Assembly (NCBI GenBank): GCA_964247055.1
Contig: OZ176055.1
Coordinates: 7,502,001 to 7,566,000 of the forward strand
Source of the DNA: Paragordius varius
Taxonomy: Eukaryota; Animalia; Nematomorpha
DNA: 64,000 bases
Direction: 5' to 3'
The notes under the pieces: model-generated
The model's database searches: none
What the model saw: the letters and a program-made list of their open reading frames with translations, nothing else
Told to the model about the DNA's origin: nothing
In this document: piece after piece, positions 1 through 64,000 of the stretch
How positions within the stretch are numbered: position 1 is the first letter of the stretch
Layout: every line of letters begins with the position of its first letter
Program-made: the position numbers and the translations under genes

Positions 1-156
1 ACACAGTTTATATTTTTGGTTCATTTATTCTTTGTAAAGAAAATATTTTTTTATTTAAATACAACATAATTGTTTCAAATAGATCCGAAAACAAGATTAT
101 TATTATTATTATTTAAAAACAACACATTTAAAGCTAGATGATTAGAAATTTTGCAG

Positions 157-3100
157 TTATAAGATAAAATGTTGCGCTTGAACGAAAAATGTATTTTTTG
201 AACTAAAATATGTCATCAGTGAGTAAAAAGTCATTAAAAAAAATATACGTTTACCTAGAAAAAAGATAAATTCATTTTTCGTTCAATTGATATTGAAAGT
301 ATATTTTACCATTGTTGTTCTGGTTATTAGTGGCTGGTGGGTTAGTTGCAATACTTTGACGCTGAGTGGTAGCAGGTGGTCGAGTCGTTTGCCTACCCCC
401 TCCTTGATTGTTATTGCTTACATTATTAACATTATTATTGTTATTGATTTGGCCTGAGGCGACGGCATCTTTTACTTTTTGGGATTTTGCTTCCGAAGGC
501 CAATGCTGTTTATAACAGGCTGGGTCGCAGATTAAAGCACAATCCGCATCATAACTACCACAAAGGCTATCACAATTCGAGTATTTTCTACTGCATAAAT
601 CTGTTGTATTGTGTGTTTGTGCAAAGAATAAATTAAAAAGATAAGATATATTTATGAGTTTTTATGGCAAAGTTGAAATTACCCAAAACAATATGTTTTT
701 GGGAAAACCTTTTTAAATACAGTATGTATTTTAATGGTATCTCTATAGTTGGGCAATTTGCAACACAGTGTGTATGGAAAAAAAAGGAAATATTATTTTA
801 TTCCCCATACCACTGTGTTGCAAATTGCCCAACTATAGTGTAAAATAAGCAACCATTAAAATTCATACTGTAATGCTTCTTTTTTTCATTAGCAACATTT
901 AATATTGTATTGTTCAGCATAAAATAAATAAATAATGCATTAATTAAATTTATAGATTTTACGGGAAAAATAAATTGTCATTACCACAACTTTCCATCAA
1001 TTTTCTTGAATTACAAACGGCATTTTTGGGACAACCATCGCATGAACGGACATTGCTTCTACTGTAAGGCTTTTCCAATGGTGGCATATTACCCCTAATG
1101 CAAAAGGCAAATGCTTTGAATCTTATACATATTAGCACTAATATGTAAAAAAGATTTTTTAAGATTAGAAGCTAGAATATAAAATCATTACGCGGGATAA
1201 TAATTGCATATATAATGAATATTATTTCCACATTTCGCTTTGGCACATCCAAGTAATTTGGTTGAACCCCATACAATCTACAATTATTTGTAATATTTGT
1301 AATTTACAATACAACCGTTGTCGTATAAAAATTAATTCTTACAATACAGTAGTGTATGATTTCCAATTGTTATAACTAAAAAACTTCTTTTCTTACTCTT
1401 AAATCAGCTTGTTATTATTATTGAGCTGGCAATTCCATATGCGTAAATCTTTTACAATATTTTGTTTACTAAATTATTGCTTTGGAAAACCATGTTCCGT
1501 AATTTATTTTTATAGGTTTTTTATAATCAAACTAATTGGAAATTCAATTATAGACATGGTTTTGCATCCGGGGTACTTATGGTGGCCATAATAAAAGAAC
1601 ATCCCTGAGTTTAGTCATATGTTACTACAAATAAGTAAGAGACCTCGACTAAAATACTAAAACAATTAATATGACAAGATCCCATTTTGTGCAAGGCATT
1701 AAACGACAAATAGGTACAAGTTATCATCGCTAAAAACTGGCGTCCTACATTATTTAATGATCCGTCAAAATCAATGCCTGAAAAACATTTACGGTACGCA
1801 TTGCTTTCTAACTAATCTGAAGAAACTGGCTTTTGAAAATCGTTCACTGATAGCAATACATGGTGAACATGCTTTAAAAGATTTAAATGTTGTAATCTAA
1901 ATGTGAAATGCACGCTCTGGTACACCTAGGGTTGTGCTGACCAAGTCGTGACCCGGTCAGTGACCATTTATTTTTTGACCATGGTCATTTAAAAAAACAG
2001 CTGTTTTTTAAAAAAATTGGCGGTAAATTTTTATGGAAGAGAGATAGTATATTGCTTTTTAATAAATTTTTTATTATAAATAAAATATTTAAAGATGCTA
2101 ATAATATATAATTGGTAAACATGCATCCTTATAACATTAGCATTTAAGCATATCCAGTCATTCCGAAAAACAATACAATCAAGCACTTGGCAAAATATGC
2201 AATAATTCCACATATGTGAACCAATAAAATGAAAAAACATTTTATAATTGGATATTTCAATGATGAAAGAAAGTGTAAAACAAGCTAGGTAAAATTTATT
2301 TGAAATATCCAAGATTAAAAGCTATGTATTTCATTAGGCCACAGTGGAAAAATTTATTTGAAAAAAATTGATTAAATTGATTGAAAATATTTTAATTAAT
2401 AAATATCAAAATATGTATAAAACAAATAAGAAAAAATATAATTAGTGAAACGCAAGTGTCATTCGAACATTATTTTCATCCAATATCGCATGATATTTAT
2501 TTATGTAAAAAGTGGTCATGACCACGGTCATGACCATGGTCTGACTGGGTCTGACCGGACTTTTTTGAAAAAGCAGTCAAATGCACAACCCTAGGTATAC
2601 CACACAAGAGGGAGGCGATAATACTCAAAAGATGTTGGATGATGCCCTAATTTGAACCCAATAGCGATTGGTAAAAGGATCACGTGTAGTACAAAAATGT
2701 AGACTATGAGCAATGGAAAAGACCAATAAAATTAGTAAATGGGTGCTACAAATGGACGTCAAATAAAAATCTGAAACTTGTAATCATGCTTAAATATCAG
2801 GAAAGTCAATCATTTTTACACCGAATATCGACGAATGATGAAAAGTGACTTTATTTTGTTATACTAATTCAGTAAATCGGAAAATTAATATCAATTATTT
2901 ATAAATCCAGATGAGATTTTTAATTTTGTATTAAAATGCTTCAAATCATGTCATCTGGATTTAATTAAAATTATTTGATATTAATTTTAATAACTGTACT
3001 TGTTTTTTTAAGCGATAAACGCTAAATACACCTGGTTTATTGGTAAAAACCCTATTCCGTGACCATATTCGAAATTAAAAATATTAGTATTCATTAATGT

Positions 3101-4210
3101 CTATTTTATTGTCAATATTTATCAAAACATGCTCAACTCTAATCTAAATAAAAAATTAAACTAATATTTTAGCACCTTAGTTAATTGTAAAACTAATAAT
3201 TAAAATAATATATAAATTAAAAAATTCTTACCTGTGTGTAATGACCAATGACCCCGGTAGGACTCGATCCATATCTATTAAGCCATATGTTCATGATTAT
3301 TATTTTAAATAATAATTATATTTACACATAACCTTTTCTTATTTAACTCTAAAAATTATCCTCTAAAATATAAAATACCTCATTGTGACTTACCTGAAAT
3401 CCTTAACCTCATCAGCCCATAACTCAATTGAGGCGTTCCAACTCCAATTTTGAGCCCAATTTTGACCACCCGATTCATAATCTAGCATTTTGTTTCACAC
3501 ATATTAGATAATATTTTAATTTTGTAATTATTATACTTTACACAAAAAATCCTGGAAAATATATAAGGTGAACTATAAGGAAAAATACCTTTAACATTGG
3601 GGTAATTTACAAGGCATGTTATAATATACATGCTTTTAATTGATCGAAATAATTTTCAAGCTACATAACTTAAAATAGGAATGAAACGCATCATTTATGA
3701 AATGTACTATTAAAAAAATTCCAGGAAAATGTTGTGACCAACCTTGATGGATATTTTAATATATTTTTCATAACAAACTTGCCTTAATGTTTATAAAAAA
3801 ATACTATTGCTACTGACCTTTAGTTCTTCGATTTGCGTCACTGTCATGTCCTCCACATTGATTAACACCTGCTAAAGCTCTTTCAGCCCCTTCTGGGTAC
3901 CATTTCTAAGTATTAATAAATTTTACCATTAAAAAATTAATAATTTTTTATAATCAAATAATTGAAGTTAATTTGTATACCAATTCAAACATCATATCAG
4001 AGGGTGGTTCAACATTCGCACGAATATTATTATGTAATTCTAGTATTTCCTTTATCTCCTGTTGCGTGGGTATTTGTCCAACTATCACAAAAAATATTTT
4101 TATATAGGTTCTTAAAAAAATGATATTTTTTATTAAGATCCAATACTTGTAAAGCTAAAGGCTAAAACCAGGGAACAAACCGAAAGCCATAAATCTGGTG
4201 TGCACTGCAT
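157..4210 (-). CDS. Secreted CAP-superfamily (SCP/TAPS, CRISP/venom-allergen-like) protein with Cys-rich hinge and CRISP ICR/ShKT-like segment
   Basis: Phase-consistent exons 4210-4147, 4081-3981, 3905-3818, 3481-3394, 3274-3232, 1277-1192, 1094-985, 600-310. A probable last exon lies at 254-157; the alternative is read-through to a stop at 272. Translation gives signal peptide MQCTPDLWLSVCSLVLAFSFT, then ELHNNIRANVEPPSDMMFELKW, GQNWA, WADEVKDF, GHYTQIVWGSTKLLGCA, YICNYYPAGN (canonical CAP motifs), then CDGCPKNAVC, CSRKYSNCDSLCGSYDADCALICDPAC and an N/T/P-rich tail. Confidence 0.92.
718..872. mobile_element. Small foldback/MITE-like palindrome in CAP-gene intron
   Basis: Perfect 28-bp inverted repeat CTATAGTTGGGCAATTTGCAACACAGTG at 743-770 and 811-838, plus outer TACAGTATG/CATACTGTA arms at 718 and 864. 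Confidence 0.7.
1620..2800 (+). mobile_element. Possible highly decayed non-LTR (RTE-like) retrotransposon remnant, interrupted by the hAT MITE
   Basis: Less AT-rich sequence on both sides of the MITE, with stop-riddled translations loosely resembling LINE RT C-termini (RNWLLKIV, GATNGRQIK). Weak. Confidence 0.25.
1927..2593. mobile_element. hAT-type MITE (667 bp)
   Basis: TIR TAGGGTTGTGC at 1927 and GCACAACCCTA ending at 2593. 8-bp TSD GGTACACC/GGTATACC (1 mismatch). Subterminal TGACC/GGTCA repeats; no ORF. Confidence 0.85.
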
Positions 4211-4673
4211 AATTATTAACGTTAAGAAAAAAATGAAAAATAGTATAATACTAATTATGACTTCTCTTTTATAGTGTAAATTTTGAAACGGGTCAATATA
4301 GTTTTTATATATTCATTTCGATAATTTTTCTAAAATTTCCACAATAATTGGAAGTTTTGCTTCATCGGCGAACGTGTGCACTTGTTTTAAATTTAACAAT
4401 AAAAGTGTGCGACCTAATTTTATTTCCAATTATAGATAATGCTGAATAAGGGTAAACCTGAATAAACTATGCCTAATGTATGCTACCACCTTTTTAAAAT
4501 TATAAAGAAAATTGTATCAAAATAGTCAAGTAATATTTTTTGTGAATTTTTATTTAAACAACTTTTGCCGTGCAATCATTTTATCATCCAATGATTTTTA
4601 ATTTTGAATGATCCAAATATCGATTTATCGTGAATGCCATTTTTCTAACCTCATTATTATCAAACTAAACATT

Positions 4674-5088
4674 GGTGAATGTTTAAAACACCTGTGAAAG
4701 CTTTCAAATAATTGATTTTACATAAAAGGGTAAAAATAATATTTATACATGCAAAAAATGAAATCATACCGACAAAATGTAAAAATAATTTTTTTTTTCA
4801 AAAGTCAACATTACTTTATTATACCTATTTTGATCCTATTATATTTATTATAATCATAAGTGATTGTAATACCAATTTACATAACTATTTTATGCAGTTT
4901 GAAACAATCATTATATTTAAAATAACAAGATTTAAAAATTATGTTTGCCTTTTAGAAAAAATATTTGTCTTATTTTTCGTTTTCCGTATTTCAGTTTTCA
5001 CTGTATGTATAGATGTTGTTTTCATTATTTCCTACTGAAATCAATTATTAGAAAGCAAGCTTTCTTATGCGTGTTTTAAACATTCACC
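4674..5088. mobile_element. Foldback/MITE-like element (~415 bp)
   Basis: Perfect 18-bp inverted repeat GGTGAATGTTTAAAACAC at 4674-4691 and 5071-5088, with further imperfect internal symmetry. ORF 4712..5038 is a by-product. Confidence 0.65.
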
Positions 5089-6927
5089 ATTTAAGATGTT
5101 AACTCAGAAAGTCCCATATTTTTTAACCTTCAATGTGCTAGTTTTTTAAAACAAATGCAAAAAGGCCGAGATTTCGCAAAATTTTTTAATGCCAGATCAA
5201 TGGGTTTTACCCGCGGCTCTAAAAGTCTTTTTTATGGCTCTAAATTAAATTGTTGACCTACTTATTTTGAGTATAAATATCTGCAAATGAATAGTGCAAA
5301 CATATGAGATTTTTATAAGCATTATAGGTGCGCAGCCCTTGTAGATAAGAGAAATATTTTACGGCCCTTTAAAATTTTTTGGTTAGTACCATACCACTGT
5401 GCTATGTGATCTAAGAAAACATTTTTTGAAAAAAGGCATACTTTGTTCAAAAATTATTTGTAGACAAATTTTGTTAGAATTAAACTATTTGTTTGTCTTC
5501 AAATTTAGTTTTATTTTTGATTCGTTTAAAATCGTTCAACTTAAAAGTTAATTAATCTCTAAATTAAAATTTTGAGGTGATAGAAATGTTTAACATTATT
5601 GAATTATATATAAAAAGTATTTTTATAATATGTTACAATGTTTTTATAGCGCCACTATGCTTTTAAAATTAGTTATAATTTTCCTATAAATTAAATTTTT
5701 GAACAAATTATCCATTTTTTAGGGAGAACTTATTATGATTTCGAAATTCGGCATACATCTAAAATTATTCCAGCCCAATCCTGGCCTTTTTAACATTTAA
5801 TTAAAAAATGGGGTAACTCCCATAGAGACCGTTTAGATGAAAATCGTTTAAACAAATTAATGGCCTTTAAATATAACTTACAGCATGTTGTTGACACAAC
5901 TAGCTGAAGTTGAGGATGAAATAATTATTGATTGATTTTTTAATGTTGGTTCTATATATTTATAAAAATGGAAAATGCTGGTTTTGTGATTTGTTTCCGG
6001 AAAACCGGTAGACCCATTCAAATCCAAATGTCGAAAAAATATAATCATTACTAAATGCCAGGACAATAGCTTCGACCTTTTTTAAATTAGGCCTTCAGTT
6101 CGGGTCCACCCCGTGTAAAAAACCTAGTTAAGACAAGTAGGGATTGGTAAAGGTACTAAATTTCCAAAATCTTAGACTTTCAAATGGATATGTTCTAGCT
6201 TTTCTGGCCATATATTTTCCAAACTGTGAATTTTTTCACAAGGAAAATTATAATCGAGACATACACATTTAAAATCATCTCAGCGGATTTGTGGTATCGT
6301 GGCTGTAAATTTTTCATAAACTGCCAAACCAAACGTTCAAAATAAAAAATATAAATTGACCTAAGTCATATTTTGACGGCCCCTAGGCCTTTGACCTGGT
6401 CGTTAGATTCCTACTCGTATAAGAGTTAAATCCAAAAGCACCATGATAACCATAATTTTTTAAATCAAAATATTTATATATATTTCACCAGGATATTTAT
6501 ATCTTAATGTGTATAAAATCTACAATATAAATGGTGAACGAAATTACAATTTGGGATACATCAAAATGTTTTAGCTACCAAGACTTGTATCGCTTTTGCA
6601 AAACACTTGAACAAAAACTAAAAAAAGGACTCCTCAAACGTTCAAACTTAACTTATTTTAATTAACATAAACTCATTTAACATCATAACTGCCAATGCTG
6701 AATGTGTTTTTCTAATAAATTTTGAGTAAAATTTATTTTTTAACTATTCATGGAAAAAAAATCAATTAACATATAAAAGGATATTGTATTATCAAATATA
6801 AAAGAGAGAGGTAGGCCATGTAGCTATATTTATCATATGTAGATGTATAAATGTAATAAAAATGTTTTTACAGTATTTCAAAATATGTTTTGTGAAAAAT
6901 TCCAGTATGTAAAAACTCATCGAAAAA

Positions 6928-9900
6928 TTATGCCATAAGTGAAAACATTCTGTTGCTTGTATTGCCACTGTTTTTATAACTGAAATCCAAAGGCTCATCA
7001 TCTGATTCTTTATATTCGCTTTCCACATTCTTATTACTGGAAAAAAGATCATTTTTTGCATGTGTTTTATTATCATTAGGGTTATTCTCATTTAAAGACA
7101 TGTAGGCCCGCCAAATTTCTTTTGTAAATTCAAATGATTTCGCATCTTGATTCATTTTGGCCGTATTTGATTGATCAGTAACTATGTGTTTGATGACCCG
7201 ATTTTTCTTTTTACTGTGTATGGTGTTTTGTAAAATGCTTACATGGTTCTGATTAATTTTGGGTTCTTGAAGTAACGATGTTAAACAACTTTGATCAGCG
7301 CTAAAAGCAACACTAAAAAATCGGTTGTTTAATATATAAAATATATTAATAATCTATTTTTCACATCTCTCTACAAATCTACAAGTGAAAATGTATGTTC
7401 AAAATTCTTTAAGCGTGAATCCAGCTTACATATCCCTAATCCTTTTCCCTCCCGTGATAACATTAATATATACAAAAGCTTATACTACTTAAAATTATCA
7501 GGAGATAATCATGTAATATACTATAGATTGATGGTAAAATTTGTGGTATGTATTGAAATTTTATTATTTAAATTACAATTTTAGTCATATAATATATATA
7601 CTCATTTTTCGGTGGATCTATTTTATTCTGGTGTTGTATTTTATCATTGCCATTCGGATCTTCTGTAGCATTGGTATTCGTTGTATTAATGTAATTTAAG
7701 ATCATATTCTGAAACCAATCGTAGCGTGCTGAATCATTTTCTGCCTTAGATTTTGTTATATCTTTCTCAGAAGCTATAATATTTTTTTGGTTTTCTCTAT
7801 CCCGTCCATCGTCATCAACTGTTTGTCCTGCCACATTTTCGGAATCAAAGTTCGATACTTGGTTACTGCTAACATTATTATTATTGCTTAAGAGACTCTC
7901 TATTAATGGATAGTGACCAGCTAATGGCTAAAATGATAAAAAGTTTTTTTATCGAGCATTTAAAAAATGCGCTTTTTGTAAAACTTTAATTTTATAAAAC
8001 AAATATAAGACCTGAGTTTTAGTAGAATCTTGCATATATTTTTGAAAGAATGAGCTGTAATTTTGTTGCAAAAGAATTTGATATTGATACCAACTTTGCA
8101 TGCCTTAACGTATAGAAAAAAAATTTATGAGAAATGTTACCTAAATATATACATAATAATTAACTCCATTTTATAATAATCAATTTAAAATAGTGTGATA
8201 GTCGAGACTCCTCGGCATCCAAAATAAAAAAATTGTTATGACTAAAAACAGTAATTAAATATAAAATTACGTAAATACAACTTACTTTTGAGCAAATACG
8301 GATTCAATAATTGCGTTTGCCAAGCATTTAGATAACTCTCTGGCGTGGGCTCTATTGTTTCGCTATTTTTCGATACTGTCGCATTAGAGGGTTCATTCAA
8401 ACCTTTAGTCAATGCGGTTGATGTTATGGCTCTTTCAATCGAATTTTCATACAATTTAGTTCGACATGAATTTCCTTCGTTCTTAATACTATTACTATTG
8501 TGTGTGGTAGCATCCAACATTTTAAAATTGGGGTTACTTTCAGCCCGACGACGTTTTCTGCCTCCCTTGTTTGCAGGTCCCAAAAATTTACTCATTTCGA
8601 TATGCATCGAGGAATCCGGCATCATTTGATCCTGAGTGAAATTATCGGGTGATATATTTGTGGATGTATGGATAATGCCATCACTTTGGGATGACGATTT
8701 GCGTTTAATAGATGATGCTAATGTCCTATTTACTTTTTGAATTTTAGTGGTTAGTGGTAATGTTTTTGCATTAAGCATATACTCTTGCATTTTTTCTAGC
8801 GTTAACCCATTAATGTCGGAAGAATGTGGTAACTTACAATTTGGTTCAATAGTAATTTTTTCATTAAGGGGTAGAATAACAGTATCACGTTGTAAATTAT
8901 CGCTTGAAATAGAGCATGTGGACTGGGATATATCAGCCTGGGGTGATGGCATATTATTTGCGTCTGATTCTGAATTTCTATGGGAATTTACAGATTCGTT
9001 TGAAGATTTTGGGGTTACAGACGAGGAAGTTTTTATCGTAAAGTTATTGGTATTTTGATGGTAAAATGTTGGTCCCATAGTTGTTAAACAAAGACCTATT
9101 TCAAAAACACATATTTAAATGTCCTGTTTAAAGATTTTTCTCATTTATAAATTATTTTTATGGCCTTTTATGAGTCATGGAACTACTGGCGCGTTTTAGG
9201 GCACTGTTGTCTAGGTCGATAGAAGCCTTTGGGAGTTTTTTTCTGCAATATTATACTGTTTTAGCAAAATATTATGGCCAAGTTGCAATTAAGTCGGTAA
9301 CGGATTTATTTTTCTAGTAAATTATTAGGCGGTTAAAATTAAAAGCTAGCTAGGGTTTTAATGCCATTATTGTAAAATTCGCCTTCCCTAGTAAAAACCT
9401 TAACATTATAAAACATGCAAAAAATTATAATATTGAAAAAATTCCTTGGTTTTTAAAATTCCAATTTAATGATATACCATTTACAGTTGAAAATTGTTGA
9501 ACAATTCAAATTCACCCGCGAACAATTCCAACCTTGAACAATTCAAATTCGCTCTAAAAATAAATTATGTTTTTGAACTAATATAACTCATTAATATAAA
9601 ATATATCTTTATGGCATAGTTATTTTTCAGGATTATTTTAATTTAAAACAAAATTTTATTTTTTAAAATATACAAAAATATAGGTTTTTACTTAAAAAAC
9701 ATATAATTTATTGAGGGTGAGTTTAAATTGTTCATGGGTGAATTTGTTGTTTAAGGGGGAATTTGAATTGTTAATGGTATATTTCTTGCTATTTAATTTA
9801 ATGATACTATTTTTCGATAAAATAATTTAAATTTCAGAGACAAAAATTTTTAGTTCATACCTTTAACAGCGCGACAAATGGTAGATGTTGAAATTTTATC

Positions 9901-10729
9901 TGCCATCATCTCTAACAAATCTTGTTCATCAATATTGCAATTTGTTATGTTAACATCTTCACACCGTAAAATCAATTGTTCAAGGTCGATTAAGCTTGTT
10001 TCACCATCATTTTGACCTAAAGAAAATTTTTAGGATAAACAAAAAGTTGAATTAAAAAAGCAAAAAAATTATTATTGAATTCATTAATCTGGAAAATTTG
10101 AAATTAGACAAAAACCATTTTTTACCTTTAAAAATTTTGGCCTCAACATTGGTATCATTACCGTTAAATTTTAGATCGTTAGTTCCATTTAAATTACCAT
10201 TTTGATGGATTGAGTTGTTTTGTTCCCATTTTTTATTTGCTTTATGTGACAAATTCAAAATTTCTGGATCTGATGATGATGTTGAAAACAATGTTGTTGT
10301 TGACTGTTTCCGTTCTTTCAAATGTTTTAGCATTAATAATCTCTGTATCTGGGCATAGGTGATATTTGGCCATTTCTCCTTCAGGTCTTTGATGTAAGCC
10401 AAATCTGCTCCACTAATTTTCTTTTGTCGGCCACCGGCATGTGGTTTGGGTGAACAGGAACCCGTATTACAAAACCGTTCCCAAATATTTTTGACCGTTT
10501 GCGTGCTCACACTAAATTGTTCCGCTATGGCTATGTAAGTTCCCGGGAATATACGGGTATGTACATCACCCCCTTGAGCCAACATGAGTGTTATAATGCG
10601 TTGACGGAGGCCTTTATCAATAGCAGATCCACTTGTGTAATTTCGGCCTCTACGATTCGTTTTTTCAGAATAACCCAGAAGATGTAATCCAGATGAGGAG
10701 GTTATAGGGCTTGAAATAGCGGACGACAT
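6928..10729 (-). CDS. Paired-like (IS630/Tc1 transposase-type) HTH DNA-binding protein with long disordered C-terminus; putative transcription factor, ~753 aa
   Basis: Exons 10729-10126, 10016-9861, 9095-8286, 7920-7602, 7300-6928 total 2262 nt (754 codons) with all phases matching; this links four separate ORFs of the track. The N-terminus NRRGRNYTSGSAIDKGLRQRII...IAEQFSVSTQTVKNIWERFCNTGSCSPKPHAGGRQKKI...YIKDLKEKWPNITYAQIQRLL follows the paired-domain pattern. Also ISTSTICRAVK, basic KGGRKRRR and EPLDFS. The exon 4 acceptor (7920 vs 7927) and exon 5 acceptor (7300 vs 7312) are slightly ambiguous. Confidence 0.8.
9472..9782. mobile_element. MITE family A copy 1 (in intron 2 of paired-like gene)
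   Basis: TIR ATATACCATT...AATGGTATAT with subterminal AACAATTCAAATTCACCC-type repeats on both arms; same family as 41199 and 63253. Confidence 0.85.
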
Positions 10730-13700
10730 AAATATATTTATATTTATGAGCTTTAAATGAAAACTTATAAATAGTAAGAGCAGGGCGTCTATGGGTATAA
10801 AAGTTTATATTAATGGGGTATCGAAACGAAAAAAATATAAATGTTCTGATTTAGTATTGGTTAAATGCAATATTTATATAATATGGTTTTGAGGTAAAAA
10901 TTGTTAAAGATTTTCTTTTCATGCAACATTAGTGTGGACAATCACAAAGTCCCTTTTCTTAGCATCATTAGAATTTAAGCAAAAAAAACTTTTTTTTATT
11001 GGATCAATCGAAAATAATTATATATGTACACATATATCAAGCAAAAATATTGCAAAGACCATATATATAAATACACTTAATTTATATTTCTTTTTATAAA
11101 ATATCCCCTACCATGACCACTCAAGCCAAGTCTAGAACAACAGAAAAAGTTTTTTCATGCATAAAACTTCAGAAACATGATGAAACATATATCAATTGTA
11201 TATATCAGGGTAAAGGTATAAAATAAAAAAGTGGACAATTCCTCTGACTCGCAAAGCTCTGCAGAATTCAGCAATATTTTAGCACCTTTGTGCATTTCTT
11301 TTACTTTGAATATATTCTAATGATAAAGGAATGACCATTTATCCCTTCTTTTACCTGTAAATAGCGTGTATAAATAATTGTAGATAAAATAATTGATTTT
11401 AGCATTAATCTGCTTCAACCAACAATGAGGAAAAATTAAGGTATTATATGTAGGGATTTGCGTATATAAAAATGCAATTTTAAATCTCCTTGAAATAAGT
11501 TTTAATTTTTTTTTGGCCAAAAATATATTTTGATTGAACAAATCAGGTGTTCTGCAAAATATCGGTATTGAGTTAATGCCATTTATAATGCACGTAATTT
11601 CAAATAATTTATAGAATCCAATATTTTTTAAAAACTATATTTCACGTTTTTACATTTTTTGTTTTTTTTATTTATGATATTATTTATTAAATAAATATAA
11701 CTTGACCTACAATGCATAATAGATGGTGGTGGTCACTTTTTTTAGGTTTTACAATTATTTTATAATAATATTTTTTTATAGATTGGATTCAATAAAAAAT
11801 CATGTTTTAAAAATATTCCTAACACCTTACCTCAAAAACGTCCACTTTCCTGTCGCGATAAAAAATCATATATTTTTTTATTTTTTTACTAAAATTTTTT
11901 ATACCTGATGAATGGAATGGTCAACCACAATACAAAGCATTAATTTTATTTATAATCAATATTTTGTAATTATTTTAAAAAATCGGGGGCAAACTAACAT
12001 ATTTTTTTTCAAAAATATAATTGGTTCAGTTTTGAAAATAGCATGCCTAAGCGTTAATTAATTATTTCAATAAAAAACAATATACAGATATTTCTTACAC
12101 ATATGCAATTATTCCCGTAATTTCTTTTAATTTTCTCATACACGGGCACAGGTAAAAGAGATTGAACAAAAAGATTTTAGATATGATAAAGGGGGGGGGG
12201 GGGGGGTATTGTTTTTTAATACAACTTTTTTCCCCCAAATTAATCTAATCTAATCATTGTGTGTACCTGTGCAATAATTTTTCAAAACATTCTCTCAGGG
12301 AATAATAAAAAACATAATAATTCTGATTGACCAGTAATTAACCTGCAAATACTAAAACAATTTTTATGTATGATCAATTTTCATTCATGAAAATCTCTGA
12401 TTTTAAGGAAAAAAAACTTTAGAAAAAAATAAGGTCATATTTACTTTTTTTCATGCATCACAAAATGGCTCAACAAAACTAACTGACCATTTAAATAATA
12501 ATAGTGCGAAAAATATATAATAGAGGACTGATTAAACAAAAAACATGATTTGATAATATGTTTCTTGTATGTGGTTTCATTCTTTACTTTTTATAATTTA
12601 TGTGATTGTGTGCTATAAAAATATTTACCTGTCCAATCACGAGAACTAAGTTTTGATATTTTTTGCTGTATACTTATAATATATATATATATAAAGATTG
12701 TAAAAAAGAGTGGACATTACAACACCTTTGCGCGATTTTACTCTGAATGAATAATAGCAATAATAATATTAAAATTTATTAAGGCTAAAAGGTCAACAAT
12801 AATTTATATGATGTGGAATAAGTAAAGGTTTTTTCATTATTCGATAAATTTTTAAGTTAAAAATTATTTTTATTTTTTAAAAAAATATAATTAAAATGAA
12901 TAGTGTCAACCCCCGGGTGTAAGTTTACTAATTTTATAATTAAAATAAAGATCATAGGGCGTTGTTACAATAGAATGGGCAAATATTTCCAGTCTGTTTA
13001 AATTATTCAATAAGTAAGGTATTTAAATAAAATTATAATTACATAACATTGATATATAAATAAATATTAAAAAACACAATCAAATATTATTTGGTCATTT
13101 GATTTTCGGATTTATTTAAAGGTAAAAATTTTGACAATTTGCTAAAGTATTAATTGCTATTTTGACCATGTTTTGTCAAAACTAATACAAGTAGATTTGG
13201 TAACTAAATGTAAGATTTAAAACTGATCAGATTTTTAATTTAAATTGAATTCTAATATAATTAAAACAATCTTAGACTATCTGATTGTAAAACCTTATAT
13301 TATATTTCGAATAAAACAGTATCTTGAATATATTTCAAGTTGTGTTTTTATGGTAAAAAATATTTTCATTTTGTCATGTTTTATAATAACTTGCTAAATG
13401 TTTATTGAAAAAAATAAAAGTTTTACCATATTGTGTGTTCTTTATTAAAAATTTTCCCTATGGTATTTATACCATCCTTTTCTGTACATAAGGATAAAAT
13501 ATGGAAAGTGTATATATAAATTAATTAATTATCAATTATAAACTCATATTTTACTAATGGGCAATGACCTTTTATAAATACCTACTTTATACTTGTGGTG
13601 ATTGAATTTTATTTTAGTGTTAACGGACACCATTTTGATACTGGTATGTTTCAAGATAAGTAATCTAATTATATATGTATGTACTTAATATTTTAATTAC

Positions 13701-14129
13701 TTTTGATGATTTTACGAAAAAACTTCAAATTGAAAAAATATATATATCTTCGCAAATATGCCAACATATAATCGGTTTTTGGCATTTTTAAAACTATAAA
13801 CAAAAGGTTGATAATGTTATAAATCAGCCCGCATAATTAATAGCAAAGGGGTTTTCACACAAGTTAAAACATATGTTAAAGTATCAGGTTTCTAATTGCT
13901 AAGCATTTGAGTTAATATCTAAAATAGTTTTTTAATGATAATTTGGAAAGCTTTCTGAAAATTTCACATTTGTTTAAGTATTCTACCAAGTAAATATGAA
14001 AGCGTTAGTAGTAAAAATGTAAGGGATATACAATAACTAACATTTTTAAATAACTACATCCAAAGTCGGGTACAAAAAATATCCTTGAAATCAATATATT
14101 CTGATACGTAAATATATCAGCATTACCAT

Positions 14130-15150
14130 GGTGCTTTTTTGGACTTAACGAGTAAGAATATCACTTTTGTGGTTACTGCACTATATCAAAAGGCAAAATC
14201 GCGCACATTATTAATAAAATTTTTTAGTGAAAGCTAAATGTTCATTTCAAAAAATATCACAAAAATATGTCATAAACTAGCTAAATAATATTAAAAAAGG
14301 GGGTTCTGAAAACCCAATTTTTGCCGGATAAAAATGGGTTAGTTCTCTTAAAATAAACGCAAAAATGCTGAAAATGAAATTCGTTATAGTAGCTAGATCA
14401 TGGCATCAAAAAATAATATTTTTGGAAAAATGCATATTTTGGAAAAAAATATATTTTGAAATTTTGAAGCTTACTTCATACTATCTTATGCATAAAGGAA
14501 ATGGTATAAACGCTTTAAGATATCATAAAAACATTTTTCTGATTAATTTTAGAATGCTGATATCTATCACATCAAAATTTGGATTATATGTTATATCGTC
14601 TTAATTTTAATTTAATAAAATTATGTTTTATTTAAAAAACAAATTTGAAGACAAAATAACCTTTAAATTAAAATTCTGTAGTAAATTATTAGCATATAAT
14701 TATATGGAAAAAGTGTTTTTATACTATCTTAAAGCGTTTATATGCCTTTCCATTATGATTTAAAAAGTAAGAAGTACACTTCAAAAATTGTGCAAGTGGA
14801 TGAGTTTTTACAGAAATTTTTTTTAATGTCAAAATATATCATAAATTTAAAATTTTTATGACGAAATCTCGCCCTTTTGCTATTTTTTAAGAGCACTATT
14901 CCATTTTAGAAAGAGGGAAAAAATTGTGACTTTCGTAGCCCATATCTAAAAATAATTTTTTTTATAAAAATACGTTTTTTATCTGCAGTTATAATAAATT
15001 TTAATGATATTTTTTGGAATGAAACATTTAGCATCCAACAAACAAATTTTATTTAACTAAATATGCTCAAATTTACCATTTTCAGATATGCAGTTACCAT
15101 AAAAGTTTAAATAACTTTCTTAAATCAGTTAGGCCAAAACCAAAAGCACC
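14130..15150. mobile_element. Long foldback element family B copy 1 (~1.0 kb)
   Basis: Arms GGTGCTTTTTTGGACTTAAC and GTTAGGCCAAAACCAAAAGCACC. The inverted symmetry continues inward for hundreds of bp and shares blocks (ATAAACGCAAAAATGC, TTTAGCTTTC) with the copies at 25.7 and 30.9 kb. Boundaries approximate. Confidence 0.7.
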
Positions 15151-15179
15151 CTGATAATCATAATATATTTTTCTATTAA

Positions 15180-15186
<7 letters not shown>

Positions 15187-15243
<57 letters not shown>
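15187..15243. repeat. (TA)n microsatellite
   Basis: About 28 uninterrupted TA units; shorter arrays lie at ~22415-22446, ~38387-38414 and ~52088-52108. Confidence 0.95.
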
Positions 15244-15245
<2 letters not shown>

Positions 15246-18200
15246 AACAACTCAAACTGCTAAAAACAGATTTTATTGATAAAGAACTATTTCATAAAAA
15301 GCTGGATAGTGGACGATAGTGCACCATCAAAACTGATTGTTAAACAACAATATTTTCCATCAGGATATTTAGAAACACTGTATAAAAGATTAATTATTGT
15401 GGCTTTAAAATATTTAACCGTGTAGTTTAATAGGCGAGGATTGCGCCTAAAATAATTTGATGACTAAAAAATTGGGCTGTTTCGTATACCTTTCAGTCAA
15501 AGGCAACGTTTTTTCAAGAAAACGCTACATTTTCTCAAGCAATGACAACATTTTTGCAATTAACAACTGGAAAAAATGTTGCTTGAAAAAGTGTTTTTTT
15601 TTACTATAAAATTGTATACTATCACCTGACGCCTTACAACCGCATTTTTGACATAAAAATATCATAATTCATATGCCAGTAATAAAACATTAATTTAAAA
15701 TGGCTAATATTTTTATCATACATATAATTTATAATTTTTATATATAAACAGTATCAGAATCAGAAAAAACATGTTTATATAGTAGTTTGTAATTTTTTTG
15801 GAATCGATGTGGGAATGTTCGAAAAATAAATCGACATTGTTAAAGACCTAATTAACATGCAATTTAGATTATTATAAAAATAATTACATGGGCACCGTCA
15901 CATCAGTTGTTTCACTTATAATTACACTGGAAAACAAATTTTTCTGCCACTCTAGTTTTTGCATTTTCTGATATTTAGTATCATTTTAACAGTAAATCTG
16001 AAATAAAAATTATAACTTCCTTAGAAGAATTTTGTATAATTTGATTTTTGTGATTATGCGCCCTCTTTATCAAAATTTTACTAGAAAAAGTTTTTCTTTG
16101 AAAATATACAAGTAATGCCCATTTGTAATATATCATTCGAAAGAGAAATTAAAACTCTATAAAATGCATACTAATATGTATTACATCGACAGTTAATATT
16201 GGACACAAAGAGCGACAAACGCGCGAAGCGAGAGCATTTTTTTAATTATTATATTTTTAAAACTAATGGATGAAAATAGCTTAAACTTTGTTTAGATGGT
16301 GATGAATGTCCAAAAAAGATAACACAAGAAAGTTTTGATTAAAACATTTTTTATTGCTTTTAAACAGCCATTTTTAAGTTTTTTGTTTTTTAAAAATTAC
16401 CATCTCATCAATATTAATTTATTTTCTTTACGAGGCTGATAATTTCGAAATTTTAAAGATAGAGACAAAGTTTAAGGTATTTTTAATCTTTTATAGCCAT
16501 TATGTAATAAATTTACAGTTATAACTATGCATTTTAGTATCCACTAGGTAAAATATTTATGACAATAATAACTTTTATTAAAAAATCAAACCAAAAGCTT
16601 TTTCAAATATTTTTTTAAATATACTAATATAACCCTAATAATACAAGGATTGATAATTTCATTTAAACCCAATAACTTTTACATCCGATTGATCTAAATG
16701 ACTTACTACCATTTAGATAGTTTTTTGCGCTCTTTTGAATGATATAAAATACATGGCTTCATATCTAAAACTTGTAATTTTCATTTCGAGTTTAATGTTA
16801 AATCGGGGCCAAAAATTATCGATATAGTCTGATTTAAAAAAATTCTTGGGTGTTGGACCAATTTTCTTTTCAGATATACTAATTATGTACTTTAATGAAA
16901 TAAATTTTAAATTTACAAGAATGGCAGTTAAAAAGAGTCAAAATTTGTTGTCTAGTGTTATATTTTATTTCCTTTATACCAAAATTTTCGAAGGTTAAAA
17001 TATTTTCCCTTTAGTATTTTGTGTTAACCATAACCTTTTTGATGATAAAATATTAAACTTTCATCCATTAACATGATTCGTTTTTGTCACAAAGAATGCT
17101 CTTACTATTTTTGTAAAAAAGTAATTTACGATGCCACATTGTATTTTTAATAACCTAATACGAATAAGGTGTAATATCGTTTAAACAGGGCTATCGTAAA
17201 CAACATTTTCATTTGAAATGAATCTAGAAACCCCGTTGAAACATGACAAATAAATTTAAGTTTAAAAGTAGTATGGCTAATTCCTATCAATCACAAAGAT
17301 TAATATATTAATCATAGCATCCAGCCAAACCATCAACACCGGAATCATCCTTATAGATGCACCTACCAAATTATTTGAGTGGTCTTTTAGTCATAAGCAT
17401 GATGAGATAGATGGCTGTTGTCAATAGATTACTTGGCCCCCCCGTCGTGACGGGGTTTATGTGTTTGATCATTGCAATAAAAACATTTTGGTTTAACCAA
17501 CACAATGCCTGCATTTATACAGAAGGCTCTCTGGCGCTTAACCAGTTGCCAAAAACATGACAAAATATAATAATGCAAGACCCTAACTCAAGAATATTCT
17601 ATTAAAATGTGGAAGAGGTAGTCCATTAGCTTGGTAATAGGTTAAAAACTCCGAATATGTTTTCTATCCTCAAAGCCAGAGGTTGATATTGCAAAGGCTT
17701 GAAAATAAAACATTAGCTTAATAATAATCTATGATGACTGGAACCGAATCTTCATAAGCGTGTCCATTAAAAAATTGACTTGGTCAATTTAAAGCATCGA
17801 TTAATATCTAATTATTTAAATCGTTTACCTTAAATAATATAATATTAATAATAATACATACGTTCCTTTTTTATTTGTATACCAAACAAAAATTAACTTC
17901 GTTTAAATAGGATCGCATATTAATATGTTCAATTTGTTTTAAAAATATTTCAATTAATCCACCAGCCAAATTAATCATAAATAATCAAAAAACATTTAAT
18001 AAAATTAGCTATCGCAAGTCAACACTCACAGCAACCTGAAACAAAATTTAAGTGTGATTTTTTGTATGGGTTAATTTTTATAAAAATAACTTAAATGTGC
18101 ATTCGTCATTATGTATGTAACATTGGTTTTACCTAAAAATGGTAAAAGACAATTGCAACGTTGAATTAAAAGAATAATAAACTAAATTAATAAAAGATAT

Positions 18201-18459
18201 GGCCAAAAAATTTATTATGTGAAAGTTTTCATAATATTGCATGTATTTTGGTATCACATAATTTCCAAATAATATTCAATAAAACTAACTAAAGATTATT
18301 GGTTTTTTTGTGGTTTTGTCTATCTAACTTTTATGATTCAAGAAATATCAATGTTTTAAAAAAATGAAGGACATATCTACAAACAAGATTCCCCATGCAT
18401 TCAATTTCAAGGTTTGCTCAAGCATTCTTTTGTTAAAGTTTAATAAACATATTAGTAAT

Positions 18460-21400
18460 TTAATTTGTTTTTTTGAAAATTTCGCCATTCTGAGTAACTT
18501 CTATATTCTTTGAATGATTATTAGAGCCAGTTCTTTTCCGCGTTATGTCGAATACATAAACGCCCAAGAAAGTAGATAATTGTTTAACCTATGATAAAAT
18601 TTATATTTGTATTAATTGACGATTTAAAAGCAAAGTATAAATCAATATCAGATACTATTTAACACATAAAATAATTTCAATGCAAAATAATATGCATTTA
18701 AAAAGTGTTAAGGAGTTTTTTTTCGCTCCGGTGTTTTTTTCAAAGATTTAATTAAACATTGAGCATTACATAAAACTAGAGATATTATAAGCTATGTGGG
18801 GATTATAAATAGCAAAACATGACCTTGTCATAGCTACCGACTCCAATAAACTGATTTTTTTTATTTGGTCTAAATAATAAATTTAATTATTTTGATTTTT
18901 TATTGTCAATATTTATATAATATTTTTAAGCGCTATAAGGCTGTACGTCTCCCATACTTGTTCAAAGTTGTTTCAAGTTATTAAAACACATTAAAACAAT
19001 GGTCATTTAAATCCATAAAGATTAAAACGAATTTGTAACTTACTATCCGAATGCCAAAATGGATATGCGTTGCAATGGAAAATGTTAATAGGATGTACAA
19101 ACTATAAGTTTCAATATTCAGTAGCGTTTCATAGGGTTGAGAGTTCCCGCTTATTTTGTAGAAGCGACCATTTTGAATGCTCGGCAAAACATTTATGAGC
19201 CCAAACACGACTGTCAAATAGGGAACGAGGAGAAAATTAAAGGCTTTGGCCGTTGTCCCACTCATTTGTGCAATCACAATTTTGCTCTAAAAACAATGGC
19301 AATTTAAAAGGGTGGGTGTATATTTATGTTTAGATATTGTATAACAATAAAAATGTTGGTGGTTTTATTGTGTAATTAACAAAATAAATAAAGATATGTT
19401 AAATAAATTATTTACTCTTAAAACTAGAATTGAAAAATATTAATTTAAATTATATATTTTTTGGAAACTGACATTGCACATTTAATATTGTATCCACAAA
19501 AAGCTAAATCTTAAGAGGGTGTACCATCTAAAAAACTTATTGTTAAACAAATATGGCACTTATTATACTGTGAATTAAGTTAAAAATTAAATGTTTAAGC
19601 TTTGTGTGATTCAAGGCAAGCTAAATTTTGCAGTAATGGTATAATTTATACGCATAACTACACAAACAAATTATAATCAAACGAAAATTACCACAATGTT
19701 AGAATACACGGTCCCGAGAAGGAGATAAAAAGCCCTAGGTTCCCTATTCACAATATCAGTGGGAGAGTCTATGGCCCACGCAACAGAACTTACAAAAAGC
19801 AAAGCTACAGGGATTAACGGTTTTAATGCTTGGCTTAATGTTATTCGTCTGACGCTATTTCCACCATTCTCCCCTTGCTTTTTTGTTGAAGGCAATGTTT
19901 GATAATGCCTAAAATATTTAAAATACTAATTAATTCGAAGGTCTGCTTTTTTTGGTTCAAGAAAGTACAGAAATTTATGTTAAAGTTAACATATTTATTA
20001 TAGCGTATAATTATTTCAATTATACTAATTTATTTGGCTAAGATACGATAAATATATTGCTATATAAACAGGTTTACCTGTAAATGTGATACAAAGCGGT
20101 AGGCAATCCAACTCCAAAAGCACTGACTAAAAGATATAAAAACAGTTCTACAATGAATGATTTAAAAACAATATAAATTAATAACTTGAATGATGCATCT
20201 ACAAAAATATAAAATATCATGATAATATAATACTTACAAAAAACGGCATATTCCACCAAATTGCCCGGGTTCAAAGAAAATGTGCGTGTTATAGGTAATT
20301 TAAAATGCCAAAACTCATGTCCACAGAAAAAACTGATTAGGAATACCAGAGAAAGAGCCTATTAAATTAATATTACTATAAAATAACGTATAAACCCCCA
20401 CCACCTAATATCTATTATATAAATATATATATATATAATAGTTTTTGCCAAAGTATACTAAACCATCAATCTTTTAGAAGATTGTAAAAAATATTAAATT
20501 CAATAAATTAATATGCAATTTATATATGAGTATATTTGAATTTTCAAAAAGGGAAAATTTTAAGTTCTGACAAATTATATATATATATACCAATTGACTG
20601 GCATCATAGGCCCAAGGAAGGTAGAAAACTCCAGTGATATACTTTTCCCAATGTGCAATTAGGAAAACTATAAGCACGCCCCAAAGCACAAAAAAGACAT
20701 GGAGAGGCGGGAGGCCAGACAACGCGCGTCCATAAAGTGAATAAAAGGACATGGGGACAAATATAGAGGCCCAACTATCTAAACCGTGGTCAAATAGCTC
20801 TCCTAAAAAAATAGTTCAAAGTTGAAAAGATTTTAAAGAATACAATATGATGGCTAGATCACTTTAATGTAACAGCCGCTAGTTTTGAATGTTGTGCAAA
20901 TATATCTACTTAAAAAAATTTCACATATGAAAAGTAAAAATTCGTATTAACTTATAGCGTAACAATTTTGTTTAAATGCTTATAGCATTCTTTAAAAGTC
21001 AAAACGGAATTGAAGTTCATAAAATGTTCAAAATCAATTTTAAAATAAACCCTCTTCAGAATACATAGATTATAAATTAAAAAACATGGCCATTAATATG
21101 ATAAATAAATTAAAAAATAAAATAATGTGACGAAATAAGCTGTAATATACCCAAAGGTGAACTGGTACCGGTCCGCCGAGCTTGTTTCCCATCACATGAA
21201 TCTATGGTAAAATATTAAAATTAAAAGACCATATTGGAAAATATAATTTAAACTAGTATAGTTTTAAATTCTAACCTAAAGCATATGATAGAAATTGGTT
21301 GATAGAGCACATTAGCCAAACCCATCGTGGGATAGGTGGATATATATCAGGGTAAATTTTGGTTGATGCATAAAAATGGTAATCATAATACGATAAAACG

Positions 21401-21656
21401 CCAATGTTAATTACAGTTAGAAGAAACCCAATAAAAGTCATAAGATTTGGGGCAAGCCATGATGGTAAGAACTTTAAAATTAAAATAGTATTTACTTGCA
21501 CAACCCTATCCCAAATAGGATTTGTTAGATAAACGCTTAAAGGTGAACTATCCACTGAGACATACTACAATAAATTAGGTTAATTTAAACTTTGTATTTG
21601 GTAAATCCCTCTAAATGCTTTGGTTTGAGATAATTGTATTTGAGGATATGCTTCAT
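18460..21656 (-). CDS. SELENOI: Ethanolaminephosphotransferase 1 (SELENOI/EPT1 family, CDP-alcohol phosphatidyltransferase)
   Basis: Exons 21656-21591, 21564-21496, 21471-21276, 21201-21151, 20802-20591, 20358-20238, 20126-20078, 19908-19692, 19286-19044, 18588-18460. Motifs [40 protein letters not shown] (CDP-alcohol phosphotransferase signature), HWEKYITGVFYLPWAYDASQ, AQMS and HIHFGIRIVKQLS match the recalled human SELENOI sequence. Confidence 0.93.
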
Positions 21657-21747
21657 AAAAAATTTATAGTAAGAAAATGCAATAAAATATTTTAACACAT
21701 AGCAAAATCAGCATTCAATCGACATTGTCCAACATTCCTAAACTCAT
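21657..21747. promoter_or_regulatory. Putative minimal bidirectional promoter between SELENOI (-) and AGPAT (+)
   Basis: Only 91 nt separate the two predicted ATGs. Contains CAGCATT (21709), CGACATT (21720) and CAACATT (21730). Promoter function is inferred from position only. Confidence 0.5.
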
Positions 21748-22410
21748 ATGCGTGTCGAGGAGATTATAAAATTATTTTTGGACTGGTTCAATACTTGGCA
21801 AAATGCTTTTATGGCTATTTTTTTCTTACTCTTTACGATTTTTCTTTGGACCCTTTTTGCATTTCTACAACAATCCCGAAAAAAACGTCATAGCAAAGAT
21901 AGTCAAGATAATCCCATATCAAGACACTATAAACCACAAAACTTTCAACCGAATCACAATCAATCCCTTTTATTGCGATCTTTTGATGTATTCTTGTATT
22001 ATGTCAAAACTATGATATATGTTTCCGTTATATTTAACGTAAGTTTAGTTTGGCCCTTTTTTCTCCTTATGGGCCATGGTAAACGCAATCCACGAAATCA
22101 AAAGTATTTTTTTCTATAAAACATTTTAGATATGTCTATGATTTGTATTACAGAGTCTGCAAGATATTTCGTATAAAGTTTGAGGTTAGAGATTATGAAA
22201 ATTTGGAAAAATACGATTCCTACGTCATTGTCAGTAATCATCAAAGTTCATTGGATCTTTTATGTACGTCATTAAATACATATTTTTAAATAATTAATTC
22301 CATTATAATCCCCTTGATTGTAAAATACATGTGTCATTTTCCGATTTATGACCCTTTTTTAAAAAATATATCAATCTTAACTTTTTTTAATTAACCATAA
22401 TATTAAATTT

Positions 22411-22450
<40 letters not shown>

Positions 22451-25400
22451 AATAATGTACTACAGGAAAAAAATAATAAAAAATGATAAAAATAATATTT
22501 TTACTAATTTTGGTTCATTATCTACGAATGATTATAAATTAAAAATGGGCGCTTTTTAAACGATTGGAAAAGTGAATAAATAATTTAGTGTCTAGCTTGT
22601 TGATTAAAAAACTCTAATCGAAGGATCCTTAAGGGGGGTCTACCCTATTATAAAATCTCAAATTTTTTTGTATTTAGCTCAATCAACAGTTTGGCCCCAA
22701 AATTGTACAACTATTGCTAAACGAGAAGTTATTTATTTAGGTCCATTTGGTGCTTTGAGTTATGTCACCGGGGTCGTTTATATTGACCGAAAAAATTTTG
22801 AATCAGCTAAACGGACGCTCGACACTCTAGGTAATCGATTGAAACCTGAAAAGGTATATATTTTCAGTATTAAATTTTATTTTTAATTTAGTTTTTATTT
22901 TTAAAAAAATATTAGCTTATATATCAATTCAGTAAATTTTAATAAAACTTTTTATTATACCGCTTTTCTTGTAATTCTATCATTTTGTGTGTGCTGGCAA
23001 AGATTTTACTCCTAATTTTTTAACACATTTTAAAGAATATACGTTGCGTAAATAACATTTAGTAAGCCAAAATTGTGTATTTTATGATTTAAAACTAAGG
23101 CTATGATAAAAATATTAATATAATTTAACTGTTAAAAAAAATTTATACATTAATTGTATTACAATCTGTAAATTAATTCCTTTTTTTAGCTTAAAGTTTG
23201 GATTTTTCCGGAAGGAACTCGTAACCATGGCACGGGTATTTTGCCTTTCAAAAAAGGAGCTTTCCATCTTGCTGTTCAGGCTCAAGTTATTTTTTCTTTT
23301 TATTTCATATACGTATTTTACAAGTTAAAAAATCTTTTTTCTTCTAACCTCAAATTACATGCATAATAGGTTCCGATTTGTCCCGTGGTGTTTTCATCGT
23401 ATTACCCTTTTTATTGTCGTTACGAAAAACGATTTAAACGAGGTAAGTTATATGAGGTGTTTAATATAATTAGAATTTTTAGTTACGTTTTTCGATCTCT
23501 TTTTCAATAAAAAGCGACGAAAAATATGGAATTATAAATTTACAATAAATATAGAATGACAAAAATGAGTTGTTTATATATCATTTCAAATCGCATTAAT
23601 AATTTCAAAACAATATAAATGTAACAACACCATTACAACCTTAAAGCATTATAACTAGCGATAGTTTTTGCCCAAATTTTTTAATTAGCATAAAAATAGA
23701 TCCTAAAATCCAATATCTTTGGCCTTTTTTAGTTAAAATCATGAAGATATAACATTAAATTTTCTTATTATTCACTAAATAGTTTCCAAGCAGTCTTATT
23801 ATGCAAATTTTAATAAAAATATTGCTAAACATTTGAGATTTTTGATATGATAATTATAATCACTTTTATATTTACAAATACTTTTACTTGCATAAAATAT
23901 CCTTTAAACCATTTCCCATATTTTTTTACATGAATAATATATTTATATGGTCACTTTGGAGTTTGCCTTTATTTTTAAGTAAAGATCTAAGCATTTTTTA
24001 TTCATTAAAGGGAAAGTTATTGTAACTTGCTTACCACCCATCCCCACGGCCGGTTTAACCTACGATGATGTGGAACAATTAAGTCACAAGGTTCGTCATT
24101 TAATGGTCCGGGCTTTTATGGAAAGTAGTGCTAATGCATACCCAAGCTATTTCGGCCTAGGGACTCCATTAAGAACTCGTTGGGATAAATTGGAATCCGA
24201 ATATGAGGAAAGATTGATTGAAAAATTGCGTAAGTTTGTTTGCTTTATTTTGGTTTTTTTGGTCACTAAGAAAAAAGAAGTTTTGACAAAATTGATTTAA
24301 ATTTTTGTTGGTGGTATTAAGTTGGATTTGATCGGTAAAGGCGAATAACAGATAAATACTTAGTTCAGGTATAAAAATATAAAAATTGCAATTTAAACCC
24401 AATGATGCGCTCGATCGCACCCTCTGCAAAAAAGCCATAAAGACCACGTTCAAAACTGAAGGGTATCCCTAACTCGACGAGTGTTAATTGTATAATTAGG
24501 AATTAGATGTAAAAAATTTAAAAAACTTTATTTTCAAAATTTTCTTTATTGACATTGATTTTTGATTGTTCCTGTTAAGACTGATTTGTTTGGTTCTTTT
24601 TTATTTTTATTTTGTTATAATATATATTTTCATTTATAGTAATAAGGATAAGTTTCTGAATTAATAAACGGTCAGACCTGTTATTTGCGGTTAAAACCTA
24701 ACTCTAGTTGGTGATTTATTTGAAAATAGTCTATTATTTATGAGTTCAAAGGTCAGTATTTTTTATTTATTTTAAAACTAAACTGTCTTTTATCTTCATG
24801 GTCCTTAGATCATAGAATTGATGAATTTATGGAAAGTTTTGATGATACCAATATTACACAAAACATGCCATCAGCCACAGGTATGATGAATGATGATATA
24901 AAAAATAATGATACTAAAAATCAAGGCGATACACCCAATTCAAACCAATCAGTGCGATCAGATATGAAGGCCCGTCATCAATATAATGAGGAGTCTAGCG
25001 ATGTTTTTACCTTTGATACCCATGACATGATTCGTGATTTTATAAATTATAACTCAGACACGGCCTCTGATTATAAAAATTCCACTTCCCTATACGATGG
25101 AAATAGCAAAAATGTTCAAAATATCGTTGTCACAAAAGATGTAAAATCATCCCAAAAAAATAATAGCGACATTGGAGCACCACAAAATACTTGTCAAGCA
25201 GGAAATAATGTTTGCAGTAAAAACACATCACCTAAGCGATTATCTCCAACTACCCCTAAAATAAAACCGTTCATAAGTTCGACGGGAGATCCGGTCATAG
25301 ATAAATTATTTGATCAGGAGAGATATCAAGAAGGTATACAAGTATAAACGGGTATTTTTTAAACATTTAATTAAAGTCGCATGATTGTAAAAAATTCTCC

Positions 25401-27447
25401 AGTATTGCACAGAAAAAGCTCTAAAAATGCTATAAAAATTGTATACAAATATGTTTTTATGAACTAATATTTACGTTTAGCGATTTTATTAGCTTTTATT
25501 TCATTTTATAGGTGATTTGATCTATGCGCAAACGTTTTATACTACTTCAATAAAATTAACTTACTAAGTATCAGCTTAAAAGATGTGAAGACATAAGCAA
25601 ATAGCTAAAGATTTTATATTAATTATAAAAAATGTTGCGATAAAAACTTTTAATTCATAGTCTTTTTTTTGTTTCTTATATTAAAACTTTCCTCATTAAA
25701 TAATATGTGACCTGCAAATATACACAGTCACCAAAAAAATATTTTTATAGAATATATTGTATCATGATTTTTAAAGTGCTTTTGGTTTTGGGCCTTACGA
25801 ATCATTTAAAAAAAATACACTTTTGTGCTAAATACCTTTTATCGAAAAATGGTATTTGCACACATTATACTAGATAAAAACATTTTTATAACTAACTTTA
25901 TTCCAAAATCATTAAAAAATATCATAACTTATAATTAAAAAAACAAAACAATGTTTGTAGTAATTTTAAAATAGACGTAGACTCCGAAAAGCACCTCCCT
26001 CTCTAAAATAGGCTTGTTTTCTCAAAATAAACGCAAAAATGCCGAGATTGGGCGATGACAATTTTTAATATATGCTAGATTACAAAGTGTCCACAAAATA
26101 TATCGATGATATATAATATATATATTTTGATGTGAAAATGTATTATAATTTAAAAATGTTATTCACACTTTTATAGTAAAGGCATATCAGAAATTGGCAA
26201 AATTTGCTCACATTTTCTAAAATAAATTTGTAGTGATAGCTTAATGCCTAATTCCGAAAAATATCTCTAAAATATATAAACCACATAAAAACGCAAAGCA
26301 ATAATTTTTTAAAAATATTACTTTATAGATGTAGGCAAAGCCCCAATTTTTTTCGCGTTTCTTTTGCCTAGATCTCGTAAAATAAACGCATGCCCAGATT
26401 GCGCGTTAAATATTTTAAAATTTGAAATCAACTAAAATTTTTTAAAATGCCTTTTTTCAAAAATTTAATTTTTAGCAAATTTTGTTGAAATGCTTCATAC
26501 TTATTTGAGGAATGAAAGAAACAGTAAACCGCTTCAAATTGATTTAAAGGTTTGTTTGCGTTCCAATTATGGTGTATTTTTTTAAAAAACACATTTTATT
26601 TTTAACATAAATTTGAAAACAAATATTTTCAAGATTCTGTGATGGAAATGTTCCGCATCATGAAAATACATAGAAGAGTGTTACAATATTCTAAAGCGTT
26701 TTTATACCGTCCATCATGCTTCAAAATAGTATGAAGTAATATATAAATTTTTTTATCGCGAATCGGCATTTGAGTTTATTTTAAGCGTACTAGCCCATCT
26801 TATAAAAGCGAAAAAATTTGGGATTTTCGGAGCCCATATATAAAAATTCAAATTTATTAAAAATTTTGTTTTAGATTTAGTTATTGATATTTTTTGAAAT
26901 GAAGTTTTTAGCTTTCACTAAAAAAATTTTGTTTAACAAAATGTGCGCAAATTTTGCCATTTTCTATATGGGGCATTTACTACAAAAGTGGTTACAACTT
27001 TTTATATCAGCTTGGGGGCGAAACTAAAAACACCATGACAATCCTGATGATTTTCATATCAGAATATTTATATTTCATTTAAATTTTATTAGAATTCCCG
27101 ATCTTGGACGCAAAAAAAAATTTTTGAAAAAATTCTTACTTAATTTTAAATTTATATGGCAAAATTTTGTTGGAGCATACTTTATGCAATTTTGAAGCAT
27201 ATAAAATCAAAATGTTATATTCACATATATATCTATTTTTTCCTATTTTGCATGATTTAGGAAAAGGATTTTGCGGTAATTTTTTCTTTGTCGCATTTTC
27301 ATCCTAATTTAATTTAAATGTAAAGTTTTTTATTTCTTTTTAGGCATAACAGATCCTGTTACACAATTCCTGGACAAAATTGTGCAAAAAATCCAAAATC
27401 ACTCCCCTTCATCTTCGCCAAACAAACCCTCGATGAAAAATACATAA
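21748..27447 (+). CDS. AGPAT: 1-acyl-sn-glycerol-3-phosphate acyltransferase (AGPAT1/2, PlsC family) with long C-terminal extension
   Basis: Exons 21748-22103, 22130-22263, 22678-22853, 23190-23285, 23370-23442, 24011-24229, 24809-25333 and a probable last exon at 27344-27447 (alternative 25512-25567). Motifs [51 protein letters not shown]. Confidence 0.93.
25721..27075. mobile_element. Long foldback element family B copy 2 (~1.35 kb, in last AGPAT intron)
   Basis: Left arm AAGTGCTTTGGTTTTGGGCCTTACG and right arm GGGGGCGAAACTAAAAACACC, with internal blocks shared with the other family B copies in mirror orientation. Boundaries approximate. Confidence 0.7.
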
Positions 27448-28123
27448 AATATGTTTTTTTTTCTCTATATACTTAAAAATACTATACCATGTGATGCGAA
27501 AAAAAACTTACTTTCATAATTCTCAATGCCAAATTGTTGAGAGATAAATTATGCATAAAAAAGTGTTTTAGATTATTATAAAAGATTTTTATAGAAGGTC
27601 GAAAAAAATCAATAGCGGTTTAAAATTATCAATGTCATACCACCCTCATACTCTTAATAATGATCAATAACTCAAAAATGTACTGCAATTATAAAATCAA
27701 CAATAAAACTGTATTAAAAATATATTCATATACAAAATTTGTTTCCCATTTTTTTTCCTAAATGAAATTTCTTATATTCTAATTATGCAAAATCGAATCA
27801 AGCGAATTTTTTTAGCATAAGTTTGCGCCCGCTTAATTAGTCATTAGCATAATTTTTTTCCATTCTATTAAATTTTTAGTACCCTTACGTTGTGTGATTT
27901 GCATAATTCATTTCATATTTTTAAACGATACTATCACAAACTTTATTTGTCTAAACATAATAATGATTGTGTAATCTAAAAGATGTATTATGAATCTATG
28001 TGCGCATCAATAAAAAAAATGTAAAAATAGATTTACAAAAAATATATAATAAATTTTTATTACACATACTGCAATTTTTATTTCATGTTAAAAATATTTT
28101 TTATATTGGTTTGCTTAAGGTAA

Positions 28124-29718
28124 TTATGTAACTTCTTGTTTTCGTTTCAATGGATTCGTATTATATAAATGCAAGTAGTGTTGACTTTTAGCTATGGAGG
28201 GCTGCTCATCTCCCCAACCCCGGTCCCAATATATGGCTAAATTGAATTGAGCCTGGGGGTGTCCAGCATCAGCTGATTTGGTATAATATTCTTTGGCCTG
28301 TAAAATCAAAAAAAAATTCAATTATGTGATAAAAAAGTTATTAGTACCGTTTCGGTTTCATACAAAATTTGTTTGGGAAAAAAATAGTTTTGGTCTAAAA
28401 AGTTTTAAGAATAACTGTGTACGGTTTCAATGTTTTATTTCAAAAAAATTTGAATGCGGTTCGATTTTTTTAAAATAAAATGGCACTGATTGTTCGACTT
28501 TCTTAATTTTACGGATAGCTTTTTATTGTGATATGATGTGAGTTACAAAAGTATAAATATACAGTTTATACTTTAATATTAAAGGGAAAAATTTATTGTA
28601 TCCGGACTTGTGAATGCTTTAACACTCGCCTGCCGAGGGCTAGTGTGGGAAAATTGCGTAGTTTCGGTGTTCAAACCCTGGCACACAGTGCAAGAGTCCG
28701 CCCTATTTTTTAAAGGATAGCCTATTTTTTTGATATAATGTGAGTTACAAAGGCGTATAATTAAACTATACAAATATGTTATCTGTTGGGGGGGTTAATT
28801 TAAATGAAATAAAAAATATAAATAAACTTTATATTTTACCAAAAATTTTGAAACTAAGGTTCCAAAAAAGACTAATGATCTAGTTCCACGAAAACGGTAA
28901 ACAAAGTAAATCTGTGAAATACCCCGTAAAGTTAATTTTTAGGTTTAAAAGATGAGAGGGTAAAGTTATCGGTGCTAAATATAATTTTATCATAATTCTA
29001 ATAGAAAAAAAAAACAAACTAATTAGTATACTATACACTATGATATGTGGTATACACTGTCCTCAAAATATTTGGTATAAAGCCACCTATTGCTTGATAG
29101 GGTAATACTTTTAATTGTGGTAAGCTAAGGAAATAAACTCCATAACATGTTTTCTATTTAATATTATAGAAGGTGTTTTCTGCCAAAAAATTTGTGAATA
29201 TCAAATTAAACTTATCATATTTACTTTTTTAAGATCCTTGGAAACTCCGAGACCCAACTCATACATAAGTGCTAAATTAAAATAGGCCTTTTCATTGCCT
29301 AATTGACTGGAAGACTTGATCCAAGTCAACGCCTGGGAATATTCTTCTTTTTTGAGGAAAGCCAACCCAATAGCATGATTCGTTTGAGATTCTGAAATAC
29401 GTAAAGACTCGAAAATGGAATCCTTAAAACTCGCGTCCGAAGATGTTGGTTCAAAAACTTTTGTGGAAGTTGGATCAAAAAAATTAGAATTACGCTCATA
29501 TGTTTTGTTATTTTTAAAGAAATTAGATCTACTCGTATTAAATATATATTTTACCCTTCATCTCGTTTTTCAGCATCATCGTCATTATATTTAGATTTTA
29601 GGTCATTGTATGTTGCATCAGTTGAATTAGTATGCCTCAATACATCTTGTATGCGCTGACAAAACCCTAAAATATAAATTTAAAAACCCCTTGATAGGGA
29701 TTGAGTAAATCTCCACAT
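28124..29718 (-). CDS. Sel1-like/TPR repeat protein, DELE1-like (206 aa)
   Basis: Exons 29718-29688, 29666-29555, 29528-29225, 28297-28124 total 621 nt. Starts MWRFTQSLSRG (human DELE1 starts MWRL). Sel1 repeats ALTWIKSSSQLGNEKAYFNLALMYELGLGVSKDLKKAKEYYTKSADAGHPQAQFNLAIYWDRG. The Sel1 call is strong; DELE1 orthology is tentative. Confidence 0.75.
28601..28703. ncRNA. Candidate structured intronic RNA or repeat (unidentified)
   Basis: 53% GC over 28601-28700 inside an AT-rich intron. Closing stem CGGACT (28603-28608)/AGTCCG (28695-28700). I recognised no known ncRNA family. Confidence 0.25.
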
Positions 29719-29767
29719 GGTTTTGCTGTTTAAATGCTGGTATGCTTTGAAATGTTGAGCGAAAAGC
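29719..29767. promoter_or_regulatory. Putative minimal bidirectional promoter between DELE1-like (-) and COQ2 (+)
   Basis: 49 nt between ATGs. Contains AATGCTG (29733) and AATGTTG (29751), i.e. CAGCATT and CAACATT on the minus strand. Confidence 0.5.
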
Positions 29768-32673
29768 ATGACAGTTTTGGTAATCGGGAGAAAAGTTTTA
29801 TCGTTAAATTTTCAAAATAAAACCGCTATCTATGGTTTGAAGTTTTTTACTACACATGTAAAAAAATTCAATAATTACCTACAACTTATTAGGTTTGACA
29901 AGCCTATCGGTATCAAAAAATCTCTATATGTAATTAGGAACGTGGTTAGTATTTTGGCCTGGGATGTGGTCATTGACTCTTGCAACTCATATTCAAAATA
30001 ACATAGTAAATACAGACATAAATATGGACAAAATACTATTAACTTTTCCGGATCCCAAATTATTTTTGTATTTTTCTCTCGGGAGCTTTCTAATGAGAAA
30101 TTCGGGGTGTATTATCAATGATATGTTTGACAAACGATATGATCGATATGTTAAAAGAACTGAGAATAGACCACTGGCTGCAAACAGACTTACGAAATTT
30201 AATGCATTAACTTTTTTAGGATTAAATTTATCGGCAGCTCTTCTTATTTTACTACAACTTAACAATCTCACCATGCTTTTAGGTATATTTAGCTTTTAAA
30301 AAATTCACTTTATATATTCAGGCGTATTAGCTTTGATTCCGACTATTACCTATCCTTTGTCTAAAAGATTCTTCCCGTGGCCTCAATTACATTTAGGTTT
30401 ATATCTGTTTGCATTATTTTGTTTTCGTCCATAATCCCTTATTTTTTATATTAAATTCTGGCATTCATTAATGTTTCGATATATTTTTAATTTATGACGT
30501 GTTGATACATTTGTCATTTTTCAATTTTATCACATTGCAACGAATTTCAATCAAATTTATTTTGTTTTTCTTTTTTATATAAAGGCATAGTGTTTAACTG
30601 GGGTTCCCTCATGGGTTATTCAGCCGTATTAAACAGCCTAATACCTGCCCTACCCATTGCACTTTTATATGGTGGAAGTATTGCATGGACTCTGGTTTAT
30701 GATACTGTTTACGCTCATCAGGTAATTAATATATAAATTATTAAATTATACAGCCACATTATTGATTATATAGGTATTTTATGTATAAATGTTAATTTTT
30801 TAACCTATTTACAATACCAATATAACATAGTTTAGCTGCTAACTTTATACAAAAAAATCATATTTTATAATGCGTAAGTAACCAATATACACAGTGTACA
30901 CAAAAAATTATCCGGAATATTCCGATAGTATTAGGAATTTAATGGTGCTTTTGGTTTGGCTCTTACGAAGGATTTAATAAAGGTGTTTCAATTTTGTTCT
31001 AAGTGCTCCATATAGGAAAATGGCATTTAACCACCTTTTTGTAAATATTTTTTTGATGAAGGCTTAATGCTTCATTCCACAATATCACTAAAATTATCAT
31101 AAACAATTTATGAAAAGTAAAACAATATTTTTATTATATTTTAATTTTTAGATGTGGGCTCTAAAAGTTCCTAATTTTTTTGCTCTTTTAAAACGGGCTA
31201 GTTCTTGTAAAATAAAGGCAAAAATGTTGAAATGGCGCGATAAAAATTTAATATACTAAATTTTGACACCAAAAAAATTTTTTTAAAAATGCGTACTTTA
31301 TACAAAAATTTAATTTTGGGCCAAATTTTATTGAAGCGTAGTTCATCCTTTTTTAGGCATGATGAAACCGACACAAAAACTATATGTTATAAAATTCTAT
31401 ATTTTTTTGCTGAACATTTCTATCACCTTATAATTTTAATCAATATATTCGTTTGTCTTCAAATTTATGTCAAATGAAATTTTTTTTATATAAATTCACC
31501 AAAATTTAAAAGTAAACGAACCTTTAAATTTAAATTCTGATGGAGAAATGCGGTAGAAATGTTCAGCATCATTAAATTATATAGAAAAAGTGTTTTTACA
31601 ATATCTAAAAGCGTTTTTATAATTCCAATCATACCAAAAATAGTAGGAAGTCACGCTTCAATAAAATTTTGCTAAAAATTGAATTTTTCTAAAAGCATGC
31701 ATTTAAAAACTATTTTTTTCGTCAAAATTTAGCATATATCAAAACTCTTATTGCGAAAATCTGGCATTTTGCGTTTATTTGTAAAAAACTAGCCCGTTTT
31801 AGAAGAGCAAGAAATTAGGGGCTTTAGAGCCCACATCTAAATATCAAAATATTATAAATTGTTTTGCTTTTTATAAGTAGTTAGTGATATATTTTAGTCA
31901 ATGAAGCATTTAGCTTTCGACAAAAAAAAATTATTACAAAAAATGTGGTTATTTGCCATTTTCTTATATGGAGCACTTAAAAACAAAAGTGAAATATATC
32001 ACTCGTAAGGCCAAACCAAAAGCACCTTGATACTGATACAATTTTCTATCAAAATATACTTATTTTATCAAGATATTTTTTCGAACACCAATTTTAGAAA
32101 AGTAAGAAAAAAAATTTGTTCATTGCATAGTTTTTTTATAAAATATGACTTTGTTTAAAAATGATTATGTTTATGTAGAAAATATCTAAAAAAACATACT
32201 CGATCAATATTATCATGAGGCATAAATTTATGATCGTGTGCTACATATTCAAAAACTCAATATAGAGAGATTTATTATGGGGGGAAAGGGTACTGTCATC
32301 AAAAATTCTATTTTTTATATGATAATACTAGGATAAAATGTATGATATGCAATTGGGATTACATTCAACGGCTCTTTACTTTGCTCGTGCACCCAAAAGA
32401 TTTTTATACTTGTGTGCTATCTTTTCTAATGCCTGTTTTGCGGGGATAGGACATACGTTTTCTTACCATTTTAATGAACATATATCAACCTTACTCCATT
32501 TTCATCCCTTATATTATATATTTATTGCTCTAAATACAATATATATGACATGGGCCATAAAATGTGTCGATTTGAATGACCCGGTCTCGTGTGGTCAACA
32601 TTTTAAACGCCATAATGTGTGTGGAATACTTACTGCCCTGGCATTTATTACTGGGAATGCGTCTTTTTTTTAA
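29768..32673 (+). CDS. COQ2: 4-hydroxybenzoate polyprenyltransferase, mitochondrial (UbiA family)
   Basis: Exons 29768-29909, 29938-30282, 30322-30396, 30585-30721, 32332-32673. Motifs YLQLIRFDKPIGTWLVFWPG, LMRNSGCIINDMFDKRYDRYVKRTENRPLA, YPLSKRFFPWPQ, FNWG, WTLVYDTVYAHQDK, STALYF. Confidence 0.95.
30890..32090. mobile_element. Long foldback element family B copy 3 (~1.2 kb, in COQ2 intron 4)
   Basis: GGTGCTTTTGGTTTGGCTCTTACG (30944) and CGTAAGGCCAAACCAAAAGCACC (~32003-32025). Mirror blocks include GTGCTCCATATAGGAAAATGGCA vs TGCCATTTTCTTATATGGAGCAC and GATGTGGGCTCTAAA vs TTTAGAGCCCACATC. Confidence 0.8.
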
Positions 32674-32881
32674 ATAAGCTTATATTGATTTTTTAATATT
32701 TTATAACTGTCATTATTTCTACATGCGTAGATATTATTGTATATAATTTTAAATACAGAGTTGAAAATTTTGTATGTAATAATATTTTGTTAAAATAGCA
32801 TGTAAAACAATTCTTAAATAATTAAAAGTCCTTGAAAATTAAAATGGTAAAAAACATGGATAATTTGACAAATATTTATTT

Positions 32882-33256
32882 TTATAACCATGGAATAGAT
32901 ATGGGCGCTGGATTTTGTAAATATGACATAACAACAGCAAATATAGACAACCTTAAGATTAATTTAAAATATACATAAAATTGCTAACAATCTGTTTGGT
33001 ATCATCAGAAGTTTTAGCATTTGCAAAACTAATAAAGGCACAATAGAGGGCAATCCAAGAGCTCCATTTAATCTACATTCATTATATGTCTAACTCTCAT
33101 CATCAATCCAAACATGCTAAATATTAAGCCTAAAATATTCATATAATCATGTATGGGATCTTCTGATCTAGCATATGGCCCTGAATCCAAATTATATTTA
33201 AACCTGCGATAATAAAAAAACTACTTGTGAATTTTATACTTTTTTGGTTCGTTCAT
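32882..33256 (-). CDS. WDR83OS: Asterix / PAT complex subunit PAT10 (102 aa)
   Basis: Exons 33256-33225, 33203-33095, 33072-32975, 32951-32882 total 309 nt and translate to [102 protein letters not shown]. This is colinear with recalled human WDR83OS ([36 protein letters not shown]...[16 protein letters not shown]). Absent from the ORF track. Confidence 0.95.
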
Positions 33257-34249
33257 TTTTCATATGGTTGTTGTACTACCACATTTTTGCAAAAATATAT
33301 TATTATTTTTAACATTTTGATTCGAATTGGGGTATCTATATGCCCCAAACAATATTTAAATCGATATTTTAAACAAAATTATAGAAAGAAACGGTTCATT
33401 ATTCTATTAATAATTATATAAATAAACCAAAATATCAAAATAAATTAGTTTTGAAAAAAAGTTTCGTATCAAAGTACTTCGAGGAAAATTACAACATCTT
33501 TGCAAATATCATGTTTATTTGATTCTTAGTCCGAAATTAAGGGTACTTTTTATTAAATGACATTTAACATTAATCTAAACAGAAAAAGTGGTATATTTTG
33601 CATTAATTTATATTTAGTTATGCATATATAATGTTGGCTAAATTTTACCTGGTTTGAACAAATATTTTTCAAAATTTAGGTTCATTAATGTTGTAAAAAT
33701 GGAAACTTTTGCCGTGGTTTTAATATATTCCATATTGTTAAACAACACTGGGGTATAAAAAACCCCCATTTAAATCGAAGGAATAAACTGAATGTGTTGT
33801 ATCTAAGTCCGAACTAAAATAATTATTAGCTCTAATCGCATTTTCTCTATTTTTTGGGACAAATAATTAACTTTGTATTCAATGTTTTACCAAGTATATA
33901 CTATAGGTTTAGTGTTGAGAACGCTTTGAGAAAATAATTAAACAAGTTTTTATGACGAATAAAATATTCATCAATATGTAAATTTTTCAGTGTTATCCAA
34001 ATTTTGAGTAGTTTTCCTCTAATAGCATCATTAAAAGTAACGTAAAATATCTTTGATTTTTGGAAAAATTATGCGCATAATGGCCTTTTAAGCTCAATGA
34101 TTGTATAAATGTTAAAAAGTCTTATCTCAATTTAGCGGCCAATAACTCTTTACATTTCACATTTTTCTTAATTTTAGATAATTACTTTATAACCTCGAAA
34201 CTTCTAATTTTGCTGCAATTATTTATCACATAGTTTTTTATGTTAAATG

Positions 34250-35615
34250 TATATAAGTTTAACCCTAACGTTGGGATAGCTCTAAGCGATTATGCCCAAC
34301 ATCTGATAAATCGATATTAAAAATTTGATGCTAAAATGTAATTCAAAAGCTTTCCATTAAATTTTTTTCCTATCATATACATTTTTCAGATGTATTAGCT
34401 ATTAAAAAACCGAAGAAAAAAATAGCGACCAAAAAGTTTGAGATTGGGATTATACATTTTTCAAAATTATTTATTTTAAATTGTGCCTCTAAAGGCTACA
34501 AAATTAATATTGTTATCATTGACACAATGGGTGGGGTGATATAAATTTTTTTTGATTACTTGCAAGTTTTTCTAGTCATGGCTTGCTTTCATGTGATAAA
34601 AAAAATTTAACATTACACGACTTAGGTCAAGCAAGAAAACTTGATTCGGTGGTGATAAAAAATCATATGATCAAGTAAAACTTAAAGATTTTGCAAGTGT
34701 GTAGAGCACACTGACAGATTTTAAAATATGGATAAAATTATTTTGGAAACTCTTTATGTAAAAAATTTAGGTTTTATATGTAATTCAAATCTTTGTTAAT
34801 GCTATTATTTGTTAATTTGATAAATTTTGGCTATAACCTACATTGGGTGGATACAAAAGGGGATAAATTTATAGAGTAACTCTGCCAATATTTAAGAACA
34901 TGGCATATAAAAATATGCTAAATATATCAATTCCGTGGGCGCAAATAATTTGATTCTCGAAAATTTCTTAAAATTTATAATTAAATATTAATTTTGTAAA
35001 ATTTCAAATCTTCCTTTTTAAACGCTATAGGTTATTTCACAAATAACTAATGTAAAGAAATTATTTCATCATAATCTATTTCGAATATAAGGTTGATAAT
35101 CAATTAAAAATAATAATATGTTATATTGTAATAAACATCCTCCAATAATATTTGCAAATGGACTCCAAACAAAATGAGGTGGTAAAAGAATAAGGGCGAA
35201 TGGTTTCATCAATCTAAAATTATTACTAGGCTAAATAATAAAACTCTATCATATTAAATAAGATACGTGCCAGTGAGTTTGAAAAAACTTTAATAATTAC
35301 ATATTGTATTAATTGTTTATCTTTGTGCCTTATTTCATAAATTTTGGCTGAAAATGATCAAAATAATTTCCGTAAAATTCGAATTGGGTGGCAAAAAAAT
35401 GTTACATTCATAAGCAAAAGACTTGACTTAAGTGTTATTTAATCACAGATCTTCAAGTGTACACTTGCTGGCTTAGTAAACTTGCTCAATTTGCCACGCT
35501 TGGTTTACAAGTCAGGTATGAATGTTTTATCACCCCACCCAATATCATAAATACTTTTTCAAATGATCGAAGTTAAAATTGAGCTATAACCCCAAAGGTT
35601 AAAAAGTTAAAACTT
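34250..35615. mobile_element. Degenerate foldback-type element
   Basis: Inverted blocks GGGTGGGGTGATA (~34529) vs TATCACCCCACCC (~35528), and weaker outer arms at ~34255 and ~35581. The arms are not fully colinear. Confidence 0.35.
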
Positions 35616-36223
35616 TTATTGAAGGATTACATTTTATTTAGCAAATAACATAAAGAAAATAAACATAGACAAATAAAATAAATAAAAAATCATTTGACAC
35701 TTCATCGTTTCGGGGCATAACCCTAGAACGATTTTAACTATCATAAAAACTATATAATATATTGGGACAGATTAAAAGTATATATTCCTTAGCCCTTTAG
35801 GCTTATGATAAAAAAAATCTTTGGGGTCCAACACATTCATTCTAGTCCTTCGATTCTAACTATGGTCGTTTATCTAGCTGTATCAAATTCAAATACACGG
35901 AATTTAAACCATTACAAAAGTTTGCACCTGTATAACATTGATTGACCGAAATATAAAAAAGATTCCTTAAAACTGGATATTATTTATATGGATAAACTGG
36001 AGGTAAATCTCTAGCCAACATAACATGAGCATATGTAAAAATAATGAAAAATAAACCACTCTTTGTTTATATTAATACACTTCGATTCAAATTGGTGTAT
36101 AAAAATACCCAGACTATATTTAAGTTGATATTTTAAAAATGCTACTGAAAGAAACAGTAACAATTTGAATTTATCCTAATAAAATTATATACTTAAGTTA
36201 AAATATATGAATAAAAGTTAGTT

Positions 36224-36587
36224 TTGAAAAAAAGTTCCATATCAAACTACTTCGGCGCCATTTTATTCTCATTTGCAATATATCGTGTCTATTTAATTTT
36301 CACGCTAATATTTAAGCTAATTTTTATAAAATCATATCTAATATTGATAGAAAGAGAAATACTGGTTTATTATTTATTATTTTTAAGTATAGCTAAATGT
36401 CATGTTGACTAAATTTTTACAAATTAAGTAACATCAAGTATTTTTAATGTGTTGTATCCAAGTGTTAATTTTAGATGTAATTTCAATTAAAAAATTCACT
36501 TTAGTTTTTGCGCTAGCTAAAATAAAAAACACGATATTTTGAAAAATAAAGATGGCGTCGTAGTTTGATATAGAGCTATTTTCAAAA
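36224..36587. mobile_element. MITE family D (related copies near 33440 and 45755)
   Basis: Inverted arms AAAAGTTCCATATCAAACTACTTCGGCGCCATTT and AAGATGGCGTCGTAGTTTGATATAGAGCTATTTTCAAAA. Near-identical left-arm text recurs at ~45757 and, more diverged, at ~33452. Confidence 0.6.
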
Positions 36588-37838
36588 TTATTTTAGATAT
36601 TTCTTATTTATATATTTTAGTTAGAATAGAAGCATAAGTTTAAATTGGAACAGTCCTCTGTAGTTTTTGATTAATATCTATTAAACAAAAATGGGTCAGT
36701 CTCAATTTGAAACAAAGTGTTAAAAATCTCGTAAAACATCCTCATCTCAAACTTTTCACCGCCATTTTTATATTTTCTTTTACGCTGATACAACAGGCAA
36801 ATGCATATGGTTAAAAAATGTAAGTTACTAACTTAAAAAAGTTTCAAAACTATAATTCAATGTTAGATTTTATATTTATTTATTTTATTATCAGCTCTTT
36901 GTTACAATAGGGATATGGAGCTACCTCATCTTGGACTCTAGAATTTATACACCTATAATATTTATGCCTTTTTAACTACCACAGGAGAACAATAACAAAA
37001 CACATAGTAATTAATTTATATATTTAAATATCGGTAAATCAACCCAAAATGTAATCGTCTACAAAAAAATGAAAGGTAAAGTCTAAAAGAGAAATGGCAA
37101 AAAATATGAAAATATTGGATCGTAGAAATATGGTAAATACTTGTGAGGTCTAAATACAAGTTTCATTAAAATTTTTTATCAGGTCTACCGTTTGATCGGC
37201 CCACCCATGGCTCAAACCAGCCAAACCTAATTATAGCAAACCCCGAACTACTAATAATATAAATTTATTTAATATTATTGAAAATTTATAAATATATTTT
37301 CGAATTATTTTTAACCGACCGCTTATATTTATCCGACTTCTAAAGATTTTTGTCGCTAACCACACGTTTGCATGTATATTTAAAAATAAATTATACCTTC
37401 AATCAATCTTATAATTATTCTTCGGTGTTCATTGATTTACTAAAAATCTTTAAACCAGATGTCTTTTGTAAGATAATTATAGTTATATAAAGAAAAATTT
37501 TTGCTCTTAGTTTTTCCTGGCATATTCCACCTATAGGATATAATAGAATCCCTAAAAGATTCTTAAATGCTCACAAGTTAAGTGGTCTGACTGACTAGTT
37601 TTAGGAGCTAGTGAATATTTTATTAAATGACTTCTTTAATTAACTTATTTTTCTCAAATAAACTAAACTATATGTAACAAAACATATTTTTCATTTTATC
37701 TGATATTTTGGTAAAAGAAAGGTATAGTCAATATTAAATCTTTCACATTTAATCTTTGTTTTGGATATCAATAATTCAAGGTTTTTTGATAATGATTATA
37801 ACTTTTATAACTTAAATTACATTTTATTTGTATTAAAA

Positions 37839-38383
37839 ATGTTATTTATGCGCGGGAAATTACATAATATATTAATTTTGTGTCTTTATGGAATATTAGG
37901 GCATCAGTGTTATTTAATAGAAGCGTATCATCATATATGCAATCAAAATGACATAGAGTTAAAGGCCAATCTTGATTTGCAACGAAAGTATTTTATTTAT
38001 GTTACATATTTTAAAGTCTATTTATTGTTTGTTAGTTTACAAAATTATTAACATTTCGCCTTACATAAGGATTTCCTAACTAAATCATTTTTTGATCAAA
38101 TAGATTAACTAAATTATAGAGTATATAATATTTTAAACAAATTTTTCGTTTTGTAACTCTATAGATTTAATTTAACTTATGGTGACATGAATTTCGAAAG
38201 GCATGACGGGATGGTAGTATGGCGTCCCTTACAATTTTATGAACCCTTAAGAGATACAATTCATTTTTTAAGGCTTACAAATGACGAATACCCAAACCTT
38301 AAAAAAATACTAAACGTCACAAATACCGCGGTAGGTCAATCTATTGGTCTAATTTTTTTGGTGTAAAGGATACTCTTAATTTG

Positions 38384-38418
<35 letters not shown>

Positions 38419-41400
38419 ATCGTGGCAAGTTCACTTTAATTCGTTGATTAATACAGGCCAACGTTGAAATATGATAGCATATTATATTTGACGTCGATGT
38501 AAGTTCTATTAAATGTTATATAGTGTGTCAAATAAAGTTTAAAATTAGGATTCAGCTTTCGGTAATGACCATTAAAAAAGTTAAAATATCATAAAAATAT
38601 AAACCACTCTAAAGTTAAAAAAATTTGTTTTTATTTATTTCAAATAAAATTAAATTTTTTATAAAATAATGTGTTTTGTCATATAGTTTTGAAAAGGAAA
38701 ATTTAAATTTTTTGGGTAGTGGCCTAGTCTCTGACCTTAAGTTGAGATGAACAAAAAATTTATTAATAAAACAGTGCTAAATGGGCGTCTGACAATATAT
38801 CCTAATAATATAGTATATATAGATGTATCATTTTTAGTTTTGGGCCTGAGTTATATTTCAGAAAAAATCCATATTGAAAAATCGCAATATTAGCGCACAT
38901 ATAAACATTATGGTGGAAGCATTCCAAAAATTTTTGTTAAAATATATTCTAAACTATTCCTAAAAAAACTATATTACTTAACTATTATTAAGATTTGTAA
39001 ACTACGAAAATCTCAAATTTTTGGACTCTTCAAAATCCATAGTTATTTATTTTATAATAAAATCAGAGTCGATATGCGATAAGAATTTCTAACCTAGAAT
39101 ATGACATCAAAATTTTTTTTAAAAAATACATTATTAAATTTAAATTTTGGCACAACATTGTTGAATATTTTATGGTATTGCAAAGTATAACTTTTAATTT
39201 TAGAAACTTTCTTTATTATATAACCATTTCTATCACGTCAGATTTTTGATTAAATATTTTGGCTAAATTAATGAAGTGTTGTTTTTCACAAAAAAATAAT
39301 TAAAAATAATAAAGCATTTAAATATAGTATCGCGATAAAATTTTTAATTAAATTATGTAAAAAAAATTATATTATACCATTTGCGAGTGTCCTTAAACAT
39401 TTCAGGTTGGTCTTAAACACTCCAAGTTGGCCGTTCAACACCTCAAGGTGGTGCTTAAAATCTTTAACCATAATTTTTGCTTTTTTATTTATTCTTTTTT
39501 AACCAATTTTATTTATTTATATATTTATTCTTTTAAAAATAAAAAAAAATTATTCAACCACTTTTATTGTTTTAAACTAATTTTCCAATTTAGCATAATT
39601 ATTACCTTATAAATGTTTTTAATGAATAATTGTATTTGAAACCCTAGTAAACTTATATATTTATATATTTGTTTAAATCTTAAAAATACATAATATAAAT
39701 ATTACAAAATTATTAAAAATATACGGTTTTGGAATAATTTTAAAATTGATATTAATTTAAAGATTAAGAAAATAAATGATAAAATATATGAATGATACAC
39801 GATTCGATTGATAAAAATAAAAAACAAAACAAAAAAATCAACTTGAAGTGTTCATGGATCAACTTGAAGTGTTCAAGGACACTCTTGAAGTGCAAATGGT
39901 TTATTATCTTGTTTACAGTTCTTTTCCATCATGCTACAAATTTTCAAAATATGCTTAGATATAATTTTGTCTGCCAAATTTTTATTTCGAAGATAATTTA
40001 TTTTGATGTCATTTTGTTATATTAAAAATATTCTCTCAACATATATAACTTATAAGGCCTAAAAACAAAAGCATCAAGAAATTCCGGTACATTTTTCTCA
40101 TATATATATATATATATTTATTTCACCGGGATATTTTACTGTGTAGTAAAATTAGTTAACCTGACCTTATGAAAGTAAAAAAATATTACACCGCTATTTT
40201 GAGATAGATGGAGGAGTTTTTTCACTTGGATCGATTTTATATAAATCGATGCGCCACGACAGTGTTTAATTGTGTATTCGCCTTTTAGCTATGCGACTTG
40301 AATTAATTGATGGGTCTCAATAAAACATGATAAGCGTTTTAATAAAGATTATATAGGCACTTTCTATCATGACACCGTATATATGGTAGGTAAAGAAATT
40401 AAAACAATATTTTACCCTTTCGTTATCACTTTATGAAACTTTTTTGATTTAGTTATTTCTACTTGTATTTTATCATATTGTTACATTATATGCAAATTTT
40501 AAATATATATTTGGTATGTATGATATAGTTTTTAGTGAGATATGCATTGTCTTATTTTAATATTTTTGTATTATGTAAATAACATATCCATTTAGTTACT
40601 CGAAATTTTATTTGTTTTATTTGATATCGTGCAAATTATGTTCACTTAAAAATAGTATATTAAGAGTATAAAAAACCGAATAAATATCTTTCAAGTTTTA
40701 CGATTTATACTTTTGTTACTTTTTTACACATATCCAGTATTATGTCGACGTAGATCCCAGAGAGTTTCTCTGGTTGGGACTTCGAAACACATCTTCTGAT
40801 AAAGTATATGGAGCCCGGGATATACCAAACAATAAAATAGATGAGATAGTACAATTGATAATGCCAAAGTATAGTTTGATAAAAAACGAGAGGCCATATC
40901 TGGTAAGTATCATTTATTTTCCATCCGTTAATTTGTAATAAAAACTTGTATATTTCTTTATATAAACAAAGACCAAAATAGTTCAAAGTCTTAATGGGAA
41001 GCTTGCCATTTATGATTTTTATCAAGATTTTGTTGTTCTCAGGAAACAGAGCTTTTATACCCTATATGGAGAACTGTTAACTCGTCTTTATATGAAACGG
41101 ATTATCGAGAACATTATAGCAGGAAATCCTTCATATTTCAATATGATAATTGATTTTTGTGGAAAGGATGGTATTTATTAACATCCGTTTATATTTAAAT
41201 ATACCTCGTACTCTTAAATGCACCCTTGAACAATTCGAAATCACCTGAAAACAATTCAAATTCACTCTAAAATAAATTATTAGATTTTTGAAAAAAAAAA
41301 TACCTATATTTTTTAATATTTTTAAAAAATGTAATTGTTAAAGATATATTTTATATTAATAATTTATTATATTAGCCCGAAAACATATAATTTATTTTTA

Positions 41401-41801
41401 GGGTGATTTTGAATTGTTCAAGAGTGAATTGGAATTGCAAATGGTATATCAAAACATGTAAACGTTCTAAAAAATAACAATTTTGAGATGGATGATTAAA
41501 AACTATATGTTTTTAGTGTAAAGCTTTACTAGGTTTATTTCAAAATTGAATTTTTATATTAGGAAAGACGCGGTATATTCTGGTTATAAACCCTTGACTT
41601 CAGTAAATTAAATAATTTATATCCTCCTCCAAAAATTTAAATTATTATATTAAAAAAACAAGATGTTAAAGGTTTAAAGATCTTTTGCATTTGGCGAAAG
41701 CCGTATATAAAATTAATATTGCCACATCGAAAATCCTAACGAAAAGCAAAAAATATTTATACCCATATCGCCAAAATTTGCTTAAAAATATTGTTTATTG
41801 A
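37839..41801 (+). CDS. Uncharacterised, probably secreted protein (no recognisable domain)
   Basis: Open exons with good splice sites at 37839-37987 (signal-like MLFMRGKLHNILILCLYGILGHQCYLIEA), 38165-38330, 40738-40902 and 40972-41170; phases are consistent in series. Possible extra exons at 40208-40261 and 40335-40385. The 3' end is either 41680-41801 or continues to small exons near 44667-44826. Confidence 0.65.
41199..41449. mobile_element. MITE family A copy 2 (left end degenerate)
   Basis: AACAATTCAAATTCAC repeats and right TIR AAATGGTATAT, as in the 9472 and 63253 copies. Confidence 0.75.
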
Positions 41802-41926
41802 TTTTTCGAATATTTCTCAATCTGTCAGTCAATGATTAAGACTACACTCAATGATGACAATGGTTGGTTGTGCTGCTTTATACGAATCTATTAGCCAAAC
41901 ACCTTAAAATGCATACGGTTAATATT

Positions 41927-43127
41927 CACTGTGTGCGAAAAGGGTGTTAATTTTTTTAACTAAAAATTTTTATTATGAGCAGCGATTCATTTGCCCCAAA
42001 AATTTTAATTTTTTAACGACCTAGTTTCTGAAATATTAAGAGAAAGTCAAAATTAGGCAAAAAGTGTTGATTAAGAAAATTAAGGATAATTCAAAAAATA
42101 ATAAAACTTGAGATACTATGATTTACCATCATTTTAGGTGATATTTTTAATATATAAATAGCCTAAAATTATATAGTTAGGGTTTTTAAATAATCTGTTA
42201 TCAAAAGATGGCGTTTTTTCTTTTACATCAAAAGATAATAAAATTTTTTATGAAACTATATTAAAATATTTTTTTATTAGCTAAACTCACTATTAAAATC
42301 TTAACATTCATATTTTATTCAGTAAAAAAACTAATCTATGAAAATAACACTAAAAAATATTGTTTTTTATTTAACATTTTGTCATCTGGTTTATGAATGT
42401 ATAAAAAATTTATACTGTTTTATTTTGGAATTTTTACATGAGTGGAAATTAAGTATATAATTTATGCAAAACGATCCAAAAGTATTGAAATATGAACCAA
42501 CAATCCTTATAAATTTCTGTAAGAAGTTTGTTTTACCACAAATTAATATTTTACTGGGATATGTACGGTGGTTGATTTTCCACTATTTGTAAATCCTATT
42601 TTGTATTTATTTATATACTTTATAATTCCCGCTCATGCAAGATTCCAAAAAAAAAACAGAATAAGTTTTTAATAAATTCATAAATCAATTGACAAAAAAA
42701 TGAAAAAATAAAAAACAAAATTTTTTAGTTTCTTTTGATATATTAGTTTTTTTACTGAAGTAATAATGTTAAAATTTTGATAGTGAAAAATAAAAAAAAT
42801 AATTTTAATATAATGTATAAAAAAATTTTTTAAATAAAGAAAAACGCCATCTTTTGAACTGAGATTTTTTACAAATAACTATATTTAGGCTATTTACATA
42901 TTGAAAATATATCCTAAAATGATAATAAACCCTTCAACTTTTATCATTATTTTTTACTTATCCTTAACTATCCTTAATTTTGACATTTTGCCGATTCGAT
43001 TTTCTCTCAATATTTCAAAAACTAAGTCGTAAACAAATAAAATAATTTACAGCAAATGAATTCGCTGGTTATAAGCTATCTCCTGAAAAGAAAAATTATT
43101 TTGTTAAAATTTTTTTTGCACACAGTG
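41927..43127. mobile_element. Long foldback element family C copy 1 (1.2 kb)
   Basis: Termini CACTGTGTGC/GCACACAGTG. Inverted symmetry over nearly the whole length; homologous end to end with 58956-60118. Confidence 0.85.
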
Positions 43128-43149
43128 TTATAAATTTTCCACTTACAAC

Positions 43150-44520
43150 CTTTGGGGATCCATGAATGAACACGCTTTTAACAATCACAGACGATCAACA
43201 TTACTATTAATATAATAAAATACACATTAGAGCATTTTTTATGGAATGTATTATCCCTGTTTTTTGCCGGAGAAGTGGAACAGGGATTAAATAGCTATCG
43301 TCAATAAATCCACTTAATGTTAATCCTCTGGACATTATTAATAAACTGACTCCATTCCTTAACCATATTTGAATCTCGTTTGGCTTTCTACAATGACCCA
43401 ATCAAATCTTTAACCATACCAAAAAGGATTCTTTCAATATACTAACAAATTATAGGCTGATCCCTTAAACAATCAATTTTCTAAAATTCTTATTTCAATA
43501 CTGTCTTTCATATATACTTAACCAATTGATAAATCATAAGCTGCTTTTGTTATGGCACTACGCAATCTTTTAATTAGGCGTATTATTAGAAACATAATTT
43601 TATTAACCTATATTTATTTTATATTAACTATCTCAAGTTTCTGATAACATGACAAACAAATTATGGATTCTTAAAATTATAAGTTTAAAATCACTTAATG
43701 CATATTCACAATTTATACTTTCTCCACGAAACTTCTATTGAAACTCCTTTTAAGGATATGGAATCGTTCGATATTTTTAGGTAAACCATCAACAATATAA
43801 GGGCGCCCATTTGAGGGAGCCATGCTTTTTTTTCTTGATAATGAAGTTCTCATGGGAACAAACAAAACAAGCCTACCCATATAATATCTCTTTCCATCGA
43901 GGTTGCCAAATATGGATAAAAAATAATATCAGAAAACGAGGATTATGATTTTTAATAAATTGACCACAAAAGCATTTATCTGATTTCAAAGTCATCCAAA
44001 AATACAAATAATTTTGGATCAATATAAAATGAATGATGGAGATTTACTTAAAAAACGCTTGCCTAAAAATCCTTTTTCGCAGCACTCAAAATTAGTTAAA
44101 ACTATTCCTTAACTATCGCAAAAATTGTTTATTCAAACAAGTGTGGTTTTCCTATTACTATATAATGTTTTTAAAGATTAGCCATCAAACATCACATGGA
44201 CCGACATGATCCCAAACACCGAACTTAGGAAAAGGATAATAAACACATGTGACTAGCTAATATATATTAAACAGATAGATTCCTAACATGTAAAGAAATG
44301 AGTTATTTTTGAATAACCCGTACTTTTGGAATATCGGATGGGATAAGATCACCACTTAAACGCAACAAGATAAAGATACAAGAAGGATCATTGTAAGGAA
44401 CAGCAACGCTTGGAAACCTCTCATAACCTTCAAGGGTTGAAAACGATTCTGAATTAATAAATAAATAGTAAAAAGATAAGCCCTAAGCTTCAGCATGTAT
44501 GTGCTTGCAAACCAAATAAT
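43150..44520 (-). mobile_element. Possible heavily decayed non-LTR retrotransposon remnant
   Basis: Slightly higher GC, with stop-riddled minus-strand fragments (KITHFF, INWL..RKLI, QIWLRNG) in an order reminiscent of R4/NeSL-type RT C-termini. No intact motif. Confidence 0.25.
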
Positions 44521-44810
44521 TATATTTTATTGTTAAATATATGAAAAATATTTTTTATACAATAAAAATCATGCTTTCTGGAACGGTTAAAACTACGGTT
44601 CCGTTCCAATATAATGATTGTGGATCCATTCTATATTTCCAAATTTATTTATTTTGCATCCCATAGATTACACCTCCTTTGGCCCAACTAAATTTAACAA
44701 AGGTATGCTTTTAATTAAATCTTAAATATAAATAAATATCCATAAAAAGATATTAAATTTAATAAAGATTTTGATTCAAAATTTGCAATTTCTCTGTTAT
44801 TAATCATGAG

Positions 44811-47800
44811 TCTATCACAATGGTAATCAAACCGCCGCTGGCCTACGAATACGACCCTAAAGTGCTTTCTTATGGCCCTAAATTTTTTATAATTTTGGAC
44901 TTATTTCGATTACAAATATCTGCAAATGTGTCAAACAGCTATGCAAAAGTTATCGGTATTATGTGGTGCACGGCCCTTGACACAATAAAAATATATTTTT
45001 GACCCTTCAAAATTATAAATACCATTGGTCTAACTCATTTGAGCGACGTAAATTTTGGTTATATAAAGACAAATTGTTTGATAAGAAAAGTTTTGTACAA
45101 TTAACATTTATAGGCTTTATTTTTTGTTGCAAATGATAAAATGCATAATGATATTCCCAGGACCTAGGTTAAAATCACCTTTTTAAAGTTCTGGCCAAGT
45201 CACAACCCCATTCATAATAAATTAAAATATAATTGGGATAAACTGAAATTCGTGTTGTAAAAAGATTTTTTGGATAATGATTATATCCTTTATTGGTCAA
45301 ACTCATCATTTTCTTAATCAAGATTAATTTATTTTTTAATTAACTAATATATATAAATTATTGCCCACTTATAATCTCTATAATTTAATTTTTTCTAAAC
45401 AATTTTTTTATTTGACAAATGTGGATTACAAGGATATTAAACCAATATAATTCATTTTTACTTTAACATTTGAAAAATTTATGTTTTTTCTTTGGATCAA
45501 AAAGCTTTTTTCAGTATTGTGATTTCATTGCAATTAATTTTTTATTAATATTTTTTTAAATGCATAAAACCAATTTATTAAAGTTTGGGCGAATCGAAAA
45601 AGAATTTAACACTACAATTTATAATGGGGTATTTAGAGACCCGACCAATTGATATTTTAAATAAAAACTACGGAATAAACGTTTCTAATTTAAATTTATG
45701 CATCTATCCTATTAATAGATATAAATATAAGTCAAATATCATAAACTTTAATTTGGAAAAGTTCCACATCAAACTACTTCGACGCCATTTTTATTTTACA
45801 ACATTTGCAAAATATCGGTTAATTTGATTCTATCGCTAAAATCTAAGCTTATTTTTCATTTAAACACATCTAACATAGTAATAAACAGAAAAATCGTTTA
45901 TTTGTCATTTGTTAACTAATCTTTTATGTTGAGATTTATCAATCTTTTTTATATTTCGGGGCATCAAGTAATATATAAGTGCCAAAATACTGCAATGGTT
46001 TTAATTTGTTCCATATTTTTATGGAATATTTAATTGTAAAGAAGCCTGGGGTCCCCAAAGACCCCAATTAATATCGGAGGACTGTAATGAATGTGTTGTA
46101 TCCAATTTTTAATTAAAAATCTATACGACGAAGATTATTGAAATTCTGACCAAAATATTTAGGGAAAATAAAATTTAATTCAAATCGGAATCGTACATGT
46201 CAATTTAACGTTAAAGATGCTTACTAATTATTAAAAAAAATATTTATTTAAAAATTTAAATTTGATTGAAAAAGAGTTGAGTTGGAAAAACTTTGAGTAT
46301 AGGAAAAATTTTGAGGTTGTTTAGAAATATATGCAGTTTGATTGTAAAAGTGTTGAGTATTGAAAAAGGTATAATATTTTACTAAAATTTACCAAGTATT
46401 TTGGTTTTTAAAATCTCCTTAAGTCATATCGCCTAACAAAGTTTCTAATAACAATAAAAACATTCTAATTTAAACCAGGGATGCCCAATAAAAACTTCAA
46501 GGGCTGTATTTTACTTAAAAAAACGGACATATACCCCATTATAAAAATATATAGGCATTAAATTAATTAGATTTAAGCATAATAAAAAAATTTACGAACA
46601 CAATAAAACTACTATTTTTTATTAAATACTTTTTACAACCCATAATTTATTTAAGAAATATCATTCTAACTCAGATTTTGTAAATTATCATTTTTATAAT
46701 CATAAAATTTTGTATGTCGTATTTTTTATTTCTCGTGGGCTGCTGATTGGAGGGCCGAGGGTTAAACACCCCCTATTTAAACCATAATGACAGACTATTT
46801 GATTTGCAAATATTATTATTTTTACCTATGTTTAGATTTTTTTATACATGAAGAAAGTATTTGTGCAATCGTCAATTATTCTGTTATGTATTACAATATT
46901 ATTTTGGCAAAATCTTCAGGGCCACATTTATTACGGTATAATACTTATAATTATATAATTTTACTAAGAGTAAGATGCATTCCTTATTTTTCATTAAATA
47001 TCGCTAGATAGCACATGCAACAAATAATTATTATTTGCTAATAACACAGTGTGCAAAATTGGAGACAAACAATATCCTGATGAAATATATTGATTCTGGG
47101 AGATACATGCATCAGGATTATCGTCGGGCTTTTAGTTGTGGTCGTTACGTGTGATTTATGAAAGTTATTTACACTTTTGTGGTAAGTGTTCCATATCAAA
47201 AAATGGCAAAATTGCGTCTATTTTTTTGGTGAAAGTAAATACTTTATTCCAAAAAATATCACTAAAATCATAAACTTATTTTCTTCCGGTTGTGGAAGTT
47301 GCCCTGTGAATGCCAGCTCTGTATTGTTCGTTGTCGCTCAGGATTTAAGGATAATGAGGCTAGATCTTGTTGAACAAGATTTAGCCAAGTTAGGCGTAGG
47401 CGTCCCCGTCGATTTGGGTCGTCAAAGCATTGCTTCAATATATCTTTGGTGCAAGTTCCGTCATTCACTCGCGTAGTATTGGAGACGCATTTTTTACAAT
47501 AGGATGTGATTGTATCATTGTAATCTGGGAACTTATTATTATTATTTATGTAGTACACCATGCGGTATTCGGTGTTTTGTAGTCGGGTTTGTGCCGTTTT
47601 TTGTCGGCGGTAGCGTTTCACAGGCATAGGCTAAAGTTGGACGAATCCGAACCTTATAAAGTTTGAGTTTATTTTGGAGCGATATGGATTTTTGTGTGAG
47701 TATTAACTTTAATTGATTGAATTTCATCAATCCATTTCTTATGCGATGTGATGGTATAGCATTTAAAATACCGCTATGCCCTATAATAACTTCGCTATTG

Positions 47801-48420
47801 TAGATCTTTTTGTCCATGATAACTTCTTAATTTATGTTTTAATTAATATTTTTGTGAATGGATGTGTACAGCAAGTCCAAAGTATGATCTTATATCAAAG
47901 AAGGAATGAAAAACATGTATAGTAATCGTCTTAATAACTATCATAATATTCCGAAGGCCATTACGAAATCCCTTTGCAAAGATTTATTGGACAGCACATG
48001 GTCAAATTAGTCGAAACTCAGTTTTTTGACGATATTTTAAATCAGCTTATGTTAGCTTTGGATAAAATGATGCATTCATAAAAGTAGGATGAATGACAAT
48101 AAACTTTTATTTTTGTTAAGGTGAGGGATGGAGATAAATATAATAAAAACGATATACGTGATCCTTGGGATGAAAAAATATTTTGGCAAAAAATAAGTGT
48201 TTTTACTTTTGATGTTTTATTTTTATTTAATTTTATTCTATTCAGTGGTGTGCCACTTATTCAAAATGGAAATTTTTCATTCGTCAGCATTTGGTTTACA
48301 TCCAACATAACCAAAAAAGAAGGCCTGAACGATATAGAGATTAGATTATTTACATACGTGTATGATATGTTCCAAATTATTAATGTGCATCAGGATTTTA
48401 GAATAACTACAGATACGGAG
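44811..48420 (+). CDS. CUB-domain-like exons of an incompletely resolved gene
   Basis: Joining 44811-44948, 48121-48185 and 48246-48420 gives MVIKPP...FFIILDLFRLQISANVSNSYAK|VRDGDK...EKIFC|GVPLIQNGNFSFVSIWFTSNITKKEG, resembling the CUB pattern (YxxVxDG, FCG, GN, IxFxSD). The 5' and 3' ends are not found and one junction requires a GC donor. Confidence 0.4.
47360..47830 (-). mobile_element. RTE-clade LINE 3' fragment (frameshifted)
   Basis: KSISLQNKLKLYKVRIRPTLAYACETL and NRRGRLRLTWLNLVQQDL are typical post-RT motifs of RTE/BovB-like elements, split over two frames (ORFs 47542..47817 and 47268..47627). Confidence 0.8.
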
Positions 48421-48471
48421 GTAGTGTATGTATAATAATTTAACCAATAAAATATATGAAAAATAGTATAC

Positions 48472-48663
48472 CAGGGCTTCGGAGCGGAAGAAGAACCCGA
48501 TTTTAGAATTTTAGCAGGAACCAGTTCTGGATTGGAACTATACTTCTCCAAGAGCTACCCTGGTTGATGTGTCCAAATTTTTAGGAGTCAACCCGGGTTC
48601 CTTTTTAAATTTTTAGGAATCAGGGCGGTTCCGGTTACATTTTTGACCGAGTTTGAAGCCCTG
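48472..48663. mobile_element. Small hAT-like MITE
   Basis: TIR CAGGGCTTC/GAAGCCCTG with internal GGAACC-type repeats; TSD not clear. Confidence 0.6.
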
Positions 48664-51036
48664 ATAATTACTATCAGTAGAATTTTACTATAACTATTAC
48701 TTAAAATATATAATAATGGCGCAAATATTATATGATTTAAGGCTCAATAAAATAAATTTCTACCATATATATTCGATTTATCATTATTTCTATACTATAT
48801 TTAGTTTGTGGTACGAATTTTAAAGCCATTAAGTTCTTGTTCCATATTCTATATAAATATAATGAATGGGTATAGAAGTATTGAATCTTATCCCGAAATT
48901 GTTGGGGTTAGTATATTATTAATAAACTAATTTTACTTATATTATATATTGGTTATAAAACTATTTTGATCTTATATATATATCTATAATTTTTTAGCTC
49001 GAAATAAATCAAATCCATAACATATTAAAATTAAAACTTCTGAAATTAAAAAATGATACAATCTTTAATGAAACGCTCATGCACGAAGATATGCTAATTG
49101 AACGGATCTTTTGTTTAAAGACGACTTATTGGCAAACTTGGCATCAATCCAATTTATCACGTTCGATTCCAACTCAAACCTTATTTAACTTAAACGAAAG
49201 CCAAACTTATATATCATCAACTATGGTTGTTGTTCACAAACTTGCTTATCGGTGCTTTTAAATTCAAAGATGCTACAAATTTTTAATAATTTTTCATATA
49301 CCCCATAATTATGTAATGATATACTTATTTATAAATTAACACTTCATGAGCTTTTTCAATATTTAATTATCAAAAATATATTTTTAACATTGGCCAAAGC
49401 TTTCTTTAGCCTTTTAAACGCATGGTCAAATTTTTTTTAAAAAAATTTTACCGCCATTTTTTTTCTATTTAATCGCTAAAGAGGCAAATAAATGTATATC
49501 GTTGAAAAATATAATTAATTAACTTTGGCTTTAAAATTACAATTCACCCGAAAATATTTTAATATCAGCTGTTAATTTCAATCGTGCTTTGGAGCTATCC
49601 GAATTCGAGTCTCTAGAAAGTTAACACTGTAAAAATTCCTAGTTTTTTATTATATACAAGATAGGTAAGATAATAAAATTTCAACCAAAACGATTTCTTG
49701 ACAGTAATTTGATTACTTCTTTAAACTGGAGAAATCTATTCCAAAATGTCATCGTGTACAAATAAATGAACATGTAATGAAGTCTTAATATTTTATTATT
49801 AATCTTCTATATATATTTTTAACATTTGATATCCATTAAAAGCAAAAAAGTACAGCTTTATGATCACACTTACGTCTAAAACTGTGTCTAACCTAATTTA
49901 AAAAATAAACAGATATGCGCGATCATTGCATGTGATTTAAAATTTTTGAGTTAAAAATGGTTCTTTTTATATATTCTGTTCTAATTTTAATTTGAAAATT
50001 TTATTTTACAGAGGGAAAAGAATTGATCGTTAGAAGTTTATAGAGAAAAAAGTTTTTTTATTGGTATTAATTTTAATTAGTGCAAATATGCGTGCTTTCA
50101 TGGCAATTTTTACATTTCAAATCAATCAGTGGTGACTCTTTTGGTCTCATAAATTCGATACACACAAATATTAATGTTAAAATATTTTTGTAAAAAATTA
50201 ATAGCTTCATGTCAAAAACATTTGGAGGAAAAAAATTAATATATGTAGGGAAGCTTGGTTGGAAATTTGTTAAGGTTGGCTAAAAAGAGTTGTTCAAAAA
50301 CTTACCTGCTCAACAATAAAATATCTGAATGTAATGAATTGGCATTCATTAAATATGCCCCGATTAAGTTAATATAATAAGACTGTTGATATAGAAATAC
50401 ATATGTATAATTATAGATTGTGTCAAATTTAGGGTCAAAAATGCAGTTTCTTTAGGATGGAAAAACTCAGTTCAAAAACCCAAAATATAAGGGATTATTT
50501 GTAATAAAAATAATCTCAAAAATTAATTTAAGCATTCAACTTTTTAAAATAATTAGAATCAAAAGAGCTAAACCTTAGCAAACAGATTATAGCACATGAA
50601 TTATAAAGCTTGTGTTTTAATAAGCTTCGACATCTATAAGGAAAAGCGCTTGAAATTCATTTTTAAAATAAATTCAAAATTTAAAGTAATAATTTGTATG
50701 TGGGCATCTTAACTATGAAAAATTCCATTTAACCATGATTTATGTCTAAATACGCTGTAGCTATTTAACTTTTTGAATGAAAAAAGATGTATGTAACTGG
50801 TCGGGTAGAGAATGAAACTTAACAATTATTTTTTTATTAAATTAGATTACAAAACATAGTTTTTATAAGTTATAAAGCTTGCATACCTATTTTTACATTT
50901 AAGGTAAAATTCAGAATTTTGTAGGAATTCTATGTATATGGCTCATAGTTTATTTTTCCAATTTATAAACGAGTTATTCACATGTTTTATGTCCAAGTTA
51001 GACTATGCAGAAACTTAGCCTTTGTAAAGCAAAATG

Positions 51037-51792
51037 CAGTGGCGTACCGATGGGGGGCAAGGGGGTGCATCATGCCCCGGGCGCCGTTATTTAGGGGCGC
51101 CTAAATGATCATTTTATTAAATTTAAATTATTCAAAAATAATAACAACTTTCAAGTAAGATTTTTCATGAATTTACGTAATAATCCCTAAATGAATATAA
51201 CAATTATATAAATGAGATCAAGAGCAAACATTATGCAAATAGCAACTTTCAAGTAGGTATTCCCTTCAACATGTGCAAACTTATTTTTGCACTTAACACT
51301 TGGATGCAATTCATTTTTAGACCTTCGATTCAAATTGGGGTAGTTGGCCCTGGCCTGTTTATATTAATTCCTCAAAAAACTATCAATGGAAATGAAACCA
51401 TAGAAAGTTTGCACTATTATAACCAATGAACCAAAATATTGATATAACAAATTTTAAAGTAAAACCCAAAGATAAAGAATGCATTTACTACTTGGAGAGA
51501 GGAAATAAGATTGATAAATCCAGGAATTGATTCTGCTCTAGAAGCTTATATATCGGAAAAGGATCGCCGGCGAATTTTACATCGAATATTGGCCTGCATG
51601 AAATTTCTAATCACCCAAAATTCCCTTTTCGAGGACATGTTGAAATTATAATGTATATCTATGGTGTTTAAGTTGCAACGTTTGTCTTTTTTTTCTAAAT
51701 TTTATTGGCTTTCAGAAAGAGGAGGGGGGGGGGGGGGGGGGCGTTATAAGAGTTTTATGCCCCGGGCGCCGCAAATGCTCGGTACGTCACTG
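51037..51792 (+). mobile_element. Non-autonomous hAT (Tip100-like) deletion derivative, 756 bp
   Basis: TIR CAGTGGCGTACCGA/TCGGTACGTCACTG and 8-bp TSD GCAAAATG/ACAAAATG. Subterminal GCCCCGGGCGCCG at both ends. Internal frameshifted KFLITQN/PFRGH transposase remnant near 51600-51640. Confidence 0.85.
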
Positions 51793-52267
51793 ACAAAATG
51801 ATATTTTAGTTAAATTTCCTTAATTTTTATTATTAATAAAATATGAGTTTGCATTCTACACGCTTTACTTTCCAAATGTCGTAGCTATAAAATAAGAGCT
51901 TACAAATTTACCTATTTTCTCATACCTATGATTTCAAAAGTTTTAACAAATATTAAAATAATTTTCAGGATCAAATGTCGGCCAAAAATTAGTATTTTTG
52001 ATTTATTTTTCTTATATGGAACTTGTTTCCAAAAATAATTTTAGGATTCTGAAATGTCTGGATATTCTATCCTAAATTTGACACTCATATATATATATAT
52101 ATATATATAACCGTAACGAAATAAAAATTGAGGAAAACGTAACAAAACAAAAATATATGGAATTTGTCTACGTGTTTTTTCTTAGAAGTAAATTTTACTG
52201 TATATAACCGAAAATGACAAATTATGATTGCTTTGTGAAAAACACCATCATTGAACATGATTATTTT

Positions 52268-55200
52268 TTATCCATATGAGTGTTGATGAGTGGAAGCACC
52301 ACTTAGGCTTGAGAGAGTCGTTATTTGATAATCGGAATTTACCCATAAGGGAGATTCGAAAGAATTTAATCGCATTCGAAAACTATTAGTGGCTTCGGAT
52401 TGGTTGCTTGATTGATTTTCCTCTCGACGCATCACTCGGTATGTCACGAAACCCAAAAGAGTGATAGCAAATGCCACACCTTTGTATGACAAAAATAAAC
52501 TTACAAACATTCCACCCTGTTTAATTTATATTAATTAAATATTTACCAATTATTATGGTAATTTTGAACCAGGAATTCAGGGATTTTTTTAAGGGTCCGA
52601 CTCCTTTGTATCTTTGTAACACCTCGCTACCTATTACATCATCATTGTCAGCTTGATTTATATTATTTAACGTTTTTTTTGGAGTTTGTGAATAGTTTGT
52701 TGCCATGATATTTGACGATGTTTGCGATAATTGCATCCCAGTTGTGTTGTATAAAATGCTTAATGAATGATGATTTGCTTGTGTGGAGAAGTCGATATGA
52801 TTTACAGAATGTAAGGTTCGTGCCATTTTTCGCAAAATATTAGTATCTTTTTTTGTGGTTTTTGATGGGGACGTTACGTTAGTTAATTTATTTTTGATTT
52901 GTTTGATGAAATCATTTAATGCAATCCCTTTTGAATTAATAGGAGAATGACATCTAAGCTATTGGGAAAATAAAAATTCATGTGCCTTTGTAAACGAAAA
53001 AATTTCAATTATTATCATACATCTACTTAAAAATTAGCATATGGTTGTACAATAGCGTATGGCATAAAACAATGTTAGTCCATAAAAGAATAAAAAAATA
53101 TTTTTTTAAAAAAAATAACAACCCTAGTAGTATATACATGTATCCATATATCCGCTTGTTTTTTAAAAAAAATGTTTATTCTTTTGTGGACTAATATTGT
53201 TTTATGCCATACGCTACTGTAGGAATTTCCAAAAGCGTTACGCTGGTTTGTTTTCCAATATGTTTATTTTATTCAAATGTTAGAACGTTTGTAAAAAAAA
53301 GGTATTATATAAAATATTACCAGTAATGTTTTACTAAAAACTTTTTACATTTTTGATTCATCAAATATAAGTAATACTCGATTAAACTTTGAAATACTCA
53401 GGGTTTTGGTAGTCATTGAATAATAATTGATTAATTCGATTAATGGTTCAATCCTGTCCTTTTTACAATCCCAGATGTTGCCCTTCAAATTTATTTGATT
53501 GAGTTTTGGAAACATTTGTAAAAAATATCTTGGTAGACTTGTTAAATGGTTATCTTTCAAATCGATCCTTTGAAGTTTGGGAAATGAAACATGTTCATTG
53601 CCAGATAAGAACAAATGTCGAACAATTTTGGGACTTGCTGATAAGTACAGGTGCTATAAATATATTAATACCCCTTTAAGTAGTAATGGATGGGTAAGGT
53701 GACCAGACGTCCCGCTTTTGGCGGGACAGTCCCGCTTTTTCACACTTTGGCCCGCGTCCCGCTGCGTTTTAGAAATATCCCGCTTTTTCACGATTATATA
53801 AAATTAAATTTTTTAAATACATTAAAATTTTTTATAAAAAATTTATTTTTCGTTGGGTATGTAGCGCATATAACACACAACGCTATTCAAACAGCTGCTG
53901 ATTTGTTATCCCTAGATGTGGAAAATGTAGTTGTTAAGGTATATTCCTATTTTTATATACACGGTGCGCGTTGAAACGCCTAAGAAATTCTGTGCAAATG
54001 CAGAAGTTCAATATTAAAAAATGCTTGATATTGTAAAACTCGTTGGTTTGCTCTTCTGCCAGCTATCGAAAGAATTTTTAAAAATGATCTTTTAAAATCC
54101 TAATTTTTTATCACAGGACAAATGTCCTACAACTTTGGAAAAGTTTTTTGAAAGTGATTCTTCAATATGGTTAGAGTTCCTACATAATCAAGCTTTTCTC
54201 TTTCATGTTAAATTGATAGAAAGTGACAAAACTTCGGCCATCGAAGTAGCCAATGAAGTTAACCTAAAATTCCAATGTCAAGAAAGGTCATAAAATAATT
54301 TTATACCAGTAACCATCCGCAATATTATAAATAATTTAAAAAAACAAGGCTTAATAAAACGCCAAGATATCCTGTACCATTAAAAATGTTTCATACAAAC
54401 TGTAAAGATTATTGGAAGACTGGACGGTGCAATTTAATGAAATTGATCATTTTCATTGGATAACATTAAAACCAGAATTTAATTGGTGCCATGTTCAAAA
54501 ATCATTTCTGCATCTCCCAAAAATTCCCAAAAAGTAACCTTTCAGAAAATATCTTTTTTCTAAAGTATCATTAGTTATAAAATATATTAATAATGAAAAA
54601 CTTAAATTATGGACAACAGAAAAAAATACAGTAGAAAAGAAATAGTTAGAAATATTTCATCATTTTGAAACAAACTATGTTCCATACAATATTTTAAAAA
54701 TTGTAGAATTACAATTATCTTTACGTGGAACCAACGCTGCTACTGAGCGCGTTTTTTCCACAGTAAATCAGATGTGGACATCGGAAAAGTCAAATTTAAA
54801 TGTTGAAACTTTACCATTTTTTCTGTCAAATATAATTTGACAAATTCTTGTGAAATCTACTATAAAATGATGACAATCTGCTAAAACGCATTCACTCAAA
54901 TAAAAAATATACCAAGGAATTAAATATTTTTTTATATTTATCATGTATTTGTGTTAAAATTAAAAATAAATAAATACTGCAATAAATTTTTTGTATAAAA
55001 ATTTTTGGTTGTACCACCTCATAACCCCCCCCCTCTCAGATTTGTCCCGCTTTTTCCTTCAAAAAATCTGGTCACCTTATGGATGGGTAATGGCAAAATC
55101 CAGAAAGTTTAAAATAAAAAATAAATGAAAAGTTAAAGCTAAGATTTATAAAAAGTATGATTTATGCTGGCCTATGTTTTTATTGGTCCGATCACAGTAG

Positions 55201-57731
55201 TGTATGGGAAAAATATCAAATGTTGATATTAAACATTTCTTTCATATCTAACATTACTTTATTAATTAAATATATATACTATTTCTAATTAAGTTTTGGA
55301 ACCCTATCTAAAATACTACCTCTAAATTTTTGGAAACTGCTTGAAAGATATTTGCATTAGAGGACATCGTTTTTGTAAGAAGAGACGAGTTTGCAATATT
55401 TTTGTTCATTTTATAACCTAGGCGATCAACAAAAGTATATGGGGTGGCGCCTGATATCTCCTCCATCTCATCATCATAATATATTTCTAAGGTTATACCA
55501 GAATCATATAGTTTATCTTTTAAGTCGTGCATAGGATCAATCCATTGTTGACCAATGTTTGTCATTTTAAGCGTCTGTAAATTGTGTAAATGGCCTAGAA
55601 AATTGGTTTCTGTTACTTGAAAAGTATTGTTTGATAGCGTAAGGTGTGATAGATTAGGAAAGCAAGAAAATTGATTATCATACAACAAGCTGATAAGATT
55701 TTGCGCTAAATTAAGGGTTGACAAATTGTAATGGATGTATTCTTTTCCATTTGGTTTCCATATTTCATAAATTAAATTTTTCACAAGTTGCAGGGTATTA
55801 AGCGTAGGGTAATTTGTTAATACCTTTGGCAAATCTATAATTGGTCCAATAATGTTGGCAGCTAAATCTAAAGACTTTAAGGATGCCGGTAAACTGGTGG
55901 GAAACTAAGAATATATTACTTTTCTTATTATATATTAATTTTAAATTATTAGTTCTCTTATTGTTATTATTTTCGAAAAGATTTTATTGAAATGGGGTAA
56001 ACACATCTAAATTAACAAATGTATTAGTTAATAAAATATATGGGATAAATGAACATATACTATTCGGAGTTTGTTTGCAGATAATTTTAGCGTTTCTAAT
56101 CGTCCATTAAACGCAAATGATGCATCAATATTTTGAATACCATTGTTGGTTAGGATTATTGTTTTAAGATAAGGATAAGCTAAGAAACCACTTTTTTCTA
56201 GTATATAATAAATTTAACATATTTATGAGTTGACGATTTTTAGGACAGAATTGATCAATTTCAATTAATAAAGTTCTATTATTTAAAATTAATTATGGTT
56301 GACAAAACTCATTTCCAATATGGTTGTATTAATATTTCTGTAATATAATTGATCTTTTATATTATGTGTCTGAGTGTTATGATAAGGTTTGATATGGAGT
56401 AATAAACACTTCATTGCCGCGCAAAATCCTCAAAATGACGGAATTATTAGATATATTATAAATAACACTACCGATATACATTCGCTTATTTTCACGATTT
56501 TTTTAGTATTAACCATGTGAGGTCTAAAAATATACCTAAATTTTAATATTTTTTTAAATATTTAATTAAGCTCTAACTGTGGACTAAAAAGTTTGATAAC
56601 AGCAAAATCAGAAAACAACAACTTAAATTTTAGTTAAGAATATAATTGCAACAAGTTGCCTTCCCGGAATCGGGTTTCATATGGTTTGAGTTTGCAATAC
56701 TAAAGTTAAAACAAATCGTCTCGCTGCATGCGTGTATATAAACGGGCACAAAAAACAAAAGCACCATAATCCGGATATATTTTCCTATCAGAAGCTATAT
56801 ATTTAATCAAAATATTTATTGTATTCCTCGATTTTATAGATTGAGTATGCAATTAAAATCTGCATATTTTTGCCTACTTGAAAAAATAATCAAAGTATTG
56901 TATTTTAGTTATTTTACCGAAAACATTGATATCGTTATGCCCTAAGTTAAGCATCACCAATGTTGGGGCTTTTAATGTGGGAATTCGATTTAAAAAATTA
57001 TGTGATAAATCCAAAATTCTCAAAGCGGTAAACTCGGTTTCCAATCTGAATGTATTTAGTTTATTTTTTGCCAATTTAATATTATTTAATTGTGATAGTC
57101 GACCAAACGAATATGGATTTACATCTGATATATTATTGCGATTTAAATTTAAATATCTGGAATCAAATAAAAATATAACTTTAAATGTTGCAAATTGAAT
57201 GTACCGTTCTCTAATACATTGATTTCATTATCTTCTAATGAAATGGTAGCTAGATTTTTCATATTAGCAAAGATGCTGAATGGAAAATCCATAATTTTAT
57301 TATTGGAAACATCTAATGTTGTTAATTGCAAGTTCCCAAGTCCTATTTGTAAGATTTGTCAAGGATATAATATACCTGAAAGATTTCGTACTTCATTATT
57401 TATAATTTTTAACCATTTCAATGCCTTGAATGATGTTATTGATGAGAATATTTGTAAATTTGGCTCCAAAACATGATTGTTCAATAATTTTATAACTTTG
57501 GCATTGTTCGAAAAAATTTTCACAATAGTAAAATTATTAAATTTAAAATGATTTAATTCGACTACCGAATAAATATCTACATGTTATTTCCAATAAACTT
57601 GATATATTATTAAGGGCATTGGCATTAACTTCTCTTCCGTCGCAAACTAAATTTTCTCCACGGCACACGCATTTAAATGGACAAGAATATGAGATTTGAA
57701 ATAAAAGGGAGCATGCAACAAGAATTTTCAT
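52268..57731 (-). CDS. Single-pass leucine-rich-repeat transmembrane protein (signal peptide, LRRNT, multiple LRRs, LRRCT, TM, short tail; no TIR)
   Basis: Exons 57731-57581 (or 57599), 57561-57376, 57342-57180, 57156-56918, 56197-56061, 55904-55320, 53653-53378, 52958-52547, optional 52516-52505, then 52479-52268. Motifs CPFKCVCRGENLVC, repeated LxxLxLxxNxI, GNIWDC...LRCHSP, and TM ITIIIGVAFAITLLGFVTY followed by RVMRR. Confidence 0.9.
53695..55079 (+). mobile_element. hAT (Blackjack-like) element with decayed transposase, 1385 bp, in LRR-gene intron
   Basis: TIR TAAGGTGACCAGA/TCTGGTCACCTTA and a perfect 8-bp TSD TGGATGGG (53687-53694, 55080-55087). Subterminal GTCCCGC repeats. Remnants DVENVVVKVYSYF, TRWFALLPAIERI and GTNAATERVFSTVNQMW (hAT dimerisation motif) contain frameshifts and stops. 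Confidence 0.92.
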
Positions 57732-58955
57732 ATATATAAGATTTTCATAAAAAATCCAATAAAATATATTTTAATTCGATTTAAAATATATTGAATATAA
57801 ATAATTTATTTCATTTTCTATGCATATTTACAAAAAATATTTGGGTGTTTTATACAATGTTTAAATAACTCGTTTTTTTGTTTGCAAACGTATATATGTA
57901 AAATATATTTTTTGAATTTTATGTGCTGAAGATCAGATGCCAAAAATCGTTTCACAAATTTCCATGCGTAAAATTGATGTGAATCGGGTTTATTTTGTTT
58001 ACATTACCCTGTTACAGATATTTATATATTAAACTGTCAATATATATATATTATAGTGCCTATCGGTATTGAACATTTATTTTGTTCAACCAATTCGCTA
58101 TTAAAGTTCGGTTTAATTAGATTTTTATGGTTACATCTGCCCTTAAATAACCAGACCTAAAATTGATCAGTTTATCACCACAAAAAAACTATGCGAAGCC
58201 ATCCTAAATACCCCCAACTGTGTGAAAAACTAGATGGTTAAAGAAAAATTATTTAATTAATTTTCAATATTTCATTATTTTTTTAAGGATATATGATATT
58301 TCATTATTTTGGGCCCATTATGATGGATACGAAAACTAACCTTAGAAATTCAGGGCAAACTAAAGTTATAAACGATTAAATTTTACACTAGGACATGATT
58401 CAAAATCGAAAAAGTGCAGGATCATTAACATGAAGTTAATACTTTATAGGCGCTGTTATTTTGAAAAAAATTGGATTTAAAGCTATTTCCGAAAAAGCGT
58501 CTATGAACTTTCTAATTTAATACATTATGCATCATTTGGTGTTGCTCTAATAACTAACCAGCAATTAACCACGGGAGTTAGCTTATCCTGATGTGGAGCG
58601 GATAAAAAATGACAATAACTAACACACGTCCATCCATTCCGTTATTGGAGATATTCATTTAATAATATACATTTGGGTTTTCGTACAAGAATTATGTGTT
58701 TTCAGATTGTCTGACTTTTCCATAAATTTTATTTTAAGATTATGGACTATAATTGATTTTGTCGTTCCATGTTAAGGCTTTAAGGAAGAAAAATGGAATT
58801 TTATAGCCAAGGAGAATCATCCCCTCGTGATATGTAGCCGTAGAATATTTCTATTATTTCATTATAAATATGTTTATACATTGTAAGGTTCAAATATGGT
58901 CATAATTATTACAATTTTTCAATGATTGTATTATTGAGGATCATTTTATTTATAT

Positions 58956-60118
58956 CACTGTGTGCAAAAAAGAGGGTTAATTTTTTTAGCAAAAATTTTT
59001 TTTTCATGAGATAGCTTATAACCAGCGAATTCATTTGCCGCAAAAAATTTTATTGTTAACGACTTAGTTTTAGAAATATTGAGAGAATATCTAAATTGGG
59101 CAAAAAGTGAAAATTAATAATTAGGGATAATAAAAAATAATGATAAAACTTGAGATATTATAATTTATTATCATTTTAGCAGATATTTACAATTTATAAA
59201 TAGCCTAAAATCATATAGTTAGGGTTTTTATTAAAACTCAGATCAAAAAAATCGCCTTTTTCTTTTAACATAATTAAAAAAATTTTTATGAAGTTAAAAT
59301 AATTATTTTTAATTATTTAATAGCTTAACTGACTATTAAAATCTTAACATATACATTATTCAGTAAAAAAAATTTATATATTAAAATAAAACTAAAATAT
59401 TGTTTTTTATTTTTTCATTTTTTTGTCATCTGGTTTATGAGTGTCAAAAAATTTACTGTTTTATGGATCTTACATGAGCGGGAATTATAAAGTATATTAA
59501 TTTATGCAAAATAGGAGAAAAAAATGTGTAATATCAACCAACAATCCGCACAAATACTTGTAATAGTTGGTTTTAACACAAAATATTATTTTTACTGAAA
59601 TTCGTACGGATTTTTGGTTGATAATCCACTACTTGTGAATCCAATTTTACATTGAAATATATAAATAATTCCCGCTCATGTAAGATTCCAAATTAAACAT
59701 AAATTATATACTCATAAACCAGATGACAAAAAAATGAAATAATAAAAAAATATTTATTATTTTTGTTTTGTTATATAGTTTTTTACTAAATCAAATATGA
59801 ATGTTAAGATTATAGTGAGTTTAGCTAGTAAATAATTAAAAAAAATTATTTCATTTTGTCTTTTAAGTATTTAAAAAATGCGAGTTGTTGATCTGATTTT
59901 CATAAACCCTAACTCTATGATTGAGGTTATTTATAAATTGTAAATATCTGTTAAATGATAATAAACCATAATATGTTAAGTTATATACTTATTTTTATTA
60001 TTCTTTGATTTTCTCTCAATATTTTAAAAACTAGGTCGGCAACAAATAAAATTTTTTGCGGCGAATGAATTCGCTGGCCATAAGCTATCTCATGAAAATA
60101 ATTTTTTTGCACACAATG
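58956..60118. mobile_element. Long foldback element family C copy 2 (1.16 kb)
   Basis: Termini CACTGTGTGC/GCACACAATG, with mirror blocks such as ATGAGATAGCTTATAACCAGCGAATTCATT vs AATGAATTCGCTGGCCATAAGCTATCTCAT. Confidence 0.85.
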
Positions 60119-60820
60119 TATTTGACGGTGGGCGTTTCCTTAATAAACCCTCGTTAGGTATTAAATAATAACGCGTATATTCTCTTTTTCTAAGATCTAT
60201 TACCTCATATTAAATGGTCAAGAATATAATTTCAATTTACAAATCATGGCAAGGATTTGTGTAAATAATGTTATACTAACATTTACAACATACCCATATT
60301 TCAACTTAAAATTAAGAGGAGAAAACTATATGGTTTTATATGTCGCGATCTGAATAAAGATGTCATTTCTTAATAAATTAATTTTTATAACAAGCTATCT
60401 ATTATTATCTTTATTTAGACCATTATTGCACTCCTATTTATATTAGAATTCTCTTTGAAATTCATAGATTATTGATTTATATTGCTATATTTATTAAATG
60501 TTAATATATGTACATCACGTTGCAAAAAGCAGAGGAGTAATGTGCGCTTTATATATAGATATGTATGTGTTAATAATGTCAAATTTTTTATAACAGTAAT
60601 TATTATAATACTATGCTAATAAAAGCTAAATCTACACTGCTTAGATGCTATATTAATGTATTGGGTGTATCATTCAAAAGAGATATTTATCACCTATAAG
60701 TACTGTCATTTAAAGCATTACTTACAAAATACTTAAATCATTCAATAACTAGTAAATTAATTAATTGATTAATGTGCCCGATACCATATTATATAAATAT
60801 AAAAAAAATAAATGTAAAAT

Positions 60821-63233
60821 TTATCCAAGAGGTTTAAGTATAGTCGAATTAAAGGATGCCAATCTAAGCGTAAGAGTATTTTCATCGCTGTATAAAAGGG
60901 CTAAAATATCAGTGTGTAATGCATTACTGGCAAGTTTTCCATTTATTTCAACTATAACATCATTGATGGCAACAAGCCCACATTTATCGGCAGGTGATCC
61001 TGGAACTATACTCTATAAATTATAAAAAAATGCTATAAAGTCATTTGATAATTCGTTACTTTAGATGTTTTTTTTTAAATTTTTATGGCATTCAATCCTT
61101 TTTCTCCGACAAGATATGTTTGTTATATTTTCATTTAATATCTTTTATATCTTATACATAAACAACACCAATTAAAAACCACGCAAACTGTAATTTATCG
61201 TGTGGTTTATAAATTATTTTTTGGTTAATTTTTTTGCTTGCTTTACAGCAAAAAAGGTTAAATTTTCATTTGTATGACAATTATATTTTATCTTTTAAGA
61301 TAACATTCACATATACCAAAGCAAACAAAGTAAAAATTAGAAATTTAATTATATCTTTTTGGTCTAAAACTACCCTTAATTTTACTAGCCATAACGTTTA
61401 GAGATCAAACAAAACTGGATGAAAATATATCAATAATTGGCACAAAGTTTTTAATCGCATTTCAAAAAAGACGCAGATGCAAAGTAGAATGTGTTTTTCT
61501 ATAGCTTAGTTATAAGAACAAAGAAATACTTACAGATACTAAATGCTGTATAGTGTATCCCGAGTCAATAGCTGTTGGCAATGGACAACAGCTATGTTTT
61601 GTTTCATCCACAACACAATGTTTCTTGACATGTGGAAACTTTTGTGTTGTTGGGTGGTAAACTTTGACAGTTTTAATGCCTAACCCAAATCCACTTTTGT
61701 GGGACCGAGCTTTATTATTATGTTTAATTTTATTACAGAGTGGTGGTGGTGATGATGATGTCACATGGGGTTTAACCAATTTAACTGGCGGTTTAATACG
61801 TGTAATAAATGGGGGATACTTACAAGATTTGGTGATAAAGGTTGAAGAACTTTTGTACCAATTTGTATTGGTTTTATATTGATAACATTGTTGTATTACC
61901 TCGTCTCCATTATTTAATGCCGGATTATTACGATATTGATCTGATTCTTTCACGATATCGGGATGATAGGACAGCCGTCCACTATTAGGTACATGTATTA
62001 AAGGACATTTTGTGCGTTGAAACAAATTTGCTTTATTATGACTATTTATGTGTTTCGTTTCACCGGGCATTCGTTCACAAGATGTTGAGTGATGATTATT
62101 AGTTTTATCACCATAATACAATTTATTTAAATTTTTTGTTTCGGTGATACCCGTTGCGTGATTCGGAATGTTTTTAGTAGAGGCGGCAAAATAATGATTC
62201 GAAGAGTGGGGATGTCTCATTGACTGTGAATATTGTATTGTTGTAGTTGATTTGCGAAAACCCGGAATATCAATATTAGGCAACGGAGATACCGATGAAC
62301 GCGTCGTAAAACTTAACGGAGAGGGCTTAGGGAACCGAGTTAAAAATTTGGGTGAAGATTGGAAAAATATGTTTGGGTTCTGTGCGAACTTTCCTTCTTC
62401 CTTCCCACCATACGGGATAGATTTTGCGCTGGCCGTCGAATTGTGTTTATGGGGACTCACATAACAACCTTCATGCAGCACGAGTGGTGAAAGATTTGCC
62501 ATCTGGGGATATCGTTTATTCTTTGTCGAATTTAGTGGTGCGGCGGTACATTTGGAAAAACTGTAAGACTTTTTGTGCTGTGAATTATTCTGTCGTTGCA
62601 ACATATTACTTTGACATAGGTTGTCACTAGTATTTCTATTATCATGGGCAAACACAAATGTATTTTTATTATTTAAATTATTGTGGAAGGAACTGGTAAT
62701 ATTGTTATCCACATTATCATCCTCCAAATTACCTATATAAAATTTTTTGCGCACAGTATTTTTATCATTCACCTTTCTGTCTTTAGCCGTGCCACGTGTG
62801 AAAGAATTTGGTGTAGGAGTTGTTGTATTAACAGTAATCACATTAGAATTCGTTTTAAAAGTTTTAGAAGTGGCTGAAGAAAATTTCAAATTAGGATCGC
62901 ATTTATAATCAGGACTACACATGGTGGTTACTGCAAAAGTCGGTCCAAAGAATATATCGTTTGTTGTTAATGTTGGCTGTCCCTGTATGTATTGGTGCTT
63001 TGGAGTATCCCCCGATCTATTGGATAAACTTTTGGTAGAGGTATGATTATCTATTCCTTCAAATGTGGCAGTGATATCGCTTTTGTAAGGCTGATCGGAT
63101 GAACAGGGTGATGCCGGTTGTTGTAAGTGACTGGAAGATTTGGATAACAATTTGAGATAACTGGGCGAACTTGAAGCAAAATGTGGTAACATCAAACATG
63201 ATGTGTTGTTAATAAAGATTGTCTTATCATCAG
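60821..63233 (-). CDS. 3' part of a PDZ-domain protein, MAST-kinase-like (upstream exons beyond the window)
   Basis: Exons 63233-61534 (1700 nt, S/T/N/P-rich) and 61012-60821. The joined PDZ reads GFGLGIKTVKVYH...GYTIQHLVS|SIVPGSPADKCGLVAINDVIVEINGKLASNALHTDILALL...FNSTILK. This resembles the recalled MAST PDZ (GFTLRAIRVY..YTVHHMV..GGPA..HTEVVELI..ENTSIK). No kinase domain is visible in the window. Confidence 0.7.
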
Positions 63234-63252
63234 CTATATATGTATGTATAAT

Positions 63253-63594
63253 TATACCATTTACAATTCAATTTCACCCTTAAACAATTCAAATTCACCC
63301 TTTAACAATTCAAATTCACCCAACAATTCAAATTCACCCAACAATTCAAATTCACCCTCAAATAAAATATATGTTTTTATATATTTTTCAAAAATATTGT
63401 TTTAAATTAAAATAATACTGAATAAATAATAAACTATACCATAAACATATATTTCATATTGATAATGAGTTGTATTAGTTTGAAAACACATAATTTATTT
63501 TTAGGGTGAATTTGAATTGTTTAAGGGTGAATTTGAATTGTTCGAGGGTGAATTTGAATTGTTCAAGGGTGAATTTGAACTGTAAATGGTATAT
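63253..63594. mobile_element. MITE family A copy 3 (in intron of PDZ gene)
   Basis: TIR TATACCATTTAC/GTAAATGGTATA, with 4-5 tandem AACAATTCAAATTCACCC units per arm. Confidence 0.9.
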
Positions 63595-64000
63595 ATACAT
63601 ATTTTATGCAAAGTAAATAAATATCATTAATATGATCTTGTCCGAAAATTTAAATACAAATATAATTTGGTATATATATATGGTAATAAGAGACAAAAAG
63701 TAAACGATGTCTCTAATTTCGCCCAAAAAATATTCGCATTTTCGCTCAAATGGCTAACAATATTTATTATTTTTTTGCAAAGTAGTGAATAATTAAAATT
63801 TATTGAAATAAAATATTTTAAATCTTATTTGATAAAGGATCAGTAAGATCCGAAATATTTTATTTTACCAGAGTTTTTAGCAATTTATCTATAAATTAAA
63901 ACTCGTCCTCAAAATAATAAATTAAATAGTTAGAAATTTTTCTATATAATTTTGCGAAATATTTATTAGTCTCATTTTGACTATTTATATCTCAGGATTT

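What the first reader, a model, noticed from the sequence alone, without database searches (positions are those of the whole stretch)
6928..10729. Candidate domesticated IS630/Tc1-type transposase: paired-like DNA-binding domain on a five-exon transcription-factor scaffold
Seen: the N-terminal ~130 aa follow the paired-domain pattern but lack Pax diagnostic residues (no NQLGG, RPLP, SHGCVSKIL). There is no recognisable DDE domain, homeodomain or flanking TIRs. The gene has four spliceosomal introns, an intact 2262-nt frame and a basic KGGRKRRR stretch. Established: the paired domain derives from Tc1-like transposases, and transposase DNA-binding domains have repeatedly been captured as host regulators. 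Inference: an independent, possibly lineage-specific Pax-like transcription factor.
Basis: partly seen in the sequence, partly recalled or inferred. Interest (0 to 1): 0.8.

Follow-up and report, generated by a model that had tools for sequence, protein, structure and literature searches.

The report
Hairworm gene built from transposase DNA-binding domain
A single-copy, intron-bearing gene of a horsehair worm keeps only the Pax-like DNA-binding part of a cut-and-paste transposase; its conservation in the hairworm Gordionus makes it a second, independent example of how Pax-type regulators can arise from a jumping gene.

Summary
A minus-strand gene at 6928-10729 starts with a bipartite paired-type (beta-hairpin + PAI + RED) DNA-binding domain. 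It has no DDE domain, homeodomain or TIRs.

My GT-AG, phase-consistent model has six exons and 2301 nt, not five exons and 2262 nt. The last RED helix (KISTSTICRAVK) lies in exon 2, beyond a disordered insert and intron 1.

A search of 1.84 billion representative proteins found one ortholog. It is a 946-aa unnamed protein of Gordionus sp. (Nematomorpha), 65% identical over the domain, and it shares the position and phase of intron 2.

The next hits are N-termini of intronless, multi-copy transposases of about 358 aa with DDE_3 domains and D-88/90-D-37-E triads. A profile built from these transposases alone scores exon 1 at 125 bits. Pfam PAX gives 22.6 bits.

Profile and fold comparisons put this whole group closest to Pax paired domains (E 4e-10; Z 10.5-10.7, against 5.9 for Tc3).

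Between the two worms silent sites are saturated (pS 0.87) and dN is 0.22. The five variants listed in the conserved core and exon 2 are all silent.

Verdict: a domesticated DD37E-type transposase DNA-binding domain, probably a sequence-specific nuclear regulator, seen so far only in hairworms. It is a new member of a known kind. No RNA evidence was available.

Other agents' notes already called this genome a Gordionus relative. None covered this gene.

The parts
6928..10729 (-). Whole coding span of the gene: six exons, five introns of 181, 765, 182, 84 and 289 nt, 2301 nt of CDS
   Evidence: GT-AG sites and continuous phase, with no internal stops. Every frame-breaking indel listed among DNA runs falls outside the exons, and the one exonic indel is +3 nt.
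10198..10729 (-). Exon 1 (532 nt): start codon, beta-hairpin, PAI, linker, RED helices 1-2, and the start of the variable insert
   Evidence: Donors at 10162 and 10126 would keep the same phase.
10325..10669 (-). Conserved core of the DNA-binding domain (aa 21-135)
   Evidence: Over aa 21-151 it is 65% identical to Gordionus P0002 (E 8e-48). It scores 125 bits to a transposase-only N-terminal HMM and 22.6 bits to Pfam PAX. dN is 0.22 with pS 0.87.
9861..10016 (-). Exon 2 (156 nt)
   Evidence: Phase 1 in and out. Its donor, after the first base of the Gly codon that follows CRAVK, is at the same place and phase in Gordionus.
9862..9900 (-). Displaced third helix of the RED sub-domain (DKISTSTICRAVK)
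   Evidence: The 12 residues KISTSTICRAVK are identical in Gordionus inside otherwise unalignable sequence (z 8.3). HMMER aligns the Gordionus copy to transposase profile positions 121-133. In the model it is a helix at 273-282 with pLDDT about 75, and structural alignments to Pax5, Prd and Pax6 run through it to the end of the paired domain.
8286..9095 (-). Exon 3 (810 nt): low-complexity, probably disordered tail
   Evidence: It lies in a 278-aa ORF. Only 3 of 9307 stop-to-stop frames in the window reach 250 codons. No Pfam hit.
8545..8568 (-). Basic KGGRKRRR stretch, a candidate nuclear localisation signal
   Evidence: The function is inferred from composition only.
8012..8103 (-). Exon 4 (92 nt), needed to keep the frame between exons 3 and 5
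   Evidence: Supported only by splice sites and phase.
7602..7927 (-). Exon 5 (326 nt)
   Evidence: No Pfam hit.
6928..7312 (-). Exon 6 (385 nt including the stop); an acceptor at 7300 keeps the same phase
6973..6999 (-). Conserved C-terminal motif DEPLDFSYK (Gordionus: DQPLDYSCK), about 20 residues from the end in both proteins
   Evidence: A local alignment of the last 45 aa scores 41, against 20.4 +/- 4.1 for shuffles; 2 of 2000 shuffles reach it. The segment was chosen after seeing the motif.

Best explanation
This is a host gene of a horsehair worm (Nematomorpha). It arose when the N-terminal DNA-binding domain of a Tc1/mariner-superfamily transposase with a DD37E catalytic signature was captured, and the catalytic domain and terminal repeats were lost.

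The retained domain is of the paired type: a beta-hairpin, the PAI three-helix unit, a linker and the RED three-helix unit. It is now fused to a tail of about 530 residues that is low in complexity and probably disordered. The tail carries a basic stretch that looks like a nuclear localisation signal and a short conserved C-terminal motif.

The gene predates the split between this worm and Gordionus. Both share a long disordered insert between RED helices 2 and 3, and both share the intron right after the third RED helix.

Shown: homology to the transposases, loss of the DDE domain and TIRs, orthology with Gordionus, purifying selection on the domain, and a paired-domain fold.

Inferred: the protein enters the nucleus, binds specific DNA with both sub-domains as Pax proteins and Tc1-type transposases do, and uses its tail to recruit partners. 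That would make it a lineage-restricted transcription or chromatin regulator.
For: - One ortholog turned up among 1.84 billion representative proteins. P0002 is CAK9304908.1 from Gordionus sp. m RMFG-2023, 946 aa, E 1e-48. No other long relative was found.
- The next hits are intronless DDE_3 transposases of about 358 aa with intact D-88/90-D-37-E triads, in multi-member clusters.
- A transposase-only HMM scores exon 1 at 125 bits, against 22.6 bits for Pfam PAX.
- The family profile matches Pax5, Pax8, Pax6 and Prd at E 4e-10 to 4e-9 over the whole paired domain.
- The AlphaFold model of the Gordionus N-terminus has pLDDT 82-98 over aa 1-120. It matches Pax5, Prd and Pax6 at Z 10.5-10.7, against 5.9 for Tc3.
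- Intron 2 has the same position and phase in both worms.
- pS is 0.87 (saturated) and dN is 0.22. Codon position 3 is 38% identical, positions 1 and 2 are 76% identical.
- Listed population variants in the conserved core and exon 2 are 5 silent and 0 replacement.
- There is no DDE remnant and no TIRs.
- Depth over the exons resembles the flanks, unlike the MITE in intron 2.
- The two hairworm sequences group together with 100/100 support on a long stem among the transposases.
Against: - No RNA evidence exists for this worm. All runs that hold the locus look like DNA, so splicing of exons 3-6 onto the domain exons is inferred.
- The tail is not significantly similar to the Gordionus tail, apart from the C-terminal motif.
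- No flanking synteny with Gordionus could be shown.
- Pax sequences were not in the tree, so the placement against Pax rests on score differences and the shared insert, not on a rooted phylogeny.
- DNA binding, nuclear localisation and any regulatory role are untested.
Confidence: 0.72

Rival explanations
1. The origin is the same (a domesticated transposase DNA-binding domain), but the job is different. The protein would bind the ends of related transposons or MITEs to repress their movement or to organise chromatin. KP-type repressors and CENP-B or Abp1 work this way. It would not regulate host genes.
For: - The ancestral role of this domain is to bind transposon ends (established knowledge of Tc1/mariner transposases).
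- The genome is rich in Tc1/IS630 elements (earlier notes; not checked by me).
- An extremely abundant MITE, with arrays of 19-21-nt sub-terminal repeats, sits in intron 2 and twice more in the window.
Against: - No link between this MITE and the DD37E family was shown.
- Conservation of the domain across a divergence with saturated silent sites, together with a long stem branch, suggests a stable host function rather than an arms race with one element family.
- No member of the source transposase family was seen in the window or in the Gordionus locus.
Confidence: 0.18
2. The real product is a short protein of about 230 aa made only of the DNA-binding domain. It would come from exons 1-2 with read-through into intron 2, like Drosophila CG4570. 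Exons 3-6 would belong to a separate downstream gene.
For: - Read-through past the exon 2 donor meets a stop after 2 further codons here and after 6 in Gordionus.
- Exon 3 has its own in-frame ATG at 9078.
- DBD-only domestications of 225 aa are documented (PMC13548663).
Against: - The exon 2 donor is conserved in position and phase in both worms.
- The Gordionus annotation joins the domain to a long tail, using a BRAKER/TSEBRA pipeline that drew on RNA-seq and protein hints.
- That tail ends in the same C-terminal motif as here.
- All parts lie on one strand within 3.8 kb, with consistent phases.
Confidence: 0.08
3. It is a highly diverged genuine Pax gene, for example a homeodomain-less Pax that evolved fast in a parasite.
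For: - Pfam PAX just passes its cut-off (22.6 against 22).
- The fold matches Pax best.
Against: - The related transposases score the same on Pfam PAX (16-24 bits).
- Gordionus P0002 falls below the cut-off (18.9 bits).
- Exon 1 scores 125 bits on a transposase-only profile and shares the transposase-specific insert absent from Pax.
- Direct similarity to Pax6, Pax8 and Pax5 is E 0.5-1.
- No homeodomain or octapeptide-type family was detected.
Confidence: 0.02

Closest known systems
Pax proteins (paired domain, Pfam PF00292; structures 1K78, 1PDN, 6PAX)
   Same: It has the same bipartite architecture: beta-hairpin, PAI, linker and RED. The family profile hits Pax5, Pax8, Pax6 and Prd at E 4e-10 to 4e-9, with structural Z of 10.5-10.7 over 118-127 residues. 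Like Pax, it is a transposase-derived domain in a host gene without a catalytic domain (origin of Pax as cited in PMC4901127).
   Different: It is not a descendant of the Pax lineage, because it is much closer to extant DD37E transposases. It has an extra segment of about 9 residues between PAI helices 1 and 2. Its RED domain is split by an insert of 72-150 residues and an intron. It has no homeodomain or octapeptide. It is known only from hairworms.
DD37E-signature Tc1/mariner (IS630/Tc1/mariner) transposases of about 358 aa with a DDE_3 domain
   Same: The N-terminal roughly 115 residues are homologous (30-43% identity, E down to 1e-20). The hairworm pair branches among them.
   Different: It has no DDE_3 domain, no TIRs, depth like single-copy flanks, spliceosomal introns and a long unrelated tail. 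I could not tell which named DD37E group (L18, mosquito/MS or TRT; PMC10379824) the source family belongs to.
Drosophila CG4570 and cag, Tc1/mariner DNA-binding-module domestications (PMC13548663)
   Same: It follows the same pathway. Only the N-terminal helix-turn-helix module is kept, orthologs are conserved and the gene is under purifying selection.
   Different: It comes from a different phylum and source family. The domain is fused to a tail of about 530 residues, whereas CG4570 is a 225-aa protein. Its expression is unknown.
CENP-B, Tigger-derived genes and SETMAR
   Same: These are also host proteins that reuse a bipartite transposase DNA-binding domain.
   Different: They derive from pogo or mariner. 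Their structural similarity is much weaker (CENP-B Z 5.5, SETMAR Z 5.0).

Membership tests
Pax (paired-box) family | Paired domain that scores above the Pfam PAX gathering threshold and clearly above non-Pax proteins | tested here: inconclusive
   Exon 1 scores 22.6 bits against a cut-off of 22 and Gordionus P0002 scores 18.9. The related transposases score 16-24 bits, so the score does not separate it from transposases.
Pax (paired-box) family | Closer to Pax paired domains than to any transposase | tested here: not met
   It scores 125 bits to a transposase-only profile. phmmer against Pax6, Pax8 and Pax5 gives 12-13 bits, E 0.5-1. It has the transposase-type insert that Pax lacks.
Pax (paired-box) family | Paired-domain fold (beta-hairpin, PAI, RED) | tested here: met
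   The model of the Gordionus ortholog gives Foldseek E 1.6e-5 to 1.3e-4 and VIA Z 10.5-10.7 to 6PAX, 1K78 and 1PDN. The window's own protein was not folded.
Pax (paired-box) family | Accessory homeodomain or octapeptide (present in many Pax proteins, not all) | tested here: not met
   No Pfam hit in exons 2-6 at E up to 5.
IS630/Tc1/mariner transposase (autonomous element) | DDE/D catalytic domain | tested here: not met
   There is no DDE_3 hit. tblastn with 24 full-length relatives matches only their N-termini.
IS630/Tc1/mariner transposase (autonomous element) | Terminal inverted repeats flanking the gene, and multiple copies | tested here: not met
   There are no flanking inverted repeats. 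Exon depth in DNA runs resembles the flanks. The Gordionus cluster has one member on one contig.
IS630/Tc1/mariner transposase (autonomous element) | N-terminal bipartite helix-turn-helix domain homologous to the family | tested here: met
Domesticated transposase gene (criteria as in PMC13548663) | Conserved ortholog in another species with shared gene structure | tested here: met
   The Gordionus ortholog is 65% identical over the domain and intron 2 has the same position and phase.
Domesticated transposase gene (criteria as in PMC13548663) | Purifying selection | tested here: met
   dN is 0.22-0.26 with saturated pS of 0.86-0.87. Listed variants in the conserved core and exon 2 are 5 silent and 0 replacement.
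Domesticated transposase gene (criteria as in PMC13548663) | Stable genomic position (microsynteny) | tested here: inconclusive
   No other ORF within 10 kb of the Gordionus gene matches the window.
Domesticated transposase gene (criteria as in PMC13548663) | Transcription | not testable with these tools
   No RNA run holds the locus. The runs laid on it cover introns as well as exons.

The most novel reading that the evidence does not exclude
Hairworms independently repeated the birth of Pax. A paired-type transposase domain from a still-extant DD37E family became a phylum-restricted developmental regulator. Its binding sites were seeded across the genome by the sub-terminal repeats of an abundant MITE family. 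This would give a living model of how the proto-Pax gene and its regulatory network arose.
Probability: 0.1. Interest if true: 0.8.

Novelty: new member of a known kind. Interest (0 to 1): 0.5.

Why it matters
The origin of the Pax paired domain from a Tc1-like transposase is a textbook inference drawn from one ancient event. This gene is a much younger, independent capture of the same kind of domain, and the donor transposase family is still recognisable.

The pair therefore allows before-and-after comparison of what changes when a transposase DNA-binding domain becomes a host regulator. The changes seen here are loss of the DDE domain, gain of introns, a split RED sub-domain and the addition of a disordered tail.

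The gene also adds a candidate lineage-specific regulator to Nematomorpha, one of the least studied animal phyla. The Gordionus ortholog is recorded only as an unnamed protein product.

Tried and rejected
- **Word-index search with exon 1:** found nothing useful, because of the length filter. The same search with the Gordionus protein, restricted to residues 1-135, found only the query itself.
- **RNA evidence:** no RNA run holds the locus. The four runs laid on it behave like DNA, so the splice model could not be checked.
- **Synteny with Gordionus:** no shared flanking ORFs.
- **Similarity of the tail exons to the Gordionus tail:** exons 3-6 are not above shuffles (z 0.1-1.4). Only the last 45 residues are.
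- **TIRs of the closest intact transposase (L002):** only weak candidates of 17-19 nt. I could not compare them with the local MITE.
- **A true Pax gene:** rejected on score differences and the shared insert.
- **A dead transposon relic:** rejected on selection evidence and the shared intron.
- **C-terminal motif as a CtBP-binding site:** PLDFS/PLDYS resembles the PxDLS motif. From memory, that motif requires L or M at position 4, so I do not claim it.
- **MAFFT alignment A1:** it did not align the displaced RED helix with the transposases' third helix. HMMER did.
- All searches were exon by exon. The fold used the natural Gordionus protein, residues 1-290.
- **Earlier findings by sequence:** blank.
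Full report
**What is there**

The window is very AT-rich (about 27% GC). On the minus strand between 10729 and 6928 lie several long open frames: 225, 278, 88 and 75 aa ORFs. Canonical GT-AG sites join them.

My model has six exons:
- Exon 1: 10729-10198
- Exon 2: 10016-9861
- Exon 3: 9095-8286
- Exon 4: 8103-8012
- Exon 5: 7927-7602
- Exon 6: 7312-6928

Together they total 2301 nt with consistent phases and no internal stop. Exon 3 ends in phase 1 and the acceptor at 7927 opens in phase 0, so the 92-nt exon 4 is required. Alternative donors at 10162 and 10126, and an alternative acceptor at 7300, keep the frame and cannot be excluded.

Support for the model from outside the frame itself comes from DNA runs of the same or closely related worms. 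All eleven listed indels that lie outside my exons include every frame-breaking one, and the only exonic indel is +3 nt. That list is partial. No RNA run holds the locus, so splicing is inferred.

**The domain**

Exon 1 gives the following family matches:
- Pfam PAX: 22.6 bits against a cut-off of 22, covering model positions 6-111 of 125.
- HTH_32: 3e-5.
- The N-terminus of IS630 transposases: 6e-6.
- Direct similarity to Pax6, Pax8 and Pax5: only E 0.5-1.

No other exon hits any Pfam family. No part of the window matches the catalytic half of related transposases. No inverted repeats flank the gene.

**Relatives**

The word-index search was blank, so I used the exhaustive search of 1.84 billion representative proteins. 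It returned one strong hit, P0002. This protein is 946 aa, E 1e-48, 65% identical over 131 residues. It is CAK9304908.1, an unnamed protein product of Gordionus sp. m RMFG-2023, a horsehair worm. Its locus is 28% GC. The published Gordionus montsenyensis assembly is 26.9% GC.

Earlier notes of this scan, by other agents, also call this genome a Gordionus relative. I treat that as a lead that agrees with my result.

The other hits are different in kind. About 260 proteins match at E up to 1e-3, mostly 30-43% identical. They are short fragments or proteins of about 358 aa. The full-length ones carry Pfam DDE_3, are single intronless ORFs, sit in clusters of up to 112 near-identical members on many contigs, and have D-88/90-D-37-E triads. 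They are therefore Tc1/mariner-superfamily transposases with a DD37E signature. I could not assign them to a named DD37E group (L18, MS or TRT).

**Pax or transposase?**

A profile built only from the transposases' N-termini scores exon 1 at 125 bits, against 22.6 bits for Pfam PAX. The transposases themselves score 16-24 bits on Pfam PAX, so a borderline PAX hit is a property of the whole group.

The hairworm proteins also share a segment of about 9 residues (GGD...FPG) between PAI helices 1 and 2. The transposases have it and Pax5 and Pax8 lack it.

In a maximum-likelihood tree of the domain, the two hairworm sequences group together with 100/100 support on a long stem (0.97). Their position among the transposase lineages is unresolved.

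This transposase group, including the hairworm gene, is nevertheless unusually Pax-like:
- Its profile hits Pax5, Pax8, Pax6 and Prd at E 4e-10 to 4e-9 across the whole paired domain. Sleeping Beauty reaches only E 0.05.
- An AlphaFold model of Gordionus residues 1-290 has pLDDT 82-98 over residues 1-120 and shows a beta-hairpin plus PAI and RED helices.
- That model matches 6PAX, 1K78 and 1PDN first with Foldseek (E 1.6e-5 to 1.3e-4).
- With VIA it matches them at Z 10.5-10.7 over 118-127 aligned residues. Tc3 gets 5.9, CENP-B 5.5 and SETMAR 5.0.

**A split RED sub-domain**

In the transposases the third RED helix (consensus vSlStisRavr) follows the second RED helix after about 10 residues. 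In both hairworm proteins the matching segment is far downstream. KISTSTICRAVK sits about 72 residues later here, in exon 2 (9862-9900), and about 150 residues later in Gordionus (aa 270-281).

Evidence that this segment is the third RED helix:
- It is 12/12 identical between the two worms inside otherwise unalignable sequence (z 8.3).
- HMMER aligns it to profile positions 121-133.
- The model makes it a helix with pLDDT about 75, while the insert scores below 50.
- Structural alignments to the Pax structures run through it to the end of the paired domain.

The alignment used for the model placed another helix (aa 121-131) opposite the transposases' third helix. Which helix packs in that position is therefore not settled.

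**Age and selection**

The intron after this helix lies after the first base of the Gly codon that follows CRAVK in both species. Both also have a phase-1 intron inside the insert. The source transposases have no introns, so the intron-bearing host gene existed in the common ancestor of the two worms.

Over the 131 gap-free codons, pS is 0.86-0.87 (saturated) and dN is 0.22-0.26. Third codon positions are 38% identical, against 76% for positions 1 and 2.

Of the listed population variants, the five in the conserved core and exon 2 are all silent. Exon 3 has eight replacement and five silent changes.

The tail is not alignable between the species, with one exception. The last 45 residues share D-E/Q-P-L-D-F/Y-S-Y/C-K about 20 residues from the C-terminus. 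Their alignment scores 41, against 20.4 +/- 4.1 in shuffles, and 2 of 2000 shuffles reach it. I chose that segment after seeing the motif. This ties the last exon to the same orthologous gene.

**Likely function**

The following are shown:
- a paired-type DNA-binding domain under strong constraint;
- loss of catalysis and of mobility;
- a long, fast-evolving tail of low complexity with a basic KGGRKRRR stretch.

By inference, the protein is nuclear. Each sub-domain would bind a half-site, as in Pax proteins and Tc1-type transposases, and the tail would recruit partners through short motifs.

A role in transposon control or chromatin organisation is the main rival. A DBD-only short isoform cannot be excluded.

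**Comparison and novelty**

The mechanism of origin is the one proposed for Pax and documented for Drosophila CG4570 and cag (PMC13548663). This is therefore a new member of a known kind.

Its particular interest lies in four points:
- The captured domain is of the Pax type.
- The donor family is still recognisable.
- The RED sub-domain is split.
- The gene is so far restricted to hairworms.

Papers on nematomorph genomes in the library do not mention transposases.

The window's own domain was not folded; the natural Gordionus protein served as proxy.

Noticed in passing
window 9496-9778 (intron 2), 41227-41420, 63260-63586: A MITE-like element has ends that carry 2-5 tandem copies of a 19-21-nt unit (GGTGAATTTGAATTGTTCA) in inverted orientation. 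The motif matches 16 times in the window, against 0.07 expected by chance. Summed contig depth over 9483-9639 is about 1-1.7 million in three DNA runs, against 300-1000 for the flanks. It is therefore one of the most abundant repeats of this genome.
   Followed up: partly
proteins P0008, P0026, P0029, P0159 and relatives; locus L002 3001-4077: A family of intronless DD37E transposases of about 358 aa has an N-terminal domain that matches Pax paired domains far better than Sleeping Beauty does. By profile, Pax scores E 4e-10 and SB scores 0.05. The family could be the extant group nearest to the proto-Pax transposase. Its host organisms and its named family were not determined.
   Followed up: partly
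proteins P0109 (616 aa, match at 447-613) and P0055 (376 aa, match at 216-346): Two hits carry the same paired-like domain away from the N-terminus. They may be other fusions or captures in unknown organisms.
   Followed up: no
window 61510-63195 (-): The longest ORF of the window (561 aa) is rich in Ser, Thr, Asn and Pro and has no Pfam family.
   Followed up: no
window 6500-11200, run X4: A run labelled as a different organism (organism B) holds low-depth contigs that are nearly identical to this locus. The sample could be a host that contained the worm, or a mislabelled or closely related sample.
   Followed up: no
window 10303: One DNA run has an in-frame CTG insertion in the variable insert of exon 1. 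This fits relaxed length constraint in that loop.
   Followed up: no

Follow-up and report, generated by a model that had tools for sequence, protein, structure and literature searches.

Canonical splicing of introns of 15–30 nt is established in Paramecium, Stentor and the nucleomorphs of chlorarachniophytes, where retention of such an intron usually leads to a premature stop, and introns of 40–50 nt are about the usual minimum in animals. As of September 2026, animal introns shorter than 30 nt had been published for dicyemids and myxobolid myxozoans only, and they were attributed to parasitic genome compaction (PMC13644364). The median of all introns is 22–27 nt in the myxobolids, whose genomes measure approximately 20–200 Mb, with that of Henneguya at 74.9 Mb (PMC13644364). 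Dicyema japonicum has a mean intron of 38 bp, a genome of 67.5 Mb and a repeat content of 49% (PMC6736024; cited in PMC13644364).

In this study, we analyzed ten segments of 21–28 nt in six genes of the hairworm Paragordius varius (Nematomorpha), all located in a single stretch of 64,000 nt (assembly GCA_964247055.1, OZ176055.1:7,502,001–7,566,000, forward strand), which is called the window here and whose coordinates are used throughout. A preliminary description of this DNA had read the segments as spliceosomal introns and had named dicyemids as the known animal case; this list was outdated, since PMC13644364 had extended it to myxobolid myxozoans in 2026.

Results

The ten segments and their reading frames

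Inspection of the sequence showed GT at the start and AG at the end of every one of the ten segments, each of the claimed length, and every coordinate and length in the preliminary description was found to be correct on re-reading (Table 1). The frame was opened by excision in all ten cases, as revealed by translation of the joined flanks. If left in place, nine of the ten segments bring in a stop or a frame shift, which agrees with the earlier claim that excision is needed for the frame everywhere except at the 24-nt segment of SELENOI. The list of short introns contained all ten of these segments and omitted the 39-nt intron of COQ2, the 33-nt intron of the LRR gene and the first LRR intron, which is ambiguous (19, 22 or 37 nt).

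Over the whole window, GT...AG pairs located 18–35 nt apart and joining open frames were not commoner than control dinucleotide pairs. Therefore, the ten segments exceed chance through homology only, and Sel1 intron 2, Asterix intron 1 and AGPAT intron 1, which lie in unconserved regions, stand on weaker grounds. Homology across the junction was exact at six sites (SELENOI introns 1 and 2, Sel1 intron 1, COQ2 intron 1, and Asterix introns 2 and 3) and weaker at four (AGPAT intron 1, Sel1 intron 2, Asterix intron 1 and LRR intron 3). The profile searches with short exon pieces (SELENOI exons 1–2, COQ2 exon 1 and the tail of AGPAT exon 1) gave no match, and no match was obtained in an Rfam scan of the 64-kb window.

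Table 1. Genes and short introns modelled in the window.
Feature	Position	Strand	Length (nt)	Phase	Remarks
SELENOI/EPT1 gene	18460..21656	-			10 exons, 450 aa; spliced model open throughout
SELENOI intron 1	21565..21590	-	26	0	Sole frame-keeping GT-AG option
SELENOI intron 2	21472..21495	-	24	0	In frame, stop-free
AGPAT gene	21748..24300	+			3' end not fixed; from Pfam Acyltransferase match, frame reading and joins
AGPAT intron 1	22104..22129	+	26	2	Probable; restores frame
Sel1/DELE1-like gene	28124..29718	-			Third intron 28298-29224, 927 nt, with high-copy repeat
Sel1/DELE1-like intron 1	29667..29687	-	21	1	
Sel1/DELE1-like intron 2	29529..29554	-	26	2	Probable; required by frame, contains stop
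COQ2 gene	29768..32673	+			Introns 28, 39 (30283-30321), 188 and 1610 nt (30722-32331)
COQ2 intron 1	29910..29937	+	28	1	
Asterix intron 1	33204..33224	-	21	2	Probable; restores frame from start codon, contains stop
Asterix intron 2	33073..33094	-	22	0	
Asterix intron 3	32952..32974	-	23	2	Sole GT-AG option in correct frame
LRR-gene intron 2	57343..57375	-	33		Contains in-frame stop
LRR-gene intron 3	57157..57179	-	23	2	Probable

Junctions shared with Gordionus

The nearest relative used for comparison was Gordionus sp. m RMFG-2023, which belongs to the same phylum, Nematomorpha. The comparison of intron position and phase covers SELENOI introns 1–9 and Sel1 introns 1–3 at one Gordionus locus (L001), from which orthologues of COQ2, AGPAT, Asterix and the LRR gene were absent. 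The spliced SELENOI protein was 65.5% identical to the Gordionus orthologue, and its nine introns, which are all GT-AG and measure 26, 24, 74, 348, 232, 111, 169, 405 and 455 nt in order, all match the orthologue in codon position and phase. The first intron of Gordionus XP_065322316.1, of 42 nt, lies at the same position and in the same phase as intron 1. The 24-nt segment corresponds to a gap of exactly eight residues both against the solved structure PDB 8urt and against Gordionus, and it is orthologous to the 43-nt intron 2 of Gordionus, exon 2 measuring 69 nt in both species.

In the Sel1/DELE1-like gene, intron 1 agrees in codon and phase with intron 1 of the syntenic Sel1 gene in Gordionus, an intron of 40 nt, and the motif QRIQD follows in both species. 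Intron 2 corresponds to a 50-nt phase-2 intron of Gordionus located past the same acidic stretch, its place being only approximate in this poorly conserved region. Therefore, three of the short introns match annotated Gordionus introns exactly (SELENOI introns 1 and 2 and Sel1 intron 1), and a fourth (Sel1 intron 2) matches in phase and approximately in place; at these positions, the lengths are 26, 24, 21 and 26 nt in Paragordius versus 42, 43, 40 and 50 nt in Gordionus. The position of the 927-nt Sel1 intron 3 is occupied in Gordionus by a 41-nt intron, at an identical codon and in an identical phase.

The two loci are alike in the positions and phases of their introns, in the orthology and synteny of the genes, in A/T richness and in the GTA or GTT start. 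They differ in length, as the short introns of Gordionus measure 40–50 nt (42, 43 and 44; 40, 50, 40 and 41) and those in the window are approximately half as long.

Junctions in the remaining genes

The spliced N-terminus of COQ2 showed no gap across the junction of intron 1 against three UbiA proteins (P0001–P0003), and the match to TIGR01474 opens at profile position 16, which is the first residue of COQ2 exon 2. At Asterix intron 2, position 45 of the Pfam ASTER profile closes exon 2 and position 46 opens exon 3; at Asterix intron 3, position 77 ends exon 3, position 78 is the split codon and position 79 opens exon 4. The N-terminus that contains Asterix intron 1 lies outside the Pfam match.

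In AGPAT, residues 5–43 of exon 2 match PlsC-type profiles, and the later introns measure about 414, 336, 84 and 505–535 nt. With LRR intron 3 excised, a canonical LxxLxLxxNxI unit forms and the repeats stay in their 22–24-residue register, and LRR intron 2 is the sole in-frame GT-AG join between its two flanking repeats. The Sel1 26-nt and LRR 23-nt introns are probable, and so are the AGPAT 26-nt and Asterix 21-nt introns, for which in-frame alternatives exist; all four are less certain than the others.

Properties of the introns

Eleven of the 29 introns modelled in the six genes measured 28 nt or less, and the median was 111 nt (one window, small sample), not below 30 nt as in the genome-wide regime of Dicyemida and Myxobolidae. 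None of these 11 lies beyond the third intron of its gene (Fisher p = 0.001). Later introns reach 927 nt in the Sel1/DELE1-like gene and 1610 nt in COQ2 and contain high-copy repeats: the word depth at 28494-28690, within Sel1 intron 3, was approximately 45,000 versus approximately 300 nearby, and the repeat depth in the 1610-nt intron ranged from 10^3 to 4x10^4.

The intron G+C content was 18.8%, versus 32.2% in the flanking exons. At the 5' site, GT is followed by A (six introns) or T (four), positions +3 to +8 being A or T without further consensus, and the 3' end, fixed only at AG, reads TAG in six introns, AAG in two and CAG in two. Five of these ten introns have a yTrAy-like motif, located 7–16 nt upstream of the 3' end; a set of ten is too small for a logo, and the bodies were T/A-rich with no distinct pyrimidine tract. 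These reduced motifs (GTa ... AG) show the same pattern as that reported in PMC13644364. The length was divisible by three in three of the ten introns, two of which contain stops, a sample too small for a depletion test.

Evidence from reads

DNA reads of runs X1, X4, X5 and X6, from three samples, were compared with positions 28100-34000, which include six of the segments; X4, X5 and X6, in which the share of sequence words was close to that expected from exons only, are DNA of other individuals. Among the contigs listed, those of the three samples cross five of the six segments, Asterix intron 2 being crossed by contigs of X1, X4 and X6, and none fully spans 29529-29554 (Sel1 intron 2). Thus, assembly indels, which the preliminary description had raised against its own reading, are contradicted by independent DNA contigs at five of the six segments checked. 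No indel at the six segments was found among the indels listed, and no excised form of the segments was found among the variants listed for the four DNA runs. In sample S3, two SNPs lie inside Sel1 intron 1 with its length unchanged, and the 39-nt COQ2 intron has a 3-nt deletion at 30294. The SNPs listed include a single one in an Asterix exon (33128), which falls on the third position of a codon and, by reading of the frame, is synonymous.

The RNA-labelled runs X8–X12, which have the same species label, contained none of the sampled sequence words. The protein searches with COQ2 exon 2, the full Gordionus SELENOI and its N-terminal fragment found no transcript-derived Paragordius protein and no other hairworm sequence.

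Discussion

Based on this evidence, the segments are very probably ordinary U2-type GT-AG spliceosomal introns that would have shrunk to a class of about 21–28 nt in this hairworm lineage. The sequence, the frames, the homology at the junctions, the orthology of positions and the occurrence in independent DNA are shown directly, whereas excision from RNA, the choice of branch point and a possible spliceosomal change are inferred. The short introns would sit at ancestral intron positions, the orthologous Gordionus introns compared being 40–50 nt long, and the shrinkage would be limited to the leading introns of a gene (one to three of them), with downstream introns of 74–1610 nt containing repeats. 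Recognition would most likely proceed by intron definition, through a reduced 5' site (GT plus A or T), an A/T-rich body with a G+C content of 19% and a final AG that in most cases is preceded by T; if retained, nine of the ten introns would either cause a frame shift or lead to a stop a few codons on. The earlier claim of GT-AG spliceosomal introns of 21–28 nt beside kilobase-scale ones is hence supported by homology, by the Gordionus positions and by the introns of 927 and 1610 nt.

More tentatively, and with somewhat less than even confidence, we suggest that, among gordiid hairworms, the minimal intron length may have been reset from about 42 nt, as in Gordionus, to about 23 nt in this lineage, in promoter-proximal introns only, with the others continuing to swell with repeats. 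If such a reset is true, it would imply a lineage-specific change in spliceosomal bridging between 5' site and branch point.

The segments might also be real introns of which several are longer than given, so that the class below 30 nt would have fewer than ten members. This is unlikely, and it draws on the in-frame GT/GC-AG alternatives at AGPAT intron 1 (50 and 86 nt from the same donor), Asterix intron 1 (GT-AG, 36, 57 and 72 nt) and LRR intron 3 (26 or 35 nt), as well as on flanks that the profile matches do not cover or only just reach. Against it, at least five sites lack a workable alternative, their boundaries following from the Gordionus orthologue or from the coordinates of the profiles; homology fixes the SELENOI 26- and 24-nt, Sel1/DELE1-like 21-nt, and Asterix 22- and 23-nt introns, at least five of the ten. 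In addition, the sole alternative in COQ2, 40 nt, would remove four aligned residues, and the repeat register of the LRR gene favours 23 nt. At SELENOI intron 2, the 24 nt could instead encode a lineage-specific insertion of eight residues, in keeping with a segment that is in frame and stop-free; this is improbable given the GT-AG ends, the exact place of the 43-nt Gordionus intron with flanking exons of identical length, and the gap against the solved homologue.

The size of the segments resembles that of byp elements and IESs, which would fit a non-spliceosomal skipping, namely translational bypass, as in phage T4 gene 60 and yeast mitochondrial byp, or an IES-like somatic excision of DNA. 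We regard this as very improbable: none of the ten sites has matching take-off and landing codons, the boundary microhomology of 0–2 nt at these sites leaves no flanking direct repeats, the variants listed for the four DNA runs include no excised form, and splicing is favoured by the terminal GT and AG and by orthology with ordinary introns. The frame breaks caused by nine of the ten segments could likewise be expected from assembly or sequencing indels, or from frameshifting insertions in decaying pseudogenes, an explanation whose probability is close to negligible, as the segments are present in contigs of three independent samples, GT-AG ends occur at all ten, three exact matches and one approximate match to Gordionus introns were found, the spliced SELENOI is intact at 450 aa, and the Asterix exon SNP is synonymous.

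If splicing of the segments is accepted, tiny introns located beside repeat-laden kilobase introns, restricted to the 5' end of genes and with about half the Gordionus length, would separate minimal intron size from genome compaction, and Paragordius and Gordionus would form a close species pair in which to study what determines how short a spliceosomal substrate can be. The BUSCO scores of hairworm genomes are low, that of Gordionus being 71.6%, and a loss of many universal genes has been attributed to these genomes. The common gene finders have a default minimum intron length above that of the introns described here; introns below such a minimum could contribute to the low BUSCO scores and the apparent gene loss in hairworms.

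Among the closest described systems are the myxobolids Henneguya, Thelohanellus and Myxobolus (PMC13644364), which share with the hairworm GT-AG introns of about 20–30 nt in an animal parasite, conserved intron positions, a 5' site reduced to GT plus A and the apparent lack of a clear polypyrimidine tract. They differ in their small genomes and in the median of 22–27 nt over all their introns, whereas here 11 of the 29 are at or below 28 nt, in the 5' part of genes, with the others extending to kilobases with repeats; moreover, myxobolids are cnidarians, not ecdysozoans. Dicyema japonicum is similar in having introns below 30 nt in a bilaterian parasite with many genomic repeats (PMC6736024), and it differs in that its short introns occur throughout, in contrast to the two length classes found within single genes here. 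The ciliates and chlorarachniophyte nucleomorphs differ from the hairworm: these are protists, and almost every intron in them is tiny. If the reading is true, the hairworm would represent a third animal lineage with introns below 30 nt, an ecdysozoan one, beside dicyemids and myxobolids.

The ten segments and their junctions

This analysis confirmed the ten GT-AG segments of 21–28 nt that the preliminary description had reported as introns in six genes: in the window sequence (64,000 nt, 27.4% G+C, zero Ns), each of them is as long as claimed and is bounded by GT at the 5' end and AG at the 3' end. In the translated flanks, each removal fuses two open frames into one, and retention leads to a stop or frameshift within a few codons in nine of the ten, the sole segment that can be read through being the 24-nt one at 21472-21495, as had been claimed. 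A chance scan of both strands, which considered GT...AG 18–35 nt apart joining open frames of at least 20–40 codons, showed that such pairs in the window are not commoner than eight control dinucleotide pairs. Therefore, the case for ten introns depends on homology at the junctions.

In Asterix, exon 2 ends at Pfam ASTER position 45, exon 3 covers positions 46–77, the split codon is position 78 and exon 4 begins at 79; the 23-nt intron is the sole GT-AG solution in the correct frame, and for intron 1, outside the Pfam ASTER match, lengths of 36, 57 and 72 nt would also keep the frame. The spliced COQ2 N-terminus aligns gap-free with three UbiA proteins across the 28-nt junction; the first residue of exon 2 is TIGR01474 profile position 16, where the match starts, and the sole alternative, of 40 nt, loses four aligned residues. 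When the 24-nt SELENOI segment is translated, the alignment with the solved cholinephosphotransferase 8urt opens a gap of exactly 8 residues, and removing 23 nt from the LRR gene yields a canonical LxxLxLxxNxI unit with the 22–24-residue repeat register kept. AGPAT exon 2 residues 5–43 match PlsC-type profiles, which argues against an 86-nt alternative and weakly against a 50-nt one. Homology fixes the exact boundaries of at least five of the ten introns, the remainder being probable.

The claimed introns contain 18.8% G+C versus 32.2% in the flanking exons. The 5' site consists solely of GT and a following A or T, the 3' ends are TAG, AAG or CAG, and five of the ten sequences have a yTrAy-like motif.

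Introns of six genes, and contigs of DNA runs, in window coordinates (Gordionus coordinates refer to L001, the genomic locus with the SELENOI orthologue)
Gene or run	Strand	Introns 5' to 3', nt (coordinates), or contigs	Gordionus introns in the same order, nt
SELENOI	-	26 (21565-21590), 24 (21472-21495), 74, 348 (20803-21150), 232, 111, 169, 405, 455	42, 43, 44, 17561 (L001:6509-24069), 431, 517, 280, 234, 236
AGPAT	+	26 (22104-22129), ~414, ~336, 84, ~520	
Sel1/DELE1-like	-	21 (29667-29687), 26 (29529-29554), 927	
COQ2	+	28 (29910-29937), 39 (30283-30321), 188, 1610	
Asterix	-	21 (33204-33224), 22 (33073-33094), 23 (32952-32974)	
LRR	-	19/22/37 (57562-57598; ambiguous, counted as 22), 33 (57343-57375), 23 (57157-57179), ~720, ~156	
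X1		32859-33317; 29891-30318	
X4		29535-29857; 29870-30054; 32862-33103	
X6		32859-33077; 33069-33160	

Intron lengths and repeats

The census of 29 modelled introns in the six genes revealed 11 of at most 28 nt, two more of 33 and 39 nt and, after a gap, the remainder of at least 74 nt. All 11 introns of at most 28 nt fall among the first three of their gene (Fisher p = 0.001). Long introns do lie beside tiny ones, as had been described, with 1610 nt in COQ2 and 927 nt in the Sel1/DELE1-like gene. The second short COQ2 intron was absent from the preliminary list; in the LRR gene, the 33-nt intron has an in-frame stop, and the first intron is required, each of its three lengths being frame-keeping.

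Word depth reaches 10^3 to 10^5 at long introns versus ~300 elsewhere, indicating high-copy repeats. Such depth was found in all three deep DNA runs at 28494-28690, 30858-32236 and 33222-33812, which lie inside long introns and directly upstream of Asterix.

Comparison with Gordionus

The SELENOI piece, searched exhaustively, had one match that stood out (73% identity, 96 query residues versus 88; runner-up 56%), namely CAK9304507.1, clustered with RefSeq XP_065322316.1 from Gordionus sp. m RMFG-2023 (phylum Nematomorpha). The Gordionus exon structure was solved exactly and the window gene was modelled afterwards, resulting in an intact 450-residue protein with 65.5% identity to Gordionus; its nine introns are all GT-AG and agree with those of Gordionus in codon and phase. 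The GenBank model (129 aa) ends at Gordionus intron 4, which the RefSeq model (412 aa) crosses.

Upstream of SELENOI, L001 carries a syntenic Sel1-repeat gene, the orthologue of the window's DELE1-like gene, whose exon 1 is 31 nt and starts MWRF, as in the window. Its intron 1 (40 nt, phase 1) corresponds to the window's 21-nt intron, intron 2 (50 nt, phase 2) to the 26-nt intron in a poorly conserved region, and the last (41 nt) to the 927-nt intron. The comparison of the two genes indicates that the window DNA is from a hairworm other than Gordionus, with its shortest introns about half the length of their Gordionus orthologues.

The Sel1 gene and SELENOI are same-strand neighbours in both species (L001:1-6000 versus window 21748-29770). 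AGPAT stands between them in the window, head to head with SELENOI, and was not found in L001, where COQ2 does not adjoin the Sel1 gene. The Sel1/DELE1-like start is probably the second ATG (29718, MWRF...), as in the Gordionus orthologue (window 29716-29770), in which case its start codon and that of COQ2 (29768) do not overlap but are separated by a 49-nt spacer.

Independent DNA and alternative explanations

Four DNA runs from three samples (X1, X4, X5 and X6) were mapped to 28100-34000, where six of the ten segments lie, and their contigs pass through five of the six; none of the contigs listed from these runs spans 29529-29554 in full. The sample behind X4 and X5 is a few percent divergent from the window, has two SNPs in the 21-nt Sel1/DELE1-like intron and lacks 3 nt at 30294 in the 39-nt COQ2 intron; its only listed Asterix exon SNP (33128) is at the third position of a glycine codon.

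Since contigs of independent DNA runs contain the segments, the frameshifts are not assembly indels for the five seen. If the segments were instead excised from DNA, flanking repeats and excised forms might be found; the former are absent and no excised form occurs among the contigs listed, so this is unlikely. Translational bypassing is also unlikely, since at none of the ten sites does the take-off codon match the landing codon. The interpretation as spliceosomal introns is supported, and the best-supported reading is that these are ancestral introns, removed by canonical U2-type splicing, whose lengths have contracted to a narrow minimal class. Removal from the RNA, the choice of branch point and any spliceosome change are inferred.

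Over 28100-33300, the sample behind X4 and X5, which carries the same species label, shows ~3–4% differences (e.g., 12 of 273 letters); within a single species this is a high value, suggestive of strong population structure or of a cryptic species. In X6, whose label names another organism, identical hairworm DNA is present at 32859-33160 at a depth of ~2–3; this run may derive from a host or from the environment, with the worm in the sample. In RNA runs with the same species label, zero of the sampled words were found.

Comparison with other animals

Full-text literature on hairworms or Nematomorpha and introns yielded nothing relevant; the word "intron" is absent from the Gordionus genome paper (288 Mb, 26.93% G+C, 63.8% repeats, BUSCO 71.6%) and from a comparative preprint on four hairworm genomes. 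In a 2026 survey that covered 51 animal genomes and does not name hairworms, myxobolid myxozoans and Dicyema are the only animals reported to have introns below 30 bp (PMC13644364). The Dicyema genome spans 67.5 Mb, repeats make up 49% of it, and its introns average 38 bp (PMC6736024). The hairworm would be the third animal lineage with introns below 30 bp, with a length distribution that is two-class and 5'-biased.
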